IMG/VR virus record: IMGVR_UViG_3300045988_024527
Location: 1 to 64,000 of that record
Length of the DNA: 64,000 bases
From: a virus
Taxonomy: Duplodnaviria > Heunggongvirae > Uroviricota > Caudoviricetes
Strand: one strand, 5' to 3'
Shown here: one piece after another, positions 1-64,000 of the stretch
How positions within the stretch are numbered: the first letter of the stretch is position 1
How the letters are laid out: each line of letters begins with the position of its first letter
Position numbers and translations under genes: made by a program
The notes under the pieces: model-generated
Told to the model about the DNA's origin: nothing
What the model saw: the letters and a program-made list of their open reading frames with translations, nothing else
The model's database searches: none

Positions 1-218
1 AGAGAAATGAAGGTGGATTACATCCAACGCAGAAGCCTGTTTCGCTGATGAAAGCACTAATAGAACTAACTACTCAAGAAGGACAGCTAGTGATAGACCC
101 ATTTAGTGGTAGCGGTTCAACTCTTGTGGCAGCAAAAGAGCTTGGCAGAAATTATATAGGCTTCGAGTCTAACCCAGCATATGTAGAAATAAGCAAAAAA
201 AGATTAGAAGATAAATAA
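1..218 (+). CDS. DNA methyltransferase, C-terminal fragment (5' end outside window)
   Basis: Frame ending at TAA 216-218 translates ...[44 protein letters not shown]; the DPFxGSG(S/T)T motif is typical of N6-A/N4-C DNA methyltransferases. Confidence 0.7.
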
Positions 219-224
219 TTACTT

Positions 225-262
225 AAGTGACAGTATATTATTATCTGTCACTTTATTTATTT
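225..262 (+). terminator. rho-independent terminator-like hairpin
   Basis: Stem aagtgacag (225-233) / ctgtcactt (245-253) followed by T-rich tatttattt. Confidence 0.5.
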
Positions 263-284
263 AGTCTATCCTACTGTCTATTTT

Positions 285-464
285 ATGAATTTTTATCAAC
301 GCACTGACAGCCTCATACTTGGTCATCATTAGCATCCTTCAGATAAAGATTTTAACATTGGTCATAGGAAAAGCCTTAAGTTCTCTCAAGAACTAAAAGA
401 TGAACTTGACAAATGTGTTTTGCTATGTTCAAATTGCCATAAGGTAAGACATGCAAAGTATTAG
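285..464 (+). pseudogene. decayed HNH endonuclease remnant
   Basis: Frame 333-464 translates HPSDKDFNIGHRKSLKFSQELKDELDKCVLLCSNCHKVRHAKY (C-terminal HNH-type CxxCH motif) with no start codon; upstream ATG 285 frame hits TAG at 330-332. Confidence 0.45.
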
Positions 465-601
465 TTAGCAGATTACTTAGACGACCTTATCGGGTCTCCG
501 TGTAAGGAGGTGGTCTGTATCTCATGTTTTCCAGAACATGTAAATAATCTGAGAAGGGGCTTTACAGTGTTGAGATAATACGGTAAGCTTCGAATTATAG
601 T

Positions 602-684
602 ATGGGACGATGTTAAGACTCTAAGGCATGAGCAACGGCTTCCAACACCGTTTCAAAGGGGTTCAACTCCTCCGTCCCATGCCA
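602..684 (+). tRNA. tRNA-Trp (anticodon CCA), non-canonical long D-arm
   Basis: 7 bp acceptor atgggac/gtcccat, T-loop ttcaact 662-668, anticodon loop ttccaac with CCA at 642-644, encoded 3' CCA 682-684; 83 nt with about 7 extra nt in the D region. Confidence 0.5.
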
Positions 685-697
685 AAGTCTTATTAGG

Positions 698-785
698 GGT
701 AGGTAGCGGCTAATGGTAGCCAAACTGTCTTGAAAACAGTTGCCACTGTAGAGATACGGTGAGGGTTCGACTCCTTTACTTACCG
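698..785 (+). tRNA. tRNA-Ser (anticodon UGA), class II long variable arm
   Basis: Acceptor ggtaggt/acttacc, anticodon stem actgt/acagt with loop cttgaaa (TGA 731-733), long variable arm, T-loop ttcgact 766-772. Confidence 0.7.
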
Positions 786-1040
786 CCTAATAAGATTTAA
801 TTCCCGCGCTCGTCTAACAAGCTCGGTTTTTACTCGTGTATTGTCGTACACACTGACAAAGCACCTAGTAGGTGTCACGGAGAAGAGATAATATCAAGCT
901 CTCCAAAGGTTCTAGTCACCGGATTAAACAAGACTATGCAAAGACCTTTCTAGGTCTTTTTAGAGGGCTTCTAAGGTTATTACAGCTTGTTGTGGAACCT
1001 TGTTGCTTAGGTTCTTAGAAGTTCTCTAAAAAGGTTTAAT

Positions 1041-1118
1041 GGGAGATTGACGGTAATTGGTAAACCTATCTCGCTTAGAACGAGATGTTTGAGGGTTCGA
1101 ATCCCTTGTCTCCTACCA
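1041..1118 (+). tRNA. tRNA with anticodon UAG (Leu-type anticodon, short variable arm)
   Basis: Anticodon stem tctcg/cgaga with loop cttagaa (TAG 1076-1078), T-arm gaggg-ttcgaat-ccctt, acceptor gggagat/gtctcct with two G-U pairs, CCA 1116-1118. Confidence 0.5.
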
Positions 1119-1125
1119 AGTTAAT

Positions 1126-1201
1126 GCAGGTGTAGCAAAATGGTTATGCGGCTGACTCTTAATCAGTAAGACGATGGGTTCAATTCCCTCCACCTGTACC
1201 A
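1126..1201 (+). tRNA. tRNA-Lys (anticodon CUU)
   Basis: 76 nt; acceptor gcaggtg/cacctgt, anticodon loop ctcttaa (CTT 1158-1160), T-loop ttcaatt, CCA 1199-1201. Confidence 0.65.
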
Positions 1202-1206
1202 AAAAT

Positions 1207-1282
1207 GGGGTCATAGTTTATATGGTTAAAATTCGAGTTTTGCAAACTTGGGAACTGAGTTCAATTCTCAGTGACTCCACCA
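1207..1282 (+). tRNA. tRNA-Ala (anticodon UGC)
   Basis: 76 nt; acceptor ggggtca/tgactcc with G3-U70, anticodon stem cgagt/acttg with loop tttgcaa (TGC 1240-1242), T-arm ctgag-ttcaatt-ctcag, CCA 1280-1282. Confidence 0.8.
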
Positions 1283-1288
1283 ATTAGT

Positions 1289-1363
1289 GCATCCATAGTT
1301 TAAACGGGAAAATTACAGTCTTCCAAACTGAGGTTGAGGGTTCGATTCCCTCTGGATGCTCCA
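1289..1363 (+). tRNA. tRNA-Gly (anticodon UCC)
   Basis: Acceptor gcatcca/tggatgc, anticodon loop cttccaa (TCC 1322-1324), T-arm gaggg-ttcgatt-ccctc, CCA 1361-1363. Confidence 0.8.
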
Positions 1364-1370
1364 AATTAAT

Positions 1371-1447
1371 GCTGCTTTCGTATAATTGGCTATTACACAT
1401 CCCTTGTAAGGATGGAAATGCAGGTTCGAGTCCTGTGAGCAGCACCA
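1371..1447 (+). tRNA. tRNA-Thr (anticodon UGU)
   Basis: Acceptor gctgctt/gagcagc, anticodon stem catcc/ggatg with loop cttgtaa (TGT 1405-1407), T-loop ttcgagt, CCA 1445-1447. Confidence 0.8.
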
Positions 1448-1542
1448 ATTCAGAGGTCAAGTGAAAGACCGCTGGTGTCAACTGAAGACCGTAACAAATT
1501 CCACGGAGTTGAGTTAGCGGCACAACTTCAGACCTCTTTCAC

Positions 1543-1617
1543 ACTCGCTTAGTTTATATGGTAAAGCCCCATCCTTACAAGTTGGTGAAAAAGGTTCAAG
1601 TCCTTTAGTGAGTACCA
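1543..1617 (+). tRNA. tRNA-Val (anticodon UAC)
   Basis: Acceptor actcgct/agtgagt, anticodon loop cttacaa (TAC 1576-1578), T-arm aaagg-ttcaagt-ccttt, CCA 1615-1617. Confidence 0.7.
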
Positions 1618-1618
1618 T

Positions 1619-1696
1619 GTTCCAGTATCCCAATTGGCAGAGGATGCAAGCTCAAACCTTGTACTAGTGACGGTTCGAATCCGTCTTGGAACACCA
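1619..1696 (+). tRNA. tRNA with anticodon CAA (Leu-type anticodon, short variable arm)
   Basis: Acceptor gttccag/ttggaac, anticodon stem gcaag/cttgt with loop ctcaaac (CAA 1653-1655), T-arm gacgg-ttcgaat-ccgtc, CCA 1694-1696; 78 nt, variable region only about 6 nt. Confidence 0.55.
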
Positions 1697-1712
1697 ATTT
1701 TAGGAGAGCACT

Positions 1713-1820
1713 ATGAGTGATAAGTCCATCGCAAAAAAGTTTAGAGCGTCATATCTAAACAGACGTAAAAACAAAGTTTGTGAAAAACTGTATGGTGTTC
1801 TCGTAGGTAAGCAGGATTAG
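1713..1820 (+). CDS. hypothetical small protein (35 aa), MSDKSIAKKFRASYLNRRKNKVCEKLYGVLVGKQD
   Basis: ATG 1713 preceded by aggagag SD; stop TAG 1818-1820 lies inside the start of tRNA-Arg; below ORF-track size cutoff. Confidence 0.25.
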   Translation: MSDKSIAKKFRASYLNRRKNKVCEKLYGVLVGKQD

Positions 1821-1886
1821 TTCAAATGGATAGAGCAACAGTCTACGAAGCTGTTAATAGGGGTTCGAATCCCTTATCCTGCGCCA
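1811..1886 (+). tRNA. tRNA-Arg (anticodon ACG)
   Basis: 76 nt; perfect acceptor gcaggat/atcctgc, D-stem gttc/gagc, anticodon stem acagt/gctgt with loop ctacgaa (ACG 1845-1847), T-loop ttcgaat, CCA 1884-1886. Confidence 0.85.
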
Positions 1887-1904
1887 GATAAGCAAGAGGA
1901 ATTT

Positions 1905-2147
1905 ATGCAAACATTAATCGTCGTTGCACATGAAAACCCCAATAGTATTGAGTTTGTAAGGGTTCCCACTATAGATACCCACATTTTCTTGAAAGTCGGA
2001 TGGGAATGCGACCCAATAAAAGTAGGGAAATTTCTTGGTCATTACTTTGGTGGAAGACAATTTAAAAGTATCAATTTTGAGACAGTGTTACCAGAAAACT
2101 CAGAAACAGATAATAATACTTACCTCCTTACGAGGATTAGACAATGA
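1905..2147 (+). CDS. hypothetical protein (80 aa) embedded in tRNA array
   Basis: ORF track; abuts the next ORF; no recognisable motif. Confidence 0.35.
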   Translation: MQTLIVVAHENPNSIEFVRVPTIDTHIFLKVGWECDPIKVGKFLGHYFGGRQFKSINFETVLPENSETDNNTYLLTRIRQ

Positions 2148-2701
2148 GATACTTAAAATATGCTTCATGGATTTTCCTAGCTTTACTAGAACCATTTGCA
2201 GCAGCCCTAGCAGTCATCTTAGCACCTTTCGTAGTTCCATTCTACAGTGAGAAGAAAGGACATCTACCTTTTGGATTCAGATGGATGGAGACCTACGACA
2301 ACCCGATTGATGGTGATGAAGGTCACGTTAAAAGATGGGCTAAGATTAGAAAGATTGGTAAGCTGGGTGTCTACATGCAGAGAGTTGGATGGCTCTGGAG
2401 AAACAAAGCTTATAACTTCTCTTACCATGTATTAGGAAGAGATGTAAAAGATGTTACTAAGTGGAAAGGTAATATCAACGTAAGTTCTAACCCTGAAGAT
2501 AATCAGACTGGTTATCTCCTAATGTGGAACAGTAATGCTTGGGGATTATTCGCTTTTATCCCATCAATTAAAGTCTTTGGTAAACAGTTTTACTGGAGAA
2601 TTTATATTGGATGGAAACTAAAAAGTGTTGTCCCAGAAGAAAGAGCATTCTCAAGGGAAAGAGTTATGTTGGCATTCTTTATTCATCCACTGAGAAAGTA
2701 A
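2144..2701 (+). CDS. hypothetical membrane-anchored protein (185 aa)
   Basis: ORF track; hydrophobic N-terminus IFLALLEPFAAALAVILAPFVVPF, Trp-rich body; function not recognised. Confidence 0.5.
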   Translation: MRYLKYASWIFLALLEPFAAALAVILAPFVVPFYSEKKGHLPFGFRWMETYDNPIDGDEGHVKRWAKIRKIGKLGVYMQRVGWLWRNKAYNFSYHVLGRDVKDVTKWKGNINVSSNPEDNQTGYLLMWNSNAWGLFAFIPSIKVFGKQFYWRIYIGWKLKSVVPEERAFSRERVMLAFFIHPLRK

Positions 2702-2709
2702 AGATTTAA

Positions 2710-2785
2710 AGGGGATTAGTTTACAAGGTTAAAACCTCGGTCTTTGAAATCGAAGAAGTTGGTTCAATTCCAACATCCCCCGCCA
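2710..2785 (+). tRNA. tRNA-Gln (anticodon UUG)
   Basis: Anticodon stem tcggt/atcga with loop ctttgaa (TTG 2744-2746), T-arm gttgg-ttcaatt-ccaac, acceptor with A1-C72 mismatch, CCA 2783-2785. Confidence 0.7.
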
Positions 2786-2787
2786 AT

Positions 2788-2866
2788 GCTCCATTACTCC
2801 AATTGGCAGAGAGGCCAGACTTAAAATCTGTGTTATGTATCGGTTCGAATCCGATATGGAGTACCA
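2788..2866 (+). tRNA. tRNA with anticodon UAA (Leu-type anticodon, short variable arm)
   Basis: Acceptor gctccat/atggagt, anticodon loop cttaaaa (TAA 2822-2824), T-arm atcgg-ttcgaat-ccgat, CCA 2864-2866; 79 nt, variable region about 7 nt. Confidence 0.5.
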
Positions 2867-2871
2867 ATTTT

Positions 2872-2947
2872 AGCGGTATAGCATAACTGGCAATGCAACA
2901 GTCTCTGAAGCTGTCCTATTAAGGTTCAAATCCTTATGCCGCTGCCA
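2872..2947 (+). tRNA. tRNA-Gln (anticodon CUG)
   Basis: 76 nt; acceptor agcggta/tgccgct, perfect D-stem gcat/atgc, anticodon stem acagt/gctgt with loop ctctgaa (CTG 2905-2907), T-loop ttcaaat, CCA 2945-2947. Confidence 0.75.
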
Positions 2948-2978
2948 CTTCTAAGGGTTCTTACGAGAGTCCTTAAAT

Positions 2979-3054
2979 GTGGCCTTATCATAAATGGTAA
3001 TGACCCATGCTGTGAACATGGTCTATACGGGTTCAAATCCCGTAGGTCACCCCA
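2979..3054 (+). tRNA. tRNA-His (anticodon GUG)
   Basis: 76 nt; acceptor gtggcct/aggtcac, D-stem tcat/atga, perfect anticodon stem ccatg/catgg with loop ctgtgaa (GTG 3012-3014), T-arm acggg-ttcaaat-cccgt, CCA 3052-3054. Confidence 0.8.
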
Positions 3055-3059
3055 ATTTA

Positions 3060-3136
3060 TAGCCCAAGTAGCTTATATGGTTAAAGCGCGTGTCTGAAAA
3101 ACATGAGAAGAGGGTTCAAATCCCACTGGACTACCA
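3060..3136 (+). tRNA. tRNA-Phe (anticodon GAA), imperfect acceptor stem
   Basis: D-stem gctt/aagc, anticodon stem cgtgt/acatg with loop ctgaaaa (GAA 3096-3098), T-loop ttcaaat 3115-3121; best acceptor pairing tagccca/tggacta has one mismatch and irregular spacing. Confidence 0.45.
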
Positions 3137-3152
3137 ATTTCAAAGGTGCTTA

Positions 3153-3887
3153 ATGAAAGAGATGACAGAACAAGGTAAGGAGATTTTTAATCTCTTAAAA
3201 ACCGGTAAAGGGTTTTCTAACCCACTTATTACTGGTGCAGCAGTTCTCGGTGGAACCGTAGCTGCCTCTACATCACTTGTAAGCTCTATTAGCTCTGTAA
3301 CAGACCCTACAATGAAGGAGAAACTTGTTGCTGCTGGACTTACAACAGTCCTTCTAAACAGTTTTACAACAAGCCTGACAAGCACTACAGCAACCACTAA
3401 GACCTTAACAGATTATGGTCAAAAGTCTATTGATGAGTTTTCATCACGTATGCAGGTAGCAAAGGGATACTCCAATGTTATGGGTGCAGCAGGAGAACAA
3501 GTTGGTTGTACACCATTCAGTGGTATTATGGGTGTTGCTACAGAGTATGGTCAAAAAGCTATTGACATGATTAACAGTACACTAGATAGTGTTAATGGTG
3601 TGTTAAGTGACTTACAAGACGCTATTGACAAGGGTCTTGATACTGTTTCTGATTTAGCTAACCAAGCTGTCAGTAAGATTAATGAAGGTATTTCAAAGAT
3701 TACAGCTTATGCAGATGAAGTTGTGCAGATGATTGAAGAAGAAGCTGCCCTTATTGCAGAGTACCTTAAAACGAATATCAATGGGTTCTTAGCAGGTATC
3801 TTACCAGACTGGTTTGATGATGCCTGTAAAACTGGTGTAATTGACACTATTGCAACACCAGAAATGAAGAGCGCATTACAGAAATAA
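3153..3887 (+). CDS. hypothetical protein (244 aa) embedded in tRNA array
   Basis: ORF-track frame 3090-3887; start moved to ATG 3153 (SD-like aaagg upstream) because 3090-3136 overlaps tRNA-Phe; Ser/Thr-rich N-terminus, no recognised domain. Confidence 0.5.
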   Translation: MKEMTEQGKEIFNLLKTGKGFSNPLITGAAVLGGTVAASTSLVSSISSVTDPTMKEKLVAAGLTTVLLNSFTTSLTSTTATTKTLTDYGQKSIDEFSSRMQVAKGYSNVMGAAGEQVGCTPFSGIMGVATEYGQKAIDMINSTLDSVNGVLSDLQDAIDKGLDTVSDLANQAVSKINEGISKITAYADEVVQMIEEEAALIAEYLKTNINGFLAGILPDWFDDACKTGVIDTIATPEMKSALQK

Positions 3888-3888
3888 T

Positions 3889-3981
3889 GGAAGATTAACC
3901 CTAAAAGGTAAGGGAGCAGTTTGCTAAACTGCCAGTAGCTGAGAAATCGGTGTACCAGTTCAAGTCTGGTATCTTCCTCCA
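3889..3981 (+). tRNA. tRNA-Ser (anticodon GCU), class II long variable arm
   Basis: 93 nt; perfect acceptor ggaagat/atcttcc, perfect anticodon stem gcagt/actgc with loop ttgctaa (GCT 3923-3925), about 21 nt variable arm, T-arm accag-ttcaagt-ctggt, CCA 3979-3981. Confidence 0.85.
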
Positions 3982-3985
3982 ATTT

Positions 3986-4061
3986 GAATCCGTGACAGAA
4001 ATGGCTATGTGCCTGTCTGCAAAACAGGTTTATAATGGTTCAAGTCCCTTCGGATTCTCCA
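3986..4061 (+). tRNA. tRNA-Cys (anticodon GCA)
   Basis: 76 nt; perfect acceptor gaatccg/cggattc, perfect anticodon stem cctgt/acagg with loop ctgcaaa (GCA 4019-4021), T-loop ttcaagt, CCA 4059-4061. Confidence 0.8.
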
Positions 4062-4098
4062 AGTTATTTTACTCTCTCTCAATTAAAATAATAATAAT

Positions 4099-4158
4099 GC
4101 CCTGCTATAAGTATTCTTCCTTTCGCTACCGAAGAGTATTTTTAGACAGGGCTTTTTT
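4099..4158 (+). terminator. terminator-like long hairpin ending the tRNA array
   Basis: gccctg (4099-4104) pairs cagggc (4147-4152), followed by tttttt 4153-4158. Confidence 0.45.
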
Positions 4159-4233
4159 ACAGAGTTATACTTTATAGGAAGACTTATACAGTATGTCTCT
4201 GACGTACATTGTGGTTTCTCCTTGACGGTCTCT

Positions 4234-4257
4234 GTGCCGTCTTTTTTAAGGGGAAAC
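4234..4257 (+). terminator. rho-independent terminator
   Basis: Stem gacgg/ccgtc with loop tctctgtg, then tttttt 4252-4257. Confidence 0.55.
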
Positions 4258-4283
4258 AATATTAATTATTTGGAGAAAACATA

Positions 4284-4484
4284 ATGAGCGAGAACGTTTA
4301 TAAAGAACTTTATGAAGCTAACAAGAAGTTAGAGTTTATGCAGAATACTATCATGGCAATTGCAGACAGATTATCTGTAGCAACAGGTATTGATATTAAA
4401 GAAGCATCTATGGATGCACTTCTTGATGCTGTTGATGCAAAGTTCGAAGTTAAGAAAGAAGAGACTGCTACAGACTCTGAATAA
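4284..4484 (+). CDS. hypothetical small protein (66 aa) immediately upstream of terminase large subunit
   Basis: ORF track; ggag SD before ATG; position would suit a small terminase subunit or accessory protein but no motif recognised. Confidence 0.4.
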   Translation: MSENVYKELYEANKKLEFMQNTIMAIADRLSVATGIDIKEASMDALLDAVDAKFEVKKEETATDSE

Positions 4485-4505
4485 TTCTATTTGCGGAGGC
4501 GCTTA

Positions 4506-6107
4506 ATGGACTTAAATGCTGTTAAGCAGAAGCGAGTGGAAGATGTTAGGAAAGTCCTAGCTGGAGAGTTGGGGCTTTCTGATGAAGTAAAAGAAATTAT
4601 TAAATCATTCGGTAAAGACCCCTCTAAATTCCTTCCAACTCAAATTCTGACTTTATTAAGATACACACCAGACCAAGTTCGCCTCATCTTTAAATTGATG
4701 ACTGATAAGAACTATGTAGCCCCTCAGCCGGGTTCTCAAGAGGTCTTTTTAAACACTAATGCTGACTTGGTTCTCTATGGTGGTGCTGCTGGTGCTGGTA
4801 AAACTGCTGCATTGTTAATGGACTCTTTAAGATTTATTGAAGACCCTAACTATAATGCTGTATATTTCCGTCGAAATACAACACAGTTACAAGGTGGTTT
4901 ATGGCCTGCTGCAAAGAAACTATTTGGTAAGTTTGGTGGGATTCCTCACGAGCAGAAAATGACTATCACATTCCCTTCTGGGGCAACTATCAAGTTTACC
5001 TACCTAGAACTTGAAAAGCACGCTGAAGGTCATCAGGGTATTGAATACTCAGCTATTTACTTTGACGAAGGTACACACTTCTCTGCTTCACAGATTTCAT
5101 ACCTACAAACCCGTCTACGTTCTGGTGCTGAAGGTGATTCATACATGAAGATTTCCATGAACCCAGATAGAGACCACTTTATTTATGATTGGGTAGAGCC
5201 ATTCTTAGATGAAGAAGGTTATCCAGACCCTGAAAAGTGTGGTCGTATTCGTTGGTATGTAATGAATGATGGTGTGATGGTTTCTGATTGGGAGAGAGAC
5301 AAGATTCTTGAAATGTTCCCTCTTGAGATTCCTCAAACATACACATTCATCTCTGGTACGATTGATGATAACCCAATCCTTGACTTCTTAGAACCTAAGT
5401 ACCGTGGTAAGTTGGAAAACAACACCCCTGTAAACGTTGCAAGACTTCGTTTCGGTAACTGGAAAGCTCGTGCAGAAGGTTCAAACTATTGGCAAAGACA
5501 ATGGTGTGAGATTGTTGATTCACTCCCAGAAGATGTATTTGATGTTAGAGCATGGGACTTAGCAGCAACTTTACCATCTGAGATTAACCCTAATCCAGAC
5601 TGGACAGCAGGTGTTAAGATGGGTAAATCTAAAAAAGACGGTTGCTATTATATCATTGATGTAGTAAGATTTAGAGATAGACCCTCTGGAGTCGAAACAC
5701 AAATTAATTTGACTGCTGAAAGTGACGGTAAGCGAACTGGTATTTTTATCCCTCAAGACCCAGGCGCTGCTGGTAAATCCTACGCAACATCCCTCATCAG
5801 GAAACTTGCCGAGAAAGGCTATCGTGCAAGAGCCAAACCAACAAATAAAGATAAAGTTACCCGCTTTGCGGGATTTTCTGCTGCTTCTGAAGCTGGACTT
5901 GTAAAAGTCTTGAGAGGTAGTTGGAATGAAGCTTACTTTCAAGAGCTTGAAGGCTTTTGTGGTGATGGCAAAACTAAAGATGACCAAGTGGATGCTACCA
6001 GTGATGCTTTCAACAGTCTTAACGAAGTTAAATTATTCAAGCCACCATCAATGGGTGCTCACACAGACTTAGTGAGAGGAAACCCATATGAGGGGCTTAG
6101 ACGTTGA
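4506..6107 (+). CDS. terL: terminase large subunit
   Basis: Walker A LVLYGGAAGAGKTAALL, acidic nuclease-like C-terminal half, position ahead of portal; start placed at ATG 4506 (ggagg SD) rather than track start 4491. Confidence 0.85.
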   Translation: MDLNAVKQKRVEDVRKVLAGELGLSDEVKEIIKSFGKDPSKFLPTQILTLLRYTPDQVRLIFKLMTDKNYVAPQPGSQEVFLNTNADLVLYGGAAGAGKTAALLMDSLRFIEDPNYNAVYFRRNTTQLQGGLWPAAKKLFGKFGGIPHEQKMTITFPSGATIKFTYLELEKHAEGHQGIEYSAIYFDEGTHFSASQISYLQTRLRSGAEGDSYMKISMNPDRDHFIYDWVEPFLDEEGYPDPEKCGRIRWYVMNDGVMVSDWERDKILEMFPLEIPQTYTFISGTIDDNPILDFLEPKYRGKLENNTPVNVARLRFGNWKARAEGSNYWQRQWCEIVDSLPEDVFDVRAWDLAATLPSEINPNPDWTAGVKMGKSKKDGCYYIIDVVRFRDRPSGVETQINLTAESDGKRTGIFIPQDPGAAGKSYATSLIRKLAEKGYRARAKPTNKDKVTRFAGFSAASEAGLVKVLRGSWNEAYFQELEGFCGDGKTKDDQVDATSDAFNSLNEVKLFKPPSMGAHTDLVRGNPYEGLRR

Positions 6108-6123
6108 TAGCTAGGTGAGAAGA

Positions 6124-7590
6124 ATGGCAGATATTACAGAAACACAAGAAAGCTTACCACCATTTAGAATGGGTGAAGTAGGTTCTTTGGGTCTGAAGGT
6201 TAAGAATGGAAGAATCTATGAAGAACCTCGTCAGGCACTAAGGTTCCCTGAAAGTATTAAAACTTTCCAATTAATGATGCGTGACCCTGCTGTAGCAGCA
6301 TCTGTAAATATTATTAAGATGTTTGTCAGAAAAGTCAACTGGAGATTCGTACCTCCAAAGGGAAAAGAGCAAGACCCTAAAATGCTTGAAAGAGCAGACT
6401 TCTTTAATTCTTTAATGGATGACATGGAGCATGATTGGGCAGATTTTATTAATTCTGTAATGTCATTCTGCACTTATGGGTTCTGTGTTAACGAGAAAGT
6501 TTATAAGAAGCGTCAGGGTAAGAAAGGAAAGTACCAGTCAAAATTTGATGATGGTCTAATTGGATGGGCTAAATTACCAATCAGAAACCAGTCAACGCTT
6601 GATAAGTGGTATTTTGATGAAGACTTTAGAAAAGTTACTGGTGTTAGGCAGAATCTGAGAAATGTTTCACATATTGCTGGAGCAATTAATCTTGGAGAAA
6701 GACCACTAACAAGAAAACTCCCACGAGCTAAATTCATGCTGTTTAAGTATGACGATGAATATGGAAACCCAGAAGGTCGTTCACCACTACTTAATGCCTA
6801 TGTGCCGTGGAAGTATAAAGTTCAGATTGAAGAGTACGAAGCAGTCGGTGTTTCAAGAGACTTGGTAGGTATGCCAAAAATTGGTTTACCACCAGATTAT
6901 CTGGATGAAAATGCAGAACCTGAAAAGAAAGCTTTCGTACAATACTGCAAAACTGTTGTTAACGATATGATTGCTAATGATAGAGCAGGTTTAATCTGGC
7001 CTAGATATATCGACCCAGATACTAAAGAGGATATTTTTGAGTTCTCATTAGTTTCTAGACAGGGTGCTAAAGCATACGATACAGGTTCTATTATTGACAG
7101 ATATTCCAAGCAGATTATGATGGCATTTATGTCAGATGTTCTTGCTATGGGTCAGTCAAAATATGGTTCATTCTCTCTTGCAGATTCTAAGACAAGCTTA
7201 CTAGCAATGTCAGTAGATATTCTACTGAAGCAAATTAAGAACGTAATTAACCGTGATTTAGTTGCACAGACTTATGCTCTTAATATGTGGGACGATGAAG
7301 AACATGTACAAATCACATATGATGATATCGAAACTCCAGACCTTGAAGCAATTGGTTCTTATATCCAGAAGACTGTTGCAGTAGGTGCTTTGGAAGTTGA
7401 CAAAGAGCTATCTAACAAGCTTAGAGAGCATATTGGCCTTCCTCCCGCTGATGAGTCTCAGCCAGTATCTGAAAAGCTTTCTCCAAATAGTCAAAGCCGT
7501 TCAGGAGATGGTTATAAGACCGCTGGAGAAGGTACTGCAAAGACACCTTCAGCGAAAGACCCAAGCACAGCAAATAAGGCAAATAAATAA
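6124..7590 (+). CDS. portal protein
   Basis: About 490 aa ORF directly after terminase, charged C-terminus; call from size and synteny; start at ATG 6124. Confidence 0.65.
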   Translation: MADITETQESLPPFRMGEVGSLGLKVKNGRIYEEPRQALRFPESIKTFQLMMRDPAVAASVNIIKMFVRKVNWRFVPPKGKEQDPKMLERADFFNSLMDDMEHDWADFINSVMSFCTYGFCVNEKVYKKRQGKKGKYQSKFDDGLIGWAKLPIRNQSTLDKWYFDEDFRKVTGVRQNLRNVSHIAGAINLGERPLTRKLPRAKFMLFKYDDEYGNPEGRSPLLNAYVPWKYKVQIEEYEAVGVSRDLVGMPKIGLPPDYLDENAEPEKKAFVQYCKTVVNDMIANDRAGLIWPRYIDPDTKEDIFEFSLVSRQGAKAYDTGSIIDRYSKQIMMAFMSDVLAMGQSKYGSFSLADSKTSLLAMSVDILLKQIKNVINRDLVAQTYALNMWDDEEHVQITYDDIETPDLEAIGSYIQKTVAVGALEVDKELSNKLREHIGLPPADESQPVSEKLSPNSQSRSGDGYKTAGEGTAKTPSAKDPSTANKANK

Positions 7591-8090
7591 TGGCTGAAGT
7601 TATCTCTATTCCAAATGCTACACGAGTGCATTCGTATAGAGGTGTTCTTATCATTACTGACAAATTATCTGTAGAGGCTGGCTCAAGGGTCAGCCTTTCA
7701 GGTTATGTAAGTGATGGTGGAACCTCTGACGTTTTCACTATTTGCAGGTTACTTGATGCTCCAATGAGTGGAAAACCGTTTATTTCAGGGAATTGTAGTG
7801 AAATTGTTAAAATTCCATTTGACAGTTCATGCCTTTTGGGTGTAAAGTTATATAACTGCGAGAATAAACGTATCAATGTTAATAGCATCGAAGCCGCTTT
7901 CATTACCCTCGACACTGCATTTCAATCTCCAATGACAGTTAATAAAGAAACAAACAGACTTGAATACATTTTTTCACAAAATGATTACAAAGTACTTGTC
8001 AAAGGTAAAGTATATGATATGATTGTAAATGTGGTAGATGAATCTGGTAACCATTCAACAGTCCTTAAACAAAAAGTAAGGTTTAATTAA
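7590..8090 (+). CDS. hypothetical head-associated protein (166 aa)
   Basis: ORF track; between portal and prohead protease. Confidence 0.4.
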   Translation: MAEVISIPNATRVHSYRGVLIITDKLSVEAGSRVSLSGYVSDGGTSDVFTICRLLDAPMSGKPFISGNCSEIVKIPFDSSCLLGVKLYNCENKRINVNSIEAAFITLDTAFQSPMTVNKETNRLEYIFSQNDYKVLVKGKVYDMIVNVVDESGNHSTVLKQKVRFN

Positions 8091-8422
8091 TGGGAACATT
8101 AACTATTGATGGTAAGAATAAAATCCTCGCCACGCTAACCCCAACGACTATTATTTTACACAATGTAGACCCAACGGCAGACCCTACAGCAAATAAGGTT
8201 ACTAAGCCAGTGGCTATTTATTTTTCTGAACCGGATAATGGCTTAATTGCCTCAGAAGATACAGTTAATATTACTGTTCCAGCTTCTGCAACGGTCTCAC
8301 ACTATAGCTTGTGGGATGCTAACGATAAATGCGTGGCAACTGGTGCTCTTAGCAAACCTCAATTCTTTGCTGAAGAAGGTATCTATGTTATCTCTTCAGT
8401 CTCTGTAGATTTAAACAAATAG
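8090..8422 (+). CDS. hypothetical protein (110 aa)
   Basis: ORF track; ATGA overlap with upstream gene. Confidence 0.4.
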   Translation: MGTLTIDGKNKILATLTPTTIILHNVDPTADPTANKVTKPVAIYFSEPDNGLIASEDTVNITVPASATVSHYSLWDANDKCVATGALSKPQFFAEEGIYVISSVSVDLNK

Positions 8423-8433
8423 GGTGAGTAAAA

Positions 8434-9780
8434 ATGAGTTCGAATATCTTCAGACTTGCTGATAGATTATTCAACCAACCTTTACTAGCCACTGAATCAT
8501 TAGCTCACTCAGCAGCAACTTATGTGAATAACAGATTGCTGGGTGATGTCCAAGCAGCAGTAAACTTTGATAAACCCAAAGGTGATGCAAGAAGTCTTTT
8601 AAAAGTAAAAGATGACATTGCTATTATCCCTATTATGGGTGGTTTAACTCATCGTATGACATTCATTGATGCAATGTGTACAGGTGGATTAAGCTCTTAT
8701 GAAGGTTTACGTAGAGGCTTTGACGAAGCTTTAGCAGATGAGTCAATCAAGACTATTGTTCTGCATATTGATTCTGGTGGTGGTGAAGCTTCAGGTTGCT
8801 TTGAATTAGCACGTCACATTATGGCTTCAAGAGGCCAAAAGAAAATTATTGCTTATGTAGATGAGTTCGCTTGTTCCGCTGCATACGCTCTTGCATCTTC
8901 TGCTGAAGAAATTATTGCATCACCAGATGCAGATGTTGGTTCTATTGGTGTAATTATGGTTCATCAGGAATTAACTAAGGCATTTGAAAAGAATGGCGTA
9001 ACAATTAACGTCATCAAAGCTGGTGAGTTTAAAGGTATGGGTTCACCATTCCAAGCACTCTCAGAAGAAAGCAAAGAAAGACTTCAAAAGAGAATTAATG
9101 ATACCTACGCAACCTTTACAGGTTTTGTAGCCGAATCTCGTAATCTCTCTGAAGAAGCTGTAAAGAATACTGAGGCGAATGTTTATTCTGCTCAGGAAGC
9201 TCTTGAACTTGGTTTAATTAACTCAATCATGTCTCAAGATGATTTCTTAAATTACTTACAAGGTTCTGAAGAGGCTCCTGTAAGTTTAAACGTTAACAAT
9301 TCAGGTGAAGAAATGACTGAACAAGAAAAGCAAGAACTAGAAGCTTTGCGTCTTCAGGTTGCTCAAATGAAAGCTAAAGAACAGGAAGCTGCTTTGTCAG
9401 ATTTGACTAATAAGATTTCTGCTTCTGCTGAAGCTTTTGGATTTGATGCAAAAGAAGCTGCAACGACTATTTTAGGTGCTGGTCTTGACAACCCTCTGAG
9501 TGTTCTGTTTATGAATGCTATGGAAGGTGCTAACCAGAAACTTAATGAAACTATCGCGTCTCATGCTTCTGCAATGGAAGAAAAAGAATCAGAAATTACC
9601 AAGCTGAAAGAAACTGCTGGTGCTGTTCTTGAACATTCCAACGCTATGGAAGAAGTGGGTAATGACGGCGAAGCTGATTTGGTTGAAGAAGAAAAAGAAC
9701 CAGCTAAGAATGCTTCCGAAGACACCGCTGAACAACGCAAACTGGCTCTCCAGAATGCTCTAAAATCTCTTATCAAATAA
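8434..9780 (+). CDS. prohead protease (S49/ClpP-like) fused to coiled-coil scaffold-like domain
   Basis: N-terminal IAIIPIMGGL...HIDSGGGEASGCFELARHI...CSAAYALASSAEEIIASPDADVGSIGV resembles SppA/ClpP-fold serine peptidases; C-terminal E/A/K-rich coiled coil. Confidence 0.7.
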   Translation: MSSNIFRLADRLFNQPLLATESLAHSAATYVNNRLLGDVQAAVNFDKPKGDARSLLKVKDDIAIIPIMGGLTHRMTFIDAMCTGGLSSYEGLRRGFDEALADESIKTIVLHIDSGGGEASGCFELARHIMASRGQKKIIAYVDEFACSAAYALASSAEEIIASPDADVGSIGVIMVHQELTKAFEKNGVTINVIKAGEFKGMGSPFQALSEESKERLQKRINDTYATFTGFVAESRNLSEEAVKNTEANVYSAQEALELGLINSIMSQDDFLNYLQGSEEAPVSLNVNNSGEEMTEQEKQELEALRLQVAQMKAKEQEAALSDLTNKISASAEAFGFDAKEAATTILGAGLDNPLSVLFMNAMEGANQKLNETIASHASAMEEKESEITKLKETAGAVLEHSNAMEEVGNDGEADLVEEEKEPAKNASEDTAEQRKLALQNALKSLIK

Positions 9781-9791
9781 GGAACACAATA

Positions 9792-10169
9792 ATGGCATAT
9801 CAAGGTTTTACTAAGTTAGGTAAAAGAGAACCTCTGAATGATATCATTCTTTGGGAACAGGTTACCCCAACAGGCCACTCTCGTAAAGAGTACACTCCAC
9901 AGGCATCTACAGAATACCGTGTAGGTGAAGTTCTGAAAGCAGATGGTACTAAGGTTACAGCAGGGCAAGAAGCTCAGGCTGATTCAGTATGTATCGTTAA
10001 CTTTTATGCAGACCTGCAACTGTCTTACCACGGTCAGTTGAAAGTTGTTGGTATTTACCGTGACGCAGAACTGAAAGACATGCTAACTCTTGAATCAAGC
10101 GTCAATGCTGATGAAGTCAAGAAGGCTCTGGCTGCTAAAGGTATTGATTTCGTACCAACTGGCCTGTAA
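9792..10169 (+). CDS. hypothetical head protein (possible decoration protein)
   Basis: 125 aa ORF between protease and major capsid; codon usage matches capsid gene. Confidence 0.4.
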   Translation: MAYQGFTKLGKREPLNDIILWEQVTPTGHSRKEYTPQASTEYRVGEVLKADGTKVTAGQEAQADSVCIVNFYADLQLSYHGQLKVVGIYRDAELKDMLTLESSVNADEVKKALAAKGIDFVPTGL

Positions 10170-10202
10170 TAACAATAATAAGACATTCTGGAGAATTTTA
10201 CA

Positions 10203-11306
10203 ATGTTGACTAATTCTGAAAAAAGCAGATTTTTCCTTGCTGACCTGACTGGTGAAGTCCAGTCTATCCCAAATACTTATGGGTATATTTCCAACTTAGG
10301 TCTGTTCCGTTCAGCACCAATCACCCAAACTACTTTCCTTATGGACTTGACTGATTGGGATGTTAGCTTGCTTGATGCGGTAGACCGTGATAGCCGTAAA
10401 GCAGAGACTAGCGCACCTGAGCGTGTTCGTCAAATCAGCTTCCCAATGATGTACTTCAAAGAAGTTGAAAGCATTACTCCTGATGAGATTCAGGGTGTAC
10501 GTCAGCCAGGCACTGCAAACGAACTGACTACTGAAGCTGTAGTACGTGCTAAGAAGCTGATGAAGATTCGTACCAAGTTCGATATTACTCGTGAGTTCCT
10601 GTTTATGCAAGCTCTGAAGGGTAAAGTTGTTGATGCTCGTGGTACTCTGTACGCTGACCTGTACAAGCAGTTCGACGTTGAGAAGAAGACTGTTTACTTC
10701 GACCTTGCCAACCCTAATGCTGACATCGACGCTTCTATCGAAGAACTGCGTATGCACATGGAAGACGAAGCTAAGACTGGCACTGTAATCAACGGCGAAG
10801 AAATTCACGTAGTTGTTGACCGTGTATTCTTCAGCAAACTGGTTAAGCATCCTAAGATTCGTGACGCTTATCTTGCACAGCAGACTCCGCTGGCTTGGCA
10901 ACAGATTACTGGTTCTCTGAGAACTGGTGGTACTGACGGCGTTCAGGCTCATATGAACACCTTCTACTACGGTGGTGTTAAGTTTGTCCAGTACAACGGT
11001 AAGTTCAAAGACAAGCGTGGTAAGGTTCACACTCTGGTGGGCATTGATGGTGTAGCAGCAACTGTTGGTGTTGGTCATGCCTTCCCTAACGTATCTATGC
11101 TGGGTGAAGCTAACAACATCTTCGAAGTGGCATATGGCCCATGTCCTAAGATGGGTTATGCAAATACACTTGGTCAGGAACTGTACGTATTTGAATACGA
11201 AAAAGACCGTGACGAAGGTATTGACTTCGAAGCTCACTCTTACATGCTGCCATACTGCACTCGTCCTCAGTTGCTGGTAGATGTTCGCGCTGACGCTAGA
11301 GGCTAA
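10203..11306 (+). CDS. major capsid protein
   Basis: 367 aa ORF after protease/scaffold; strongly biased codons (ctg, cgt, ggt, gac) unlike neighbours, consistent with very high expression. Confidence 0.7.
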   Translation: MLTNSEKSRFFLADLTGEVQSIPNTYGYISNLGLFRSAPITQTTFLMDLTDWDVSLLDAVDRDSRKAETSAPERVRQISFPMMYFKEVESITPDEIQGVRQPGTANELTTEAVVRAKKLMKIRTKFDITREFLFMQALKGKVVDARGTLYADLYKQFDVEKKTVYFDLANPNADIDASIEELRMHMEDEAKTGTVINGEEIHVVVDRVFFSKLVKHPKIRDAYLAQQTPLAWQQITGSLRTGGTDGVQAHMNTFYYGGVKFVQYNGKFKDKRGKVHTLVGIDGVAATVGVGHAFPNVSMLGEANNIFEVAYGPCPKMGYANTLGQELYVFEYEKDRDEGIDFEAHSYMLPYCTRPQLLVDVRADARG

Positions 11307-11326
11307 TATTCTTAAGGGGGTTATGA

Positions 11327-11776
11327 ATGTGTTATACAGGCGACCCAGCCAATAACCCTCTTGATAGAGTAAGAATCCTCTGCACAGACACTAATAATGA
11401 TGAAATTCTTATTGAGCAGTCTGTGCTAGAGTGGTTCTATCTAGAATCTGGAAAGGATGAAAAGAAAGCAGCCATCAAAGCTCTTAAATATTTACTCTTT
11501 CAAGTAGCCAAGATGGGAGATGAGAAGGTTGGTGGTGTTTATTTACGTAACTCTTCCAGATTCAAATCTCTGAAAGCTGTTTATGATGACCTTGTTAAAA
11601 GCTCTGTTTCAGGACTACCCTATGCAGGTGGTATTAATCAGTGTGATATTGACATGCGTCGTCAGAATCCTTGCTCTGTCAAGAAATACACAGAATATGG
11701 TGATGCTGCCAGATACGAAGGCAGGGATTACTGCAACCGTGTTAATGGCGTATTTATTATCGAGCGAGATGAATAA
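11327..11776 (+). CDS. hypothetical head-tail joining protein
   Basis: ORF track; synteny only. Confidence 0.35.
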   Translation: MCYTGDPANNPLDRVRILCTDTNNDEILIEQSVLEWFYLESGKDEKKAAIKALKYLLFQVAKMGDEKVGGVYLRNSSRFKSLKAVYDDLVKSSVSGLPYAGGINQCDIDMRRQNPCSVKKYTEYGDAARYEGRDYCNRVNGVFIIERDE

Positions 11777-12258
11777 TGGTTAAAAGGGTTATTCACCCCG
11801 CTAGAGCAAAATTAGTCGGGGCTATGAAGAACTTGCAAACGGCTAATGCTCAAGTTGGGTATTTTCAAGAACAAGGTCAACATAGCTCTGGTTTTTCTTA
11901 TCCTGCTTTAATGTATTTACAAGAAGTTATTGGAGTCCCTTCAGCTTCTGGTAAAGTATATCGTAGGTTGTTTGAAATCACTATGATGCTAAACAAACAG
12001 ACCTTGTTAGAGCAGACTAAGAAGAATCTATATAAGCAACTTAGCAGTCTCAACACAGACCCTTCAAATACCTTAGAAGCATTTGCAAAGAATGCTCAGA
12101 AGGCAATTAAAAGGGGCTTTGGTAATTCTGCTATCCTCCCTCCTAACGCACCTTCCACAGTCAAGAAAAAAGGCTTTAACGCACCTCTTGTTGAGACAGG
12201 TGACTTAAGAGACAACCTTGCTTATAAAATTTCTACTAAGAAGGGTATTAAGAAATGA
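11776..12258 (+). CDS. hypothetical head-tail joining / neck protein
   Basis: ORF track; synteny only. Confidence 0.35.
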   Translation: MVKRVIHPARAKLVGAMKNLQTANAQVGYFQEQGQHSSGFSYPALMYLQEVIGVPSASGKVYRRLFEITMMLNKQTLLEQTKKNLYKQLSSLNTDPSNTLEAFAKNAQKAIKRGFGNSAILPPNAPSTVKKKGFNAPLVETGDLRDNLAYKISTKKGIKK

Positions 12259-12656
12259 GACTCTTAAACAGACACAGCTTTGTAGTAAAGCGTAAAGTCT
12301 CTGAAGACGGTTATTATAACGATGATGGTGATTGGGTAGCTTCACAAGATATTGTAGAGGTTAACTGTAAAGGTAATATCCAGCCATATATCAAAGGTTC
12401 TGTAAAGAATGGTACACAGATTGCTTTACCGGAAGGTATCAGGCTTACCGATACAAGAATCCTGTATACTACATATAAACTTAGAACTTCAGATGATGTA
12501 GAGTGGAATGAGTCTGATATTGTTATGATTGATGGTCATGAGTATGAAGTATTTATGACTATGGATTGGTCACAACAATTAGCCCATACGTCCCATTATG
12601 AATATATCATTATTAGAAGGGATAAAATGAATGCAGTTAGAAACAGCAGAACTTGA
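12255..12656 (+). CDS. hypothetical neck / tail completion protein
   Basis: ORF track; overlapping start-stop coupling. Confidence 0.35.
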   Translation: MRLLNRHSFVVKRKVSEDGYYNDDGDWVASQDIVEVNCKGNIQPYIKGSVKNGTQIALPEGIRLTDTRILYTTYKLRTSDDVEWNESDIVMIDGHEYEVFMTMDWSQQLAHTSHYEYIIIRRDKMNAVRNSRT

Positions 12657-13230
12657 AAAAGGTCTAGTTAGAACCTTAGTGGATGTTATTGGTCACAGAC
12701 TAGCTCGTGATAAAAATAATAGACCCAATGTAATTAGAGCTTACCCTTCTGATAACTCAAATGACAAAGGTTTAAAACCTGACCAGCCATTTATTACCGT
12801 ATATTGTCAAGATGCTGCAACACCTTATGGTTGGGTTCTTGATAAGTTTGTTGAGGATGATGTAGTTTGCTACAGAATTGCTTTCCAGATTCCTGTATTA
12901 ATTACGGTGAATGGTAAAGGTGCTCACAGTATTATGCTTGAGCTTAAACAACGATTAGAGATGAGTTCAGTCAGAGATTTAATCCTTGAAGAAACAGGGG
13001 CTACAGTACTAGACACTGGAGCAATCCCAAATGATTACACTTATCTCAATACAGATTTCGAAAATTCTGCACCTCTTGTTGTAACTCTTGTAAAAAACTC
13101 AGTCCTGAAAGATGAACGTGGAAGTATTATTGAGCGTGTCATTGTTGATGGTGAGTTGGTTTATGAAGAAGGACAAGAGCCACCAGAATATACTATCCAT
13201 CTAGATGTAGACTCCAAAGGGGTAAAATAA
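12631..13230 (+). CDS. hypothetical tail terminator-like protein
   Basis: ORF track; immediately upstream of putative sheath gene. Confidence 0.35.
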   Translation: MQLETAELEKGLVRTLVDVIGHRLARDKNNRPNVIRAYPSDNSNDKGLKPDQPFITVYCQDAATPYGWVLDKFVEDDVVCYRIAFQIPVLITVNGKGAHSIMLELKQRLEMSSVRDLILEETGATVLDTGAIPNDYTYLNTDFENSAPLVVTLVKNSVLKDERGSIIERVIVDGELVYEEGQEPPEYTIHLDVDSKGVK

Positions 13231-14583
13231 ATGTGGAATCCAATTGTTAATGTAGATATTACATTGAACACCGCAGGAACTACAAGAGAAGGTTTTGGTT
13301 TGCCACTATTCTTAGCTTCAACAGATAACTTTGAAGAAAGAGTCCGTGGCTACACTTCCTTAACTGAAGTTGCTGAAGATTTCGATGAGAGGTCTGCTGC
13401 ATATAAGGCTGCTAAACAACTTTGGAGTCAGACTCCTAAAGTAACTCAGCTTTATATTGGTAGACGCACTATGCAGTACACTGTATCAATTCCTGATGCC
13501 GTTACCGAAAGTACAGACTACTCAATTACTGTCGCTGTTGGTGGTGGAATCTCTCAGCCATACCAGTACACAGCAAAAAGCTCAGATACTGCTGAGAAAG
13601 TTTTGAAACAGTTTAAAACACAGATTGAAGCTGACCCAACAATCAAAGATAAGGTTTCTGTGAACGTAACTGGTAGTGATGCTTCTGCCACAATGATTAT
13701 TACCAAAGCTGGTGATAATGACTTTGTGAAAGTAACAACCACAGCAAAGACTGTATATATTGCAAGTACAACTGCTGACACAGCATCGACTGCTCTGGCA
13801 GCTATTGAAGCTTATTCAACTGACTGGTATTTCATTGCAGCAGAAGACAGAACTCAACAGTTTGTCTTAGCAATGGCTTCTGAGATTCAAGCTCGTAAGA
13901 AGATTTTCTTTACAGCTAACTCTGATGTAACAGCCCTACAAGGCACAGAATTAGCTAGTGCAAATGATGTTCCAGCACAGCTTGCTAAGAATAAGTACAC
14001 TCGTACAGTTTGTTTGTGGCATCACACAGCAGCAGAAGACTATCCAGAAATGGCATACATTGCTTATGGTGCTCCATATGATGCAGGTTCGATTGCTTGG
14101 GGTAATGCACAGCTAACTGGTGTAGCTGCTTCTCTACAGCCAGCTAATAAGAGACCTCTGACAAGCATTCAGAAGTCAGCTTTAGATGCACGTCACTGTA
14201 ACTTTATTGACCTTGATGGTGGTGTTCCAGTGGTTCGTAGAGGGATTACTTCTGGTGGGGAATGGATTGATATCATCCGTGGTGTTGACTGGTTAGAATC
14301 AGACCTGAAAACTTCTCTGAGAGACTTGCTAATTAATCAGAAGGGTGGTAAGATTACTTATGATGATACTGGTATTACCCGTATTCGTCAAGTCATTGAA
14401 ACCTCTCTGCAAAGAGCAGTCAACAGAAACTTCCTGTCATCTTACACAGTTAATGTTCCTAAAGCCTCTCAAGTTGCTTTAGCAGACAAGAAAGCACGTA
14501 TCCTGAAAGATGTTACCTTCGCAGGTGTCTTAGCAGGGGCTATCTTGGATGTTGACTTGAAAGGTACAGTGGCTTACGAATAA
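13231..14583 (+). CDS. putative tail sheath protein
   Basis: 450 aa ORF followed by a 148 aa tube-like ORF, chaperone pair and tape measure; size and order typical of contractile tails. Confidence 0.55.
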   Translation: MWNPIVNVDITLNTAGTTREGFGLPLFLASTDNFEERVRGYTSLTEVAEDFDERSAAYKAAKQLWSQTPKVTQLYIGRRTMQYTVSIPDAVTESTDYSITVAVGGGISQPYQYTAKSSDTAEKVLKQFKTQIEADPTIKDKVSVNVTGSDASATMIITKAGDNDFVKVTTTAKTVYIASTTADTASTALAAIEAYSTDWYFIAAEDRTQQFVLAMASEIQARKKIFFTANSDVTALQGTELASANDVPAQLAKNKYTRTVCLWHHTAAEDYPEMAYIAYGAPYDAGSIAWGNAQLTGVAASLQPANKRPLTSIQKSALDARHCNFIDLDGGVPVVRRGITSGGEWIDIIRGVDWLESDLKTSLRDLLINQKGGKITYDDTGITRIRQVIETSLQRAVNRNFLSSYTVNVPKASQVALADKKARILKDVTFAGVLAGAILDVDLKGTVAYE

Positions 14584-14598
14584 TAGAGGTAAATTGGA

Positions 14599-15045
14599 AT
14601 GGCTATGTATCAGCAATATTCCCCTAAAGACGTTGTATGTAGCTGGAACGGCATTGCTATTGAAGGCTTTGCTCCAGACTCATTCTTGCGTCTACAGAGA
14701 ACATCACCACTTGTGACACCAGTTGTTGGGGCAGGTGGTCAGGTTGCTCTGACAAGAAATGCAGACAAGACAGGTACTATTGAGATTGAGTTAATGCAGA
14801 CTTCTCTCTCTAACCAGATGCTTTCTGCAATTCAAGCTAAACAAGACAATATGGAACTTGAAGAAGATATCTCTTCTAACTTCGTAATCTACGACCCATC
14901 AGGCTCTGTTCTGGCAACTGGTATTAACGCTTGGTTGCAGGAGTTACCACAGATTGAACTTGGTCGTGACCAGAACTCTAAAACTTGGATTTTTGGTTGT
15001 GAGAAGTTAGACTACACTTCTACAATTCCAGCGTCAAGTGTTTAA
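14599..15045 (+). CDS. putative tail tube protein
   Basis: 148 aa ORF after sheath, followed by a strong terminator. Confidence 0.5.
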   Translation: MAMYQQYSPKDVVCSWNGIAIEGFAPDSFLRLQRTSPLVTPVVGAGGQVALTRNADKTGTIEIELMQTSLSNQMLSAIQAKQDNMELEEDISSNFVIYDPSGSVLATGINAWLQELPQIELGRDQNSKTWIFGCEKLDYTSTIPASSV

Positions 15046-15057
15046 TAAATCCTATAA

Positions 15058-15089
15058 GGGGGAGACTTTAAAAGGTCTTCCCCTTTTTT
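15058..15089 (+). terminator. rho-independent terminator after tail tube gene
   Basis: 9 bp stem ggggggagac/gtcttcccc (one G-U), loop tttaaaag, tttttt 15084-15089. Confidence 0.65.
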
Positions 15090-15118
15090 GTTTCTTTTAA
15101 AAGTATTAAGGAATCACA

Positions 15119-15517
15119 ATGAAAACAGAATCTAGAGTAATTAATGGTAAGAAAGTAAATATCGTTCTGCTTGGGGCAAGAGATGGTATTAAGATGTCTA
15201 TGAAGTTGGGTAAAATTGTTGTTCCAACCTTTGCACAGATGCTATCAAGTCTGACTGACAAGGGTAAGAAGGAAGCTCCAATGGTTCCATTTAAAGAGCT
15301 TGTTGAAGCTTGTTTTGACAGAATTGAAGAAATTAACCTTGAAGAAATGGCTACCCTGTTATTTCAAGGAGCAACTGTTGATGACTTCCCACTTAATATT
15401 GATACATACTTCCAAGCAAACTATGGTGAATTTATTGATTACTTAGCATTTGCGCTGGAGGCAAACTTCGGAAGTTTTTTCGAAGCAAGCATTTTCAAAA
15501 GCCTAACTTCTCAGTAA
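15119..15517 (+). CDS. tail assembly chaperone (G-like)
   Basis: 132 aa ORF between tube and tape measure; contains slippery heptamer T_TTT_TTC at 15475-15481. Confidence 0.55.
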   Translation: MKTESRVINGKKVNIVLLGARDGIKMSMKLGKIVVPTFAQMLSSLTDKGKKEAPMVPFKELVEACFDRIEEINLEEMATLLFQGATVDDFPLNIDTYFQANYGEFIDYLAFALEANFGSFFEASIFKSLTSQ

Positions 15518-15758
15518 ACATGGGTAATACTCTACAGACACCACTAACTGATGCTGCTGTAGAGGCAACCTATGAAGAAGCAGACGAGATGAAATTTGTG
15601 CTTGCTATTTATGGTATGGAAGGGTGTAAAGAAACACTTGACCAACTCTTTGCTATGACATTCTCTGATTTATTATCATTGAGACAATTTCTTGAGATTC
15701 AGAGGTCGTATAAAGAGGAAATTGCTTACAACGAACTTAGAAGAGCAGGAAAAATGTA

Positions 15759-15759
<1 letters not shown>
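15439..15759 (+). CDS. -1 frame extension of tail assembly chaperone (GT-like frameshift product; listed ORF 15520-15759)
   Basis: The -1 frame is open from 15439 to the stop at 15757-15759, which overlaps the tape measure ATG; a shift at 15475-15481 would fuse the two frames. Confidence 0.45.
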
Positions 15760-23790
<8,031 letters not shown>

Positions 23791-23792
23791 TA

Positions 23793-24959
23793 ATGGCAGT
23801 AGGTGAAATTCAAATTAGTGCCTTGCCTCAAGCAGCCTTACCAATTGACCTTAGTGATATCTTCCATCTTAAGCAGGGTATTGAGGATAAGAGATGCACT
23901 CTTGAGCAATTACTTGCTCCACACTCAAGCCTAAGAAATAACCCTCATGGTGTTACTAAAACACAAATTGGTTTAGATAATGTTATTAATGCTCTTCAGT
24001 TAGTTGCTGCAAATAACTTATCAGATATTGTTAATGTAGCTGAGGCAAGAGCAAATCTACAGATTATGTCTTCAGAAGAGGTTAATAACCTTGTTCAACA
24101 GCATATTAATGATAAGAGTAACCCACACAATACAACTAAGGCACAGGTTGGTTTAAGTAATGTTCAGAACTGGACAACATCTAACCTTTATAATGAGGAT
24201 GCAGATAAGTACGCTACAGCAAGAGCAGTAAATAACTTGTACAAGGCTGTTCAGGCTTCCTATCCAGTAGGTACTATCCATCTTTCCATGAACTCTGCAA
24301 ACCCTTCTACATATTTAATTTGTGGAGGTACTTGGGAGTTAGTTTCAAGAGGAAGAGCACTTGTAGGTTATGATAGTGATTCTAGGCCAGTTGGTAGTAA
24401 CTTTGGCTCAAGTAGTGTTAGCTTATCTAGTAACAACCTACCATCACATAGCCATTCAATCTACCTAACTGGTGGTGGACATACTCATGGTGCTGCTATT
24501 ACTATCGATGGCTTTGATTACGGCAATAAGAGCACAAACAGTTTCGATTATGGTACTAAAGCCACTAACACTACTGGTGCTCACACCCACTCAGTGAGCG
24601 GTTCAACAAATACCACAGGTAATCACACACATACTGTAGGTGGTCGTTACGGAGGTGACTCTATCGGTGGTAAACTACGTGTTCAGGTATCTGGTACAGA
24701 ACAGGTTTCCAGTGTAGCTGGTGACCACTCACACACTATTAGCGGTTCAACAAATACCACAGGCAATCACCAACACACTGTTGCAATTGGTGCTCACACG
24801 CATACTGTTGCAATTGGTGCTCATACCCATAAAGGCACAGTAACTTTGCAGTCATCTGAGCATACTCACTCAGGTACTACAGGTACTACAGGTGCTGGTC
24901 AAGCATTCAGCGTTGAACAACCATCCTTTGTGGTTTATGTATGGCAAAGAACCGCTTAA
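23793..24959 (+). CDS. tail fibre protein with C-terminal His-x-His repeat domain
   Basis: C-terminal about 180 aa contain repeated HxH motifs (SHSHS, GHTHG, AHTHS, NHTHT, DHSHT, AHTHT); C-terminal domain paralogous to that of 25011-27533. Confidence 0.65.
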   Translation: MAVGEIQISALPQAALPIDLSDIFHLKQGIEDKRCTLEQLLAPHSSLRNNPHGVTKTQIGLDNVINALQLVAANNLSDIVNVAEARANLQIMSSEEVNNLVQQHINDKSNPHNTTKAQVGLSNVQNWTTSNLYNEDADKYATARAVNNLYKAVQASYPVGTIHLSMNSANPSTYLICGGTWELVSRGRALVGYDSDSRPVGSNFGSSSVSLSSNNLPSHSHSIYLTGGGHTHGAAITIDGFDYGNKSTNSFDYGTKATNTTGAHTHSVSGSTNTTGNHTHTVGGRYGGDSIGGKLRVQVSGTEQVSSVAGDHSHTISGSTNTTGNHQHTVAIGAHTHTVAIGAHTHKGTVTLQSSEHTHSGTTGTTGAGQAFSVEQPSFVVYVWQRTA

Positions 24960-25010
24960 AAATTCTTTTACAGGGGGGCTGTACAGCCCTCTTTCTAGAG
25001 GACAAAAATA

Positions 25011-27533
25011 ATGGCAGATTACAAGTTGAGTGAATTAAACTCAATCGATACAATCCGTTCAGATGACCTTCTTCATGTCAGGGTTAAAAAGAGACCTGAA
25101 ATGCTGGGTGATGAAGACCGTCGAATGACCTATCAAGATTTCTTAGCATCTTTTAAGCTTGAAAGATTTGTTCAGATTGCTGGTAGTACTATGACTGGTG
25201 ACTTAGGGATTGTTAAGTTACTTTATGGTGGTAAGGCAGTCTTTGACCCTACAGGCTCTTCTGAGATTACTATGGGGGATGTTTTAAAGACTTTTAAAAT
25301 TAACGCAAACGGACTTAGATTAACTATTGCAGATGCTTCAAGGTCGGCAACTGTTTATCATACCCTGAATAAACCAAGTCCTAATGAGCTTGGGATGAGA
25401 ACTAATGAAGAGAATGATGCAAGATATGCAAGGCTTGCTGTTACAAACACATTCTCTGGGACTCAGAACATTCAAGGTGATGTTAACTTACTTCGCCTTA
25501 GAAACCAAAATGCAAATAATGCACAATATATTGAAGGTGTAGACCTAGATGGTTCAGCTAGATGGTTGGTTGGTATTAGTAAAAATGGCTCTGATGCAGT
25601 TCAGTTGTACAATAACAAATATGACTCAGCTTTGACTATTGCAAGTAATATCTCTGTTAATAAGTCTTTAGCAATCACTGGTCAAGTTCAGCCTTCTGAC
25701 TTCTCTAACTTAGATGCTAGATACTTTACTCAGACAGCATCTAATCAGAGATTTGCACAGTTAGCTGCTAATAATGCTTTTAGCGGTGAAAATACATTCG
25801 GTAAACCTATTTCCGTAAAAGCTAATGAAGCTGCTATCATGTTACAGAATAAAGATGTAGGCGAGGAGTTATTCATCCTAGCAAAAGATAGCGAGTACAA
25901 TAATTTATGGTTTATTGGTAAAGGTGATACAAGCTCTGATATCACATTTTACGATTACAAGGGTAATACCTCTATTACCTTAAACTCGTCTGGCGTAGCA
26001 TTAAATAAGAATGTAAGAATCGCTGGTCAAGTACAACCTTCTGACTGGACTAACATTGACTCTAGATACATTCCGGCAGGGACTTTGAGTAATCTTGCTA
26101 AGATTGACACCAAAAATACCTTCACACAAGGTCAGGTTATTATGGTTGATGGTGAAGGTCTTAAATTACAAGGGGTGACTGATAGTGGTGGACTATTCTT
26201 ACAAGGTTATGACTCATTAAATAACAAAAAATGGTTTATGGGACATAACGGATTTGGAAACTTCACTATCCGTGAAATGGCATTAGGAACCGAACTCTCC
26301 CTAAGAGCAAATAATATTCAGTTTAACAAAAGCATCACAATTACTGGTCAAGTTCAACCTTCTGATTGGACTAACATTGATGGGAGATACTATAACAAAT
26401 CATCTGCTGATAATAGATACCTTAGAGTAAGAAGTACTGGATTCAATACTGGTGGTGCTGGTAAATGGGCTAAGATTGCTACTGTCAGTATGCCACAGGG
26501 TACATCAACAGCAGTGATTGAACTGTTTGGAGGGTCTGGATTTAACTTTGGTGTAATTAACCAAGCCTGTAAAACAGAAATTGTTCTTAGGACAGGAAAT
26601 GGTAACCCAAAAGGTTTAAATGTTGTTGCATGGAAAAACTCACCGAATGGTGTTGTAGACCAAATTGGGTATGTTAACACCTCTGGTGATAACTATGACA
26701 TTTATTGCGTAGTTGGTAGCTATCAAAACGCTACGACAGCTAGGGTTCAGTCATCATCTAATGCAGCAGTAGAACTGTTTGAGACTCCAGAGACCTCTGA
26801 CAACGCTCCATCTGGCTATGTTGATGGGACAATTGCTCACTATTATACGAGTATTTTGAAGCCAACCCCTTCAGATATTGGTGCATACACTAAAGCTGAA
26901 ACTGACCAGAAGATTGCACAGGCAATTAGTGACTCTACAGACCTTAATAAAATCTATCCAGTAGGTATTGTAACGTGGTTTAACAGTAATGTTGACCCTA
27001 ATACTGCACTCCCTGGTCTAACTTGGACGTACCTGAACAATGGTGTTGGCAGGACTATCAGAATCGCAGCAGCAAACGGTTCAGATGTTGCTACAACTGG
27101 CGGTTCAGATTCTGTAACGCTATCTGTTGGTAACTTACCTTCACATACCCACAGTTTCTCAGCTACAACGTCAAGCTTTGACTATGGTACGAAGACATCT
27201 AACAGCACTGGTGCTCATACCCACGCAGTGAGTGGCTCTACTAACCACACTGGTGCTCACCAGCATAGTGTAGGTGGTCGTTACGGTGGTGACTCTATCG
27301 GTGGTAGACAGCGTGTTCAGGTAGAAGGGACAAACCAGATTTCAAGTGTTGCTGGTGACCACTCCCACACACTATCAGGTACTGCTGCATCTGCTGGTGC
27401 TCATGCTCACACAGTAGGTATTGGTGCTCATACCCACACAGTATCTGGTAACACTGGTGGTACAGGTTCTGGTTCAGCATTTAGTGTTACTAACCAGTTC
27501 TACAAGTTAATGGCTTGGGTAAGAACTGCTTAA
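25011..27533 (+). CDS. long tail fibre protein (internal tandem repeats, C-terminal His-x-His domain)
   Basis: 840 aa; three repeats of I(T/A)GQVQPSD(F/W)(S/T)N(L/I)D.RY starting near 25675, 26021, 26341; C-terminus GNLPSHTHS...AHTHAVSGSTNHTGAHQHSVGGRYGGDSIGG... Confidence 0.7.
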   Translation: MADYKLSELNSIDTIRSDDLLHVRVKKRPEMLGDEDRRMTYQDFLASFKLERFVQIAGSTMTGDLGIVKLLYGGKAVFDPTGSSEITMGDVLKTFKINANGLRLTIADASRSATVYHTLNKPSPNELGMRTNEENDARYARLAVTNTFSGTQNIQGDVNLLRLRNQNANNAQYIEGVDLDGSARWLVGISKNGSDAVQLYNNKYDSALTIASNISVNKSLAITGQVQPSDFSNLDARYFTQTASNQRFAQLAANNAFSGENTFGKPISVKANEAAIMLQNKDVGEELFILAKDSEYNNLWFIGKGDTSSDITFYDYKGNTSITLNSSGVALNKNVRIAGQVQPSDWTNIDSRYIPAGTLSNLAKIDTKNTFTQGQVIMVDGEGLKLQGVTDSGGLFLQGYDSLNNKKWFMGHNGFGNFTIREMALGTELSLRANNIQFNKSITITGQVQPSDWTNIDGRYYNKSSADNRYLRVRSTGFNTGGAGKWAKIATVSMPQGTSTAVIELFGGSGFNFGVINQACKTEIVLRTGNGNPKGLNVVAWKNSPNGVVDQIGYVNTSGDNYDIYCVVGSYQNATTARVQSSSNAAVELFETPETSDNAPSGYVDGTIAHYYTSILKPTPSDIGAYTKAETDQKIAQAISDSTDLNKIYPVGIVTWFNSNVDPNTALPGLTWTYLNNGVGRTIRIAAANGSDVATTGGSDSVTLSVGNLPSHTHSFSATTSSFDYGTKTSNSTGAHTHAVSGSTNHTGAHQHSVGGRYGGDSIGGRQRVQVEGTNQISSVAGDHSHTLSGTAASAGAHAHTVGIGAHTHTVSGNTGGTGSGSAFSVTNQFYKLMAWVRTA

Positions 27534-27540
27534 TCCCTTG

Positions 27541-27595
27541 TTGACTGATTGTTAAGATGGTGTTAATATTCTTTATGGGTATTCTCACCATCTTG
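27541..27595 (+). promoter_or_regulatory. sigma70-like promoter with embedded inverted repeat
   Basis: TTGACT 27541-27546, 17 bp spacer, TAATAT 27564-27569; 9 bp inverted repeat aagatggtg (27555-27563) / caccatctt (27587-27595) brackets the -10 and start region. Confidence 0.45.
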
Positions 27596-27612
27596 GCTGA
27601 TGAGGTGATTAA

Positions 27613-27810
27613 ATGCCTACAATCCTAGCAATTCTTCTAAAAAATCTAGGTAGCTTCTTCTGGAAACTCGTTTTATCCCTTCTAAGTGAATACATGATTG
27701 AGAAAGTGTTCTTTAGGCTTGCAAGATATCTTGCGAGTAAGACAGACACACCTATTGATGATGAGTTCGTAGATAACTTAGAAAAAGCTTTTAAGGGGGA
27801 GAATAAATGA
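27613..27810 (+). CDS. small membrane protein (possible holin-like)
   Basis: 65 aa, hydrophobic N-terminus ILAILLKNLGSFFWKLVLSLL, charged C-terminus; downstream of tail fibres. Confidence 0.3.
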   Translation: MPTILAILLKNLGSFFWKLVLSLLSEYMIEKVFFRLARYLASKTDTPIDDEFVDNLEKAFKGENK

Positions 27811-28178
27811 AGTGGCTAGAGGAAGCTTTTAAAAATAATATTGGTGCAATTGTAGTTGGTATTTTTAGTGTTATTGGTATGTATACCACCATGCAAGTCT
27901 CGGATGGTAAGCAAGAAGTGTCTATCACAACAAAGTTACAGCAGTTAGATAATTATTCCAAAAGTAATTATTCAGCTATTCGTGATTTACAGTCTGATAT
28001 GAGGCTGCTTCAGCTAGGGATGGAGAACCAGAAAGTTCAGTTAGAGAATGTTAAGGGTGAGAACGCAAAACTTACCAAAACTCTTGATAAATTCTCTGAC
28101 AGCGTGAACAATTTGGCTCAATCAGTATCAGCCTTGCAAGCTATTACTGAAAAGAACACAAAGAATACTGAAAAGTAA
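27807..28178 (+). CDS. membrane-anchored coiled-coil protein
   Basis: 123 aa; TM segment IGAIVVGIFSVIGMYTT followed by coiled coil; ATGA-coupled to upstream ORF. Confidence 0.3.
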   Translation: MKWLEEAFKNNIGAIVVGIFSVIGMYTTMQVSDGKQEVSITTKLQQLDNYSKSNYSAIRDLQSDMRLLQLGMENQKVQLENVKGENAKLTKTLDKFSDSVNNLAQSVSALQAITEKNTKNTEK

Positions 28179-28184
28179 GATTTA

Positions 28185-28206
28185 AGGCTCCTTTTTACGG
28201 GAGCCT
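28185..28206. terminator. bidirectional terminator between convergent gene blocks
   Basis: Stem aggctcc/ggagcct with T-run after on + strand and A-rich loop for - strand. Confidence 0.6.
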
Positions 28207-28213
28207 TTTTGTT

Positions 28214-29113
28214 TTATTTACCTACTGACAGAGGTGCTTCAATCTTTCCTGCATGTTGGTAGTTATTAATTCCACCAATAAAGTCACTTGCAGTGAGATG
28301 TTTTAAGTCACTTAAAGTGTTAAGTGGGATACCAATCTCAAAAGTAGGTGCATGGAACTCTTCATTGTTCATCAGTTCATAAACCTGCTTCATGTGGTTC
28401 TGATAAATCTGAGTATCTCCAAAGACACCTATCAAGTATCGTGGAGTGTATCCAGTCATCTTACAAAGAACTTCCAGAATAAAACCATAAGATGCAATGT
28501 TAAACGGAAGTCCTAAAAAGGTGTCTACAGAACGCTGATACCATTGCAAATCTACTTCACCTTCGTTGGTGATATAAATCTGAAACAGAACATGACAAGG
28601 TGCTAAAGCCATCGAGTTTGCTGCAATATCTGCTGCATTCCAAGCATTAACAAGCATGTAACGGTCTGTAATATCACCCTTCATCTTCGTTACTAAGGTC
28701 TCTAGCTGGTCTACAACACAACCATTATGACCTTCAAAGTTTCTCCACTGAACCCCGTAGATTCTCCCACCTGCATCCTCTAACCAGTCTTGCTCAGAAG
28801 AATAGTTAGAGCTTAACCAGCGTTTAAAGTCATCTGACCAGATAGTCCAGCGTTCTCCATCATTTTCACCCCAAGTACGGTAACGGAGTTCGCCAAGTTT
28901 ATTCTCACCATTCAGGAACCATAAAGCTTCCCCAATAACTTGCCGTGTAAACACCTGTTTAGATGTTAAGAGCGGGAAACCAGTTCGCATATCAAAACGA
29001 AACTTAGGTGGAGCAAATGTAGAGATAACATCTCCAGTTCGTGTAGTACGCAGTTCACCGACTGATAAAACATAGTTCAGGATATTTTTATAACTTGAAT
29101 CTGCTTGTGACAT
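28214..29113 (-). CDS. thyA: thymidylate synthase
   Basis: LAPCHVLFQIYITNEGEVDLQWYQRSVDTFLGLPFNIASYGFIL matches ThyA active-site region. Confidence 0.85.
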   Translation of the reverse strand: MSQADSSYKNILNYVLSVGELRTTRTGDVISTFAPPKFRFDMRTGFPLLTSKQVFTRQVIGEALWFLNGENKLGELRYRTWGENDGERWTIWSDDFKRWLSSNYSSEQDWLEDAGGRIYGVQWRNFEGHNGCVVDQLETLVTKMKGDITDRYMLVNAWNAADIAANSMALAPCHVLFQIYITNEGEVDLQWYQRSVDTFLGLPFNIASYGFILEVLCKMTGYTPRYLIGVFGDTQIYQNHMKQVYELMNNEEFHAPTFEIGIPLNTLSDLKHLTASDFIGGINNYQHAGKIEAPLSVGK

Positions 29114-29114
29114 A

Positions 29115-29660
29115 TCAAAAGTGTCCTTTTACTTGTGGAACATAAATCTCAAAGGTTGCTTTACCATCATCTGAGGGTCTTGACTGCACCTTTGCAAATA
29201 CACGGCTATCATACAGTTTATCGAAGAAGTTTTCAAAAGGTAAATACACAGTGGCCTCTTCAGTAACCTTATGGAAAACTGTATGGAAAACTACACCAGC
29301 ATACGGCAAAGCATCGACAAGAACACCTGCACCACCAATTACAAAGACATCTTCATCAATAGAGCTATCAAGATACTTCAAAAATGCTCCAAATGACTCT
29401 TTACTGGCTTTAGCATACATTACATCATCTTTGCCAAAGTCTATGCCTAAGTATGGTACAGAGTTTGTTAAGACGAGGTTTGTACGTTCTGGTAAAGGTT
29501 TACTACCCAGAGTCTTAAAAGTTTCATTACCCATCACTACTAAGTTGCCTTTAGTAAGTCTCTTAAACTCTTGCATATCCTGTTTATGTCGAGGCCACGG
29601 CATACCAGTCGGTGTACCAAATTCACCGTTTTCACCACTTGCAAATATTAGTTTAATCAT
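29115..29660 (-). CDS. dihydrofolate reductase
   Basis: MIKLIFASGENGEFGTPTGMPWPRHKQDMQEFKRLTKGNLVVMGNETF is a typical DHFR N-terminus; adjacent to thyA. Confidence 0.8.
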   Translation of the reverse strand: MIKLIFASGENGEFGTPTGMPWPRHKQDMQEFKRLTKGNLVVMGNETFKTLGSKPLPERTNLVLTNSVPYLGIDFGKDDVMYAKASKESFGAFLKYLDSSIDEDVFVIGGAGVLVDALPYAGVVFHTVFHKVTEEATVYLPFENFFDKLYDSRVFAKVQSRPSDDGKATFEIYVPQVKGHF

Positions 29661-29917
29661 TTTGTAAACCCTTTCTTAATGAACCAGTTAATGACACTCT
29701 TCACAACTTTACTACGATGGTAGATAAAATGTGGAGATGGTTGGTATGAACCATAAGCCCAGAAAGCAATGATTTCATTACACCCTGTGCATCGGGTACT
29801 TTCTTCAGCAATATGACCGTTGACTATTTCACTTACCTCACCTTGTAAGTCTGTACACCCACAATGTGGACAACGGATAGGTGTTCCATCAGACTCATAG
29901 CAGTGTTCAATTTTCAT
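29657..29917 (-). CDS. hypothetical zinc-ribbon protein
   Basis: CPHCGC ... CTGC cysteine pairs. Confidence 0.4.
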   Translation of the reverse strand: MKIEHCYESDGTPIRCPHCGCTDLQGEVSEIVNGHIAEESTRCTGCNEIIAFWAYGSYQPSPHFIYHRSKVVKSVINWFIKKGFTK

Positions 29918-30433
29918 CTATTTAACCTCAAAAACTGGCTCAAGAACCAATATAAAGTCTACACAGTCATCTTCTTCATCCAGAATACCATCAAAGTTCT
30001 TAGGAACGAAGTCGAAGAGGCTCATAACAAAACAGTCAGAAGTGACCCTGATAGTTCCTCCCATATTCTCTACAGTCAACACTGTACGACTTTCTTTCAC
30101 CTCCCTCAGAAGATTACCCACAAAGTCATCTAAGAAGTACTTCATCAATGACTTAAAACCTTTAGGGTAATCTGTACCAGAGTATGTTTCAATCTGAGGT
30201 ACAAGCTTAACATTTATACTAGTCTTTGTTAAGAACGTTTTAGAGAACATACTATCAGGTAGCTTACAAACAGTCTTTCCAGTACCTTCATGTTCAATCT
30301 CAACAAAACCAGCTTCGTCGCCACATGTAACTATTTTAAAAGATGCTTCATTCTCATACTGTGAAGTCATAAACTTTTTAAGCATCTCTTTAAGGAAATC
30401 TGCATGAGCATCTTGTAAGTAGATATCAATCAT
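29918..30433 (-). CDS. hypothetical protein (171 aa)
   Basis: ORF track. Confidence 0.4.
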   Translation of the reverse strand: MIDIYLQDAHADFLKEMLKKFMTSQYENEASFKIVTCGDEAGFVEIEHEGTGKTVCKLPDSMFSKTFLTKTSINVKLVPQIETYSGTDYPKGFKSLMKYFLDDFVGNLLREVKESRTVLTVENMGGTIRVTSDCFVMSLFDFVPKNFDGILDEEDDCVDFILVLEPVFEVK

Positions 30434-30446
30434 AGTTAATCACCTA

Positions 30447-30806
30447 TTATGGGAACAAGCACTTAATGTCATCGTTTTTGAAAACAAAACTTGTGTAGTT
30501 GTGACCATCAACATCCAACCAAACAGCCTGAACATCCACACCATCAAGATTCTGGTAAAGCTCTTTGATGAAGTGGTCTTTCACACTCTGACTACTGGTT
30601 GTTTCCAGTTTAATGTTCGAGATTGCTGAACCTACAGCCATGTAGCCCATGACACGTTTCTTCTCAGTATGCTTAATCTTACCATCTTTGTAAGCCATAA
30701 TGAGATTGGAAAGAATCTTTACACCATAATACTTTTCAAGGTGAGTAGGTACACCATAAAAACCTAATGCGAAGTTTTCAGAGTGGATAATGTTTTCACG
30801 TTTCAT
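30447..30806 (-). CDS. hypothetical protein (119 aa)
   Basis: ORF track. Confidence 0.4.
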   Translation of the reverse strand: MKRENIIHSENFALGFYGVPTHLEKYYGVKILSNLIMAYKDGKIKHTEKKRVMGYMAVGSAISNIKLETTSSQSVKDHFIKELYQNLDGVDVQAVWLDVDGHNYTSFVFKNDDIKCLFP

Positions 30807-30807
30807 A

Positions 30808-31137
30808 TTAATCTGCCAACCTTAAATTAAAATTAACACCAAATTTTTCACATACTTCCAACATATACTCAAGGGAAACATTCCCAGTGAGGTGGATTAT
30901 GTTGGATACACGAGCCTGAGAGATACCACAAATTTTAGCAACTTGCTCTTGAGAAAGACCTCTGGATTTAATCTCTCTCTTAAAACGATGTGCAACGAAG
31001 TCTCTCATTTCGTCTACATCCATTGGACAAATATAACTCTCCATTTCAGCCTCTCTGTCAGCCTCCCAATCATCTTGTGGGGCATAAGGGTCAAAAACCT
31101 CATTCATCTTTCTTCTTCCGTTTGCGTGAAGTGTCAA
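30808..31137 (-). CDS. XRE-family helix-turn-helix protein
   Basis: C-terminal GLSQEQVAKICGISQARVSNIIHLTGNVSLEYMLEVCEKFG is a Cro/C1-type HTH; acidic N-terminal extension. Confidence 0.6.
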   Translation of the reverse strand: MTLHANGRRKMNEVFDPYAPQDDWEADREAEMESYICPMDVDEMRDFVAHRFKREIKSRGLSQEQVAKICGISQARVSNIIHLTGNVSLEYMLEVCEKFGVNFNLRLAD

Positions 31138-31312
31138 TCAATGAATCTATGTTTGTAGCCCTAACCTTTTCACGTTCATCATTAAGATAATCATCAAGAG
31201 CCTTTTCAATCTGTGAATCATCTTGACAGATGACTGTAAAGACTGTAAAGCCGTCTGTATCATCAATTATCTTACCATAACCGCTTCTGGGATGTAACTT
31301 TTTAAGAGCCAT
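31100..31312 (-). CDS. hypothetical small basic protein overlapping the HTH gene
   Basis: 70 aa ORF whose 3' end overlaps the start of the HTH gene. Confidence 0.35.
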   Translation of the reverse strand: MALKKLHPRSGYGKIIDDTDGFTVFTVICQDDSQIEKALDDYLNDEREKVRATNIDSLIDTSRKRKKKDE

Positions 31313-31313
31313 A

Positions 31314-31697
31314 TCAAATACCTGTGCAGCTTCTGTTTTCTAAGAAATACTCAACACCATACATAGCTTTTTGCATCAAATCTTCTTTAAACTGGATACG
31401 GTGGTTGAGCATCGCCTGTACATCAATATCGTCATGGTGTTTCTCTTTAATGTTTGCAGATTGCAGGAAATACTCTGCAAGAACACGATACTGATAGTCA
31501 GTTACCTTATCAGTCATCTCTGTCAAAGATTCTTCAGAGATTGGTTTAAGTAACTCGCCTTTAGATAGCGCAACACCTTTTACAATCTGGCAAGTATCTT
31601 CTGGAACACCTGATAAGTCCACATTTGGGAGTTCTGTTGCATTGACTGGTAAATTCATTGCCATAACCATTGCAGCAGCTAATAAAATCTTTTTCAT
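31314..31697 (-). CDS. secreted/periplasmic protein with signal peptide
   Basis: N-terminus MKKILLAAAMVMAMNLPVNA is a typical Sec signal peptide; mature part unrecognised. Confidence 0.5.
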   Translation of the reverse strand: MKKILLAAAMVMAMNLPVNATELPNVDLSGVPEDTCQIVKGVALSKGELLKPISEESLTEMTDKVTDYQYRVLAEYFLQSANIKEKHHDDIDVQAMLNHRIQFKEDLMQKAMYGVEYFLENRSCTGI

Positions 31698-31744
31698 AAT
31701 GACCTCAAAGTTATATTAAATCTTGTATTACGTTGAGTATAAAA

Positions 31745-31787
31745 ATAAGCTATAACACCTGACTTGTCAACAGATTTTATAGCTTAT
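31745..31787 (-). promoter_or_regulatory. candidate promoter inside 11 bp perfect inverted repeat
   Basis: ataagctataa (31745-31755) and ttatagcttat (31777-31787) flank a 21 bp spacer carrying TTGACA on the - strand; weak TATTTT 17 bp downstream; upstream of gene 31314-31697. Confidence 0.4.
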
Positions 31788-31794
31788 TTGGCAG

Positions 31795-32057
31795 ATTTTT
31801 TATAAGGCTACTGCCATCCTTCCATACCAAGCCCTGCCGAACCGAACCATGCTTTGCCATACCGGACAATACCTGACTAGACATCACTTAAAAATCCTCT
31901 TAGAAGACTCTTAAGTGATGTAATCGAATTTTTATGTAGTTTCGATTAACTACCCATACCAAGCCTAACCTGACCGCACCAAACTTTACAACACCACACC
32001 ATACCTGACCATAACAAACCTCATTAAAAGACCCTGTTTAAAGACCTTTTAAAAAGG
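31795..32057 (-). repeat. modular intergenic repeat block A (CA-rich segments plus hairpins H1, H3, H2)
   Basis: Shares H1 (31882-31920), H3 (31922-31953) and H2 (32021-32057) with block B at 33221-33460, modules in different order. Confidence 0.6.
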
Positions 32058-32073
32058 AGCCTCCGAAGAGGCT
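32046..32073 (-). terminator. rho-independent terminator (- strand)
   Basis: Stem agcctc/gaggct with loop cgaa; on the - strand followed by ccttttt. Confidence 0.5.
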
Positions 32074-32084
32074 ACCTAGTCAAC

Positions 32085-32525
32085 TTAGAAAGGTTTTCTA
32101 CGTTGCTTGTTAATGTTAGCTTTCATAGCAGCTAAATGGTTTTGCTGTTCAATCAGTCGTGAACGTTCTTGATGACTAAGTGCCATAGTGTTCACATTCT
32201 CAATTGCTTGAGTGGCTTGTTTTAAAGCACGACCAATCTTACCAGACATTTTACGTTTTGCAATAGTTGCTTGATGTTTAGGTTCAACCACACGATAACC
32301 AACACCCATTGAAGCAACCAGATAAATCTTCTCTTCTTTAAGAAGTTTCTCAATAAACTTCTCAAGTCGGTTTAGACGTGTAAGTGCATAAGCCTTCATT
32401 TCATCTTCGTACTTAACAATGTCACCTTGATAAGTTGGCTTCACAATACCTAAGAAGGTGTCCATCTCAGAATGTGATACAGTGTCACCGTAACTAAACT
32501 TTGCTGCTAATGCTTTTGTATTCAT
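32085..32525 (-). CDS. hypothetical protein (146 aa), repeat-flanked cassette gene 2
   Basis: ORF track; basic C-terminus; no recognised motif. Confidence 0.5.
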   Translation of the reverse strand: MNTKALAAKFSYGDTVSHSEMDTFLGIVKPTYQGDIVKYEDEMKAYALTRLNRLEKFIEKLLKEEKIYLVASMGVGYRVVEPKHQATIAKRKMSGKIGRALKQATQAIENVNTMALSHQERSRLIEQQNHLAAMKANINKQRRKPF

Positions 32526-32527
32526 AA

Positions 32528-33133
<606 letters not shown>

Positions 33134-33220
33134 TTAGTTGATTGTTAAGTTGTTTGTAAAGAACCCTCAACAGAAGACTCTTTAGAAACTTGGTAGATTT
33201 TTAATGTGGCTACTACCATC

Positions 33221-33460
33221 CACCCATACCAGACCTAACTACACCTCACCCCACCTGACCCATACCTCGCATTACCATACCAAACCAGACCCCACCTCAT
33301 TAAAAGACCCTCTTAAAGACCTTTTAAAAAGGTAAGTCTCATTTTAATGTAGCTGAGACTAACTACCCACACCAAACCATAGCATACATCGCATTACCGG
33401 ACAGAACCATACTTTACCAGACATCACTTAAAAACCCTCTTAGAAGACTCTTAAGTGATG
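33221..33460 (-). repeat. modular intergenic repeat block B (CA-rich segments plus hairpins H2, H3, H1)
   Basis: H2 33298-33332, H3 33335-33366, H1 33422-33460; a further hairpin ggtgagta/tactcacc at 33463-33504. Confidence 0.6.
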
Positions 33461-33525
33461 CTGGTGAGTACCCGTTGGTTTATGCTGCTCAGTATACTCA
33501 CCAAATTTTCTATGTCAACAACTTT

Positions 33526-34662
33526 TTATTCGTAATCCCTAATAACTAGTCCAACAGGAAACTGTAAAGAACCCTTACGAGTCATCTTCTGGAACTGAAC
33601 AGTTAGAGGTTTCCCGATAAACTCTTCAGGATGTTCAGCAAGATACTGTTTCTTCTCATGAGTGGTCTTCCATGAGACATCTACAAAGACGTTAGGAAGA
33701 GTCTCTACAACGAACTTGCCATGACCACGTTTATCGGTCTTTACACCAGTAACTTTAAACTCTTCAGTGTGCATCTTCTTATGCTTAATCAAGAAGTATG
33801 AACGGTGACCACACTCGTAGAAAGATTCTTCAGAGATTGAGCGGTACATTGCACCTTCAAACTTAGCTTCAACCCACTTATCATGGGCTTCATCAAATTC
33901 TTCCCAAGAATTTACACGGATAGTCTGTACAGGAACCACTCGACAGGTATCCCCAAGCTCAACAATAGGTGAACTATCAATAACTTCACGACGCTCAGGC
34001 CAAGATTTTGAATTGTCACAGATATCATACCAGTAGAATTTAAGAAGGTGACGGTCTGGATTGTCAGCATTCTTAATCATAGATACAATATCTTCTAAGT
34101 CCCAACCATGAGCATAAATCTCGCCATCAAAGTCTTCAACTTGCGGGTGTAATTTAAGCAACAAAAGCAAATCTGGGATTAGTTCTGCTGGAACGTTGTA
34201 AACAGTATTCTCACGAGAATAAGCCGTAAAACTAACTGAATCAACATCTCTTGAAATTCTACAACGTACACCATCCAGTTTTGGTTGAGCATCAGCAGGA
34301 AATATCAAATACTTTGCATGACTAACCTTTGCAGCATCATGAGCAAGCTGTACACCTACCTTCTCAGTATTCTGTGCAGACTCTTTTGTGTAAGCATAAC
34401 CTTTACGGTCAACTTGCTTTTTATACTTAGCAGCAACTTCAAAGAGAGCTTGCTGTTCAGCATTACGCTCATTCTTTTTACCGATGTTTTTAGGTTCTGC
34501 TGTATACTCTTCAAACATCATCTTGCCATTTTCTTTACCGTAGGTTGTAATAACTTTGTTACCTATAGCACCACATGACCAGATGTTGAAGGAACCGTCT
34601 TTATTTTGTTTGTACAGTGTTGTCATTTTTAACCTCTGAGTGATACCAAGTATTGCAAGCAT
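33526..34662 (-). CDS. ATP-dependent DNA ligase
   Basis: Adenylation motif I AQPKLDGVRCRI (KxDG); 378 aa. Confidence 0.8.
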   Translation of the reverse strand: MLAILGITQRLKMTTLYKQNKDGSFNIWSCGAIGNKVITTYGKENGKMMFEEYTAEPKNIGKKNERNAEQQALFEVAAKYKKQVDRKGYAYTKESAQNTEKVGVQLAHDAAKVSHAKYLIFPADAQPKLDGVRCRISRDVDSVSFTAYSRENTVYNVPAELIPDLLLLLKLHPQVEDFDGEIYAHGWDLEDIVSMIKNADNPDRHLLKFYWYDICDNSKSWPERREVIDSSPIVELGDTCRVVPVQTIRVNSWEEFDEAHDKWVEAKFEGAMYRSISEESFYECGHRSYFLIKHKKMHTEEFKVTGVKTDKRGHGKFVVETLPNVFVDVSWKTTHEKKQYLAEHPEEFIGKPLTVQFQKMTRKGSLQFPVGLVIRDYE

Positions 34663-34819
34663 TACATGCGTAAAGCTCTAAGTCATTTTTATCTGGTTTG
34701 TGGAAACAGTTTGACCCACAACGACACCGGAATAACTTACCATCAACACGAAGAATGAATGTTTCAAGCTCACCATCTTCTGTAAGAACTGCGTTCTTAA
34801 ATTTATCTTCTACAGTCAT
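34601..34819 (-). CDS. hypothetical zinc-ribbon protein
   Basis: CRCGSNCFHK...CNACNTWYH. Confidence 0.4.
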   Translation of the reverse strand: MTVEDKFKNAVLTEDGELETFILRVDGKLFRCRCGSNCFHKPDKNDLELYACNACNTWYHSEVKNDNTVQTK

Positions 34820-35022
34820 TTTCTCTTACCACCAATCTCTACGTCAATAACTTGAACATCGCCAGCAACATCAAACTTATGAATGATGCTTTCAACAGTG
34901 TAAGTCCAACCATCAATACGAACCAACTCACCTTCTCGTGGGACGATTGGGTTACGTTGGGCTACCGTTGTAGTGGAGTGAACAGTATCATAACAGTAGA
35001 TGTAGTTTACTAGAACTTGCAT
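34816..35022 (-). CDS. hypothetical protein (68 aa)
   Basis: ORF track. Confidence 0.35.
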   Translation of the reverse strand: MQVLVNYIYCYDTVHSTTTVAQRNPIVPREGELVRIDGWTYTVESIIHKFDVAGDVQVIDVEIGGKRK

Positions 35023-35031
35023 ATCTTCACC

Positions 35032-35286
35032 TTAAAAGAATAAGTCAGATGCTTTTGGGTTGGTTAAACTAATGCAGTTTTGAAGCATAGCTTCATTGTA
35101 TCCCTCTTGGCAAACTGCGTAGAGTTTATCGAAAGTTTCTTTTGATACTGGGGAGGCTGATAACTCTTGGCATACACTAAGATACCATTCGTAATCTAAG
35201 CCTCTGCTCCAAGCGTCAGCGATTAGTACTGTAGCTTTGTCTTTGCTTCTGATAACTTCATCAGACTTTTCAATTTTACTGTTCAC
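35032..35286 (-). CDS. hypothetical protein (84 aa)
   Basis: ORF track. Confidence 0.35.
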   Translation of the reverse strand: MNSKIEKSDEVIRSKDKATVLIADAWSRGLDYEWYLSVCQELSASPVSKETFDKLYAVCQEGYNEAMLQNCISLTNPKASDLFF

Positions 35287-35448
35287 GATGCTCTACCTCT
35301 CTGTACGTTCGTCGATAGTCTATAATAAGTTGTGCTAATTCGTTGCTTTTAACATTCGAACGTAGCAGTTGCCAATCAAAACCTTTACCGACTCTTCCAT
35401 ATAAACTAAATAATTTTACTTTGCGTTTCATTTTGGTATCCCCAATAC

Positions 35449-35676
35449 TCAGAGGTCAATGCTAATACGTTCACCCTTAAGGACTCCAGTACGGTCTCTT
35501 GCAATCTTACCGTCAACAATAAGGATGTGTGCAGACCTTAAAGAGTCACCATTAAAAGTTTTTACGAACTTACTAGGCATCACTACAATGGACATCTCCT
35601 GAATCAACTCTGGAGTATAGCAATTGTCGTGAAGTTGCTGAATAACGTCTGCAAGTGTCATTTTTGATGTCTCCAA
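35449..35676 (-). CDS. hypothetical protein (75 aa)
   Basis: ORF track. Confidence 0.35.
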   Translation of the reverse strand: METSKMTLADVIQQLHDNCYTPELIQEMSIVVMPSKFVKTFNGDSLRSAHILIVDGKIARDRTGVLKGERISIDL

Positions 35677-35867
35677 TACTCAATGTCAATAAGTTCTTGT
35701 GCAATGCTTTTTAGATTACCTTTCAAGAAAACCTTCTCAGAACCTGAAAGAGATGAATTGTCAATTAACCTGCTCATCCTCTCAAACAACTTCTGTTTAC
35801 GGTTCTTGATAGTTTCCTTTGAAGCACCTTTCATCATCGCTGCATGGGTTCTTCCACGGTGGCTCAT
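35658..35867 (-). CDS. hypothetical basic protein (69 aa)
   Basis: ORF track. Confidence 0.35.
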   Translation of the reverse strand: MSHRGRTHAAMMKGASKETIKNRKQKLFERMSRLIDNSSLSGSEKVFLKGNLKSIAQELIDIEYWRHQK

Positions 35868-35918
35868 AAGCCCTCCTATACAAGATATAGTATAAGGTAC
35901 TCTTCCCTGAGCACCTTG

Positions 35919-36452
35919 TCAACTTAGTTTTGCAAACTCTCCGTGGAGTTTAATAGCAGCTTCACAGTAAGCTTTATAGGCTTCTTCAGGTGTGTCATGG
36001 TGACCTAAAAACATCTTCTTACCTTTATAACTTATCTGTGCGACCCACTTACCGGACTTCTTCTTAAGACTTACACCCTTGTACCCAGATTTATTGGTGA
36101 CTGGTTTACCTTTATTCCAAGCACTTTGAAAATCATCTGCTTCCCTTAAGTTTACAATCCTGTTGTCAAGCGAGTCTCCGTTGATATGGTCAATGATACC
36201 TTTTGGCATCTTGCCATACACGTAAAGCCATGCGAGTCTGTGTGCTTTATGTGCTTTCTTGTCAAAATAGATACTAATCTGTTTATGACCACTTGAATCA
36301 GTCTGGATATTACCTGCCACCTTTCCTGCATAATTACTGTTAAAAACACTAACAGCTCTTGATTTACCTTCTCTACGAAGCCAAGTAAAGACCCCTGTTT
36401 CGGGGTCATAGTGCAGCAGCTCCTTTAAACGTTTTTGTAAAATTAAATCCAT
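35919..36452 (-). CDS. HNH homing endonuclease with AP2-like DNA-binding domain
   Basis: LHYDPETGVFTW ... HRLAWLYVYGKMPKGIIDHINGDSLDNRIVNLR ... SGYKGVSLKKKSGKWVAQISYKGKKMFLGHHDTPEEA; paralogue of 46036-46539 and 59579-60070. Confidence 0.75.
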   Translation of the reverse strand: MDLILQKRLKELLHYDPETGVFTWLRREGKSRAVSVFNSNYAGKVAGNIQTDSSGHKQISIYFDKKAHKAHRLAWLYVYGKMPKGIIDHINGDSLDNRIVNLREADDFQSAWNKGKPVTNKSGYKGVSLKKKSGKWVAQISYKGKKMFLGHHDTPEEAYKAYCEAAIKLHGEFAKLS

Positions 36453-36455
36453 TAA

Positions 36456-39185
36456 TCAATGTACCTCATACCAGCTCTTACCAACCTTTGCTGTACCAGT
36501 TACAAGTGTTTCTTTCCTCAAACCTAAGTTTTTTGAAGCTTGTCCATACATCCAGTCAGCAATTGCTTTCATATCCTGTGTCATACCCTCTGGACATTCC
36601 CAACTATTTTCATCGTGATATGCCAGAAGTAACCTTGCTCCGATAGCTGGTTTTCGAGCATTCAGTTTTGTCAGGCCATCTTCACAGGCTTTTCTTGCTG
36701 CTAGGTTGATGGCCTCATTCTGAATCTGTGCTTCCGAACTCATCAGGAGGTAGTTCAGTAGTTTATGTGGAGATTTGCACCATATCCATGCTCCAGCGAC
36801 CCTGATATAACCACCTTTAGCAATTGAAGAATTCTTCCCAAAAACCTCTTCCAGAGCCTTTTTAGACGCCTTAAAATCGGCTTCTAAGCTATCAAGTAAC
36901 TTCTTAATCTTTGGCAGACGCATATAGTAAGTTTGTTTAGTCAATGCACCTTCTTCCGTAGATGATGCCTTGATAGTTTTTGCAAACTTCTCGTCTCCGG
37001 CTCCAAATAACAGGGCGTAGATGCCATTTTTGCTCTTCTTACGGCCTTTTGTAATCTCGTGAAGAAGTTCCTCATCCTGTGTCTCCCTACAACGAACAAT
37101 ATCTTCTTCCTTGTTCAGACCAAAGTAAATACTGTTCAGTGTATGCGCATCAGTCCCTGTGTAGACTTCATAGAGGTCGTTCTCAGCATCATAACGAAGA
37201 TACTTGTCAGTTTCTGGATTAAGATACTTATTGAGATGCTTGCAATAGTATCTGCCATCCTCTTGCTTAGTGAACTCTACCGACTCTTTACCCTCAGTTA
37301 CTGCTTTAGTGAAGTCTTCATCACCCATAAAGTTACAAAGAAGAACTAGCTGTGCAGAGTTCTGGTCAACTGAAACAATGTTAGTCCCTTCCTCACAAAT
37401 CCAAACCTCCCTCATAGGTGCTCCATAGACAGCAGCACCAGACGGTACGTTTACAATACCATATTGTGTCATACGTCCAGTTGAAGTACCAAACACCATT
37501 GCACCAGCACTAAGGCGACCATCTGGACGAATCTGGTTCAACCAACCTTTTTCATCATCCTTTGAGTTCTCAATAGTTCTGCGTCTGTGCATCAAAGTAT
37601 AGTACTTAGCAATCTTCTGTCCAAGCTCACCTTCAATCGTATCATAAGATGATTCAGTAAGTTTTGGTGAAGTACGGATTAAGCAAGGTTCAAGCAAATC
37701 TGTGTACTTCTTCACAGACCAGTTATGCTCAATGTACTGTACACCTTCATGTTCAACATAACTCAAACCACACCGCTCGACCATTTCCTGCCACTTAGGA
37801 TGCTTTGTAATCATCTTTTTATTGTCTTTGAAACGACAAACTTTGACAGGGCGACCATCTGAGTCTTTCTTGTAGTTCCAGTCATCTGGAATCCAACCAA
37901 CTGATTTCAAGTAGTCTTTAACAACTGCTACCTGAGTCATACGAGAAACTTCAAACTCAATTGGTGTATATGGTGCATCAATCAAACCTGTGTAGCGACT
38001 TGACTCAAGTTCAAAGTGGTTAACAACATGGCTGTTATAGTACTTCACAGTTTTGACTGTTTTTACTGGCTTCCAGTCTTTGCATTTCTTACCAATCTTT
38101 GCATTCAACTCATTGCAAATTGCACGAGCATCCTTCATTGCTACAAAGCCTTCCTTGTACTCTTCACCAGTTACAGAGTTGGTTGGTGTATAGCAATTTC
38201 TCTTTTCAATGTTAAAAATCTTTGTAGTTGGCTTACCAAATGGTTTGATTTCGTATGTCTGCATCTCGCCATTACGTACCTGCTGACGATACTTTGTCTT
38301 AGGGTACTTGGTAATTCTTTTCAGTCCATCTGCATGACCAAATGTTTCAACATACTCATTCCAAGCTTTTGCAAACTCTTCTCCAGTGACTTTACCTTTG
38401 GTCTTAATAGTTGGAGGAAGATGTGGTTCAACCTCTGAAGCAAGCTCATTAGTCAATTTGTCAAGTTCCTTCACATGGAACTCCATAAGCTCTTTATCAG
38501 CTTTCCAGCCATTGATAGCTTGTTGACTCATCCAGAAAGATGTTTCTTTAGCTCGCATATAGGTTTCATAAGTATCTATGCCACACTTCTTAAGCTTGAG
38601 ATACTCATTATCAAGTGCCCGTTTAGCTTTGGCGTTAATACGGATGTCTTCTACAACACGAGTGAAGATTTCTGCATTCCATACACCCCAATGCTCAATC
38701 TCTGGTTTACGAACACCAACACGAGCACCCCATGCAGCCAAACCATGAGCACCTTTATAACCCTTCGGAGTTGGTCTATCCATCCACTGAACACGAGACT
38801 GGATAAGAGAATCCTGAAAGAAATTACTCCACGGTTTACACTTTGGATTATCAAAGTTCCATAAATCAGGTGCAATGTGATTGAAAACCCACCAGTCATA
38901 ACCGAGGCCGTTATGGATACAAAGTCGTTTTGCCTTTAACGCAAACTCAACACCTTCACGTAAACTACCCTTAATGTACTTGGTATACTTGTGACCGAGG
39001 ATAGGCTCATCTGTAAAGACCCATACAGGTGGCTCTTCATCGTCAGATTTATAGTCTGCGAAAGCCATTACGTGCACTTTAGTGAACTCAAGGAGTAAAC
39101 CATCAGTTTCTGTATCACCAACTAAATGTAAGTTTTTAAAATCTACGTTTTCCATTTTTACTCCCTCTAAAATCATTAACCTCAT
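36456..39185 (-). CDS. DNA polymerase (family A-like, with 3'-5' exonuclease domain)
   Basis: 909 aa; N-terminal LVGDTETDGL (Exo I DxE), C-terminal LLAYHDENSWECPEG (motif C-like HDE). Confidence 0.75.
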   Translation of the reverse strand: MRLMILEGVKMENVDFKNLHLVGDTETDGLLLEFTKVHVMAFADYKSDDEEPPVWVFTDEPILGHKYTKYIKGSLREGVEFALKAKRLCIHNGLGYDWWVFNHIAPDLWNFDNPKCKPWSNFFQDSLIQSRVQWMDRPTPKGYKGAHGLAAWGARVGVRKPEIEHWGVWNAEIFTRVVEDIRINAKAKRALDNEYLKLKKCGIDTYETYMRAKETSFWMSQQAINGWKADKELMEFHVKELDKLTNELASEVEPHLPPTIKTKGKVTGEEFAKAWNEYVETFGHADGLKRITKYPKTKYRQQVRNGEMQTYEIKPFGKPTTKIFNIEKRNCYTPTNSVTGEEYKEGFVAMKDARAICNELNAKIGKKCKDWKPVKTVKTVKYYNSHVVNHFELESSRYTGLIDAPYTPIEFEVSRMTQVAVVKDYLKSVGWIPDDWNYKKDSDGRPVKVCRFKDNKKMITKHPKWQEMVERCGLSYVEHEGVQYIEHNWSVKKYTDLLEPCLIRTSPKLTESSYDTIEGELGQKIAKYYTLMHRRRTIENSKDDEKGWLNQIRPDGRLSAGAMVFGTSTGRMTQYGIVNVPSGAAVYGAPMREVWICEEGTNIVSVDQNSAQLVLLCNFMGDEDFTKAVTEGKESVEFTKQEDGRYYCKHLNKYLNPETDKYLRYDAENDLYEVYTGTDAHTLNSIYFGLNKEEDIVRCRETQDEELLHEITKGRKKSKNGIYALLFGAGDEKFAKTIKASSTEEGALTKQTYYMRLPKIKKLLDSLEADFKASKKALEEVFGKNSSIAKGGYIRVAGAWIWCKSPHKLLNYLLMSSEAQIQNEAINLAARKACEDGLTKLNARKPAIGARLLLAYHDENSWECPEGMTQDMKAIADWMYGQASKNLGLRKETLVTGTAKVGKSWYEVH

Positions 39186-39200
39186 ACATTACTGCAAAAA

Positions 39201-39412
39201 ATTATAAAAAGCAAGTTGACAATGCACTTGACAAGGTGTTAATCTTTGCGAAGTGGGTTTTTACTTAAAAGGTTACTTAACAGTTTAACTATACAGATAC
39301 TTTAAAACTCTTAAAAGATTATTTAATAGCTTTTAAAAAGCTTTAAAGTATAACGTATAGAATACGTTAAGATAAAAGATTAAAACTTAATAGTTACTTA
39401 AAAGAGGCTTAC
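39201..39412. promoter_or_regulatory. AT-rich divergent control region between - and + gene blocks
   Basis: Duplicated TTGACA (39216-39221, 39228-39233), TATAAT on - strand (39201-39206), palindromes agctttt.aaaagct near 39328-39342 and taacgta/tacgtta (39351-39370); hexamer spacings are not canonical. Confidence 0.3.
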
Positions 39413-39835
39413 ATGCAGAAAATGTTTGTTCACCCAGACATAGCTGACTTTGTTAGAGCTTTGCAGAAGTTGGAAGAACTTGACATTGCTGCTCAACGGG
39501 AATATGCTCACCATCACAGGAGGATGGTTGATATACAACATGAAATAGAGTTGTCTGAAAACTATGAAGATGACTTAAAATGCTCTGTATTTGAGCATAT
39601 GAAAGATGTTGCTACAGCGAGACGCAAAGCTAAAGACACAGTTGCTTTACTAGATTCTCTTAAAAAGAGGTTGCAAAGTGGTACAGACCTGTGTAATCTA
39701 GCGTCACTGATTAACGATGTTGAAACTTCTTGGGATAGGCACTATTATCCACGTTCTGAAAAGACACTTGACTTTTCTTCATCCGAAAACTTAAAATGTT
39801 CTAGAAAGAAACTTAACCAACTGAGAGAGAAATAA
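39413..39835 (+). CDS. hypothetical protein (140 aa)
   Basis: ORF track. Confidence 0.45.
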   Translation: MQKMFVHPDIADFVRALQKLEELDIAAQREYAHHHRRMVDIQHEIELSENYEDDLKCSVFEHMKDVATARRKAKDTVALLDSLKKRLQSGTDLCNLASLINDVETSWDRHYYPRSEKTLDFSSSENLKCSRKKLNQLREK

Positions 39836-39836
39836 T

Positions 39837-40637
39837 ATGAATATCGATGTAGAAAAGATGCTTGAAGAGAAAGGTGTTGATGAAGCATTCTTAATCAATG
39901 CCGTAGAAAGCATGGCTATGATTCTTCGTGGGAACAACTACACAGAACAGTTTATGCCTGCAAGCTACAACTTGCCTGAAGACAAGTCTGATAACGGTGC
40001 TTTTGCAGAACAGGTTAATATGATGTTGACAGACACTACACTTGCTCTGGCATCTATTGCGGTTGGTGTTGATGCACTTGCTGAGTTCATTTTTTATGAA
40101 ATGCAAAAGAATGACTATATCAGGATGTCAGACGAAGATAAGGAACTGTTGCTGACTAAGGACGCTGATTTCATTATTGATACGCTTATCTCATCAACGA
40201 GTGCTGTAATGGCTGCTCTTGAGAAGCGAATGGAAGAGAAGTTGTCACGATATGAAAAACTTGATTGGGGTGTAGAAGAACTAAGCCCACGAATCAAAGA
40301 GATTATACAGCAAACTAAAGATTCTTTGGAAGAAGCTGTTGAAAATGACTCTGTAGCTGATATAGAACCACTTCAGGTGAAAGTTGCACTGATGATTCCA
40401 GCTATCTCTACGATGATGAATATCGTTGCACTAATCCAGCTTTCACAGATGATGGGTGTGAGTATGGAGTTCATTGAGGAAATGACTGGTGGTGTTAGTA
40501 TGCAAGCAATCAATGATGTTTTGGTGAACATTGGTGCTTCAATCATTGAAGAGAAACTACGCATTAACTTCGGTGATGATTTTGTGAAGCAAATCTCAGC
40601 TATGGCTGAAAAAGAGTATGCTGACCAACTGCACTAA
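39837..40637 (+). CDS. hypothetical acidic protein (266 aa)
   Basis: ORF track; coupled to upstream ORF. Confidence 0.45.
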   Translation: MNIDVEKMLEEKGVDEAFLINAVESMAMILRGNNYTEQFMPASYNLPEDKSDNGAFAEQVNMMLTDTTLALASIAVGVDALAEFIFYEMQKNDYIRMSDEDKELLLTKDADFIIDTLISSTSAVMAALEKRMEEKLSRYEKLDWGVEELSPRIKEIIQQTKDSLEEAVENDSVADIEPLQVKVALMIPAISTMMNIVALIQLSQMMGVSMEFIEEMTGGVSMQAINDVLVNIGASIIEEKLRINFGDDFVKQISAMAEKEYADQLH

Positions 40638-40654
40638 GTCTTTATAAATCTTAC

Positions 40655-40680
40655 AAGCCTCCTTAGTTGGGGGCTTTTTA
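40655..40680 (+). terminator. rho-independent terminator
   Basis: Stem aagcctcc/gggggctt, loop ttagtt, T-run. Confidence 0.55.
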
Positions 40681-40698
40681 GTAATTAATGGAGATAAA

Positions 40699-41442
40699 AT
40701 GAGTAATATTATAGCATTTACTGGAAAGGCGCGTTCTGGAAAAGACACCTCATGTTCTATTGTGAAGAACATCTTAGAGGATGAGCACGGCTACAATGTT
40801 GCAGTAATGGCCTTTGCAGACAACCTTAAACTATCTGCATCAAAGATATTTGACCTAACTTGGAATGACCTGTATGGTGAAACTAAAGAGACTCCGCAAG
40901 TATTTGACTTATCATATCATGAACTGATGTTTAAAGTTACGGAAGCTATGGAGTTCACCTTCAGGGATGAACGTTACCATATGGACTTCAAGCTTATGTC
41001 AGAGTTAACCGGACGATTAATCATGGAGCTTAAGAAGGTTGCTAAACCGACTCTATTGACACGTCTGGGGTTTAGCAAGAAGTATAAATTCTCATCAAGA
41101 CAAATTCAACAGATTTGGGGTACTGAAGTTATCCGTAAAGTTATGGGTGACAAATTCTGGGCTAAAGACCTTGAAAAAAGAATGGTTAGATTCCATGAAA
41201 TGTGCTCACTTAGAAATCAATATGGTTTTGTCTTAATCAGTGATTTAAGATTTGACTCTGAAGCTGAATGGCTGAGTAGATTTGCACACCAAACTATTGA
41301 AGTAAAAAGAGACAATGTGGACAAAGTTTCATCACATGTTTCAGAAAATGGGATTTCTACAAAATATGAGCGTGACATTATTCATAATAATGGTACTCTT
41401 GCAGACCTTGAGAACAAGCTAAGAGCCATCATTAAAGTTTAA
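40699..41442 (+). CDS. deoxynucleoside monophosphate kinase-like protein
   Basis: N-terminal P-loop IIAFTGKARSGKDTSCSIV resembles T4 gp1-type dNMP kinases. Confidence 0.6.
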   Translation: MSNIIAFTGKARSGKDTSCSIVKNILEDEHGYNVAVMAFADNLKLSASKIFDLTWNDLYGETKETPQVFDLSYHELMFKVTEAMEFTFRDERYHMDFKLMSELTGRLIMELKKVAKPTLLTRLGFSKKYKFSSRQIQQIWGTEVIRKVMGDKFWAKDLEKRMVRFHEMCSLRNQYGFVLISDLRFDSEAEWLSRFAHQTIEVKRDNVDKVSSHVSENGISTKYERDIIHNNGTLADLENKLRAIIKV

Positions 41443-41450
41443 AAGAGAGA

Positions 41451-41651
41451 ATGAAGATGAGAGTAAAAGACAATTTTAAAGTTATTGACCACCGTTTAGT
41501 GGAACTCTCATCTCTTTCCAATGAGGTAATGATTGAACGTCTTAAGAGAGTTGAATCACGAAGGAAAGAGATTGCAGATGAAATTCATGAACTGGACAAG
41601 ATTGAAAATGGATTGAAGGCAGAACTACAACGAAGAGGTGCTAATGTCTAA
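41451..41651 (+). CDS. hypothetical coiled-coil protein (66 aa)
   Basis: ORF track. Confidence 0.35.
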   Translation: MKMRVKDNFKVIDHRLVELSSLSNEVMIERLKRVESRRKEIADEIHELDKIENGLKAELQRRGANV

Positions 41652-43629
41652 AGGTCGTAAATTGAAAGAGGCTGGTCAGTTTATTGGTCATTGTGCATGT
41701 CCACGTTGTGGTTCATCAGATGCTGGTTCAATCTATCATCATGACGATGATTCTTATTCGATGACTTGCTTTAGCTGTAACAAAGGTTTCCCAGAGTGGG
41801 ATTTTGATAAAGGACAAATCGTGAGCACTTATTATACTGGTTCAGATAATAAAAACCGTACTTTCCGTGGAATGGATTTAGAAGATGTCAAAGAAAACCT
41901 TGAAGCAATGGACTTGAAAGACAGGAAAATTCCTGCAAAAGTCCTTGAACGTTTAGGTATCAAGGTTGACATTGACAGTGACGGTGAAATTGACGCACAT
42001 TTCTACCCAACTTACAAACGCAATGAAGATGGCAAGCTAGAACATGTTGGCTACCGTGTTCGTCACCGTTACCCAGAAGACCATCCAAAAGAACACCTAC
42101 GAGGTAAGCTAAAAGACTTCTCAGGTGGTGTTGGAGACATTAAAGGTGAACTGGCAATGTTCGGTTCATGGATTGCTCCAGAAGGTGGTAACCGTCTATT
42201 CATCTGGGAAGGTGAGATGGAATGTGCGACAGCAATCTATATGACTTCTCTTGCGATTAAAGATAAGTCTCGTCGTAAGAATTACTGTCACGTATCTGTT
42301 CCATCAGGTGCAAACATTAAGTCTATCAAAGACAACTATCAGTACATCACATCATTTGATGAGATTTACTTGTGCTTTGATAACGATGAAGCAGGTGCTA
42401 AAGCTACCAAAGAGGCTGCTGGTATCCTCCCTATTGAGAAGGTTCGTTTATTCCAGTATCCAGAAGGTGTAAAAGACCTTAACGAATGGTGGACAAAGTT
42501 CTATAAAGAGAAAGATACAGTTCTGGAAGGATTTAAGCAGCGTATCTACAATGCACCTCGTTACTGTCCTGCTGGTATCAAGAACTTCGCAGATGGTTTT
42601 GAGGCAATGAAGAATCGTGGTCAGATTCCATTGATACCTTTCCCAGAATCTTTCGGAGATTTGAACAGGCTGACTTATGGCGGTTACGGTTTAGGTGAGA
42701 TTACAACTCTGGCAGCACCATCTTCAGTGGGTAAATCAGCATACACTCGTGAAATGATTTACACAGCTTGGAAAGATACCGATTACAATATTGGTGTAAT
42801 TCCTGTAGAAGATACTTATGAAGAGTTGATGGAGATGCTCTGTGCAATCCACCTGAGCAAGCAGATTTCTGAGATTCCTTATGACGAACGTGATTGGGAT
42901 GAATTGAAGGAAGCACACGCAGAACTGTCTAAAGGTCGTCGTATCCACATCGTAGACCATCAAGGGGCAATTGACCAAGATAACTTGCTGGAATTTGTTG
43001 ACTATCTTGTTAACAGCTTGGACTGTAAGATTATTATTCTTGACCCTATTACGTTGGCTCTGTCACGTTCAGATACTGATGAAGAGGAAGTTTTATCTGA
43101 GCTATTGCGTCGTTGTAAACGCTACCAGTATGCACAAGTGAACGTCTGTCACGTTCGTAAGAGTGCAGGTGGTCAGAAGGCTAACTCTGAAGGTGGGGAT
43201 ATCTCTGAAGAGGATATTAAAGGCTCTGGTGCGTATTTCCAGATTTCTATGAACAACATTCTGTTAATGCGTAACAAGGTTGACCCAGACCCTGTTAAGA
43301 AAAACTTGACAAAAATCAAGTTAACTAAATGTCGTCGTCACGGTAAGTCAACGGGTATTGCTGGTCATACTTGGTACAATCCAGATACAGGACGCCTCAT
43401 CAAAGCATCTGGTTGTGGGGTAGACATTGATGGTGCAGCAGAAAATATTCGCCAACAGTTTGGTATTGGTGAAGCTGAAGACCATTACGATGACTCTTTG
43501 CCACATTATGAGGATGAAGTGTTTGACCGTGAGACTGGTGAAGTCTATACTGAAGAGCAGCGTCAAAGCTCAACGATTCCACCTGTATTAAGTGAGGATG
43601 CAGATGACTGCCCATTCGAAACTGAGTGA
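41638..43629 (+). CDS. bifunctional DNA primase / DnaB-like helicase
   Basis: N-terminal zinc ribbon CPRCGSSD...CFSCNKGF, TOPRIM-like LCFDNDEAGAKATKEAAG, helicase Walker A LAAPSSVGKSAYT. Confidence 0.75.
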   Translation: MLMSKGRKLKEAGQFIGHCACPRCGSSDAGSIYHHDDDSYSMTCFSCNKGFPEWDFDKGQIVSTYYTGSDNKNRTFRGMDLEDVKENLEAMDLKDRKIPAKVLERLGIKVDIDSDGEIDAHFYPTYKRNEDGKLEHVGYRVRHRYPEDHPKEHLRGKLKDFSGGVGDIKGELAMFGSWIAPEGGNRLFIWEGEMECATAIYMTSLAIKDKSRRKNYCHVSVPSGANIKSIKDNYQYITSFDEIYLCFDNDEAGAKATKEAAGILPIEKVRLFQYPEGVKDLNEWWTKFYKEKDTVLEGFKQRIYNAPRYCPAGIKNFADGFEAMKNRGQIPLIPFPESFGDLNRLTYGGYGLGEITTLAAPSSVGKSAYTREMIYTAWKDTDYNIGVIPVEDTYEELMEMLCAIHLSKQISEIPYDERDWDELKEAHAELSKGRRIHIVDHQGAIDQDNLLEFVDYLVNSLDCKIIILDPITLALSRSDTDEEEVLSELLRRCKRYQYAQVNVCHVRKSAGGQKANSEGGDISEEDIKGSGAYFQISMNNILLMRNKVDPDPVKKNLTKIKLTKCRRHGKSTGIAGHTWYNPDTGRLIKASGCGVDIDGAAENIRQQFGIGEAEDHYDDSLPHYEDEVFDRETGEVYTEEQRQSSTIPPVLSEDADDCPFETE

Positions 43630-43885
43630 TAGTTATAAAAGAGAGGGGTTCACACCCTTCTTTGAAGAAAAAAGTTTAAATAAATTTCAGGAAGAGTGTT
43701 TGACAAAGATTGATAGGTTCTATAGAATGCTCCTCATGAAATGCGATGGGGAAGTTGAGGTAAAAGAAGATTTCCACCAGAGTATGATTACAGTCATCAT
43801 TGCGCTGCCTCAGCATAATATTAGTTGGCTGTTTATAATTAAAGAAAATGTGTTTGAATATCAAGTATATCGGAGAATATCATGA
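43604..43885 (+). CDS. hypothetical protein
   Basis: ORF-track frame 43592-43885; start uncertain, overlaps primase-helicase 3' end. Confidence 0.3.
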   Translation: MTAHSKLSDSYKREGFTPFFEEKSLNKFQEECLTKIDRFYRMLLMKCDGEVEVKEDFHQSMITVIIALPQHNISWLFIIKENVFEYQVYRRIS

Positions 43886-44031
43886 AACACTCTAAAGCAT
43901 TTGAAAAAGTTTTTGGGGATTCCTTAAAAGCCACTGCTGGAAAACCAGCAAAATACTATGAAGAAAAACGTGTAAGAACTGGAAAAACTGCACGTAAAGC
44001 AGCTTCTAAAGATAAGCACAACTTCCAGTAA
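43882..44031 (+). CDS. hypothetical small basic protein (49 aa)
   Basis: ATG 43882, stop 44029-44031; MKHSKAFEKVFGDSLKATAGKPAKYYEEKRVRTGKTARKAASKDKHNFQ; below ORF-track cutoff. Confidence 0.3.
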   Translation: MKHSKAFEKVFGDSLKATAGKPAKYYEEKRVRTGKTARKAASKDKHNFQ

Positions 44032-44038
44032 TTAGTAT

Positions 44039-44067
44039 TTGACAATAGAGTATCAACAAACTAGAAT
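44039..44067 (+). promoter_or_regulatory. sigma70-type promoter
   Basis: TTGACA 44039-44044, 17 bp spacer, TAGAAT 44062-44067; about 35 nt upstream of gene 44104. Confidence 0.55.
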
Positions 44068-44103
44068 TGGTACTCTTCATAAATTGAGATAGAGGTTTAA
44101 ATA

Positions 44104-44961
44104 ATGTCTAAAGTTGTTAAAATGAAAGCTCCGGTAGAGAAGTACAATGGTACTGAACGTCAAACTCTGCGTTACCTTCTGAAAGATGTATGGTTTTATT
44201 ACCTGAACACTTCACCACGTCCGGGGAAAGGTAAATCCATTGACAAGAAATTCCCAGGAAAAGACTGTAACTACAGCGTATCAATTCTGGCAGAAGACGG
44301 TAACAAACTGTTTAAAGAGTTTACTAAGTCTAAGAAAAATCCAGAAGGCTGGGATAAAGTCACTACTGAAGCAGTTGATGCAGACGACTTCGAAGAGAAG
44401 TTTGGTTGTAAACCACCTTTTGAAGCAGACACTTACTACATCTTGAAAGTAAGTCGTGCAGCAGCTTATAAAGATGGTGCTGTATGGACAGCTAAACAGT
44501 CATTCCCTGTTATGCTTATTGAAGAAGTAAATGGTAAGCGTGTAGCTGTTAAGCAGCCGATGAAGAAAATCAAAGCTCAAGCATCTGATAAACATGAAGA
44601 TGATAAGAACTATGATGTAATTCATCCAGATATTGCAGTTGGCAACGGTTCTTTTGGTAGTGTGATTCTTTCTACTCACTTCTACACTTTTGAGAACAAT
44701 GTTCTGACAAAACCTATTCAGGAACAGTTTATCATTGATACTCTTGTACCTTACACTGGTGGTAACGGTGCTAACGGTGAACCTGAACTGGATGAAGATG
44801 AACTGGCTATGCTTGGTCTTGATGGTGTTGAAGATAACGGTGAAATCACTGAAGAAGACGCAACAGACCACAAACCTTCGAATAATTCTGATGATGGTGA
44901 CGATGAAGACTTGCCAGACCCAGATGACGAAGAAGATGAAGACTTCGATACAGAAGACTAA
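44104..44961 (+). CDS. putative single-stranded DNA-binding protein (acidic C-terminal tail)
   Basis: 285 aa with C-terminus DDGDDEDLPDPDDEEDEDFDTED as in phage SSBs; in replication cluster; not verified. Confidence 0.4.
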   Translation: MSKVVKMKAPVEKYNGTERQTLRYLLKDVWFYYLNTSPRPGKGKSIDKKFPGKDCNYSVSILAEDGNKLFKEFTKSKKNPEGWDKVTTEAVDADDFEEKFGCKPPFEADTYYILKVSRAAAYKDGAVWTAKQSFPVMLIEEVNGKRVAVKQPMKKIKAQASDKHEDDKNYDVIHPDIAVGNGSFGSVILSTHFYTFENNVLTKPIQEQFIIDTLVPYTGGNGANGEPELDEDELAMLGLDGVEDNGEITEEDATDHKPSNNSDDGDDEDLPDPDDEEDEDFDTED

Positions 44962-44980
44962 TCTCTAAAAGTTACTTTAA

Positions 44981-45007
44981 AGCCCTGTACTTAGTATGGG
45001 GCTTTTT
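44981..45007 (+). terminator. rho-independent terminator
   Basis: Stem agccc/gggct with T-run 45003-45007. Confidence 0.5.
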
Positions 45008-45023
45008 CATATGGAGAGCCATA

Positions 45024-46070
45024 ATGGAGAAGTACACATTAACAAAACTTCCCGATTCAGTTACACATGTCTTTATTGACTCTGACAGTATTGCCTATAA
45101 AGGTGCTTGTGTAGTTGAGAAAGCAAAATATAAATACGTCAATAAACTCACAGCAGAAGAATCTGAGCCATTTGATAATGCGAAAGATGCTGCAAGATGG
45201 TTAGCAGACCAGAGAATCCTTGTGGAAGAGCTTGGCCTGACATTTGATGAAGATGAATGGGAAAGACAGACTTGGAAAGAAGCGAAGAGTGAAAAAGAAG
45301 CTATCATGGCTACTCAACAGGTGCTTCAGGAATGGCTTAAGGTTGTTGGTAAAGAGAGAACTTGGGTAGGTTACTTAACAGAGAAAGGTGTGCATAAACA
45401 CAAAGACATTAAAGGTCTTGAGCACCAATATCAAGGTAACCGCAAAGATGCTGTCACACCAACACACTTAGTTGCTTGTCGTGAGTATCTTCTGTCAAGA
45501 CCAGAGTTCAAATTAATTCTTGATGGATTTGAAGCTGACTCTATCGTTATTGCTAAAGCTGAAAAGATGGGAAAAAAGGCTGCCTTAATGAGTATTGATA
45601 AAGACCTTCGCCAAGCTGAAGGGACTTACTGTATTGATATGACCTATGAAAAGTCGCCTTTGATTTTCATTGCTGATAACAATGTTGGTGAAATTTGGGA
45701 TTGTCCAATAAAATCGACACCAAAAGCTAAGAAGACAGTTGGGGTAGGTTTTAAATTTCTTTGTTACCAAGCTGTGGCTGGTGATAATGCGGATAATTAT
45801 TTTGGTTTAAAGGGTGTTGGTAAGGTTACTATAATGAAAGCCCTTGAAGGTAAAACCACCTACAAAGAGTGTCTTGATGCAATTTATGAACTTTATGCTA
45901 AGAAAGAGTCATACACTTATGTCTCGTGGGATGGTCAAACAATTACCAGAACACCTTTAGAGTTAATGCAGCAACACTTTTTCTTAGCTTATCAGGAAAG
46001 AAACAAGAAAGATGATTTCACTTTTGATAAGTATGGATGGACACCAAATGTTAACCCAACAAACTCTTAA
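45024..46070 (+). CDS. 5'-3' exonuclease / flap endonuclease (RNase H-like)
   Basis: Acidic motifs DSDSIAYKG, DGFEADSIV, DKDLRQ and H3TH-like AVAGDNADNYFGLKGVGKVT. Confidence 0.7.
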   Translation: MEKYTLTKLPDSVTHVFIDSDSIAYKGACVVEKAKYKYVNKLTAEESEPFDNAKDAARWLADQRILVEELGLTFDEDEWERQTWKEAKSEKEAIMATQQVLQEWLKVVGKERTWVGYLTEKGVHKHKDIKGLEHQYQGNRKDAVTPTHLVACREYLLSRPEFKLILDGFEADSIVIAKAEKMGKKAALMSIDKDLRQAEGTYCIDMTYEKSPLIFIADNNVGEIWDCPIKSTPKAKKTVGVGFKFLCYQAVAGDNADNYFGLKGVGKVTIMKALEGKTTYKECLDAIYELYAKKESYTYVSWDGQTITRTPLELMQQHFFLAYQERNKKDDFTFDKYGWTPNVNPTNS

Positions 46071-46539
46071 AGAATACCTACACTATGACCCCGAAACAGG
46101 GGTCTTTACTTGGATTAAGAAGTCTGCTAGACACACAAAAATTGGCTCTGTTGCAGGTACAAACTTAAGAGGGTACACCAGAATTTATTTGTTTGGTAAG
46201 GGTTATTATGCACATACTCTAGCTGTTCTGTATATGGATGGATACCTACCTGAGTGTGTTGACCATAAAAATCATGTAACACTAGACAATCGATGGGTAA
46301 ACCTTAGGGCATGTACATTATCAGAGAACCAATGCAATAGGTTGCTCAATAAGAACAATAAATCAGGTGTTAAAGGTGTGTACTACAAAAAACAGTATGG
46401 TAAGTGGTCTACACAGATAACTTTTAAGAAGAAAGTTTACTTCTTCGGAAACTATGACACTATTGATGAAGCAGCAGAGGTTGTAAATAGGGAACGCCAA
46501 CGTTTACACAAAGAGTTTGCTAATAAAGGTGATGAATGA
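46036..46539 (+). CDS. HNH homing endonuclease with AP2-like domain
   Basis: LKEYLHYDPETGVFTW ... HTLAVLYMDGYLPECVDHKNHVTLDNRWVNLR ... SGVKGVYYKKQYGKWSTQITFKKKVYFFG; start uncertain (track 46012). Confidence 0.7.
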   Translation, partial: DGHQMLTQQTLKEYLHYDPETGVFTWIKKSARHTKIGSVAGTNLRGYTRIYLFGKGYYAHTLAVLYMDGYLPECVDHKNHVTLDNRWVNLRACTLSENQCNRLLNKNNKSGVKGVYYKKQYGKWSTQITFKKKVYFFGNYDTIDEAAEVVNRERQRLHKEFANKGDE

Positions 46540-47036
46540 GAAAAATAAAAGGTTTTGGCAATTGCCCTGAATATGGACATTGGGTTTCACTATGTGGTGA
46601 AGTTGACCCAGCAAAGCACTTTGGTTTTGTCTACCTAGTGTACTGCAAAAAGACTGGACAGTACTACTTGGGTAAAAAACAGCTTAATAGTGTGACCAAA
46701 AGAAAAGTTGCTGGTAAGACTCGGAAGAAGGTAGTCACTAAGGAAAGTGATTGGATGACTTACGAGACTTCTTCTGAGTATATCAAAAAAGATATTGAAA
46801 GCTTTGGAAAAGAATCTTTTGACTTTTATATTATTCAAACCTACTACACAAAAGGTGGCCTAGTTTATGGTGAAGCAAACCTTCAACATAAGTTCGATGT
46901 AATGACAAAAAGGATTGACTCGAAGCTCAGACTCTTCTACAATGCCAATATTGCAGCAATTAAGTTTATTACTAAAGAAACTTATGAAGATGCTGAAAAA
47001 AGAATCCATAAGGTAATGAAAGCAAATTGTGCTTGA
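46536..47036 (+). CDS. GIY-YIG-like endonuclease
   Basis: GFVYLVYCKKTGQYYLGKKQ resembles the GIY-(10-11)-YIG motif; directly downstream of HNH gene. Confidence 0.5.
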   Translation: MRKIKGFGNCPEYGHWVSLCGEVDPAKHFGFVYLVYCKKTGQYYLGKKQLNSVTKRKVAGKTRKKVVTKESDWMTYETSSEYIKKDIESFGKESFDFYIIQTYYTKGGLVYGEANLQHKFDVMTKRIDSKLRLFYNANIAAIKFITKETYEDAEKRIHKVMKANCA

Positions 47037-47042
47037 TAACTA

Positions 47043-47306
47043 TTGAGAGAGAATAAAATGTTTAACAAAAGTAAAGCTGTGAGCCATGTAGCAAAAGTTG
47101 ACAGCAAGATTGAAGAACTTGAGCGCATTCTTGCAAATGCTAAAGAGTCAATAATTAAAGAAGTTGAAGCTGTTGAATCTCAAATGCAGCACCTAATGCT
47201 TAAACGCCAAGAGCTACGTGAGCATCTAGAATATATTGAAACACGAGAGCTAAAAGTTAACAGATATTTTAAGGAGTCCGAATGTTTAACTCAAGAGAAT
47301 CAGTAA
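47043..47306 (+). CDS. hypothetical coiled-coil protein (87 aa)
   Basis: ORF track. Confidence 0.35.
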   Translation: MRENKMFNKSKAVSHVAKVDSKIEELERILANAKESIIKEVEAVESQMQHLMLKRQELREHLEYIETRELKVNRYFKESECLTQENQ

Positions 47307-48037
47307 AAAACTGGAACCTTCGTTGTGGAAACACTCAAAAACAACCTTACAGTAATGAGTATTGGGAATCTTTAAAATCTCAATCTCTGTGTATGCTTGA
47401 AGAAGCAAAAGAGCTTGTAAAAGCAATTGAAGAGAAAGACCCCATTGAGACACTGGATGCTCAGGCAGATTTGCAATATGTTCTTGACGGTTTGATTTAC
47501 CTGTCACAGCATGACCATAACGGTGCTATGAAAGCTGTTTGCCATAATAATGACCTGAAGTACACAGATAACTATGAAGAAGCTTTAAAACGTCTTGCAG
47601 ACATTGAAAAGCGTACTGGTCAAGAGTGTATTATCAGAATGTCAGTAGTTGATGGTAAAGAGTGGTATGCAATTGTTCGTGCAGCAGATGGGAAGATTAT
47701 GAAGCAATCGAATCTCCCTAAAGTACAGCTTGGTGAATACATTGTAGAACTTGAAAGCCAAGAACTTTTTGTGGTAGTATCTGAGACATGCGTTATCTGC
47801 AAAGGTCTTGTAGGTAGCTTAAAGGATTTGGGTGTAGATGGTTTTGTAGAAGTTAATCCAATTACCTCTAAAGCAGATAAAGACTTCTGTAAAGAGAATG
47901 GACTATGGATTGCAGATATTGTCTACTATGATGGTGAGCAGTTCCATGTAACCTCATACCCGAAACTGAATTATGATGCTAATAACCTGAAGTGCTGGTT
48001 AAAAGGGGTTGGTTATAATGGATTCACAGAACATTAA
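47282..48037 (+). CDS. MazG-like NTP pyrophosphohydrolase domain fused to unknown C-terminal domain
   Basis: N-terminal LEEAKELVKAIEEKDPIETLDAQADLQYVLDGLIY fits the all-alpha EExxE...D pattern; about 150 aa C-terminal region unrecognised. Confidence 0.4.
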   Translation: MFNSRESVKNWNLRCGNTQKQPYSNEYWESLKSQSLCMLEEAKELVKAIEEKDPIETLDAQADLQYVLDGLIYLSQHDHNGAMKAVCHNNDLKYTDNYEEALKRLADIEKRTGQECIIRMSVVDGKEWYAIVRAADGKIMKQSNLPKVQLGEYIVELESQELFVVVSETCVICKGLVGSLKDLGVDGFVEVNPITSKADKDFCKENGLWIADIVYYDGEQFHVTSYPKLNYDANNLKCWLKGVGYNGFTEH

Positions 48038-48341
48038 TAAAGAGGGTGTGGCTCAGAAGAGCCACTTCTCAAACTACAATATTTCTATGACGGTGTTTAT
48101 GAATGACCCGTTACTTGAAAAGTATGGTGAGACTCCAGATACACTTCTGGACAATGAACAAGTTTTAAAAGCAGTCCTGTACAAATACGGGATTGATATT
48201 GAGAAAGAATATTCTTTTGAAATCTGCCAACACAGAAATACTTTCGGTAAAGTCGTGATGGCTCCCCTCTTTATGGGTGTAGAAAGAACTGACGATGGTT
48301 GGTGGTATCTAAAAAGAAACTTGGAGAAATACCGTGTCTAA
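48009..48341 (+). CDS. hypothetical protein (110 aa)
   Basis: ORF track. Confidence 0.4.
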   Translation: MVIMDSQNINKEGVAQKSHFSNYNISMTVFMNDPLLEKYGETPDTLLDNEQVLKAVLYKYGIDIEKEYSFEICQHRNTFGKVVMAPLFMGVERTDDGWWYLKRNLEKYRV

Positions 48342-48672
48342 AGCAAAAAAGCTATCTTATGATGACATTATCTCAGGTGCTAAATTAGGTGTTGATAGTA
48401 TCGGACAAGATGTTAAGCACGGAGACACAGTTATGTACTGTGATGACCAAAGAGGGAGAAGTGCAATCTTGTTTGGAAGAATTGTTTGCAAGATGCGAGG
48501 CAATTACGTTGTTGCAGACATGGATGTGAATGTTACACAAAAACTTGAAACACTTATGGATGATAATACATCATCATGGTTCTCCCTGAATTGTATGCAC
48601 ACTTCTTCAGTCACAAAAGTAAGTGATAAGTTTTACGATATGTGGCAGAATGAGCAAATTTTCAAGATTTAA
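48334..48672 (+). CDS. hypothetical protein (112 aa)
   Basis: ORF track. Confidence 0.4.
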   Translation: MSKAKKLSYDDIISGAKLGVDSIGQDVKHGDTVMYCDDQRGRSAILFGRIVCKMRGNYVVADMDVNVTQKLETLMDDNTSSWFSLNCMHTSSVTKVSDKFYDMWQNEQIFKI

Positions 48673-48678
48673 ACTAGG

Positions 48679-48700
48679 GAGCCTCTTCGGAGGCTCTTTT
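48679..48700 (+). terminator. rho-independent terminator
   Basis: gagcctc-ttcg-gaggctc followed by tttt. Confidence 0.6.
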
Positions 48701-48718
48701 CATCTGTAGGATTCAAAA

Positions 48719-50953
48719 ATGATTAAGACAATTAAAAAATCAAATGGTACAGTAGTAAACTTTGACCCAGAAAGACTGAATAAGTGGGCATCATGGGCAG
48801 ATAAGCGTGGAATTATCTGGTCAGAAGTCACTATGGAAGCTATGAAACGTGTCTATGAGGGTTGCACTACAAAAGAGATGCACCAAGCCATGATTGATGT
48901 TTGTGTTGATAAACAAACTCAAGAGTACTCAGATATGGCTGGGCGGCTACTTCTGGGGATTATCTACAAAGAAGCCTTTGGAGGCTTTACTAAGGTTCCT
49001 ACGCTGGTTACCTTCGTTAAAAACATGGAGAGAGCAGGACTTTGGGAGAAGATGGATTATTCACAGGAAGAGCTTGAATACCTGCAAGGTTACATCGTAC
49101 ACTCAAAAGATATCTCTTACGGTTATGCAGTCTTGAAACAGTTCAGAGACAAGTATGGTATCCGTGATATTAAAACGGGAAGACTGTTTGAGTCACCACA
49201 ATTTATGTTTATGGGTATGGCTATGAAAGCCTTTGAGAAGCAACCAAAGCACCGTAGACTGCAAGATGTTATCAAGCTGTACACTTACCTATCTGACCTG
49301 AAGATTAACGCTCCTACACCTTATTTAAACGGTTTAAGAGCAACTAAATCAGGCTATGCGTCATGCTGTTTGATTAAGGCAAATGACACTGCCGAATCTC
49401 TCGGTATTGCTGCAAAGGTTGCTTATGATATGACCACAAAGCAAGCTGGTATTGGTATGCTGATGGAGACACGTACTATTGGTGATGGTATCCGTCAAAA
49501 TACGATTGAGCACATGGGTAAGCTACCTTATTACAAGCTTGTACGTTCATCTGTAGAGGCAAACAAACAGAAGAGTCGTGGTGGTTCAGCTAATAACTTC
49601 TACACTGCTCTAGACCCGCAGATTGAAGATTTACTGCGTTTGAAGCACCCTACAACGGTTCCTTCTAAACGTATTAATGAGATGGACTACTCATTCGGCA
49701 CAAACGATTATTTCTGGCAGTGTGTTCAGTATGATACAGATTGGTTGCTATTCTCTTACAAAGATGCACCAAAACTCTATGACATGTTCTACACAGCATC
49801 TGCTGATGAGTTTGCTATGGCAGTTGGTCACGCAGTACATTCAGGAGTTAAGCACAGACGAGTCAAGGCTCGTGAAATTGCTAAGCTGTTTATTCAACAG
49901 CGTTATGCTACAGGTCGTGTGTATCCATTCTTCACTAACAATGCAAACACACATACACCATTTAAAGAACCATTGAAGATGTCAAATCTTTGTATGGAAA
50001 TTGTGTTGCCAGTGTATGGTTTTGAGAAAGAGACAGACCTTTACAGAGATGATGCTGTGAAAGAGGATGGTGAGGTGGCTCTTTGCTTCCTAGCTAGTTT
50101 GGTTGCAGGGAGAATTTCAGAAGATGAATACGCTGACGTTGCTTATTATGCTCTTGCAATGGTTGACTCCGTTATTGACCTTATGGATTATCCGTATCCG
50201 TCGATGCGTAACCATGTTCAGAAGCGTCGTTCTGTTGGGATTGGCCTTACAAATGTGGCTCATTACCTTGCGAAGAACTACGTGAACTACTCTTCACGAG
50301 CAGGTAAAACGAAACTTCATGAACTTGCAGAGATGCACTCTTACTATCTGCATGAAGCCTCTCTGAGACTTGCTAAAGAGCGTGGCGTTCCAGAGTACAT
50401 GAAGTTCACTAAGTATCCTGAAGGCTGGGTTCCTCCAAAGACAGCTAACAAGAAGATTGATGAAAAGCATGATGCAAAACTACGATATGATTGGGATGAC
50501 TTAGCACAACGTATCAAAGAAAATGGTGGAATCCGAAACTCTGTATTAGAAGCTTACATGCCTAATGAGAGTTCTTCACTAGCAACTAATACGACAAATG
50601 GCTTGTACCCAATTCGTGACTTTATTTTAACTAAAAAATCTGCAACTGGTAACGTACTGTTTATTGTTCCAGATTATGAAGAGTTGAAGTATGTCTATGA
50701 GATTGCTTGGGATATTGACACCTTTGATATGATTGATTGTTATGCAATTGTTCAAAAGTTCACTGGTCAAGCTATCTCTTCAGACTTCTATGTTGACTAT
50801 GCAAAGTCTAAGAAGGTATCATTGGCTCAAGCTTTGAAGTACATGATTTATGCCAACTTGGTAGGTATGAAAACCATGTACTACCTTAACAGTCGCATTG
50901 GTGTAGGTAAATCTGCACTGCAAGATGCTTATTGCGAGGGTTGTGGTGTTTAG
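48719..50953 (+). CDS. nrdA: ribonucleotide reductase class I large subunit
   Basis: 744 aa; N-terminal ATP-cone-like KKSNGTVVNFDPERLNKW; active-site region PFKEPLKMSNLCMEIVLP; C-terminal CEGCGV. Confidence 0.85.
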   Translation: MIKTIKKSNGTVVNFDPERLNKWASWADKRGIIWSEVTMEAMKRVYEGCTTKEMHQAMIDVCVDKQTQEYSDMAGRLLLGIIYKEAFGGFTKVPTLVTFVKNMERAGLWEKMDYSQEELEYLQGYIVHSKDISYGYAVLKQFRDKYGIRDIKTGRLFESPQFMFMGMAMKAFEKQPKHRRLQDVIKLYTYLSDLKINAPTPYLNGLRATKSGYASCCLIKANDTAESLGIAAKVAYDMTTKQAGIGMLMETRTIGDGIRQNTIEHMGKLPYYKLVRSSVEANKQKSRGGSANNFYTALDPQIEDLLRLKHPTTVPSKRINEMDYSFGTNDYFWQCVQYDTDWLLFSYKDAPKLYDMFYTASADEFAMAVGHAVHSGVKHRRVKAREIAKLFIQQRYATGRVYPFFTNNANTHTPFKEPLKMSNLCMEIVLPVYGFEKETDLYRDDAVKEDGEVALCFLASLVAGRISEDEYADVAYYALAMVDSVIDLMDYPYPSMRNHVQKRRSVGIGLTNVAHYLAKNYVNYSSRAGKTKLHELAEMHSYYLHEASLRLAKERGVPEYMKFTKYPEGWVPPKTANKKIDEKHDAKLRYDWDDLAQRIKENGGIRNSVLEAYMPNESSSLATNTTNGLYPIRDFILTKKSATGNVLFIVPDYEELKYVYEIAWDIDTFDMIDCYAIVQKFTGQAISSDFYVDYAKSKKVSLAQALKYMIYANLVGMKTMYYLNSRIGVGKSALQDAYCEGCGV

Positions 50954-51008
50954 TTTTAACAACTATGAGGGTCGTAAAAGACCCTCTAAAAATAACTTTG
51001 GAGAGACC

Positions 51009-51266
51009 ATGAAAGATTTAATAGAAAAACATGAGCGACCTATATACTTGCTCCACAAGCCTCGGAAAACGATGTACTATGTGAGTAGCACAGACATGAT
51101 GATAAAACAAAATGATGACTCATGGGTTGCTGGTATCTCTTACATCTCTATAGCAGATGGTAAAATCTACGCAAGACCTTATGAGATGTTTAACAAAGAG
51201 AATTGGGAAGTTTTAGACAGAAAACAAGCCTTAGAAATGATAAAGAAAGGAGAAATCACGCTATGA
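51009..51266 (+). CDS. hypothetical protein between nrdA and nrdB
   Basis: ORF-track frame 50925-51266; start moved to ATG 51009 with ggagag SD; stop overlaps nrdB ATG. Confidence 0.35.
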   Translation: MKDLIEKHERPIYLLHKPRKTMYYVSSTDMMIKQNDDSWVAGISYISIADGKIYARPYEMFNKENWEVLDRKQALEMIKKGEITL

Positions 51267-52336
51267 TTAACCAGCACCCAATCTTTTTAGGTGGTGAGAG
51301 AAAAACTTTTGACTCACTTAATAAGCACTACCCAAAAATCTTCGAACTTTATAAACAACAAAAAGCACAAGACTGGTCAGAAGATGAGTTCCCTTTTGAA
51401 CAATCACGTCTTGATTTTGAGAGTGTCCCAGCATCAATGTCAGGGGTAATGCTTGAGATTCTTAAGTGGCAGTGGGAAGCAGATACTCAAGTCGCTAAAA
51501 GTTTAGCGTTTGCCTTTGCACCATTCATCTCCGATGACATCTATGCGACTGCAATTATGAAGCAGTCTGAGATTGAAAACCTACATGCTCTTACTTACTC
51601 AGAGATTGTAAGGCAATGTATTAAAAACCCTGAAACAATCTTAGATGAGATTAACCAGAATGTTGCTGTACAAGACCGATTAAAAACTGTGAATCGTGTT
51701 CTTGAAGAATTACTGGATGAAGGTATAAACTATCGTCTGAGTTATGTGCGTGACTCACTTCTGGACAAAGACCCTTTACACTTCCATAAAGTGATTCTAA
51801 AAGGTCTATTTGCAGTGACTGCACTTGAAGGTATTTCTTTTATGGCATCTTTTGCATGTACTTTTGCACTTGATGCTCAAGATAAATTTCAAGGTATTGC
51901 TCAAGCTGTACAGAAAATTATGCTTGACGAAATCCTTCACACTAAAATTGATATTGAAGTTTTAAAAGAAACTTTAAGAGATGATGAGTGGCAAAAAGCT
52001 TTCCAACAAATTCTTCCAGAGATTAAAGTAATCTTAGATGAAGTAGTTGAAAGTGAAGAGAAATGGTCGTATTATATCTTCTCCGAAGGACGTGCTGTAG
52101 TTGGGTTAAATACAAAGCTTCTTCATGAGTGGGTTTACTATAATGCTGCCCCACTGTATGATATGTTTGGCATTCCCAGAGATTTTGTAGCTCCTAAAGA
52201 ACCACCTTTGAAGTATATGATTAAGAAGATGGAAATTGATAAAGAGCAGAATGCTAATCAGGAGCAACAGAACGGTGCGTATTTATTGAATACTGTTGTA
52301 GATGATTTGAATAGTGGATTTTTAGAGGTTCCTTAA
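51263..52336 (+). CDS. nrdB: ribonucleotide reductase class I small subunit
   Basis: Start at ATG 51263 (aaggag SD); ferritin-like helices with E/H ligands (SEIVRQC, MLDEILH); follows nrdA. Confidence 0.75.
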   Translation: MINQHPIFLGGERKTFDSLNKHYPKIFELYKQQKAQDWSEDEFPFEQSRLDFESVPASMSGVMLEILKWQWEADTQVAKSLAFAFAPFISDDIYATAIMKQSEIENLHALTYSEIVRQCIKNPETILDEINQNVAVQDRLKTVNRVLEELLDEGINYRLSYVRDSLLDKDPLHFHKVILKGLFAVTALEGISFMASFACTFALDAQDKFQGIAQAVQKIMLDEILHTKIDIEVLKETLRDDEWQKAFQQILPEIKVILDEVVESEEKWSYYIFSEGRAVVGLNTKLLHEWVYYNAAPLYDMFGIPRDFVAPKEPPLKYMIKKMEIDKEQNANQEQQNGAYLLNTVVDDLNSGFLEVP

Positions 52337-52578
52337 TGACTTATGTAATTTACTCCAAAACTGGATGCCCTCAGTGTGAGACTGCAAAGAATTTTGCGAA
52401 AGCTCGTGGTATTGACCATGTTGTGAGAATGTTAGGGCAGGATTATGAACTGCCAGACCTGATGGATATTGCACAGATGCCAGTTCGTCAGATGCCATTC
52501 ATCATGAAAACTGACGGTCAAAACCTAAAACCTGTTGGAACGCTACAGAATTTTATGGCAGAGGTGAATAATGCTTAA
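52336..52578 (+). CDS. nrdH: glutaredoxin-like protein (NrdH-type)
   Basis: 80 aa, N-terminal YVIYSKTGCPQCETAKNF (CxxC redox motif), coupled to nrdB. Confidence 0.6.
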   Translation: MTYVIYSKTGCPQCETAKNFAKARGIDHVVRMLGQDYELPDLMDIAQMPVRQMPFIMKTDGQNLKPVGTLQNFMAEVNNA

Positions 52579-52777
52579 ACGCATTTTGGAAGGTTTTGTT
52601 GTTGATGCACCAGTGATTGTGATTGGTATGTTGATTGTTAACCTATTTACTGACTTTGAACAAGGTTCATTGTTTGGAGCCATGTTACTATGGGTTATCT
52701 TCGAAATATTAGAGATACAGCTAGGCATCAATGAAAAACTAAGAAAACTCGTTTCAAAGTTTTCTAAAAAGATTTAA
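52571..52777 (+). CDS. hypothetical small membrane protein
   Basis: 68 aa, hydrophobic. Confidence 0.3.
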   Translation: MLKRILEGFVVDAPVIVIGMLIVNLFTDFEQGSLFGAMLLWVIFEILEIQLGINEKLRKLVSKFSKKI

Positions 52778-52784
52778 AATGAAA

Positions 52785-52806
52785 GGGTCTCTTCGGAGAC
52801 CTTTTT
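52785..52806 (+). terminator. rho-independent terminator
   Basis: gggtctc-ttcg-gagaccc (one G-U) followed by ttttt. Confidence 0.6.
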
Positions 52807-52825
52807 AGCATGTAAAGGGGCAATA

Positions 52826-54022
52826 ATGAACAAAGTACAGATTATTAAAAAGAATGGCTCACTTGAAGAACCTGATATCAAAAAAGTTTTAGCAGCAGTA
52901 ACTAAGTCAGCTAACAGAGTTGGATATAAAGAACTCCCACCAGATGTTACCCAAGCTCTTGAGTCAGCATTTATGAGGATTCTGGTAAAGTCCACTAAGC
53001 AGAATAATTTACTCATCTCAGTCAATGATATCCACAGCATTGTTGAGGGTGCTTTGGCAGAAGTCAATCACGAGATTTATGAGTCTTACTCAACATATAG
53101 AAATTACCGGAAAGAGGTTGCTCAAAATTGGGATGAGCTTTACCAAAAGACTAGAGACACGCTCTTCTTAGGTGACCGTGAAAACGCTAACTTTGACAGC
53201 AGTTTAATTTCTACAAAAGGTTCAATTATTCGTGGTTATCTGACTAAAGAAATCTTTAAACAGTACCATTTAACACCAGAGGAACTTGAAGCCATTGAAA
53301 AAGGGTTTATCTATATCCATGATTTAAGAGACCTAATTTTTGGTGGTATCAACTGTTGCCTGTTTGACATTGGTAAAGTACTGAAAGGTGGCTTTGAAAT
53401 GTCTGGCATCGAATACTGTGAACCGAAGTCTGTGCTGTCAGCCTTACAGGTTATTGGTGATGTAGTTCTTTCAGCAACTGCACAGCAATTTGGTGGCTTT
53501 ACTTTAGCAGAGATTGATAAGGTACTTGTACCGTATGCTAAGAAGTCTCTACGCTATCATGCTGAGAAAGCAGCATCTTACGGTATTCCTAAAGAACATT
53601 ACCACAATTATGTCATGGAGCAGCTACAGATTGAACTGACTCAAGGTTTCCAGTCACTTGAAATGAAACTAAACACTGTACCTTGTAGTCGTGGGGATTT
53701 TGCATTTACAACTTTGACATTTGGGTTACTTGACTCAGATATGTCTAATGAAGATAATCGACTGCAATACATGATTGCAAGTACTCTCCTAGATGTTCGT
53801 ATGAATGGACAAGGTAAGAGCAAGAAGCCTGTTGTATTCCCTAAACTGGTTTATATTTATGACCAGAAGAGACACGATGAGAATATCTGTCAAGGACACC
53901 TGTACAGTAAAGCCATTGAGTGTTGCTCTAAAGCGATGTATCCAGATTTCTTAAGTGTATCTGGTCATGGTGCTGTAGCAGAGGCTTTTGAGCGTTCTGG
54001 TAAGGTTATTTCACCGATGGGT
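52826..54022 (+). CDS. nrdD: anaerobic ribonucleotide reductase, exon 1
   Basis: 399 codons ending ...ERSGKVISPMG; reading frame hits stop 3 nt into the proposed intron. Confidence 0.8.
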
Positions 54023-54764
54023 TAACAGGCTCTATAGCTCATCTAAAACGTGCCTAAACAGGGAAACTCTACAGATGTAGACAATCCTGTGCTAAATGAT
54101 GTACGATGTAAGAAACTATACAACATAGGAGTCTTACATGCCAAACTATCACGTCACTGAAGATGGAAAAGTCTTTAGGGAAAATGGTGTAGAACTTACG
54201 CAGTGGAAATCCAACACTGGGTATATGAAAGTGAGGTTTTACGGTAAGAAGAATCGTGACATGTATGTCCACAGGTTAGTTGCTGAGAAATATGTACCTA
54301 ACCCGAATAATCTTCCAATTGTAAAACATAAGGACGATAACAAACTAAATAACCACGCATCTAACTTAGAATGGGGTACTCATTCTGAGAATGCTAAAGA
54401 GGGTTATGAGAACGGATGTTACAAGTTCCACAAGCGTTCATATGCCGTGAAAGCCACACACAAAGTGACAAAGGAAGTTATTGTTGCTAAGTCAATACGA
54501 GAGTTATCCAATATACTTGGACACAATCGCAAGACCATCTCTTCAATATTGAAGGGTGTAAAAGAGCATAATAACTTCGAATATGAGTTTGAATACATCT
54601 AAATGCCGAACGACTAACCGTGATGAATGTAGCGGTGTAGGGTCAAGCGACTCGAAATGGTACGCTACTTAGAAATAAGTAGAAGATATAGTCTGGACTT
54701 ACTGGCGACAGTAAGCAGCTTGAATAAAGCGGGGTAAGCTTAGCGAACTTACCTGAACAACAAG
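54023..54764 (+). other. group I self-splicing intron interrupting nrdD
   Basis: Exon 1 ends in U (54022) and intron ends in G (54764); exon tail gatgggu can pair intron gcucauc (54037-54043) with U-G at the splice site; joining gives ...SPMG|CRAFLSPYLNDNGEEFYVGRANIG...; intron carries an HNH ORF. Confidence 0.65.
54138..54602 (+). CDS. intron-encoded HNH homing endonuclease
   Basis: VHRLVAEKYVPNPNNLPIVKHKDDNKLNNHASNLEWGTHSENAK is an HNH_3-type motif; located inside the nrdD intron. Confidence 0.8.
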   Translation: MPNYHVTEDGKVFRENGVELTQWKSNTGYMKVRFYGKKNRDMYVHRLVAEKYVPNPNNLPIVKHKDDNKLNNHASNLEWGTHSENAKEGYENGCYKFHKRSYAVKATHKVTKEVIVAKSIRELSNILGHNRKTISSILKGVKEHNNFEYEFEYI

Positions 54765-55712
54765 TGTAGAGCGTTTTTATCACCATATCTTAACGATAAT
54801 GGGGAAGAGTTCTATGTAGGTCGTGCTAACATTGGTGCTGTGTCTTTGAACTTACCAATGATTTACCAGTATTCTAAAGAGAATGGTTTAGATTTCTGGA
54901 AAGAGCTTGATAAGTACCTAGAGATGATTCGTAGTTTCCACAAGAAACGCTATGAAATGATTGCCAATATGCCAGCAAGTTCTAACCCTCTTGCATTTAC
55001 ACAAGGTGGTCTGTACAAAGGAACTAAGAAGCCTACTGACAAGGTTGGTTGGGATATTGTGAAGTCCTTCACAGCTTCTTTTGGGGTTACTGCGCTTGAT
55101 GAGCTATCTGTTCTTGCTGAAGGTAAACGACTTCATGAAGTTGGAAGCTATAGTTTTGCATATGATGTTCTGGCATACATCAATATGAAAACTGAAGAGT
55201 TTAAGAACGAAGATGGCTTCTTGTATGCGGTATATGGCACTCCAGCAGAATCACTTTGTGGAACTCAGTTAAAACAGTTCAGAGATATGTTTGGCGTTAT
55301 TAAAGGTGTCTCTGACAAGGAATACTTTACAAACAGTTTCCATATGAATGTTGCAGCAGACATCTCACCATTTGAGAAGCAGGACTTAGAAGAGCCATTC
55401 TTCCATATCTGTAGAGGTGGTAGAATCCAGTATGTAAGGGTAGCTAACCCAGAAAACTTACCAGCACTTAAAAGTTGTATTACAAGAGGGATGTTGAAGG
55501 GTTTTTATCAGGGACTTAACTTTGACTTAGCAATCTGTGAACATTGTGGTAACAGACCAAAAGCTGATGTTGAAGAATGTGAGGTTTGTCATTCACATGA
55601 TATCTCTGTGATTAACAGGGTGTGCGGATACTTATCATTCACAAAAATTAAAGGCCAGTCTCGAATGAATGACGCTAAGATGGCAGAAATTAAGGATAGG
55701 ATTTCTATGTAA
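54765..55712 (+). CDS. nrdD: anaerobic ribonucleotide reductase, exon 2
   Basis: In-frame continuation with C-terminal cysteine cluster CEHCGNRPKADVEECEVCHSHD and glycyl-radical motif RVCGYLSF. Confidence 0.8.
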   Translation, partial: CRAFLSPYLNDNGEEFYVGRANIGAVSLNLPMIYQYSKENGLDFWKELDKYLEMIRSFHKKRYEMIANMPASSNPLAFTQGGLYKGTKKPTDKVGWDIVKSFTASFGVTALDELSVLAEGKRLHEVGSYSFAYDVLAYINMKTEEFKNEDGFLYAVYGTPAESLCGTQLKQFRDMFGVIKGVSDKEYFTNSFHMNVAADISPFEKQDLEEPFFHICRGGRIQYVRVANPENLPALKSCITRGMLKGFYQGLNFDLAICEHCGNRPKADVEECEVCHSHDISVINRVCGYLSFTKIKGQSRMNDAKMAEIKDRISM

Positions 55713-55721
55713 AACTTGACA

Positions 55722-55760
55722 AGGTGATGTGGGTCTTGATAGGCTTACATCACCTTTTTA
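55722..55760 (+). terminator. rho-independent terminator
   Basis: 9 bp stem aggtgatgt/acatcacct followed by ttttt. Confidence 0.6.
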
Positions 55761-55865
55761 TTGGATGTTATATATGGCAGAGAGTATTATTGGGTTGTTC
55801 ATAGGTTCTGTCTTACTAGGGTTCTTTTTAGGACTCTCTTATTGTGAGTTGAGAGGCAAGTTAAA

Positions 55866-56066
55866 ATGTTTAAGATATCAAAAACGATGATATACATACT
55901 CCGCACTCTAACCTTCTTCTTTGGGGTTAGTGTTATGGTATGGGGTTTTTCAGACCCACAATGGAGTTTCTCATATCATGGTCAGATGGACTTATGGTCA
56001 TGCTTCAAACCATTTTTAGGGTTAGCTATAGCATTCAGTGCATTACCAACTAAGGTGAAATTATGA
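55866..56066 (+). CDS. hypothetical small membrane protein
   Basis: 66 aa, two hydrophobic segments. Confidence 0.35.
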   Translation: MFKISKTMIYILRTLTFFFGVSVMVWGFSDPQWSFSYHGQMDLWSCFKPFLGLAIAFSALPTKVKL

Positions 56067-56458
56067 TTAAGTTGAGCCAAAAACAGTTAGAGTGGATTAA
56101 GGATTACACCTCAGAGTGTGGCTCTTGTGAAAAGAATCACGTAAGGTACTCAACATTCCACACGGTCTTCACATTGTACATCAGCGACAACGTTCTAAGT
56201 GATTCTGTAGAAGATGGTGTAACATTACCGAATGAGCTACTTGATAAATTAGCTGTAGTCACTGGAACTTGGTCTGAAGAAGACGGTCATGAACTATCTA
56301 ACGATGTTGTCTTCTACAGTCTTGAAAACATTATGAATCCAGAGTACATTATGCTAATGACTTGTGCACAAGACTGTGTGCCATTACAAAACTTCATTAA
56401 AGAGCACTGTGAAGAGTTTATTACTAAACAGGTTCCCTGTCAGGTGGTGTTTGAATGA
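56063..56458 (+). CDS. hypothetical protein (131 aa)
   Basis: ORF track. Confidence 0.4.
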   Translation: MIKLSQKQLEWIKDYTSECGSCEKNHVRYSTFHTVFTLYISDNVLSDSVEDGVTLPNELLDKLAVVTGTWSEEDGHELSNDVVFYSLENIMNPEYIMLMTCAQDCVPLQNFIKEHCEEFITKQVPCQVVFE

Positions 56459-56517
56459 GTAAAACAATTCGAAGAAAAGGTTTAAAGAGCGTTTATATGT
56501 ATTGGTGAGGTAACTAG

Positions 56518-57003
56518 ATGAATTACATGGAGATTAGACCATTTGACACAGCTAATGGTGAAGGGGTTCGTGTAAGCCTCTTCGTAGCTGGCTGTAAACA
56601 TCACTGTGAAGGCTGCTTTAACAGGGAGTCTTGGAAGTTTAATGCTGGTAAAGAGTTTACTTATGCAAACCTCTACGGCATCATTAAGTTAATGGATGAT
56701 AAGGCCATTAGTGGGTTGTCAATACTTGGTGGAGAGCCTCTGGATGACAGAAACATTCAAGAGGTCACCAACATATGCAAACGTATTAAAACTGTTTACC
56801 CAGAAAAATCTATATGGCTTTGGACAGGTTTTCAGTTACACGAAAAAATCCACCTAGATGTGATGAAATATGTTGACGTGGTGATTGATGGTAAGTATGA
56901 TTCTTCTAAACCAACGAACAAACCATATCGTGGTTCAGACAACCAAAACTTGTGGAGAAAAGAATATGGGTGGCAAGGCGACTGTCAGTGGAGAGCAGAG
57001 TAG
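56518..57003 (+). CDS. nrdG: anaerobic ribonucleotide reductase activating protein (radical SAM)
   Basis: CKHHCEGCFN (CxxxCxxC radical-SAM cluster motif); 161 aa; near nrdD. Confidence 0.8.
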   Translation: MNYMEIRPFDTANGEGVRVSLFVAGCKHHCEGCFNRESWKFNAGKEFTYANLYGIIKLMDDKAISGLSILGGEPLDDRNIQEVTNICKRIKTVYPEKSIWLWTGFQLHEKIHLDVMKYVDVVIDGKYDSSKPTNKPYRGSDNQNLWRKEYGWQGDCQWRAE

Positions 57004-57049
57004 CTACTCCGGTAAGTGGACTTATAATATTAACTCACTTGATGAGTGG

Positions 57050-57244
57050 ATGGTAAAGACCCATGAGAAGTTTGGGAAAAGTGGGTTAGTAGCTCTAGCA
57101 GAGGTTGTTAAACGTGTTACTTTCCACGTTGATTCAGAAAGCGCATTTAATGATGGACAGACATTTTTCACTGACGTAGCATACGGAGATGTTCAAGTTG
57201 GTATTGAAAAAGAAGAACTAGACCAGTTCTGTATTAAACTTTAA
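57050..57244 (+). CDS. hypothetical protein
   Basis: ORF-track frame 56885-57244 trimmed to an internal ATG to avoid overlap with nrdG; start uncertain. Confidence 0.25.
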   Translation: MVKTHEKFGKSGLVALAEVVKRVTFHVDSESAFNDGQTFFTDVAYGDVQVGIEKEELDQFCIKL

Positions 57245-57259
57245 TGAGAGAGACTAAAA

Positions 57260-57517
57260 ATGGGAATTTTAGGTAATATGAAAGCTGGCTTCTTGAAGCC
57301 ACTGGCAAAAGCAGCAGCAATCATTGCTATGACTGGAAAGCAGGTTGGTGTCGATGCTTCAGCAGTTGCACAAGTTCTTGCAAGCCAAATTGAACAGCAG
57401 CCTTACATCTACGTAGGACGTGGAAAAGGTGGTAAAAAACAAGCACATCGACCAACTGGTGCAGCAGCAATTAAACGTGCAGCTAAGAAAGCTCGTAACC
57501 GTAAACGCAACAAGTAA
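57260..57517 (+). CDS. hypothetical protein with basic C-terminal tail
   Basis: 85 aa; C-terminus AAIKRAAKKARNRKRNK. Confidence 0.35.
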   Translation: MGILGNMKAGFLKPLAKAAAIIAMTGKQVGVDASAVAQVLASQIEQQPYIYVGRGKGGKKQAHRPTGAAAIKRAAKKARNRKRNK

Positions 57518-57528
57518 GGATAACCAAA

Positions 57529-57840
57529 ATGGAAAAGATTTATAACACTCGTAAAATTCAGATTTCTATTCTGTGTCAGTTTATGGCTGATAAGCACAAT
57601 TCACATTATTGTGGCACAGGTTTCCTTACTCTTGGCGGCGGTTACATTAGCTTCAAAGAGGCTGTAAAGATGTACAATGAGCACCCTGAAGATGATAAAG
57701 AGCTGAAGCAGCTTAAACTTTCTTATGATAAGAAACGTAAGAAAATAATCTGCTTGAACAACCTTATCAAGCCAACTGAAAAGGTCTATGATGCAATTGG
57801 TGAAGAAGGTTTCTTCAAAGTATTGAAATTAGTTCAGTAA
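57529..57840 (+). CDS. hypothetical protein (103 aa)
   Basis: ORF track. Confidence 0.35.
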   Translation: MEKIYNTRKIQISILCQFMADKHNSHYCGTGFLTLGGGYISFKEAVKMYNEHPEDDKELKQLKLSYDKKRKKIICLNNLIKPTEKVYDAIGEEGFFKVLKLVQ

Positions 57841-57853
57841 GAGTCTATGATTA

Positions 57854-57877
57854 GGGAACTGTAAAGGTTCCCTTTTT
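57854..57877 (+). terminator. rho-independent terminator
   Basis: gggaac-tgtaaag-gttccc followed by ttttt. Confidence 0.6.
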
Positions 57878-57891
57878 ATTTTGGAGATAAT

Positions 57892-58407
57892 ATGTACCTG
57901 TCAAACCTGAAACGTTCGGCTGCAATGTCAGTGTTAAGGCTCAGCTTTGAGGAACGTCAAGAGTTCATTGACTCCCACCAATATGACCCTTCCAACTCCA
58001 ATCACATGATTCTCTGGAATCGTGAGAGTACTCGTGAAAGAGCACTATTCCGCTATTACCCACATTACACCATAGATAACCTGTATGAATGTTTTGTTGT
58101 GAAGAACACCATTACAGTACTCAATAAGCTTTGCAGATACACAGGTAACCAGTCCTTCACATTAGGCCACCACAAGCCTGTTACAAAAGGTGGTGAACAT
58201 CACTGTGCAAACTGGTTTATCCAGACTAAAGCTGATAATCAGAAGCAAGGAGATAGACTTTTAAGCACCTCTAAGATGACCTATGAAGAGCAAGAGAAAT
58301 ATATCAAAAACAATATGCCAGATGTGCTTGACAACAGCTATACAGATTTGGCAATATCTCTCCTGTTGAAGTTCGAGACAGTTTATAGGGCAACTTACAA
58401 TGGCTAA
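57892..58407 (+). CDS. putative HNH-type nuclease
   Basis: LGHHKPVTKGGEHHCANWFIQTKADNQKQG resembles an HNH core (H-H...GG...N...N). Confidence 0.35.
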   Translation: MYLSNLKRSAAMSVLRLSFEERQEFIDSHQYDPSNSNHMILWNRESTRERALFRYYPHYTIDNLYECFVVKNTITVLNKLCRYTGNQSFTLGHHKPVTKGGEHHCANWFIQTKADNQKQGDRLLSTSKMTYEEQEKYIKNNMPDVLDNSYTDLAISLLLKFETVYRATYNG

Positions 58408-58678
58408 AGCAGATTGGGAAATAAAAGACCTAATAAGTGATGCTGGAAATGGTTGTGAGATGTATATGATTCGTGGCCATATACCAGACCCATTAGCTCT
58501 TGAGATGATTGACCGTCACACAAACGGATTCTACAAAGAACTAGGTGAACCAAATGTTGAACGCACTTGGACAAAACCAGTACCAGATAGCACAGGCAAC
58601 TGTTCAGTAATCTATCACATTGTGAATCCACAAAAATGCAAAACAGCTATGGCTGTGACATTCGTAACTTTTGATTGA
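58400..58678 (+). CDS. hypothetical protein (92 aa)
   Basis: ORF track. Confidence 0.35.
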   Translation: MAKADWEIKDLISDAGNGCEMYMIRGHIPDPLALEMIDRHTNGFYKELGEPNVERTWTKPVPDSTGNCSVIYHIVNPQKCKTAMAVTFVTFD

Positions 58679-59570
58679 GAGTAAAACTATGAAAACATCT
58701 ATCCGTGTTATAATTCATTCACCGACAAAAGGGTCTCATGAAGAAGAGTTTAACCTCATCCAGTTCCCTTCTGGTGAGATTGGTGGACACTTTTCACAAG
58801 AGCTTGTTGACTTTACTGCTCACGCAGCATCATCCATCAACAATGTGATTATGATTGTAAAAGGTTATGATAAAGACACATTGTTTGCTGTGGCACTTGC
58901 TAAAGAAGCAATTGATGATTTAGTTCCTCATGAATATGCCTTAAAGACTGTCATTTTTTACTACTTACCAAATGCACGATATGACCGTCACATGTTTAAA
59001 GGTGATGCAGCAGCTTTGAAGGTTTTTGCTAAACAGGTTAATGCAATGGGGTTTGGTGCAGTCTGTGCAGTTGACCCTCACAGTTATGTACCAGACAACC
59101 TATTTAACTGCTTCCAAAGCATTCCTCAAAAGGAAGTCGCAGTTCACTATGCGAATGACCCTCTGGTTGATTACTTAGTAGCCCCAGATGCAGGTGCTTC
59201 TAAGAAGATTGCAGAGACTGCTAAAGAGGTGGATAAACCATACATCACAATGTCTAAAGTACGTAACCTTAAGACTGGTGAAATTACTGGTATGCGAATC
59301 CTTGATGATGTTGATTTGACCGATAAAACTGTTATGATTCTCGACGATATCTGTGATGGTGGTCGAACATTCATAGAAGCAGCTAAACATCTTCGTGAAG
59401 CAGGTGCAAAACGTGTGGAACTCTATGTAACACATGGTATCTTCTCTAAAGGTGTTGAAAACCTTCTTGACAATGGTATTGACCACATTTACACTACAAA
59501 CTCTTTAGGGGAAGCTAAAGACCGTGGCTTAACACATTATGGTCAAGTTACTGTAGCAAACCTTGATTAG
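58671..59570 (+). CDS. ribose-phosphate pyrophosphokinase (PRPP synthetase)-like protein; candidate ADPR-pyrophosphate synthetase
   Basis: PRTase-fold signature DKTVMILDDICDGGRTFIEAAKHL and overall Prs-like layout (about 300 aa). Confidence 0.65.
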   Translation: MIESKTMKTSIRVIIHSPTKGSHEEEFNLIQFPSGEIGGHFSQELVDFTAHAASSINNVIMIVKGYDKDTLFAVALAKEAIDDLVPHEYALKTVIFYYLPNARYDRHMFKGDAAALKVFAKQVNAMGFGAVCAVDPHSYVPDNLFNCFQSIPQKEVAVHYANDPLVDYLVAPDAGASKKIAETAKEVDKPYITMSKVRNLKTGEITGMRILDDVDLTDKTVMILDDICDGGRTFIEAAKHLREAGAKRVELYVTHGIFSKGVENLLDNGIDHIYTTNSLGEAKDRGLTHYGQVTVANLD

Positions 59571-59578
59571 GTATTAAA

Positions 59579-60070
59579 ATGGATAAGGGTTACTTCGAAA
59601 AATACCTAATATACGAACCGGAGACAGGTTTACTAATTTGGAAAGTAACCCTTTGCAATACCGCTATTGCTGGTAATGTTGCTGGCACAAGGTCTAAGAA
59701 GGGTTATATCCAAGTCCAGATAAATAAGAAGAGGTACTATGCACATAATATTGCATGGATTATGTCTGGAGGTGAGATACCAAGTGGATATGAGATAGAC
59801 CACATAGACCTTGATAAATCTAATAATAAGTTGGAGAATTTAAGACTTAGCACAAAATCACAAAATCAGAGGAATAGGGGTATATACAAGAATAATAAAA
59901 CTGGTGTGAAGGGTGTAAGTTTTTGTAAACAAACAGGTCTTTACAAAGCAAGAGTCATGCTTTACCATAAAGAATACTTTTGTGGAAGATTTAAAACGGT
60001 AGAAGAAGCAAAAGAAGCTGTAATTAAAAAGCGAATAGAACTTCATGGTGAGTTTGCAAGACATAACTAA
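59579..60070 (+). CDS. HNH homing endonuclease with AP2-like domain
   Basis: YLIYEPETGLLIW ... HNIAWIMSGGEIPSGYEIDHIDLDKSNNKLENLR ... TGVKGVSFCKQTGLYKARVMLYHKEYFCGRF; third copy of this family. Confidence 0.75.
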   Translation: MDKGYFEKYLIYEPETGLLIWKVTLCNTAIAGNVAGTRSKKGYIQVQINKKRYYAHNIAWIMSGGEIPSGYEIDHIDLDKSNNKLENLRLSTKSQNQRNRGIYKNNKTGVKGVSFCKQTGLYKARVMLYHKEYFCGRFKTVEEAKEAVIKKRIELHGEFARHN

Positions 60071-60088
60071 GAGAGAGAGAGATAAAAT

Positions 60089-61870
60089 ATGAGTAAGTCA
60101 CTTTACGCAGTACCAGCAGGTCTTAATGCAGATGCTTACAAGGCATCACATATATATCAGTATCCAGATGCTACGCAATATCTTATGTTGAACCTGACAC
60201 CACGTAGTGACAAATGGTTTAACAGCCCCTTAGCAATTGATGGTGTAGTTGCTTTTGGTATTCAACGTTTTGTTAAAGATTACTTGATAGACCACTGGAA
60301 CGCCACTTTCTTTGAACGTGACAAAAAAGAAGCCATTGACGAAATCTTAGAAGTCATGAATGGTGTTCTGGGTAAAGATGCTATCGGTCGAGAGCATTGG
60401 GAAGCACTTCACGACTTAGGTTATCTACCAGTTGAAGTATACGCTGTAGAAGAAGGCACAGTCGTCCCTATGCGTGTCCCAATGATTGTCTTCCAGAACA
60501 CTGTTTCAGGTTTCCATTGGGTAGCAGGTTATCTGGAAGATGCTTTCTCTGCTGAGATTTGGAAGGCTTGCACTATTGCAACTATTGCATTGCATTACAA
60601 ACGTATCTGTAAGAAGTGGGCTGACCTTACTTGTGACAACGACTTGCATTTACCTTATCAGTGCCATGACTTTGCTATGCGTGGTATGTCCGGCTTTACT
60701 GATGACGCATTTAACGCTGTAGGCCACTTAACCAGCTTTAAAGGGACTGATAGCTTCCCTGCTGTATATACAGCTAAACGAATCTATGGACAGTCCTACC
60801 CAATCTCTGATATTGGTAGCTCTGTACCAGCCACTGAGCACTCTGTAATGTGTGCAAACATTGCTTGGGAAGGTGGTAATGAGTTGATTGAAGAAGAAAG
60901 ACGCTTTAAAGGTGAGTTACAAACCTTCCGTCGTTTCTTAACAGAAACTTATCCAACTGGTATTGCAAGTGTTGTTTCAGATACTTATAACTTCTGGAGA
61001 ACTGTGTCAGAAATCTTACCAGCACTCCGTAAAGAAATTATGGAACGTGATGGCAAACTGGTAATTCGCCCTGACTCTGGAGACCCTGTACATATTGTCA
61101 CAGGTTATAAAGCAATCCACTTAGAGTGTGCTAAGAAGGCTTATTACGAGCACCTAAGCAAGCTAGAGGCAAGTGACACAATGTTGAATGCTATTCTGAA
61201 CATGAAGCTTGAAAACATCAACTATGGTATTGCTGGATGGCTACTGTCAGAAGGCTACGAAATGGTTGTTGACAGAGAAGACTTTGAAGTTGCTGATACA
61301 GTGCTGTTGAAAAATGCTTATATGGTTGGTTCTGCAAACGTTGTAACACGTCCTGTAGCGGAGATTGATGGAGCTATCAAGACACTGTATAACATCTTTG
61401 GGGGAACTATTAACTCTAAAGGGTTTAAGGTACTGGATGAGCATATCGGCCTTATCTATGGTGACTCTATCACGCTGGAACGTGCAAACGAAATCCTGAA
61501 GCGTCTGTATGAAATGGGTTTTGCAAGCTCTAACGTAGTGTTTGGCGTAGGCTCTTACACTTACCAGTACATGACTCGTGACACCTTTGCATTTGCTGTC
61601 AAAGCAACTCTTGCAAGCATTGGTGGTAAAGAGATTATGCTTGCAAAAGACCCTAAAACAGATAGTGGTGTTAAGAAATCTGCCTTTGGTGGTGTAGCAC
61701 CTATGTGGGATGGTGACAAGCTGAAAGCTATAGATGGCTATGGATTCCAGAGTTTTGCAGATGTACTTGACCACCCAGCTTGTGCCTTACGTTTAGTCTT
61801 TAGTGACTCTGAGCAGTTCGGTTACACAACTCTTGGGGATATTCGAAATAATATTGACAAGCAGCTTTAA
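60089..61870 (+). CDS. nicotinamide phosphoribosyltransferase (NAMPT)-like protein
   Basis: 593 aa; type II PRTase-like regions (HDFAMRGMSG, SVPATEHSVM, GLIYGDSIT); paired with Prs-like gene. Confidence 0.7.
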   Translation: MSKSLYAVPAGLNADAYKASHIYQYPDATQYLMLNLTPRSDKWFNSPLAIDGVVAFGIQRFVKDYLIDHWNATFFERDKKEAIDEILEVMNGVLGKDAIGREHWEALHDLGYLPVEVYAVEEGTVVPMRVPMIVFQNTVSGFHWVAGYLEDAFSAEIWKACTIATIALHYKRICKKWADLTCDNDLHLPYQCHDFAMRGMSGFTDDAFNAVGHLTSFKGTDSFPAVYTAKRIYGQSYPISDIGSSVPATEHSVMCANIAWEGGNELIEEERRFKGELQTFRRFLTETYPTGIASVVSDTYNFWRTVSEILPALRKEIMERDGKLVIRPDSGDPVHIVTGYKAIHLECAKKAYYEHLSKLEASDTMLNAILNMKLENINYGIAGWLLSEGYEMVVDREDFEVADTVLLKNAYMVGSANVVTRPVAEIDGAIKTLYNIFGGTINSKGFKVLDEHIGLIYGDSITLERANEILKRLYEMGFASSNVVFGVGSYTYQYMTRDTFAFAVKATLASIGGKEIMLAKDPKTDSGVKKSAFGGVAPMWDGDKLKAIDGYGFQSFADVLDHPACALRLVFSDSEQFGYTTLGDIRNNIDKQL

Positions 61871-61884
61871 AAGTATATGATAAG

Positions 61885-61907
61885 AGGCTCCTACAGGAGC
61901 CTTTTTA
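61885..61907 (+). terminator. rho-independent terminator
   Basis: aggctcc-taca-ggagcct followed by ttttt. Confidence 0.6.
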
Positions 61908-61923
61908 ATTTCTGGAGAAAACT

Positions 61924-62259
61924 ATGAAAATCAAAGAGATGAACATCAACATTGTCTTAGAAGAACGTTGGGAGAACATCAAGAAGCCTGAAGATGGTCA
62001 TAAGTTCCTTAACAAAATCTTGGTAGCAGCTAAAGAAGAACTGACTGGCAAGGTCGCAGCAGCAATCACAATAAAGGTCTGTGTAAAAGGTCTTCCGCAA
62101 CATCACCAATTTGCACTTGACGAGTTTAAAGAAAGCTTCTACAATCCAAACAAACAGATGCTTGAAAGTAACTTTGCAGTGTCTACAAGTATCGTCCATG
62201 ACAGAAGCTTTATCCTTTACAAAAATATGAGAGGTGAGTCATGCAAGCATATTGGATAG
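61924..62259 (+). CDS. hypothetical protein (111 aa)
   Basis: ORF track. Confidence 0.4.
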   Translation: MKIKEMNINIVLEERWENIKKPEDGHKFLNKILVAAKEELTGKVAAAITIKVCVKGLPQHHQFALDEFKESFYNPNKQMLESNFAVSTSIVHDRSFILYKNMRGESCKHIG

Positions 62260-62417
62260 AAATTTTACTGTCACTTGGTAGTGTAGCAATACTTGTTTGC
62301 CTTCTTTGTAAGTACTATGCAGAGCACAAAAAATGTGACTTCTGTAATGGGGAAGGTTATACAAGAGCAGGTTGTTGCCCTATGTGTGGTGGTTCTGGTA
62401 AAATGTTTAATAAGTAA
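62241..62417 (+). CDS. small membrane-anchored Cys-rich protein (58 aa)
   Basis: ATG 62241; TM segment IEILLSLGSVAILVCLL then CDFCNGEGYTRAGCCPMCGGSGK (DnaJ-like CxxCxGxG repeats); below ORF-track cutoff. Confidence 0.3.
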   Translation: MQAYWIEILLSLGSVAILVCLLCKYYAEHKKCDFCNGEGYTRAGCCPMCGGSGKMFNK

Positions 62418-62444
62418 TTTAACAGTAAACTAAGAGGAAAGTAT

Positions 62445-64000
62445 TATGCGCATGGTAAATGACCACGCAGAAGTGATTAAGAGTTCAACTTCTTTGGAGA
62501 CATCTCAAGCACAGATTACAATGACACCTGAAATGTTCAGCCTTTTGAGTTCTGGTGTATACACGTTTAAAGAAAGGGCAGTGATTCGTGAACTGTCATG
62601 TAATGCAGTAGATGCTCAGAAAGAAGCTGGAAAAGAGAACATCCCGTTCCATGTGCATTTACCTACTCGATTTGAGCCTTACTTTGAAGTCCGTGACTTT
62701 GGAACTGGTTTAACCCACGACAAAGTAATGAGTTTGTATCTGAACTACGGGGCTTCTACGAAGAATGACTCTAATGATTACATTGGTGCAATGGGTATCG
62801 GCTCAAAATCCCCATTTGCAATTGCTCAGTCCTTCACAGTGTCTAGCTATGTTGATGGTGTTGTTAATAAGTACTCAGTTTACCTTGAGAATGGTATCCC
62901 TCAAGTAACTAAGCTTACTACTAACCAAACAAATGAACCTAATGGTTTAGCGGTACGTGTGGCAGTTGCTGACCACCGTATTTCAAAGTTCTTTGAAGAG
63001 GCTGGTCACGTATACTCATACTTTGCTGTAAAACCAGAAAGTAATATTGTATATGATGACGTATTAGCAGACATGAATGTCATTGCTCGTGAAGAAGGTG
63101 TTTATGACGCTATGATTCATAAGCAAAGCTGGCGTTCTAGTGGTAACAGGACAGAGTTTAATGTGGTGATGGGTAATATTGCCTATCCAGTTAATATGGA
63201 AGCATTACTTGGTGATGATTTCTTCAAAGTCTTGCCAGAGTTTTTCCGTAGGAGCGTAGACCTTGTAAACATCTACATGCCTATTGGTTCAGTGGCTATT
63301 GCAGCTTCTCGTGAAGCATTGCAGATGAATGACACGACAAAAAATGTTATCATTGAGGCTACTAAAAAGATAACTGAAGCCATTACAAAGGATGTTATCA
63401 AGAAAGTTAACAGCCAACCTACACTCATGGATGCTGCACAGGCTTATGCTGAGTTACGTTTGAACTCACGAGAGATGTTTAATGTTGTGTGTCCAAAGCT
63501 AGAGTGGGGAGGCGTTAAGCTTGATTCTCTGGAAGAAGAATTGTTAAACATTCGTCGTGGAATTATCTACGCAGAAGACGGCTCAGTCATCTATGAACGT
63601 GACGGCAAAGGTAATATTAAGGTTGATAGGAACGGAAACAACATCCCTAAAGTAGATTATCTTTATAACCCAGTTGCTTATGTCAAGTTCAACTCTTTAG
63701 AGAGTAAGATTCGTGCAACAGCACTTTCCTACACTCAAGAGGCAAGTATGTTCAATATCTTTGGTGCAATGCGTAAAAGCCAAATTGAACAGTTTTTGTT
63801 CGTGATTAATGACCGTCGCAATAAAAACGGTACTGAGAAGACTGTAGGACGCAATCAAATCTTGCGTGGTGCATGTCGAGACTACGCTAACGAGTCAGGT
63901 CTGTTCCACAGATACAATGGTATTGTGTTTGTATTCTCGACTGAAAAAGAGTTAGATGATTTAATCAATCTACACAAACTTGATAAAAGCTTGTTAAAGA
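62445..64000 (+). CDS. rIIA: rIIA-like protein with GHKL-type ATPase motifs (3' end outside window)
   Basis: Open frame from ATG 62445 (aagagga SD) to the window end, absent from ORF track; EVRDFGTGLTHDKV and GAMGIGSKS resemble HATPase_c boxes. Confidence 0.45.

Follow-up and report, generated by a model that had tools for sequence, protein, structure and literature searches.

HNH-AP2 endonuclease genes and allele-linked flanking divergence beside essential genes of a Felixounavirus genome

The window analysed here, the whole 64,000-nucleotide stretch, is a Felixounavirus (Felix O1-like) genome carrying three genes in which an HNH_3 nuclease domain is followed by an AP2-type or, in two of them, AP2-like domain. 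HNH1 (35919..36452, reverse strand; 177 aa; phrog_99) is a free-standing endonuclease gene located 4 nt downstream of the stop codon of an intact family A DNA polymerase gene (36456..39185, reverse strand; 909 aa), which matches Pfam DNA_pol_A and is annotated as DNA polymerase in relatives. HNH2 (46048..46539, forward strand) adjoins a 5'-3' exonuclease or flap-endonuclease-like gene (exo; 45024..46070, forward strand) with a weak Pfam 5_3_exonuc match and an exonuclease or RNase H annotation in relatives. HNH3 (59579..60070, forward strand; 163 aa) is placed between a Prs-like gene (58671-59570) and a NAMPT gene (60089-61870). A sequence-only reading of this DNA had proposed three paralogous HNH-AP2 ORFs beside essential genes, and all three are present, on the expected strands and with the expected neighbours. 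A phmmer search of all six frames recovered exactly three HNH-AP2 copies in the window. All three genes run in the same direction as their neighbours and lie close against them, and a search for dedicated promoters found none.

The three proteins are full-length paralogues sharing 37-42% amino acid identity (BLASTP against HNH1: HNH2, 42%, E 1e-38; HNH3, 37.5%, E 8e-32). All exceed the curated Pfam cut-off of 24.8 bits for HNH_3 (PF13392), with scores of 54.5, 44.4 and 69.7 bits for HNH1, HNH2 and HNH3, respectively. AP2 (PF00847; cut-off 33.3 bits) is passed by HNH1 only, at 47.5 bits, and in the PDB this protein matches AP2 domains of plant WRI1/ERF proteins (E 4e-7). At 21.4 bits for HNH2 and 20.8 bits for HNH3 (E ~4e-4), the other two stay below the cut-off; both are homologous to HNH1 across the AP2 region. 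The catalytic D-H...N...N(L/R) residues are kept in all three, and in an alignment that also includes Felix O1 ORF95, residues D88, H89, N97, N101 and N113 (HNH1 numbering) are invariant. Among the motifs initially said to unite the family, GVKGV does not hold throughout, as the polymerase-adjacent copy reads GYKGV. Using tblastn, we detected relatives in 2,976 phage records, T7 gene 3.8 included, and among the matches was a T5-like gene annotated 'HNH nicking homing endonuclease F-TflVIII'. The HNH-AP2 orthologues are all intact and under purifying selection (dN/dS ~0.14-0.16 for those of HNH1).

The presence or absence of each gene in relatives was then informative, since none of the three is fixed and a clean empty site exists at each position. 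HNH3 occurs in 62 of 237 phage records and in 5 of 27 IMG/VR genomes. Where it is absent, Prs and NAMPT are separated by 76 nt of intergenic DNA that includes a terminator hairpin of ~32 nt, which HNH3 replaces in carriers; this hairpin is conserved at the empty site in all the genera sampled, suggesting that the empty state is ancestral. Phage vB_SflM_004 encodes a protein with 100% identity to HNH3, annotated 'HNH endonuclease'. In phiSUSP1 and Moogle, which belong to other genera, the gene is 90% identical at the nucleotide level, while the Prs and NAMPT flanks are only 76-77% identical. This pattern, of a gene more similar than its flanks, is clear for HNH3 and less clean for HNH1 and HNH2. 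In addition, the first ~100 nt of NAMPT (60089..60200, forward strand) form a patch co-segregating with HNH3, 95.5% identical in genomes with HNH3 versus 79.7% in those without, with adjacent bins at ~93% in both. The patch segregates with HNH3 across genera too, and part of the carrier version is found in three HNH3-free genomes (L036, L039 and L042), which appear as recombinant intermediates. We consider it a putative target-site or co-conversion region.

At the polymerase site, window-type HNH1 occurs in 52 of 231 phage records, and the relatives are either empty there (an 82-nt gap) or carry other HNH-AP2 lineages; most genomes have some HNH-AP2 gene at this position. The 3'-terminal ~900 bp of the polymerase gene (36456..37350, reverse strand) travel with HNH1 as a deeply diverged allele, with 97-100% nucleotide identity restricted to genomes that carry window-type HNH1, the remaining genomes reaching 70-80%; beyond ~37400, identity returns to 94-99%. 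The median dS is 1.96 in this tract versus 0.21 in the middle of the gene, and dN/dS within the tract is 0.06. We regard the tract as a putative co-conversion tract or cassette. However, a dS of ~2 is too high for simple co-conversion between close relatives, and the divergence points either to long-term linkage or to acquisition from a distant lineage that has not been sampled.

HNH2 is inserted five codons ahead of the exo stop codon, at the overlap between exo and the downstream gene encoding a GIY-YIG protein. The last ~10 codons of exo come from the insertion: the exo C-terminus reads ...WEPCMNED* in empty-site genomes versus ...WTPNVNPTNS* in HNH2 carriers. The sequence-only reading was right to place an HNH-AP2 gene next to the flap endonuclease, but the ORF it delimited, 46036-46539, does not begin at a start codon. 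The in-frame ATGs are at 46012, 46033 and 46048; the last two are kept in all HNH2 carriers, while 46012 is an ATG in the window and one relative only, and we give 46048 as the start with 46012 and 46033 as alternatives. Window-type HNH2 was found in 20 of 245 phage records. Among the 27 IMG/VR genomes, the site holds an HNH gene in 11 and is empty in 16, in which exo and the GIY-YIG gene overlap directly. The occupants fall into two lineages, with 94-99% and 53-59% amino acid identity to HNH2. In empty-site genomes, the last 500 bp of exo and the first 200 bp of the GIY-YIG gene drop to ~79-80% identity, although the divergent exo allele does not match the presence of HNH2 perfectly, as three genomes (L013, L014 and L018) combine an HNH gene with the ~79% allele.

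The gene following HNH2 (46536..47036, forward strand) encodes a SegE-type GIY-YIG nuclease-domain protein of 166 aa (Pfam SegE_GIY-YIG, 95 bits). It has a genuine GIY-YIG fold with the conserved motif residues, and the best superposition of its structural model is with the catalytic domain of I-TevI. Residues 22-139 form the nuclease domain, after which comes a single helix. The ORF occupies the same position in 30 of 30 genomes from several genera (frameshifted in one record), and no empty site was found among these 30. With a dN/dS of 0.04, it is as constrained as the polymerase and the exonuclease. Presence in every genome together with this constraint indicates that it behaves as a core gene and not as an insertion, and its presence with or without HNH2 indicates that the two genes do not move together. 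The 'tandem HNH and GIY-YIG pair' of the sequence-only reading is thus correct as a description of gene order and wrong as one of two current insertions: the GIY-YIG ORF alone shows the fixed position with no empty sites that the same reading had taken as a sign of domestication rather than mobility. Within this phage subfamily it belongs to the conserved core, most likely as a nuclease that was domesticated or became fixed long ago and is not moving at present. It sits exactly at the hot spot invaded by HNH2-type genes. Some GenBank records label it 'GIY-YIG homing endonuclease', and 'NAD synthetase' is also used; these annotations probably hide a conserved predicted nuclease in these phages.

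An unlikely alternative, though one with some substance, is that this ORF is an ordinary homing endonuclease gene that was swept to fixation and forms a two-nuclease mobile cassette with HNH2. Its SegE_GIY-YIG membership and I-TevI-like fold, the homing endonuclease label, its many longer Seg-like relatives and the raised synonymous divergence in its 5' 160-200 nt, beside the HNH2 site, would all fit. Against this, a selfish endonuclease gene that has become fixed and has no empty targets left is expected to decay, and here the constraint matches that of the polymerase and the exonuclease, the distribution extends to other genera independently of HNH2, and we found no separate C-terminal DNA-binding domain in the 166-aa protein of the kind present in longer family members (240-390 aa).

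Two further HNH elements in the window lie outside the HNH-AP2 family. As had been proposed, an endonuclease gene resides in nrdD: a 742-nt group I intron (54023..54764, forward strand; exons 52826-54022 and 54765-55712) contains an HNH_3 ORF without AP2 (54138..54602, forward strand; 154 aa; phrog_59; HNH_3 41.2 bits). This ORF belongs to a different lineage, giving only a weak local match to the trio (E ~1e-3), and has a dN/dS of 0.04 among carriers. The window intron matches the Rfam Intron_gpI model at 33.1 bits (E 2e-6), below the gathering score of 50, because the ORF interrupts the model; the ORF-less allele in phage ph2-2, 95-100% identical outside the ORF, scores 52.9 bits (E 1e-12). 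Removal of the intron restores a 714-aa nrdD, the length of the uninterrupted gene in ULIM9, and the upstream exon ends in U and the intron in G. Among the 27 IMG/VR genomes, seven have the intron with its HNH gene, three an ORF-less intron and 17 no intron; outside this set, ph2-2 exemplifies the ORF-less state and ULIM9 the intronless one. The first six codons of exon 2 carry five synonymous changes relative to intronless alleles. The nrdD intron and the HNH gene inside it thus appear to be an independent mobile element, a group I intron of the classical kind. The second element lies in the tRNA region, where a decayed HNH gene had been placed at 285-464. A dead HNH remnant is indeed there, but homology to intact genes covers only ~324 to 464: 47 codons (324..464, forward strand) preceded by an in-frame TAG, derived from a 115-aa zinc-finger HNH gene that is intact in CRP22, Felix O1 and Sf16. 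The region in the window reads ...HH*HPSDKDFNIGHRKSLKFSQELKDELDKCVLLCSNCHKVRHAKY*, and we interpret the fragment, from this homology, as a dead copy of a third HNH type.

Taken together, the trio very probably represents free-standing homing endonuclease genes from the HNH_3 plus AP2 family, which is widespread in phages, carried here by a Felixounavirus. The comparison of relatives supports their mobility. Deletion alone could also give the presence/absence pattern. The four polymorphic sites assort independently among the 27 genomes. Moreover, divergence peaks exactly at the insertion points and co-segregates with the endonuclease-gene allele, as cleavage followed by co-conversion would predict, and this supports the earlier suggestion that the endonucleases shape recombination between co-infecting phages, with cleavage itself inferred. 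The candidate target sites of the HNH-AP2 proteins are those to which the divergence patterns point.

Our model, drawn from the protein family and the sequence footprints, is the following. In a mixed infection with a relative that lacks the endonuclease gene, the HNH domain would nick or cut the relative's allele, either at the insertion point or close to it, with the AP2-type domain supplying sequence recognition. The endonuclease-carrying genome would then serve as repair template, and the gene would be copied in along with more or less of the adjacent essential gene. This would account for the three hot spots, which in relatives are filled, empty or held by rival HNH-AP2 lineages, each bordered by an unusually diverged patch linked to the endonuclease-gene allele.

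The diverged flanks could instead result from ordinary mosaic recombination, with no endonuclease cleavage and with the endonuclease genes hitch-hiking in exchanged modules. The length and depth of the polymerase tract, together with the imperfect tracking of HNH2 by the exo 3' alleles, would agree with this explanation. We nevertheless think it improbable, since across ~27 kb in at least 27 genomes the sharpest dips in identity abut the four endonuclease-gene insertion points and begin at the insertion nucleotide, and since the patch in NAMPT is so short and keeps its association with HNH3 beyond the genus. Least probable of all, in our judgement, is that the HNH-AP2 genes were accessory genes of the ancestor, which some lineages are losing through deletion, their patchiness reflecting decay and their proteins serving the phage (as AP2 regulators or packaging-associated HNH proteins, for example): the intact copies under purifying selection, their tight, promoterless packing in the direction of their neighbours and the frequent occupation of the polymerase site are compatible with it, but the hairpin-bearing empty Prs/NAMPT site, the similarity of HNH3 between genera with far more divergent flanks, the replacement of one HNH-AP2 lineage by another (47-99% amino acid identity) at an identical nucleotide position and the independent assortment of the sites all oppose it, and packaging-type HNH proteins adjoin terminase genes, which the trio does not.

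Local mosaicism in the genomes of lytic phages has one of its main causes in homing endonuclease genes, which make phylogenies harder to infer and therapeutic phages harder to engineer; felixounaviruses have found use against Salmonella and E. coli. The window offers a clean worked example: three hot spots contested by HNH-AP2 lineages, exact junctions, and tracts linked to the endonuclease-gene allele that reach 900 bp into the gene for DNA polymerase. The kind of element is not new, but the case indicates where cut sites should be sought, and it suggests that these endonuclease genes, when spreading, visibly drag along pieces of neighbouring genes. As a tentative and joint hypothesis, possible but in our view short of probable, we propose that endonuclease-driven conversion swaps the C-terminal ~300 residues of the essential polymerase as one HNH1-locked cassette (dS ~2), and that the GIY-YIG protein is a domesticated nuclease domain, beneficial to the phage and fixed as an Ounavirinae core gene. 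If so, the latter might act, for instance, in degrading host or competitor DNA, like T4 EndoII. In the papers accessible to it, our literature search found no description of the HNH1-polymerase allele lock or of the core-gene status of the GIY-YIG ORF.

Among known systems, the free-standing T4-type endonucleases SegF, SegG and MobE are reportedly treated in a 2010 review by Edgell, Gibb and Belfort under 'intronless homing' and marker exclusion. Like these, the three genes are inserted between genes or at gene ends, next to essential genes of DNA metabolism, and are sporadic among relatives; flanking markers are co-converted in the T4-type systems and putatively so here. In contrast, the Seg enzymes belong to the GIY-YIG type and MobE has an HNH domain but no AP2, and for the T4-type enzymes cleavage and biased inheritance were shown experimentally, whereas the trio is known here from sequence. 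T5 F-Tfl HNH proteins and T7 gene 3.8, tblastn relatives of HNH3 with 34-37% identity over most of its length, are likewise small free-standing HNH proteins of lytic coliphages, but they are distant in sequence and occupy different genomic sites; some F-Tfl enzymes have nicking activity. The nrdD intron resembles the T4 nrdD (sunY) intron with I-TevIII, also a group I intron with an HNH-type ORF that interrupts a lytic coliphage's gene for anaerobic ribonucleotide reductase, and ORF-less or defective variants exist of both; the likeness is one of description, and in Rfam the intron matches only the generic group I model. The 166-aa GIY-YIG protein resembles T4 SegE and the I-TevI catalytic domain in family and fold, but it has no linker or DNA-binding domain and, unlike a sporadic homing endonuclease gene, is fixed and strongly constrained.

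The closest comparison is with Felix O1 itself, for which six HNH homing-endonuclease-like genes were described (Whichard et al. 2010, PMC3185647); Magnani et al. 2004, as cited in PMC5318435, are reported to have noted HNH-AP2 proteins in this phage and in RB49. HNH-AP2 homing-type genes in Felix O1-like phages are thus an already known kind (PMC3185647, PMC5318435). Flanking co-variation with the endonuclease genes is absent from the published descriptions. The window differs from Felix O1, reported as intron-free, in its nrdD group I intron, and its allele at the polymerase site is only ~47% identical to that of Felix O1. Nevertheless, the two share virus genus, protein family and genomic sites: Felix O1 ORF95 is an HNH-AP2 protein at the polymerase-adjacent site, and its C-terminal 26 residues are almost identical to those of HNH1.

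By its gene content and its sequence matches, which agree, the window phage is a Felixounavirus. A 13-kb query (35000-48000) matched 277 phage records, mostly at 90-99% identity, almost all of them Felixounavirus or other Ounavirinae of Escherichia, Salmonella and Shigella. Long Felixounavirus stretches (93-97% identity) also occur in records named Campylobacter phage A132/A126 and Staphylococcus phage SA1, which are probably contaminated or mislabelled. The window carries a tRNA cluster (16 genes at 698-4058 by the Rfam gathering score, with DUF7338 and DUF7217 ORFs in between), structural genes, and genes for thymidylate synthase/DHFR, ligase, family A DNA polymerase, primase-helicase, 5'-3' exonuclease, class Ia and class III ribonucleotide reductases, a Prs-like protein and NAMPT.

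The three HNH-AP2 ORFs that the sequence-only reading had described are real, as revealed by ORF, domain and paralogy checks. HNH1 (35919-36452, minus strand) adjoins the polymerase gene (36456-39185, minus strand), HNH2 (46048-46539, plus strand) lies between the exonuclease gene (45024-46070) and a GIY-YIG ORF (46536-47036), and HNH3 (59579-60070, plus strand) lies between the Prs-like (58671-59570) and NAMPT (60089-61870) genes. All three have an N-terminal Y(D/E)PETG region, followed by an HNH_3 domain that scores over Pfam's curated threshold and, at the C-terminus, an AP2-type domain; the AP2 match passes the Pfam cut-off in HNH1 but falls short of it in HNH2 and HNH3. They are full-length paralogues (37-42% amino acid identity, E 1e-32 to 1e-39) taken in by PHROG 99 (“HNH endonuclease”), and the catalytic D-H...N...N residues are invariant across the aligned copies. 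Two details required correction: the motif GVKGV, proposed as shared, reads GYKGV in HNH1, and position 46036, proposed as the start of HNH2, has no start codon, the conserved ATGs being at 46048 and 46033. Each of the three genes is intact in its orthologues, with dN/dS of roughly 0.05-0.2 when computed per hit with paralogues kept apart. We rejected the possibility that these genes encode packaging HNH proteins, as the terminase is not adjacent, or inteins, as they are not in frame with their neighbours.

A PDB sequence search with HNH1 found only plant AP2 domains, and an NCBIfam search returned nothing useful. A six-frame phmmer scan found no fourth HNH-AP2 copy in the window and, together with Pfam searches of 20 more small ORFs, no further endonuclease genes there. 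Scans for promoters and terminators near HNH1 and HNH3 gave counts that did not clearly exceed those expected from shuffled sequence, and no promoter or terminator dedicated to these genes could be identified. Separately, we observed an 18-nt perfect palindrome, GACCCCGAAACAGGGGTC, encoding DPETGV, which is identical in HNH1 (36390-36407, minus strand) and HNH2 (46087-46104, plus strand); 0.01 matches are expected in shuffled sequence. By eye, it sits inside a stretch of roughly 30 nt that is identical between these two genes, whose products share 42% amino acid identity. Conversion between the paralogous genes may explain it, or it may form a functional hairpin close to the 5' ends of the ORFs.

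Presence or absence in relatives, the check that the sequence-only reading had proposed, revealed that the HNH1, HNH2 and HNH3 sites are all polymorphic. Each gene, with ~400 bp of flank per side, was queried against 50,697 phage records, and the window-type gene with both flanks was found in 52 of 231 matching records for HNH1, 20 of 245 for HNH2 and 62 of 237 for HNH3. We also surveyed the regions around the exonuclease and Prs genes in 27 IMG/VR Ounavirinae genomes, plus phages ULIM9 and ph2-2, reading the state of each site from the spacing of conserved anchors; BLAST anchors and direct listings of the junctions were used in place of global MAFFT alignments of filled and empty sites, which misplaced gaps. 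Among the 27 genomes, the Prs/NAMPT site holds an endonuclease gene in five (spacing ~547 nt) and is empty in 22 (75-79 nt), while the exonuclease/GIY-YIG site holds an HNH gene in 11 (559-568 nt) and is empty in 16 (74 nt). The nrdD gene contains an intron with an HNH ORF in seven, an ORF-less intron in three and no intron in 17. The four polymorphic sites assort independently in this set, and the window's combination of states occurs in no sampled genome. ULIM9 has HNH-AP2 genes at all three sites and an uninterrupted nrdD; ph2-2 has HNH1 as its only HNH-AP2 gene and an ORF-less nrdD intron.

Other segments also vary. Window positions 57000-57300 are a further indel-polymorphic segment, covered in only ~26% of the 27 relatives, and the small ORFs overlapping it (56885-57244 and 57260-57517) had no Pfam match. 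Many relatives (e.g. REP5, L27, NBSal004 and JLBYU28) have two CDSs annotated as DNA polymerase, and one has two annotated as primase/helicase; the window polymerase is a single ORF of 909 aa. The doubled CDSs suggest that further insertions, whether introns, inteins or endonuclease genes, lie inside those genes and are lacking in the window.

We measured the footprint of each gene as the per-base identity between the window and each relative, averaged by endonuclease-gene state. HNH3 stands in place of a GC-rich hairpin of roughly 32 nt with a T-run, located between the Prs stop and the NAMPT ribosome-binding site (GAGAGAGA); the hairpin is kept in every empty genome, including those of other genera. 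The first 100 nt of NAMPT are 95.5% identical to the window in HNH3 carriers versus 79.7% in non-carriers, while bins outside this patch are at ~93% in both; three non-carriers are recombinants with part of the carrier-type patch. In phiSUSP1 and Moogle, which belong to other genera, HNH3 and the adjoining NAMPT patch are ~90% identical to the window, whereas Prs and the remaining NAMPT are 76-77% identical. At the sequence level, this excess of similarity over the flanks is direct evidence of lateral spread.

HNH1 lies 4 nt past the polymerase stop, at a site with at least five states among relatives: the window-type HNH1, other HNH-AP2 lineages (83, 72, 52 and 47-49% amino acid identity, the last being the type of Felix O1 ORF95), an empty gap of 82 nt, and small ORFs unrelated to these. 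The last ~900 bp of the polymerase gene (36456-37350) are 97-100% identical in genomes with the window-type HNH1 and 70-80% identical in every other genome, and identity returns to 94-99% upstream. Median dS is 1.96 in this tract versus 0.21 mid-gene, with a tract dN/dS of 0.06.

HNH2 is inserted five codons ahead of the exonuclease stop. The exonuclease of empty genomes ends in ...WEPCMNED*, its stop overlapped by the GIY-YIG start, while that of carriers ends in ...WTPNV(N/D)...*, a new tail read in a different frame from the 5' end of the endonuclease gene itself. The 3' junction recreates an ATGA-type start/stop overlap with the GIY-YIG ORF. Two HNH-AP2 lineages (94-99% and 53-59%) occupy this site, and in empty genomes identity falls to ~79-80% over the final 500 bp of the exonuclease gene and the opening 200 bp of the GIY-YIG ORF. 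For its final ~500 bp (45500-46010), the exonuclease gene has two alleles, ~95% and ~78% identical to the window, which correlate imperfectly with an HNH gene at the adjacent site.

The GIY-YIG ORF itself is real (Pfam SegE_GIY-YIG, 95 bits), although a PDB sequence search found nothing. It had been described as forming a tandem pair with HNH2; it is at the same place in 30 of 30 genomes examined, with or without HNH2. Its product is 95-99% identical among members of the genus and 87-88% identical in other genera; its dN/dS of 0.04 is like that of the polymerase and exonuclease. By the criterion that the sequence-only reading had set against mobility, an identical position in every relative with no empty sites, the ORF looks fixed or domesticated rather than mobile. 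The otherwise universally intact ORF is frameshifted after codon 85 in Escherichia phage EC6 (L031, 11489-11987), which could be a sequencing error or genuine decay. PHROG 447 and many GenBank records label it “NAD synthetase”, apparently an annotation error that has been propagated: the Pfam match and the predicted fold both point to a GIY-YIG nuclease, and neither supports that label.

The suspected nrdD intron endonuclease was borne out by junctions, Rfam and HNH_3. The exons (52826-54022 and 54765-55712) are split by a 742-nt insert that starts after an exon U and ends in G, and its removal yields a 714-aa protein, the same length as that of the uninterrupted ULIM9 nrdD. At gathering thresholds, Rfam reported only tRNAs and no intron in the whole window; using E-value thresholds, the group I model matched the window intron (33 bits, E 2e-6), and the ORF-less 316-nt ph2-2 allele scored 52.9 bits, above the gathering score. 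The intron ORF (54138-54602) has HNH_3 without AP2 and belongs to a different PHROG from HNH1-3. At the start of exon 2, synonymous differences from intronless alleles affect five of the first six codons. The genus is polymorphic for this intron, since Felix O1 was reported without introns (PMC3185647).

A decayed HNH gene had been placed at 285-464. The remnant exists, but its homologous part is 324-464, which corresponds to the final 47 codons of a zinc-finger HNH gene (115 aa) that CRP22, Felix O1 and Sf16 carry intact; in the window, an in-frame TAG lies just ahead of this part. Positions 1-323 had no megablast match in the 50,697 phage records, while the sequence from 324 on does match. 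In the tRNA region, segment 1-323 seems to have taken the place of the HNH gene's 5' part. The window opens with the 3' portion of a DNA methyltransferase gene (...DPFSGSGST..., stop at 216-218), and a hairpin comes next.

Our model suggests that the HNH-AP2 proteins would cut empty alleles, with cutting and cut positions both inferred, that the AP2 domain would provide specificity, and that repair-mediated copying would leave the allele-linked tracts in neighbouring genes. Gene conversion around homing endonucleases is acknowledged in large coliphages (PMC8594841). A 2010 report on Felix O1 listed six HNH homing-endonuclease-like genes (PMC3185647), Magnani et al. noted HNH-AP2 proteins in Felix O1 and RB49 in 2004, as cited in PMC5318435, and Felixounavirus comparisons mention variable homing endonuclease content (PMC8300805, PMC6669636). 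HNH3 has relatives in 2,976 phage records, among them T7 gene 3.8 and the T5-like F-Tfl nicking endonucleases, and an identical protein is already annotated in vB_SflM_004. Because of these reports and relatives, the window HNH-AP2 genes are a known kind of element, correctly read from the sequence. In detail, two points may be new: that HNH1 is tightly linked to a deeply diverged allele of the polymerase C-terminus, and that the GIY-YIG protein behaves as a core-gene product.

Follow-up and report, generated by a model that had tools for sequence, protein, structure and literature searches.

What does a gene encode that GenBank inconsistently names "hypothetical", "HisE-like", "MazG-like", or "histidine biosynthesis bifunctional protein", and what might be the role of the second half of its product? 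The gene lies at positions 47282..48037 on the plus strand of the window, i.e., the complete analyzed stretch of 64,000 nucleotides, which corresponds to a Felixounavirus genome. An open reading frame at these positions, part of the original prediction made from the sequence alone, is indeed present and comprises 251 amino acids. As described below, the encoded protein combines a MazG/HisE-like pyrophosphatase domain with a thioredoxin-fold domain. A survey of the literature retrieved neither an account of a fusion of MazG with a glutaredoxin or thioredoxin nor one of this gene in Felix O1-like phages.

The reading frame is preceded by a ribosome-binding site, AAGGAG (47271..47276, plus strand), which was read directly from the sequence and is located 5 nt 5′ of the ATG, and its start overlaps the 3′ end of an upstream open reading frame (47043..47306). 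The protein matches phrog_2144 from end to end (E 9e-102). A megablast search yielded 237 phage records containing the gene, with more than 200 phage genomes showing 95–99% nucleotide identity, and tblastn identified it in about 300 records of Ounavirinae (303–304) at protein identities of 37–99%, the orthologues from Ounavirinae infecting Erwinia, Hafnia, Yersinia, and Pectobacterium being found at 37–45%. Since homologues recur in this large number of phage genomes and also in distant Ounavirinae, sequence comparison indicates that the reading frame is a genuine gene and not a chance one. The fusion is restricted to Ounavirinae-like phages.

The N-terminal pyrophosphatase domain

The sequence of the N-terminal part places it in the all-alpha NTP pyrophosphohydrolase (MazG/HisE) superfamily, which is in line with the MazG-type domain originally predicted. 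The Pfam model PRA-PH was matched with 26.3 bits (cut-off 21.3) in one stretch only (aa 26–78), seven out of eight orthologues matched the same model (best E 5.7e-9), two matched MazG (8.3e-7), and the protein also matched MazG-like families of PHROG. A direct sequence search of the PDB with the protein as query yielded no related solved structure. However, a family profile built from 24 sequences found the solved HisE 1yvw (E 3e-5) and, in addition, AF_0060, the MazG-related protein 2yxh, DR2231, and E. coli MazG.

The acidic signature on which the prediction had been based was found completely. The EExxE motif, consisting of E40, E41, and E44 (47399..47413, plus strand), aligns with the EECAE of HisE 1yvw, and its residues are presumed to be Mg2+ ligands. 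It is followed by a second acidic motif, D59-x3-D63 (47456..47470, plus strand), likewise assigned by conservation and by alignment with HisE. The first acid of this second motif is located at position 59 or 60, so that some relatives contain K-E60-x2-D63 and hence the ExxD that is canonical for the HisE/MazG superfamily, whereas most members of the phage subfamily contain DxxxD. In the structural model, in which the N-terminal half reached moderate confidence and for which fold searches listed no MazG structures, the two motifs are placed on adjacent helices (25–50 and 54–75); this arrangement, with EExxE on one long helix and the second acidic motif on the next, is shared with HisE, MazG, and DR2231. 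Further helices (79–91 and 98–112) and two strands (116–123 and 126–133) complete the modeled domain.

Residue conservation was scored in 27 diverse family members. Seven residues, namely E40, E44, D63, N90, K93, K138, and K141, are invariant in all 27, and E41, N89, D91, and R133 are conserved in at least 90% of them. Apart from the acidic residues, these positions define two motifs specific for the subfamily, N89-N90-D91-x-K93 (47546..47560, plus strand) and, at the end of the beta-hairpin, R133-x2-D136-x-K138-x2-K141 (47678..47704, plus strand). The domain is also considerably longer than the approximately 100 residues initially assumed. Searches retrieved 1095 homologues, mostly free-standing proteins of 155–170 aa that align to query residues ~5–155, and since residues 80–155, comprising a helix, the beta-hairpin, and both the NNDxK and the R133/D136/K138/K141 motifs, are conserved in these free-standing proteins, the pyrophosphatase domain extends over about 155 residues. 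Based on Pfam, the PDB profile, and the homologues, it was delimited to aa 1–155 (47282..47746, plus strand), with the all-alpha core followed by an extra helix and the hairpin of the same family.

In having a single catalytic domain, the protein resembles HisE (PRA-PH, PF01503) and the DR2231-type MazG-like dUTPase. It differs from these and from MazG (PF03819) by the additional helix and beta-hairpin with their two motifs, as well as by the fusion to a thioredoxin-fold domain. In comparison to E. coli MazG, which consists of two tandem domains (~260 aa), only one stretch is matched and the second half has a thioredoxin fold. The free-standing phage homologues, which correspond to the phrog_671/715-type "nucleotide pyrophosphohydrolase", contain the same domain (E down to 1e-30 to 1e-50), share its invariant residues, and occupy the same location in replication and nucleotide modules. 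They do not carry the CxxC domain, with some of them possessing a cysteine-free acidic C-terminal extension of 70–90 aa. This subfamily was seen in phage genomes and phage-like contigs, and the loci of two free-standing homologues that were inspected adjoin PolA, dNMP kinase, dCMP deaminase, ligase, and ribonucleotide reductase (RNR) together with glutaredoxin (Grx).

The C-terminal thioredoxin-fold domain

As the first domain extends to residue ~155, the second one is left with about 90 residues (aa 159–245; 47756..48016, plus strand) instead of the approximately 150 of the original prediction, which had also called it unrecognised. The latter applies to Pfam and NCBIfam, in which the C-terminal domain of the window's protein had no match. 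Structure prediction, in contrast, assigned it a beta-alpha-beta-alpha-beta-beta-alpha topology, and the domain modeled alone reached a pLDDT of 86.8. The model thus clearly points to a thioredoxin-fold CxxC domain of about 90 residues. The sequence CVICKG, which had already attracted attention, is located at residues 170–175, and its CxxC motif C170-V-I-C173 (47789..47800, plus strand) is placed at the N-terminus of helix alpha-1, with the two cysteines flanking the start of model helix 171–182, after strand 161–165. Both cysteines are invariant down to 37% identity, with CVIC, CRLC, CTLC, CTQC, CFIC, CEIC, CGLC, and CSLC as the variants observed in 39 loci and CSMC replacing CVIC in one further representative. 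C87, which is part of the sequence VCxNND in the first domain, was considered as partner cysteine of the CxxC motif and discarded, since the CxxC-bearing fusion P0035 has a Phe at this position and a Cys is also found there in relatives that do not have the CxxC motif (P0024, P0025, P0058, P0092, and P0123).

The domain is nearest in size and shape to the small NrdH/glutaredoxin-like redoxins, for which 7c10 (cGrx1), 1xpv/1ttz (XcR50), 3zij (BC3987), and 1r7h/4fiw (NrdH) served as comparators, but it is atypical. The orthologue of an Erwinia phage gave weak matches to NrdH, mycoredoxin, and glutaredoxin models, reaching 1.7e-5 for Pfam Glutaredoxin and 19.4 bits for NrdH (cut-off 85.75; E 2e-4 to 9e-4). 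A match at curated thresholds to Glutaredoxin (PF00462) or NrdH (TIGR02194) was not reached by the C-terminal domain. Comparison by hhalign with the phage's own Grx and with NrdH placed the CxxC motifs in register (E 2–5e-4), and a thioredoxin-fold CDD match is already on record for Hafnia phage SPARTY in a GenBank note. Family motifs are CPYC/TVP/GG for Grx and CVQC together with WSGFRP for NrdH. Neither these Grx motifs, including those for glutathione binding, nor the WSGFRP motif are present in the family alignment, which displays conserved motifs of its own, namely S196-x-A198-D199 and W239-L240-K241.

A further difference to NrdH and glutaredoxin-like proteins concerns the cis-proline, a substrate-binding element of thioredoxin-fold oxidoreductases. 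Its place corresponds to the loop G207–A211 before strand beta-3 (47900..47914, plus strand), which reads GLWIA, and the homologue alignment contains no proline there in any member. The only prolines of the protein are residues 22, 54, 146, 193, and 227. Because the cis-proline is missing throughout the family, the C-terminal domain may not be a conventional oxidoreductase. In contrast to the small redoxins, it was also found solely in fused form: tblastn searches of phages for free-standing relatives gave the fused gene only, and a profile search of 5.8 billion proteins yielded a single separate match of 88 aa. This match represents a split gene on a contig on which nrdA is split as well, and is therefore probably due to an assembly error. 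The suggestion that the fusion partner could provide a new nucleotide specificity found no backing, as nothing points in this direction and the pyrophosphatase domain is common on its own; we do not think that the second domain determines specificity.

Genomic context

The genes in this region are arranged in the order dNMP kinase, primase/helicase, exonuclease, fusion gene, nrdA, nrdB, grx, and nrdD. According to the annotation of a near-identical phage, nrdA (48719..50953, plus strand) encodes the large subunit of a class Ia ribonucleotide reductase; nrdB, encoding the small subunit, follows at 51263..52336 (plus strand). Next to it, at 52336..52578 (plus strand), a stand-alone glutaredoxin-like protein of 80 aa is encoded, which contains CPQC as well as a proline in QMPFIM and matches the glutaredoxin and NrdH models of NCBIfam and the thioredoxin domain family phrog_22. 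This protein is a more obvious candidate for the reductant of the phage reductase than the fused domain. Thymidylate synthase and DHFR are also present in the phage, and the annotation of a near-identical genome lists neither a dUTPase nor a dCMP deaminase.

The 3′ end of the fusion gene is overlapped by a gene for a protein of 107 aa (48018..48341, plus strand), which does not belong to the enzyme. When the family of this small protein was used as a profile, it matched chain G of the PDB entries 9w3d (E 6.6e-36) and 9w3e (6e-14), which identifies it as a member of the EP1 family, an inhibitor of host RNA polymerase (bioRxiv 10.64898/2025.12.17.695035). An EP1-family gene is located directly 3′ of the fusion homologue in 39 of 39 loci, and EP1-like small genes are often found 3′ of free-standing homologues of the N-terminal domain, too. 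It was considered whether the pyrophosphatase and the EP1-like protein form a functional two-gene module. However, the gene order in Pseudomonas phages is ThyX, EP1/PP1, and RNR, so inherited synteny of the module is the simpler account of the pairing. An obligatory link of the fusion to the class I RNR of the phage is weakened by Yersinia phage P778, whose whole genome contains the fusion with its CxxC motif and no homologue of nrdA, nrdB, or Grx. Similarly, no nrdAB was found in the 12 kb around the fusion gene of Arno162.

Proposed function and alternative explanations

From the observed domain identities, motif conservation, distribution, and context we infer the catalytic activity, its substrate, a redox activity, and the coupling of both. 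On balance, we lean slightly toward a two-domain enzyme from the module that supplies Felix O1-like phages with deoxynucleotides, in which a (d)NTP pyrophosphatase is coupled to a dithiol/disulfide module. The first domain would bind Mg2+ via E40, E41, E44, D59, and D63 and cleave a (d)NTP, the presumed substrate, to (d)NMP and pyrophosphate, its likeliest task being the sanitising or balancing of the dNTP pool. One possible example would be a dUTPase-like activity feeding the thymidylate synthase of the phage, an idea suggested solely by the lack of an annotated dUTPase. The second domain would tie the pyrophosphatase to the thiol redox state, either by switching the enzyme in response to redox changes or by serving the ribonucleotide reductase system as a partner for docking or electron transfer. 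A specific, rather speculative version of this proposal is a redox-gated pyrophosphatase, in which the atypical CxxC domain, devoid of the cis-proline, would sense the thiol redox state of the infected cell or RNR turnover and switch hydrolysis of dNTPs or alarmones on and off, possibly via a metal or Fe-S cluster. If true, Felix O1-like phages would directly link redox state to nucleotide pools, and redox control of nucleotide hydrolysis would add to the MazG superfamily a form of regulation that has so far not been described for it. Should the C-terminal domain, on the other hand, do no more than dock the enzyme, the protein would be a house-cleaning enzyme of the usual kind to which an accessory domain is attached. 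Each of the two domains is ordinary and it is their pairing that is uncharacterised, which may be a sign that control of the nucleotide pool is linked to thiol redox state. In any case, the identification of a pyrophosphatase with a CxxC redox-type domain corrects the annotation of a gene conserved in all Felix O1-like phages, which are widely used in typing of Salmonella and E. coli, in biocontrol, and in therapy.

Several other explanations have to be weighed against the coupled enzyme of nucleotide supply. The C-terminal domain could be a working hydrogen donor similar to NrdH or T4 glutaredoxin, so that, by way of the fusion, an enzyme sanitising dNTPs would be anchored to the reductase in a miniature dNTP-synthesis complex. 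This explanation fits the position of the fusion gene, which in Felixounavirus, Kolesnikvirus, and related contigs precedes nrdA by ~700 nt, as well as the fact that NrdH is the best NCBIfam match of the Erwinia-phage orthologue, and the variants CV[IQ]C and CTQC resemble the CVQC of NrdH and the CVYC of T4 NrdC. It nevertheless appears rather unlikely to us, since a canonical stand-alone Grx is already encoded 3′ of nrdB, P778 retains fusion and CxxC motif without nrdAB or Grx, Arno162 has no nrdAB within the examined 12 kb, and both the cis-proline and a WSGFRP-type motif are missing. With about the same low probability, the C-terminal domain has no catalytic role and provides a thioredoxin-like scaffold on which the protein oligomerises or docks partners, possibly binding a metal or Fe-S cluster via both cysteines, and is not a thiol-disulfide oxidoreductase. 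Loss of the cis-proline, which applies to all members, permits metal binding by active-site thiolates. In addition, marine relatives of the N-terminal domain bear the cysteine-free acidic extension as an alpha/beta region of similar length and predicted order of strands and helices. However, these extensions, despite being placed in register by MAFFT, could not be retained as homologues of the thioredoxin-fold domain, as hhalign assigned the relationship a non-significant probability of 0.2%. Moreover, each of the 39 loci and every representative has retained both cysteines, with the two residues between them varying freely, a pattern that is typical of a functional dithiol.

The protein might also serve host takeover or counter-defense as an alarmone hydrolase that depletes (p)ppGpp and is tuned by the redox domain. 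A precedent is Atd1 of Pectobacterium phage PcCB7V, a phage MazG-like protein that hydrolyses ppGpp and blunts TIR-based defense (bioRxiv 10.1101/2022.06.09.495361), and the only such enzyme of a phage with an experimentally characterized function that we found in the literature. Both are phage-encoded enzymes with a single MazG-like domain, a redox domain not being described for Atd1. Since the four Pectobacterium phages named in the ~300 tblastn matches do not include PcCB7V, a close relationship to Atd1 is improbable. The EP1-family inhibitor encoded by the overlapping downstream gene indicates that host-shutoff functions are located nearby; as outlined above, this adjacency can be attributed to shared module synteny, given that EP1 adjoins ThyX and RNR in Pseudomonas phages. 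The mazG-like gene was mutated in a coevolution experiment with a Felixounavirus (PMC13155118), but the changes are located where it overlaps the Shine-Dalgarno sequence and the start codon of the downstream gene. Together with the location of the N-terminal domain family in replication and nucleotide modules and zero matches of the gene to the PADLOC defense models, this makes an alarmone hydrolase a minor possibility, comparable to the two preceding ones. Far less probable than any of these is a genuine HisE, i.e., the phosphoribosyl-ATP pyrophosphohydrolase of histidine biosynthesis, even though HisE provides the best Pfam and PDB matches and the name is used in many GenBank records. This name stems from the closest profile in a broad superfamily, and the annotation of a near-identical complete genome includes no further gene of the histidine pathway, the context being DNA replication and RNR. 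Furthermore, in the profile alignment the phage protein carries its extra motifs and beta-hairpin beyond the ~115-aa solved HisE chains.

Gene identity and spread among phages

At the position given in the original prediction, 47282..48037, an ORF of 251 aa was called on the plus strand, and it is a real gene. An AAGGAG ribosome-binding site lies 5 nt 5′ of the ATG, the neighbouring reading frames on either side overlap its start and its end, and phrog_2144 ("MazG-like pyrophosphatase") covers the protein end to end (E 9e-102). Searches with tblastn found the protein in 304 phage records, the most distant orthologues (37-45% identity) occurring in Ounavirinae of Erwinia, Hafnia, Yersinia, and Pectobacterium. 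Over 200 Felix O1-like phages (Felixounavirus, Ounavirinae), with Escherichia, Salmonella, Shigella, and Citrobacter as hosts, share 95-99% nucleotide identity with the surrounding region; the GC content of the window is 39%. Records named Staphylococcus phage SA1, Campylobacter phage A132, and Listeria phage LPML1 (GU169904.1, MG065664.1, and protein UCR92248.1) also hold the gene. The SA1 and A132 copies share ~98-99% identity with that of the enterobacterial Felixounavirus, and LPML1 falls in the more distant Hafnia phage Zyzzx cluster, which suggests that these records are contaminated or their hosts mis-assigned.

Within the phage collection, the C-terminal domain was confined to the MazG-like fusion gene (303 records). 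Only about seven clusters (50% identity) among the representatives of 15 billion proteins combined both domains with a CxxC motif, namely the profile-search homologues P0001, P0019-P0023, and P0035. The two that were looked up, P0021 and P0035, display the Ounavirinae gene order of exonuclease, homing endonuclease, small ORF, MazG-like gene, small ORFs, and ribonucleotide reductase (RNR) or other nucleotide-metabolism genes. P0024, a close relative of the N-terminal domain (157 aa, E 4e-50), lacks the C-terminal domain, and relatives of 220-250 aa from marine and other metagenomic sources (loci L013:8001-8687 and L014:7319-8005; proteins P0026, P0027, P0033, P0036, P0039, P0044, P0045, P0048, P0050, P0058, P0059, and P0070) carry a cysteine-free, strongly acidic alpha/beta extension of 70-90 residues at the C-terminus instead. 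This extension apparently follows the strand/helix order of a thioredoxin fold minus the last helix; however, its homology to the thioredoxin domain was not significant (hhalign probability 0.2%). Those free-standing relatives that were examined belong to replication and nucleotide modules of phages, where PolA, dNMP kinase, dCMP deaminase, ligase, and RNR together with glutaredoxin (Grx) are neighbours. On one metagenomic contig (L051:2622-3267) the gene is broken into ORFs of 120 and 88 aa, probably by assembly frameshifts rather than natural domain separation, since nrdA on this contig is split as well.

The two domains of the protein

The acidic signature noticed before was found in the sequence as E40-E41-x-x-E44, D59, and D63. 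The Pfam family PRA-PH (HisE family, MazG clan) matched residues 26-78 with 26.3 bits against a curated cut-off of 21.3, and was also matched by seven of eight diverse orthologues (best E 5.7e-9), while MazG was matched by two of the eight (8.3e-7). A profile of 24 N-domain sequences retrieved HisE 1yvw (E 3e-5) from the PDB sequences, followed by other members of the superfamily (AF_0060, MazG-related 2yxh, HisE 2a7w, DR2231, and E. coli MazG), the only outsiders among the listed matches being a ribosomal protein (E 0.2) and a ligase (E 1.8). A PDB sequence search with the protein yielded no related solved structure. The profile evidence suffices to assign the domain to the all-alpha NTP pyrophosphohydrolase superfamily. 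An HMM search, run exhaustively over 1.84 billion representative proteins, gave 1095 homologues at E <1e-3. The best 150 align almost without exception to query residues ~5-155 and are mostly free-standing, with lengths of 155-170 aa. The extent of the domain therefore had to be revised from ~100 to ~155 residues. In the AlphaFold2 model, helices at 25-50, 54-75, 79-91, and 98-112 precede a beta-hairpin at 116-133. In 27 diverse members, E40, E44, D63, N90, K93, K138, and K141 are invariant and E41, N89, D91, and R133 at least 90% conserved; the second acidic motif is mostly D59-x3-D63, with some members showing K-E60-x2-D63, the canonical ExxD. The domain forms a distinct subfamily with an NNDxK motif and a basic hairpin as hallmarks. 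Every example with a traceable source was located in a phage genome or on a phage-like contig.

The C-terminal part had been considered unrecognised, and the window's domain indeed yielded no match in Pfam or NCBIfam; nevertheless, modeling and Foldseek assign it a thioredoxin fold. Residues 161-242 of the full model adopt the order strand-helix-strand-helix-strand-strand-helix (pLDDT 85-93), and modeling of the domain alone gave pLDDT 86.8 and pTM 0.78. The best Foldseek matches were thioredoxins and small glutaredoxins, with TM-scores on the target of 0.70-0.75 for the 75-78-residue proteins 7c10, 1ttz/1xpv, and 3zij. The CVICKG motif, confirmed as C170-V-I-C173-K-G, follows directly on strand beta-1, with C170 immediately ahead of helix alpha-1 and C173 within its first turn, so that in the model the CxxC takes the canonical active-site position. 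At 33-39% identity just 11 columns of the domain are invariant, both cysteines among them, and the CxxC is present in 39 of 39 collected loci (as CVIC, CRLC, CTLC, CTQC, CFIC, CEIC, CGLC, or CSLC) and as CSMC in one further representative.

By sequence, the domain is barely recognisable. An Erwinia-phage orthologue gave weak matches to Glutaredoxin (1.7e-5), NrdH (2e-4), mycoredoxin, and others, the family profile matched a putative thioredoxin, Grx3, and NrdH in the PDB marginally, and pairwise hhalign aligned the domain to the 80-aa Grx of the phage and to E. coli NrdH with the CxxC motifs in register (E 2-5e-4). Thioredoxin-fold oxidoreductases contain a cis-proline in the loop before strand beta-3. 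No family member has a proline there (GLWIA in the window), and signature motifs for glutathione binding or of NrdH are likewise missing; the domain is atypical on these two counts. Its own conserved motifs are S196-x-A198-D199 and W239-L240-K241.

Genomic context and proposed function

Upstream of the gene lie a 285-aa ORF, a 5′-3′ exonuclease (45024..46070), and a small ORF, with HNH (phrog_99; 46012..46539, +) and GIY-YIG/SegE-like (46536..47036, +) homing endonucleases between the exonuclease and the MazG-like gene. The latter ORF matches phrog_447, whose label 'NAD synthetase', probably a misannotation, has spread into GenBank records. Two small ORFs separate the MazG-like gene from nrdA (48719..50953, +), which is followed by a small conserved ORF (phrog_2652; 50925..51266, +) overlapping both nrdA and nrdB, by nrdB (51263..52336, +), and by the canonical 80-aa glutaredoxin-like protein with CPQC (52336..52578, +). 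An HNH-endonuclease ORF splits the anaerobic reductase gene nrdD into ORFs of 399 and 290 aa (52826..54025, 54138..54602, 54840..55712, +); the two halves form a single contiguous gene in Yersinia phage vB_YenM_P778, which also carries terC/terD-like genes, and in Pectobacterium phage Arno162. A near-identical complete genome additionally encodes thymidylate synthase, DHFR, dNMP kinase, NrdG, PRPP synthetase, and NAMPT, and has no annotated dUTPase or dCMP/dCTP deaminase.

The gene holds a fixed place in this phage deoxynucleotide module, and its product joins an N-terminal domain of MazG/HisE type that looks catalytically complete to a thioredoxin-fold domain in which the CxxC is strictly conserved. 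The former would cleave a (d)NTP to monophosphate and pyrophosphate and might thereby keep the dNTP pool clean or in balance. Among candidate substrates, dUTP is attractive, as ThyA is present without an annotated dUTPase. The C-terminal domain may act as a dithiol/disulfide module tying this putative activity to the thiol redox state, either as a redox switch or as a link to the reductase system. It probably does not set nucleotide specificity, since the N-terminal domain occurs without it in hundreds of phage lineages; the new specificity originally envisaged for the fusion is thus unlikely.

An NrdH-like electron-donor role of the C-terminal domain for RNR would agree with the gene's position upstream of nrdAB and with the CV[IQ]C/CTQC motifs, but is weakened by the stand-alone Grx already present after nrdB and by the absent cis-proline. 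Moreover, the Ounavirinae-like P778 (L011 and L012 among the collected loci) keeps the CFIC fusion, the EP1-like gene, and nrdD/nrdG, while homologues of NrdA, NrdB, and the 80-aa Grx were all absent from its whole genome by tblastn; likewise, nrdD is the sole RNR gene seen in the 12 kb around the MazG-like gene of Arno162. A non-catalytic scaffold or metal site would agree with the missing cis-proline but not with two absolutely conserved cysteines between which the residues vary freely. For the enzymatic half, hydrolysis of alarmones has an experimental precedent in Atd1, a phage MazG-like (p)ppGpp pyrophosphatase (bioRxiv 10.1101/2022.06.09.495361); yet its source, Pectobacterium phage PcCB7V, is absent among the named tblastn matches, and the N-domain family occurs in replication rather than anti-defence loci. 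A role as true HisE is not supported by the genomic context.

The superfamilies of both domains are very well known, the "MazG-like" label already exists in PHROGs and many GenBank records, and a thioredoxin-fold CDD match is recorded in one GenBank record, for the Hafnia phage SPARTY orthologue. A literature search found no description of a MazG-thioredoxin fusion nor any experiment on it. The fusion is best described as a lineage-restricted pairing of a MazG/HisE-like pyrophosphatase subfamily, traced only to phages, with an atypical CxxC thioredoxin-fold domain devoid of the cis-proline, and would gain in interest if nucleotide hydrolysis turned out to be gated by the redox domain.

The downstream EP1-family gene

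The 107-aa ORF at 48018..48341 (+; phrog_4007), which overlaps the 3′ end of the MazG-like gene, belongs to the EP1 family: a profile built from its small-protein family matched chain G of PDB 9w3d (E 6.6e-36) and of 9w3e (PP1; 6e-14). In a 2025 preprint (bioRxiv 10.64898/2025.12.17.695035), the phage protein EP1 was shown to inhibit E. coli RNA polymerase, binding the enzyme at the beta′ N-terminal helix and the omega subunit and displacing sigma70 region 4. An EP1-like gene lies immediately 3′ of the MazG-like gene in all 39 collected loci, and in each of two unrelated metagenomic phages a homologue comes after a free-standing N-domain gene. Because the family is located after ThyX and before RNR in Pseudomonas phages, this adjacency is interpreted as inherited module synteny and does not prove a functional pair. 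The names used for the gene in GenBank are 'hypothetical' and 'RLF transduction protein'; a related family, phrog_3506, bears the wrong label 'thymidylate synthase', apparently because the family adjoins ThyX in Pseudomonas phages.

The overlap matters for the interpretation of a coevolution study on Felixounavirus P10, in which two mutations of the 'MazG-like' gene were reported (PMC13155118, supplement): G242V, with GGG changed to GTG, and a duplication of 18 nt at nt 734/756. Both mutations map to 48001..48035 of the window, where the gene overlaps the Shine-Dalgarno sequence (AAAAGGGG) and ATG of the EP1-like gene, and may affect the latter rather than the pyrophosphatase.

Follow-up and report, generated by a model that had tools for sequence, protein, structure and literature searches.

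In the 64,000-nucleotide stretch of phage DNA analyzed here (hereafter the window), nrdD of a Felix O1-like phage (Felixounavirus) halts at position 54022 and restarts at 54765, which raises the question of what occupies the 742 nt in between and how a complete reductase could be made across them. We consider it very likely that positions 54023–54764 hold a mobile IA2-type group I intron, which belongs to the T4 td family and sits between the codons for Gly399 and the catalytic Cys400. All features described below lie on the + strand.

The upstream part of the gene, exon 1 (52826–54022), comprises 399 codons for the ATP-cone and the N-terminal half of NrdD, with Pfam matches to the ATP-cone and to positions 1–250 of the NRDD profile. 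Its end reads ATG GGT and is directly followed by TAA in the nrdD frame (54023–54025, intron bases 1–3). As this stop precludes in-frame translation of the insertion, an intein was ruled out. Exon 2 (54765–55712; 315 codons plus stop) starts with the codon for Cys400, which aligned to Cys290 of T4 NrdD, and matches positions 264–560 of the NRDD profile as well as Gly_radical; it holds the glycyl-radical motif RVCG687Y, which aligned to T4 G580. Joining the exons from 54022 to 54765 yields a 714-aa NrdD whose alignment to T4 NrdD is gapless at the junction (T4 G289/C290; slashes mark junctions throughout). These results bear out a preliminary description, made from the sequence alone, which had named nrdD as the host gene and had proposed a frame that stops after SPMG, a gap of 742 nt and, upon joining, a continuous peptide ending in RVCGY. 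The activase gene nrdG lies intact downstream of nrdD.

The proposed gap is also located by intron-less Felixounavirus alleles, which read ...CCGATGGGT/TGCCGAGCG... and place the insertion at exactly 54023–54764; the intron-less nrdD allele of radambza, for example, runs ...CCGATGGGTTGCCGAGCGTTCTTATCACC... A 1-nt ambiguity of the boundary (T/T) was resolved by the group I rule that a U precedes the 5' splice site and a G is the last intron base. At the DNA level the junction is GGT/TGC CGA GCG TTC in intron-less alleles and GGT/intron/TGT AGA GCG TTT in intron-bearing ones, and both allele types encode identical junction residues, G/CRAF (…SPMG/CRAFLS…). Across this site the intron-less alleles encode the same protein as the joined exons, with no extra residues. 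The boundaries of the insertion are exact, and the protein is unchanged.

The intron starts with UAACAGG, ends with ...ACAAG (terminal G at 54764) and is devoid of P2. Close to its start lies an internal guide sequence (54030–54043), in which 14 of 14 nucleotides pair with the exon ends. The P1 half of this guide had been recognized in the preliminary description and holds at 7/7 pairs: the last 7 nt of exon 1 (gaugggu, 54016–54022) pair with gcucauc (54037–54043), with the wobble U54022·G54037 at the splice site. The adjoining P10 half had been missed; here, cucuaua (54030–54036) pairs 7/7 with uguagag (54765–54771), the first seven bases of exon 2. Among 200,000 shuffles of the first 100 intron bases, only 9 produced a comparable uninterrupted 14-nt guide.

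Around the guide, the helices of a group I core were assigned from Rfam alignments, a hand-made helix table and per-pair counts. The 5' half of the core (54049–54092) contains the 5' strand of P3 (54049–54054), P4 (54058–54063 with 54085–54090), P5 (54068–54072 with 54077–54081) and the 5' strand of P6 (54091–54092). The 5' strand of P6a, GAUGUA (54098–54103), pairs 6/6 with UACAUC (54594–54599), which also forms the final two sense codons of an endonuclease ORF. This 3' strand opens a segment (54594–54616) that continues with the 3' strand of P6 (GC, 54605–54606), J6/7 and the 5' strand of P7 (GACUA, 54612–54616). P7.1 (54617–54620 with 54633–54636), in which four of the four pairs change on both sides, is joined by a GUA linker (54637–54639) to P7.2 (54640–54644 with 54649–54653). 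There follow the 3' strand of P3 (54659–54664; 5 of the 6 P3 pairs change on both sides), P8 with a GAAA loop (54665–54671 with 54676–54682), J8/7 (AAGAUA, 54683–54688) and the 3' strand of P7 (UAGUC, 54689–54693). P9 with a GCGA loop (54698–54704 with 54709–54715), P9.1 (54718–54721 with 54727–54730) and P9.2 (54733–54738 with 54748–54753), each with 3–4 compensatory pairs, precede the 3' tail UGAACAACAAG, which runs up to the terminal G at 54764. Subgroup IA2 is defined by P7.1 and P7.2, linked by G-U-A, which follow the P7 5' strand (PMC3428280), and the intron carries P7.1/GUA/P7.2 between P7 and P3'. This subgroup, the likeness to td and a site other than that of the T4 nrdD intron extend the earlier account.

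With the Rfam group I model RF00028 (gathering cut-off 50 bits), the window itself gave split, sub-threshold matches of 33.1 and 15.6 bits that flank the ORF; the low score reflects the ORF, which breaks up the match to the model. As a positive control, the T4 td intron, which is established by experiment and likewise contains an ORF, reached only 40.3 bits in a comparable search. Natural copies that lack the ORF scored above the cut-off (54.2 bits for ECOH1, 55.4 for REP8 and 60.4 for RPN213). At the gathering threshold, an Rfam scan of the whole window reported tRNAs only and missed the intron, which the ORF splits, and a permissive scan of the whole window did not find a second group I signal.

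Comparative evidence points in the same direction. In the hand-made helix table, all 14 helices are kept in nine related introns. Between the window and Vibrio phage F97, 48 of the 77 pairs are identical, 6 are changed on one side, 22 are compensated on both sides and 1 is broken. Some of this evidence uses hand-defined helices. Pairs were also counted in an independent MAFFT alignment (A1), although the structure counted there is itself derived from the window sequence. Here, 94.5% of the cells were paired, versus 34–44% when the partners were slid by 1–3 columns, and 32 pairs were changed on both sides, versus 5–9 in the slid controls; these values were reached in 0 of 500 shuffles. MAFFT aligns P6a and portions of P5, P8 and P10 incorrectly, and P6a was excluded from the A1 count and judged in the hand-made table only; its strands differ yet are fully complementary in F97 (9 bp), A138 and 536P1 (13 bp) and T4 td (9 bp). 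Both parts of the guide change in concert with the exons in F97, A138, 536P1 and phiA047, as exemplified by F97, where P1 is UAUGGGU/GCUCAUG and P10 is AUUGGCA/UGCCGAU. Between the helices, the segment AAAUGCC.AACGACUA (P6 3'-J6/7-P7 region) is invariant in A1, and GA(A/G)GAUAUAGUCUG (P8-J8/7-P7 region) is invariant in nine introns including T4 td. The insert has a ribozyme fold with covariation, and the initial assignment to group I stands on this fold, the guide and the Rfam scores of the ORF-less copies.

Could nrdD instead be a gene in pieces, split by a free-standing HNH gene into halves that are translated separately and assemble without RNA splicing? Most GenBank records show nrdD as two separate CDSs alongside an HNH gene, published descriptions go no further than a 'split gene' with a homing endonuclease inside it (PMC4837284), and there is a precedent in nrdA of Aeromonas phage Aeh1, which is split by mobE (summarised in PMC3653736). 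Against such an arrangement, which we regard as very improbable, stands the complete group I ribozyme with its covariation and with a guide that pairs with both exon ends. Moreover, the exon-2 frame offers no ATG, GTG or TTG from the stop at 54741 until GTG 54840, 25 codons beyond the catalytic Cys codon, so that a separate C-terminal piece would miss 25 residues including Cys400, and the roughly 290–316 nt of conserved RNA in ORF-less copies would be without a role. It is scarcely credible that the insert is a decayed relic within an nrdD pseudogene, with an anaerobic reductase that is dispensable in this Felix O1-like phage. Even though nrdD is non-essential for T4 in aerobic laboratory growth, both exons are intact and full-length with the GCRAF junction of the intron-less alleles, all core helices and invariant junction segments are intact, the arrangement is kept in 94 records, and nrdG is intact as well. 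The element, an ordinary mobile group I intron in our reading, is in fact already annotated publicly: in the GenBank records of Bas63 (MZ501086) and Meda (MH586731), nrdD is entered as a two-piece join whose length matches. Our literature search found no paper that calls the nrdD insert of Felixounavirus a group I intron or tests its splicing, nor experimental splicing or nuclease activity for any Felixounavirus.

By homology, we infer that the group I intron splices catalytically. In the pre-mRNA, the guide at 54030–54043 would pair with the last seven nucleotides of exon 1 (P1, with the U·G pair) and the first seven of exon 2 (P10), and the core, made up of the P3-P8 and P4-P6 domains, the G-binding helix P7, P7.1/P7.2 and P9-P9.2, would fold around it. 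An exogenous guanosine would then attack after U54022, and the freed 3'-OH of exon 1 would attack after G54764. The predicted product is an mRNA for the intact 714-aa NrdD with the junction ...CCGAUGGGU/UGUAGAGCG... (...GAUGGGU/UGUAGAG...). Because exon 2 has no start of its own, its first 25 codons, including that for the catalytic Cys, would be untranslatable in unspliced RNA.

Since the strands of P6a (54098–54103 and 54594–54599) pair with each other, the ORF at 54138–54602 is located in the P6a loop. As already suspected, it encodes an HNH homing endonuclease, of the I-HmuI type and 154 aa long: it matches Pfam HNH_3 (PF13392) with 41.2 bits (cut-off 24.8) and aligns over its whole length with I-HmuI (PDB 1U3E; E = 4e-9, residues 3–151 versus 12–168). 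In the N-terminal half lies the catalytic HNH(N) motif, made up of H64, N76 and N85, which correspond to His75, Asn87 and Asn96 of I-HmuI and are invariant among homologues, while the C-terminal half aligns with the remaining I-HmuI chain. The position of I-HmuI Asp74 is occupied by Lys63; homologues from the same site have Lys or Cys there. His75 and Asn96 are catalytic residues of I-HmuI, as is Asp74, its metal ligand; given Lys63 at the position of Asp74, the catalytic competence of the endonuclease is not to be assumed. Purifying selection on the protein is strong (dN/dS 0.04–0.06 at dS ~0.5–0.67). A hairpin that could serve in translational control may form at 54106–54139, where AUGUAAGA (54106–54113) pairs with UCUUACAU (54132–54139), such that the loop would hold the Shine-Dalgarno sequence AGGAG (54127–54131) and the stem the AU of the start codon; this hairpin over the endonuclease start is part of the minimum-free-energy fold, with a z-score of -1.5 that is not significant. 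A scan of the region for sigma-70 promoters gave 13 sites versus 12.4 ± 3.9 in shuffles and, thus, no excess.

The intron and its ORF are both polymorphic. Among approximately 241 related phage records with the exon junction, ~94 contain the intron and 61 the endonuclease gene, which is consequently gone in about a third of the intron-bearing records. At least two independent deletions removed it, namely 54144–54569 (ECOH1/REP8) and ~54104–54553 (RPN213), and the ORF-less copies keep ~290–316 nt of conserved non-coding RNA. This pattern of presence, absence and endonuclease loss is the one expected of a homing element. Within the sample, the variants at +12 and +54 of exon 2 go with the presence of the intron without exception. 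A clean co-conversion boundary at ~+23 was considered and dropped, as the wider sample turned out to be a mosaic: from +24 to +48 the window resembles the intron-less radambza, and at +54 it again carries the intron-linked variant. Such a mosaic fits with co-conversion and equally with ordinary recombination.

As for mobility, the predicted endonuclease would most likely nick the intron-less nrdD of co-infecting relatives near the insertion site, as might be expected of its I-HmuI type, and recombinational repair would transfer a copy of the intron, along with part of the adjoining exon sequence, to the recipient. An improbable alternative is that the intron splices while its endonuclease, being inactive or having a maturase-like or anti-competitor role, no longer drives homing, with spread occurring by descent or ordinary recombination. 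Such a scenario would accommodate Lys63 in place of the metal ligand Asp74, the third of intron-bearing records that are without the ORF and whose intron shows no visible damage, and the case of PhiPA3, whose intron-encoded HNH enzyme is reported to serve inter-phage competition (PMC11620839). However, dN/dS values of 0.04–0.06 at a dS of ~0.5 signify strong selection on the protein, and the catalytic His and both Asn are invariant. Moreover, four phage lineages harbor the same endonuclease family together with the same intron at the same site, as site-specific homing predicts, and exon-2 markers are linked to the presence of the intron. More speculatively, and on balance unlikely, the endonuclease might be kept mainly as a weapon of competition or marker exclusion among co-infecting Felix O1-like phages, nicking intron-less nrdD, or translation and ribozyme folding might exclude each other. 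If it were a weapon, the substitutions that all intron-bearing alleles show shortly after the insertion site (TGT AGA ... TTT versus TGC/CGA ... TTC in alleles lacking the intron) would guard the carrier's DNA and strengthen P10. Mutual exclusion, which could time splicing against endonuclease expression, is suggested by the last codons of the ORF, which double as the P6a 3' strand, and by the ORFs of the same-site homologues, which read through P6 and J6/7 to a stop overlapping the end of P7.

The importance of the element lies mainly in annotation. Most of the 94 public Felixounavirus records list nrdD in at least two fragments or as hypothetical proteins, as do the Vequintavirinae, Phapecoctavirus and Vibrio phage records with same-site introns, and two-exon joins would restore the full-length anaerobic reductase in these records. 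Intron-less, intron-plus-endonuclease and intron-only alleles occur in near-identical, easily grown phages, which makes them a convenient system in which to quantify homing, co-conversion and loss of the endonuclease. Its position directly ahead of the catalytic Cys codon makes the insertion a further case of mobile introns aiming at the most conserved part of an enzyme; the general understanding of group I introns is unchanged by it.

Among known systems, the T4 td intron (IA2, I-TevI) belongs to the same ribozyme family, and its 3' half is ~70% identical to that of the nrdD intron. The core junction segments are nearly identical; those shared are UAAAC.GGG, GACAAUCC, GCUAAA, AAAUGCC.AACGACUA, GUAGGGUCAAG.GACUCGAAA, GA.GAUAUAGUCUG and CUGAACA. 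Both introns have P7.1/P7.2 between P7 and P3' and an endonuclease ORF looped out of P6a. They differ in host gene (thymidylate synthase for td), in endonuclease (GIY-YIG I-TevI versus HNH), in P2, which is present in td and absent here, and in the sequence and loop of P7.1. The T4 nrdD (sunY) intron with I-TevII shares the host gene and is likewise a phage intron of group I that contains an endonuclease ORF. Identity with this intron was nevertheless rejected, since the T4 insertion follows nt 538 of the coding sequence (approximately codon 179/180), whereas the present one corresponds to T4 G289/C290, ~110 codons further downstream; besides, the T4 nrdD intron endonuclease is GIY-YIG according to its record note, and the ORF here is HNH. 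In a DNA search with the intron core, the T4 nrdD region was absent among the matches listed, and the T4 match listed was the td intron.

Introns of the I-HmuI/I-BasI type are likewise IA2 and encode an endonuclease of the same family with an N-terminal HNH; indeed, tblastn with the ORF finds I-BasI-type genes. Enzymes of the I-HmuI family are nickases that cut beside the insertion site (PMC3428280). These introns occupy other host genes in phages of Gram-positive bacteria, and I-HmuI itself is ~31% identical to the ORF over the aligned N-terminal part, with Lys here at the equivalent of its Asp74. The nrdA/mobE locus of Aeh1 resembles the present one in that a phage ribonucleotide reductase gene is broken by an HNH gene into two CDSs (PMC3653736). 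It differs in that an intron is absent and the halves are translated separately, whereas here the ribozyme is complete and the downstream half lacks a start codon of its own.

Three further introns, in Vibrio phage F97, in 'Campylobacter phage A138' (whose genome is of the Vequintavirinae) and in Phapecoctavirus 536P1, interrupt nrdD at the same site, between the same codons for Gly and the catalytic Cys; they are annotated as introns in none of the three records. They share a homologous IA2 core without P2 and carry in P6a a homologous HNH ORF with 41–50% amino acid identity. In all three, the ORF runs through P6 3' and J6/7 to a UAA that overlaps the end of the P7 5' strand (GACUAA), unlike the ORF in the window, which stops just before P6 3'. 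The sequences of P6a, P8 and P9 also differ between these introns and the one in the window, and the differences are compensated pair by pair.

Around nrdD, sequence identity to many Felix O1-like phages (genus Felixounavirus) exceeds 95%, the best match being Escherichia phage allfine (98.5%). In this region, nrdA is followed by a small ORF, nrdB, a gene for glutaredoxin, an ORF for a small membrane protein, the split nrdD, further small ORFs and nrdG. Exon 1 of nrdD (52826-54022) ends with ...TCA CCG ATG GGT and is immediately followed by TAA. Joining 54022 to 54765 yields a 714-aa NrdD whose alignment with T4 NrdD runs ungapped through the junction, consistent with the preliminary description, according to which the frame is interrupted at 54023-54764 and resumes thereafter. 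In this alignment, G399/C400 correspond to T4 G289/C290 and RVCG687Y is aligned to T4 G580; in the T4 structure, Cys290 is the active-site cysteine and Gly580 the radical site. The Pfam NRDD profile is split across the two exons (profile positions 1-250 on exon 1 and 264-560 on exon 2, 54765-55712), and exon 2 also carries the Gly_radical match. Intron-less Felixounavirus alleles, among them radambza and those of 17 IMG/VR contigs, have ...CCGATGGGT|TGCCGAGCG... at this point, so that the insertion comprises exactly 54023-54764; the one-base T/T ambiguity at its boundary is resolved by the group I requirement for a U before the 5' splice site and a G at the intron end (54764). Extra residues at the junction, which the preliminary description had named as counter-evidence, occur in none of these alleles.

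Further features were observed in the vicinity and elsewhere in the window. A strong terminator-like hairpin of 16 pairs with a T-run after it (55721-55756) is located 9 nt past the nrdD stop codon. Directly downstream of nrdD, radambza carries a free-standing putative homing endonuclease gene (2756-3313 of its locus, L001); in the window, nothing but small ORFs occupies this position. Sixteen tRNA genes above the Rfam tRNA threshold are clustered at 698-4058 (+), of which that at 698-785 is low-scoring (33.2 bits) and in addition has a weak tRNA-Sec-like match.

The insert can be folded into a complete group I ribozyme. In the internal guide, the P10 segment lies immediately 5' of the P1 segment with no gap between them, and all 14 positions pair with the exon ends (P1, 54016-54022 with 54037-54043, as proposed from the exon 1 tail in the preliminary description; P10, 54030-54036 with 54765-54771). 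When the first 100 intron bases were shuffled 200,000 times, such a guide arose on only 9 occasions. P2 is absent and J1/3 reads UAAAA. The core comprises P3 (54049-54054 with 54659-54664), P4 (54058-54063 with 54085-54090), P5 (54068-54072 with 54077-54081), P6 (54091-54092 with 54605-54606), P6a (54098-54103 with 54594-54599), P7 (54612-54616 with 54689-54693), P8 (54665-54671 with 54676-54682) and J8/7 (AAGAUA, 54683-54688), followed by P9 (54698-54704 with 54709-54715), P9.1 (54718-54721 with 54727-54730) and P9.2 (54733-54738 with 54748-54753). P7.1 (54617-54620 with 54633-54636) and P7.2 (54640-54644 with 54649-54653) are joined via GUA (54637-54639), the feature by which subgroup IA2 is assigned in the literature (PMC3428280).

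Searching the window with Rfam model RF00028 (cut-off 50 bits) returned two partial matches flanking the ORF, at 33.1 and 15.6 bits. The same intron occurs naturally in ORF-less form in many related phages, which provides a control, and such copies reached 54.2 (ECOH1), 55.4 (REP8) and 60.4 bits (RPN213). A score below threshold is to be expected for ORF-bearing introns, since the T4 td intron, a textbook example of self-splicing and likewise ORF-bearing, reached no more than 40.3 bits when searched in this way.

We compared the intron, after excision of the ORFs, with those of three other Felixounavirus variants, Vibrio phage F97, 'Campylobacter phage A138', Phapecoctavirus 536P1, T4 td and Aeromonas phage phiA047. 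All helices were kept in all of these introns even though the sequences differ. Relative to F97, 48 pairs were identical, 6 differed on one side, 22 differed on both sides yet could still pair, and 1 was broken. In an independent MAFFT alignment, 94.5% of cells were paired under the window-derived structure, as opposed to 34-44% when the 3' partners were slid by 1-3 columns, and 32 pairs had changed on both sides (5-9 in the slid controls); none of 500 shuffles reached the observed values. P7 and the junction segments were invariant and matched T4 td. P1 and P10 vary in step with the exon sequences (P10 of F97 is AUUGGCA/UGCCGAU), and the guide is thereby linked to precisely these splice sites.

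The ORF at 54138-54602, preceded by AGGAG (54127-54131), encodes 154 aa and, as previously described, is predicted to be an HNH endonuclease: it matches Pfam HNH_3 and aligns over nearly its full length with I-HmuI (PDB 1U3E; E = 4e-9). H64, N76 and N85 correspond to I-HmuI H75, N87 and N96 and are invariant among homologues. The I-HmuI metal ligand D74 is replaced by Lys63, which would be a caveat on the predicted nuclease activity. Compared with Bas63-type copies of the gene, dS was 0.5-0.67 and dN 0.02-0.03, and the resulting dN/dS of 0.04-0.06 shows strong purifying selection on the protein. The ORF is placed in the P6a loop, its last two sense codons (UAC AUC) forming the P6a 3' strand. 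A start-codon hairpin appeared in the minimum-free-energy fold, yet it was statistically indistinguishable from shuffles.

Could nrdD instead be a gene in pieces, as in Aeh1 nrdA, with each part translated separately? The ribozyme is complete, and there is no in-frame start codon between the stop at 54741 and GTG 54840, so that translation of the catalytic cysteine would require splicing; this reading is excluded for practical purposes. An intein was also considered and is ruled out by an in-frame stop (TAA) formed by the first three intron bases. Intact exons and helices, together with conservation across 94 records, contradict a decayed intron or an nrdD pseudogene. As judged from sequence, 54023-54764 is a group I intron with an HNH endonuclease ORF, and the first reading was correct.

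Within the phage collection, about 241 records (not distinct phages) contained the exon junction, 94 of them with the intron and 61 with both intron and endonuclease gene, so that roughly 60% of the sites are empty, 25% hold the full element and 14% the intron alone. The endonuclease gene was lost at least two times within the same intron. ECOH1 and REP8 (introns at L002 1801-2115 and L003 1801-2116) share an in-frame 426-nt deletion (54144-54569) that leaves a 12-codon remnant ORF, and RPN213 (L052 1001-1292) has a different deletion of about 450 nt (approximately 54104-54553) that removed the ribosome-binding site and start codon. Both deletion types retain the P6a strands.

Exon 2 starts with TGT AGA GCR TTT in 14 of 14 sampled intron-bearing alleles; the same Phe codon is TTC in all 15 closely related intron-less alleles, most of which also have TGC. 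Site +54 was likewise linked to intron presence, and no such site was found in the 5' exon of the same alleles. Nick sites in exon 2 have been reported for I-HmuI-type enzymes (PMC3428280), and the linkage fits, without proving, both co-conversion of exon 2 during homing and such nick sites. At +24 to +48 (54788-54812), the variants in the window are those of radambza, which lacks the intron (...SPYLNDNGEE...), where the other alleles with the intron have ...SPYHNE(D/Y)GEE.... As this patch is bracketed by the intron-linked variants +12 and +54, the exon-2 flank is a recombination mosaic.

The element is already in public data and correctly annotated in places. GenBank entries Bas63 (MZ501086) and Meda (MH586731) join nrdD from two pieces over 2,887 nt, which equals a coding sequence of 2,145 nt and the insert of 742 nt, and the BASEL paper used comparative genomics to set intron boundaries (PMC8594841). 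The UAB_Phi87 paper (PMC4837284) cites an earlier study for a 'split gene (nrdD)' with a homing endonuclease as the interruption. No introns were reported in the genome paper on Felix O1 (PMC3185647), consistent with presence/absence polymorphism among relatives. Our literature search found no paper on the class, structure or splicing of this nrdD intron. In Escherichia phage SP22 (LC519489), the nrdD product is named 'baseplate subunit', an apparent annotation error.

Several other phage records deserve comment. The annotation of Vibrio phage F97 nrdD (L051) shows four fragments and two HNH genes: a first insertion (225-1383; HNH ORF 327-1256), a second (1888-2706) that is the same-site homologue of the window intron and the only one with an Rfam group I match, and a further break at 3303/3304. 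Vibrio phage S4-7 (L056) has two ORF-less group I introns above the Rfam cut-off (1865-2086 and 2458-2710; 69.0 and 58.5 bits) inside a DNA polymerase gene annotated as three separate 'DNA polymerase' CDSs. In Aeromonas phage phiA047 (L057), an ORF-less td-like intron (1922-2183; 67.9 bits) lies between two hypothetical-protein CDSs, which are probably exons of one gene. A138 (L054, MG065684), labelled a Campylobacter phage, is classed in Vequintavirinae, and the similarly labelled A132 and A126 match Felixounavirus nrdD at 95.5%. All three sequences are typical of E. coli phages and, because the records are marked UNVERIFIED, mislabelling or mixed assembly is likely.

The nrdD intron is an ordinary member of a well-understood class. 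In F97, A138 and 536P1, a homologous IA2 intron is inserted at the same Gly/Cys codon boundary (...YMG|CRS..., ...SMG|CRS...), with HNH ORFs 41-50% identical to that of the window. T4 td shares approximately 70% DNA identity with the 3' half of the intron and likewise holds its ORF, I-TevI, in the P6a loop. The T4 nrdD intron, in contrast, occupies a different site about 110 codons upstream and encodes a GIY-YIG rather than an HNH enzyme.

Follow-up and report, generated by a model that had tools for sequence, protein, structure and literature searches.

Gene content and genomic context of the locus

The window analyzed here (i.e. the whole 64,000-nt stretch of DNA) belongs to a Felixounavirus, a FelixO1-like myovirus. 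It matches 260 phage records at 90–95% identity, and its map is collinear with that of Bas63 (record MZ501086.1). Three open reading frames (ORFs) on the plus strand, at 58671–59570, 59579–60070, and 60089–61870, were found by an ORF check where the initial annotation had placed them, and these encode a Prs-like protein, an HNH-AP2 endonuclease, and a NAMPT-like protein, respectively, each with family matches well above chance level. The Prs-like and NAMPT-like proteins are syntenic orthologues of Bas63 gp79 and gp80, and their genes are referred to here as adps and namat. NAD+ reconstitution pathway 1 (NARP1) was discovered through deletion of genes 79–80 of the Felixounavirus Bas63/JohannRWettstein (bioRxiv 10.1101/2024.02.11.579819), and the locus is the founding, already characterized NARP1 example, seen in a close relative of the discovery phage.

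The end of adps and the start of namat lie 518 nt apart, with the endonuclease gene alone between them among the window ORFs; no gene intervenes in phage allfine or in Bas63. The module had been described as split by the endonuclease: the pair is indeed separated, but both enzyme genes run on unbroken.

Two conserved small genes of 171 and 92 aa (57892–58678, plus strand), orthologues of bas63_0077 and bas63_0078, precede adps in all Ounavirinae loci fetched. The former belongs to phrog_3500 and has a weak HNH-like motif, the latter belongs to phrog_4726, and a Pfam search returned no match for either of them or for the downstream gene. Both genes are outside NARP1 as defined, and the Bas63 deletion that abolished counter-defence left out bas63_0077 and bas63_0078. 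Further upstream, a consensus scan and pattern matching identify a promoter-like TTGAAA-17-TATGAT followed by a terminator-like hairpin (57823–57873, plus strand; dG −15.5 kcal/mol, z −2.6), which probably bounds the transcription unit on its upstream side. The probable end of this unit is a second terminator-like hairpin found by pattern match 12 nt past the namat stop codon (61882–61905, plus strand; dG −14.8 kcal/mol, z −2.4).

Adps resembles verified ADP-ribose pyrophosphokinases

By orthology to Bas63 gp79, adps encodes an ADP-ribose pyrophosphokinase (Prs-like) of 293 aa (58689–59570, plus strand). The maximal ORF begins at TTG 58671, as the initial annotation had it, but the likely start is ATG 58689. 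Specifically, GAGAG lies 7–8 nt upstream of this ATG and the same start is annotated in Bas63 and allfine, whereas the TTG start would overlap the upstream gene.

Profile searches assign the protein to TIGR01251 (E 2e-34) and phrog_619 (E 9e-97). Its score reaches the cut-off of the broad TIGR01251 subfamily (118.8 vs 113) and falls far below every NCBIfam Prs equivalog cut-off. The protein is 100% identical to its counterpart in allfine, 78% identical to Bas63 gp79, and 33% identical to ICP1 Adps vs 23% to Escherichia coli Prs. Based on pairwise identities and equivalog cut-offs, rather than on a tree, its nearest affinity thus appears to be with verified Adps and not with cellular Prs.

A PDB sequence search with Adps returned archaeal Prs as best matches and no Adps structure, and for this reason our comparison is based on the ICP1 gene sequence; the roles of the ICP1 acceptor and catalytic residues have been defined from its structure (PMC13586617). 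All seven of these residues (R87, H121, D161, K185, D212, D213, and D216, ICP1 numbering) are conserved in the alignment. Canonical PRPS has a C-terminal alpha11-alpha12 module that is missing here: the protein stops ~13 residues short of the end of E. coli Prs, and a further ~10-residue segment is also absent. Two aromatic residues of ICP1 Adps, F18 and F92, contact the ADPR adenine. F18, which does so from the neighbouring protomer, has no alignable counterpart in an N-terminal region where the alignment is unreliable, and in the F92 region the window has DRHMF where ICP1 has DRVFE, such that the Phe is offset by one position.

The N-terminal half of Adps is a different allele from that of Bas63, with 64–76% nucleotide identity. 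The gene is present in about 253 phage records, and the window-type allele in about 155. Both halves are under purifying selection, with a dN/dS of about 0.1. As a separate observation, the genus contains two deeply diverged Adps alleles, which are apparently undescribed.

Namat carries the signature of nicotinamide ADP-ribose transferases

The namat gene (60089–61870, plus strand) encodes a nicotinamide ADP-ribose transferase (NAMPT-like) of 593 aa by orthology to Bas63 gp80, to which the protein is 97% identical. Profile searches match it to NAPRTase (E 6e-35), NF006629 (E 7e-141), and phrog_448 (E 9e-202). The best solved-structure match by sequence is to the SpbetaL1 Namat entries 9w5w/9w5x (E 8e-129), and these are also the best fold match (E 1e-51, TM 0.94) of the AF2 model (pLDDT 93); Namat crystal structures outrank NadV and NAMPT in both searches.

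The Nampt-like catalytic core is present, including the catalytic His, the Arg equivalent to SpbetaL1 R306/human R311, and RPDSG; a 38-sequence alignment shows no variation at H251, R327, D329, or other catalytic residues. Two motifs bear on substrate choice. The selectivity-clamp helix (SCH) has been defined as GS-X-phi1-X-phi2-X-phi3-TRD, with aromatic X, and is absent from Nampt/NadV (PMC12774641). A motif match places it at G488-S-Y-T-Y-Q-Y-M-T-R-D498 (61550–61582, plus strand), where it agrees with this definition, is equivalent to SpbetaL1 F392/Y396, and has Met at phi3 instead of the usual Asn/Val. The selectivity-clamp loop (SCL), for which the published rule is Arg at position 3, or Lys/Tyr there followed by a stacking residue (PMC12774641), corresponds to T37-P-R-S-D-K-W43 (60197–60217, plus strand). 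Here K42 occupies the third position and W43 the fourth, stacking one, and the loop is identical to that of Bas63 Namat, which is itself cited as Lys-type (PMC12774641).

Alignments also reveal two insertions in Namat. The first is small and lineage-specific (about aa 258–272; 60860–60904, plus strand) and varies in length among Ounavirinae-like homologues. The second (about aa 341–427; 61109–61369, plus strand) is lineage-specific and folded, i.e. an alpha/beta subdomain of ~87 residues placed after the RPDSGDP active-site strand. This Ounavirinae-specific insertion has no recognizable structural relative and is apparently undescribed; it may have a function, as a lid, an oligomerization element, or a regulatory element, instead of being decoration.

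NMN adenylyltransferase searches and pathway assignment

The initial annotation had noted no NMN adenylyltransferase (NMNAT) near the pair, and our searches agree: cytidylyltransferase/NMNAT families match 0 of the 31 unassigned window ORFs and are not among the 21 families that were matched, and a regex search finds no HxGH motif in the same ORFs. For the rest of the genome, using Bas63 as a proxy, none of 46 genes matches an NMNAT at E ≤ 0.003. It has been published that 97% of Adps-clade genes adjoin namat and that no phage has both NARP1 and NARP2, and the missing NMNAT agrees with this lack of phages carrying both. The window also has no Macro-domain Adpp. As a candidate for this role bas63_0081 was rejected, having no Pfam match; the Macro-domain protein is bas63_0095, which in Bas63 lies about 8 kb away and beyond this window's end.

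Taken together, orthology, the Namat signature, the Adps residues, the missing Prs tail, and the absence of an NMNAT support the view that the locus is, very probably, a Felixounavirus copy of NARP1 with an endonuclease gene lodged between its two genes. Our analyses show orthology, motif conservation, NMNAT absence, and insertion distribution, and the chemistry and counter-defence come from the literature on orthologues. In this pathway, a host defence (SIR2-HerA/Nezha, Thoeris, DSR1/2, SEFIR, or similar) would cleave NAD+ to ADP-ribose and nicotinamide. Adps would then take the beta,gamma-pyrophosphate from ATP and attach it to the terminal ribose of ADP-ribose, which yields ADPR-pyrophosphate (ADPR-PP), and Namat would displace the pyrophosphate with nicotinamide; NAD+ would thus be rebuilt through two reactions, with no need for NMN or an adenylyltransferase. 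Bas63 becomes sensitive to SIR2-HerA once genes 79–80 are deleted, ADPR-PP forms in vivo, and neither pncC nor nadR of the host is needed for counter-defence. Even these Bas63 proteins were characterized only in vivo; what is established in vitro comes from the SpbetaL1 and ICP1 homologues, which are 33–38% identical. By analogy, we infer that the window's own Adps/Namat allele is active.

The Pfam, NCBIfam, and GenBank annotations describe classical salvage, in which the Prs-like enzyme converts ribose-5-phosphate to PRPP, the NAMPT-like enzyme joins PRPP and nicotinamide into NMN, and host NadR/NadD completes NAD+. Namat enzymes also keep some PRPP-dependent NMN synthesis in vitro, about half that of human NAMPT when ADPR-PP is absent, and because of this retained synthesis the window's Namat may have a minor classical activity. 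However, the SpbetaL1 Adps homologue yielded no product in a Prs-activity assay, and the substrates offered to SpbetaL1 Namat were ADPR-PP, PRPP, and their mixture; it was on these results that the authors based their definition of NARP1. In the window itself, Namat has the ADPR-PP clamp signature that NAMPT lacks, and the Prs score reaches a subfamily cut-off but no equivalog one. The window proteins fall with Adps/Namat and not with Prs/NadV. We therefore consider classical salvage very unlikely as the main role of the pair, and the preference for NARP1 over PRPP/NMN salvage expressed in the initial annotation is upheld by the identities to Bas63, the clamp signature, and the missing NMNAT.

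A putative mobile endonuclease gene between adps and namat

The gene between the two enzymes (59579–60070, plus strand) encodes a free-standing HNH-AP2 homing endonuclease of 163 aa, as indicated by profile matches and a patchy distribution. The protein matches the full length of the Pfam HNH_3 profile (E 2e-19; 46/46 profile positions, 1–46) and phrog_99 (E 4e-69), whereas the AP2 match reaches only E 5e-4, below the Pfam cut-off. The motif YAH...DHID...NN...NL...QN is present and the nuclease domain is intact. Two paralogues are found elsewhere in the window, where Pfam also finds a GIY-YIG ORF, although a regex search for the GIY-YIG motif returned none. Variable endonuclease content has already been noted for Felixounavirus.

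The gene is found in 61 records, with one copy each, vs about 253 related records with adps. Its carriers span three genera, include the type phage FelixO1, and have it adjoining both adps alleles. It always lies at the same adps-namat site, in place of the same conserved intergenic hairpin; its boundaries are identical in 5 genomes, and the empty site with the hairpin is seen in 11 (e.g. allfine and Bas63). The endonuclease gene is presumably a selfish mobile element, and it leaves both enzyme genes intact. Because the insertion removes the hairpin, the relative expression of Adps and Namat may differ from that in Bas63.

It is conceivable that the pathway is impaired here, i.e. that the insertion, which puts 0.5 kb between adps and namat in place of the conserved hairpin, uncouples or lowers namat expression, or that the Adps N-terminal allele, given its divergence in DNA from the tested Bas63 allele, has lost or changed activity. 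Against this, neither enzyme ORF is broken and purifying selection acts on both (dN/dS about 0.05–0.1), the same arrangement occurs in all 61 carrier records, FelixO1 among them, and the window-type Adps allele is widespread. In addition, the gaps around the endonuclease gene are 8 and 18 nt and a GAGAG-type ribosome-binding site is kept before namat, which suggests continued co-expression. A scan between adps and namat finds no terminator-like site except a weak intragenic match; the two enzyme genes lie close together and are probably co-transcribed. Impairment is very improbable, and a working NARP1 is the reading we retain.

An endonuclease-linked tract at the start of namat

Identity and dS contrasts reveal that the first ~96 nt of namat (60089–60184, plus strand) form a foreign, Suspvirus/Mooglevirus-like tract. 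This tract is 92–93% identical to phiSUSP1 and 73–77% identical to B-type Felixounaviruses; by contrast, the remainder of the gene is 70–73% identical to the former and about 96% to the latter. The dS is 1.23 in the tract vs 0.15 in the remainder, and differences are densest at nt 54–60 (window 60142–60148).

A perfect association between tract and endonuclease, as seen in an 11-genome sample, was rejected when re-examined by a collection-wide search and five more loci: 4 endonuclease-free genomes carry the tract. Across the 16 genomes, the B-type namat 5' end is found solely in endonuclease-free genomes. Among the endonuclease-bearing genomes examined, nt ~20–96 of namat are A-type in 5 of 5 and B-type in none. 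The association is one-directional, with the A-type tract in 84 records vs the endonuclease gene in 61. This sequence association in 16 genomes, from which the endonuclease target is deduced, points to the tract as a probable co-conversion tract containing the endonuclease's immune target-site variant. During co-infection, the endonuclease probably cuts endonuclease-free relatives in the first ~100 nt of namat, and repair would copy in the endonuclease gene plus a short flanking tract.

With a likely target within the first ~100 nt of B-type namat, the endonuclease would, when infections are mixed, cut a competitor's NAD+-reconstitution operon. The joint reading, in which it is thereby more than a passenger and, separately, the large Namat insertion is functional, is one we hold only tentatively and think rather unlikely.

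Implications and comparison with known systems

The NARP1 system at this locus is already known, and the endonuclease tract, the Adps alleles, and the Namat subdomain leave its basic picture unchanged. Its main value is an annotation correction for about 250 FelixO1-like records, in which "ribose-phosphate pyrophosphokinase" and "nicotinamide phosphoribosyltransferase" are Adps and Namat. Together, these enzymes represent a broad-spectrum counter-defence against NAD-depleting systems, which bears on the choice of phages for therapy or biocontrol. If the proposed role of the endonuclease is true, it would either spread along with a namat 5' tract of foreign origin or disable a rival's counter-defence, and would act as a mobile element that promotes allele exchange and competition where an anti-defence module is encoded. 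The tract, the two Adps alleles, and the Namat subdomain could guide work on the exchange of anti-defence operons and on Namat structure-function.

The closest known system is Bas63 NARP1, which shares genus, genomic position, neighbours, Namat length (593 aa), and both insertions with the window. Instead of an endonuclease gene, Bas63 has a hairpin spacer of 45 bp, and its namat is followed by a 114-aa gene (bas63_0081) that the window lacks. SpbetaL1 Namat (PMC12774641) has the fold (TM 0.94), catalytic residues, and SCH signature in common with the window Namat, but is ~38% identical, shorter (~490 aa), and without either of the Ounavirinae insertions; its clamp loop uses an Arg that stacks on adenine, where the window has a Lys-Trp pair. 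ICP1 Adps (UniProt F1D1Q1 = ORF228; PMC13586617) likewise has a PRPS-like fold, adjoins namat, shares the seven residues, and lacks the C-terminal Prs module, although its PP loop is DGAAS rather than the DGGRT of the window. That C-terminal tail is present in E. coli Prs, a canonical bacterial enzyme.

In NARP1-AP (Adps, the Macro-domain phosphatase Adpp, and Namat; bioRxiv 10.64898/2026.01.28.702374), some phages also have a third gene between or beside the pair, but there it encodes a Macro-domain phosphatase and here an HNH endonuclease. NARP2 (Nampt/NadV and Nmnat of KVP40) has homologous folds and the same annotation labels, but requires Nmnat. Finally, the window endonuclease is intergenic and patchily distributed like the T-even seg/mob genes and members of the HNH_3 family such as I-HmuI. 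As in T-even free-standing endonucleases, it appears to be flanked by a co-conversion tract and to have its target at some distance from where it is inserted. Its layout, HNH then AP2, differs from theirs.

Relationship to the founding NARP1 phage

A total of 260 phage records match the 3.9-kb region, nearly all of them from Felixounavirus and its relatives and mostly at 90–95% identity. Escherichia phage JohannRWettstein (Bas63, MZ501086.1, Felixounavirus) is collinear with the window, i.e. from 83.7 kb to its end and from 1 to 57.9 kb in Bas63 coordinates, and this collinearity is decisive because Bas63 is the phage in which NARP1 was discovered (Osterman et al. 2024, bioRxiv 10.1101/2024.02.11.579819). 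Specifically, Bas63 lacking genes 79-80 became sensitive to SIR2-HerA, wild-type Bas63 alone restored NAD+, and ADPR-pyrophosphate was detected only when both the operon and the defence were present (bioRxiv 10.1101/2024.02.11.579819). Homologues from SpbetaL1 were used for the in vitro NARP1 chemistry, because the Bas63 protein purified poorly (bioRxiv 10.1101/2024.02.11.579819). The initial annotation proposed that the Prs-like and NAMPT-like genes form an NAD+ reconstitution module of this type, and orthology to Bas63 genes 79-80, the conserved Adps and Namat motifs, and the absence of an NMNAT bear this out. Apart from the adenine-contacting aromatics of Adps, every criterion that sequence can test places the locus in NARP1.

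Two Bas63 genes are absent from the window: bas63_0072 (99 aa, weak DUF5499 match; window position ∼56492) and bas63_0081 (∼61917), which directly follows namat in Bas63 and encodes 114 aa with no Pfam match. Window positions 32000-33190 lack a Bas63 counterpart in the BLAST map, and the 2 minus-strand ORFs found there (32088-32525 and 32531-33130) have no Pfam match. A 251-aa ORF at 47282-48034 carries a MazG-like domain (PRA-PH, PF01503, E 1e-5). Outside the window, about 8 kb downstream of its NARP1 genes, Bas63 encodes a 261-aa Macro-domain protein annotated as a "putative phosphatase" (bas63_0095, Bas63 63278-64063, or 18278-19060 of the Bas63 locus L007; PF01661, E 1e-7). This protein could be an unlinked analogue of Adpp, which in NARP1-AP acts as ADPR-1''-phosphate phosphatase. 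Bas63 does not appear in the aRES paper.

Gene layout and expression

The locus comprises 3 tightly spaced plus-strand ORFs. The first (58671-59570) has hits to ribose-phosphate diphosphokinase profiles (TIGR01251, E 2e-34; phrog_619, E 9e-97), the second (59579-60070) encodes an endonuclease of the HNH_3 family (E 2e-19) whose AP2 domain is weak and scores under Pfam's cut-off (E 5e-4), and the third (60089-61870) is a NAMPT/NadV-type enzyme (NF006629, E 7e-141; phrog_448, E 9e-202). Both ORF positions and profile matches agree with the initial description of these genes, with 2 refinements. The Prs-like gene is present, and its start is likely the ATG at 58689 rather than 58671, given a GAGAG element 7–8 nt upstream and the same start annotated in Bas63 and phage allfine. 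The gene pair had also been described as split by a homing endonuclease; the endonuclease gene does separate the 2 genes, but neither enzyme gene is interrupted.

In consensus scans, positions 57823-57873 contain a promoter-like site together with a terminator-like hairpin, and a second hairpin of this kind, a strong one, is found at 61882-61905. These sites enclose 5 same-strand ORFs with gaps of ≤18 nt, which makes it likely that adps, the endonuclease gene, and namat are co-transcribed. The other 2 ORFs (57892-58407 and 58400-58678) form a conserved gene pair directly upstream of adps in all Ounavirinae loci examined, and apparently belong to the same transcription unit. The former contains an HNH-like "HHKPVTKGGEHHCANW" motif (phrog_2214, E 1e-4).

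Adps and its two alleles

The Prs-like protein reaches only the broad subfamily cut-off (TIGR01251) and falls far under every Prs equivalog cut-off. It is 33% identical to the Adps of Vibrio phage ICP1, compared with 23% for E. coli Prs. The structurally characterised Adps (UniProt F1D1Q1) is ICP1 ORF228, as its sequence reproduces all residue numbers in the structure paper. A four-way alignment shows that R87, H121, D161, K185, D212, D213, and D216 are kept in the window Adps; for the adenine-contacting aromatics F18 and F92, no counterpart could be assigned with confidence. In the alignment, E. coli Prs has a C-terminal segment that is missing from both the window and ICP1 proteins, and loss of this segment is a defining Adps signature (PMC13586617).

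The window Adps is identical (100%) to the homologue of phage allfine and 78% identical to Bas63 gp79. Most differences from Bas63 fall in the gene's 5' half (64–76% nucleotide identity at 58.44–59.04 kb). Felixounavirus adps is divided into 2 deeply diverged allele classes, one shared with the window (about 155 records) and one with Bas63 (about 94). Synonymous divergence between them is saturated (dS 2.2) and dN/dS is 0.10, indicating that both alleles are old and functional. Allele class is independent of endonuclease presence. The window Adps reads "KGSH" where the Bas63 allele has "KFFH"; this site lies in the N-terminal region, whose counterpart in ICP1 Adps contacts the adenine of ADPR. 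We found no earlier description in the literature of 2 adps alleles within the genus.

Namat

The window Namat matches Bas63 gp80 in length (593 aa) and is 97% identical to it. Two elements distinguish Namat from Nampt: a clamp helix with the motif GS-X-phi-X-phi-X-phi-TRD, where X is aromatic, and a clamp loop contributing a residue for stacking (PMC12774641). The window protein has the clamp helix G488-S-Y-T-Y-Q-Y-M-T-R-D498 and the clamp loop T37-P-R-S-D-K-W43, the latter as in Bas63, and the catalytic residues H251, R327, and D329 are unchanged in an alignment of 38 homologues. Its top solved-structure matches by sequence (E 8e-129) and fold are those of SpbetaL1 Namat (9w5w/9w5x), and the AlphaFold model (pLDDT 93) superposes on 9w5x with a TM of 0.94, above H. 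ducreyi NadV and mammalian NAMPT. Clustering with canonical Prs and NadV had been named as a result that would speak against NARP1; identities and motifs side with Adps and Namat instead.

Only Ounavirinae-type Namat carries an insertion of ∼87 residues after the RPDSGDP strand (aa ∼341-427, window 61109-61369). The prediction is of an ordered subdomain with an alpha/beta fold (pLDDT about 90); PDB and BFVD contain no structural relative, and we found no mention of it in the NARP1 papers. In a few unrelated homologues (e.g. proteins P0097 and P0100), this loop contains other inserts. Another lineage-specific insertion, smaller than the first, follows HSVMCANI (aa ∼258-272, window 60860-60904) and ranges from 15 to 35 aa across Ounavirinae-like homologues. 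Homologues of 496 aa are also encoded on the chromosomes of Klebsiella, Cronobacter, Kosakonia, Phytobacter, and Kluyvera (P0068, P0072, P0087, P0104, and similar proteins). These are 46–48% identical over the aligned part, have the Namat-type motif GSFTYQYNTRD, and may represent bacterial NARP1-like genes.

Search for an adenylyltransferase

An NMNAT encoded elsewhere in the genome would also have argued against NARP1. Searching each of the 31 unassigned window ORFs against Pfam matched 21 families, none of them NMNAT or cytidylyltransferase, and the HxGH motif is absent from the same ORFs. For the ∼23 kb of phage genome beyond the window, Bas63 genes served as a stand-in, and the 46 genes spanning this segment match no NMNAT or cytidylyltransferase family at E ≤ 0.003. 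This absence is consistent with the published NARP1 survey, in which 97% of Adps-clade genes adjoin namat and no phage has both NARP1 and NARP2. In ICP1, a 137-aa gene annotated as "nucleotidyltransferase" (ORF223, 618-1031 of the ICP1 locus L008) is located some 1.7 kb upstream of adps and namat.

An endonuclease gene inserted between adps and namat

The endonuclease gene is present in 61 phage records, one copy each, compared with about 253 records for Ounavirinae-type adps. It occurs in Felixounavirus (FelixO1 included), Suspvirus, and Mooglevirus, beside either adps allele; phage allfine lacks it despite having the same Adps as the window. Eleven endonuclease-free genomes show an empty site, i.e. 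a 44–47-bp spacer in which a conserved hairpin, GGGGCTTnnAAGCCCC, precedes ATTTTG (dG about −12 kcal/mol; e.g. L007:8628-8672 and, in a further locus, L009:4883-4928). In 5 endonuclease-bearing genomes, the stretch from the adps stop codon to the namat ribosome-binding site (GAGAG) has other sequence in place of this hairpin, and the hairpin is missing from the window. It may act as a weak terminator or as an RNA-stability element and thereby fix the ratio between the 2 enzymes.

The first ∼96 nt of namat exist in 2 forms, A-type (as in the window) and B-type. The A-type tract is 92–93% identical to phiSUSP1, compared with about 70–73% for the rest of namat, and 73–77% identical to B-type Felixounaviruses, compared with about 96% for the rest. 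In namat, dS is 1.23 in codons 1-32 vs 0.15 in the remainder. A perfect association between tract and endonuclease in an 11-genome sample was ruled out by a collection-wide search, which finds the A-type tract in 84 records and the endonuclease gene in 61. For example, BPS17L1, REP8, Seyj1-1, and EC6 are endonuclease-free, keep the hairpin spacer, and have empty-site bases at namat nt 5, 9, and 18, but are A-type over nt ∼34-96. No endonuclease-bearing genome with a B-type tract was found, and A- and B-type differ most densely at nt 54-60. Based on 16 genomes, the simplest reading is that the endonuclease recognises or cuts B-type namat within nt ∼34-96. A-type sequence would then be immune, and endonuclease-free A-type genomes would be products of one-sided repair (co-conversion) or secondary losses. 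We found no earlier description of an endonuclease inside the NARP1 operon with a linked foreign namat 5' tract.

Variable endonuclease content in Felixounavirus has already been noted in the literature. The window has 2 HNH-AP2 paralogues, 38–40% identical to the inserted endonuclease: one on the plus strand at 46012-46539, absent from Bas63 and immediately followed by a SegE-like GIY-YIG ORF (46536-47033, plus strand; PF19835, E 5e-27), and one on the minus strand at 35919-36452, next to the gene for DNA polymerase. In addition, nrdD (anaerobic ribonucleotide reductase) is divided into 2 parts that flank a different HNH endonuclease ORF (52826-54025, 54138-54602, and 54840-55712). Bas63 nrdD is annotated as a joined CDS with an internal homing endonuclease, which suggests an intron.

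Comparison with known NAD+ pathways

In the proposed mechanism, a host NADase would cleave NAD+, Adps would convert ADP-ribose and ATP to ADPR-PP and AMP, and Namat would join nicotinamide to ADPR-PP, yielding NAD+ with release of pyrophosphate. Work on the SpbetaL1 and ICP1 homologues established this chemistry, and the phenotype is known from Bas63 (bioRxiv 10.1101/2024.02.11.579819; PMC13586617). For the window, we infer the same mechanism from orthology and motif conservation.

The locus differs from both related pathways. The lack of any Macro-domain gene in the operon or elsewhere in the window sets it apart from NARP1-AP, and the absence of Nmnat sets it apart from NARP2. Rather, it is a same-genus orthologue of the founding, already known example of NARP1.
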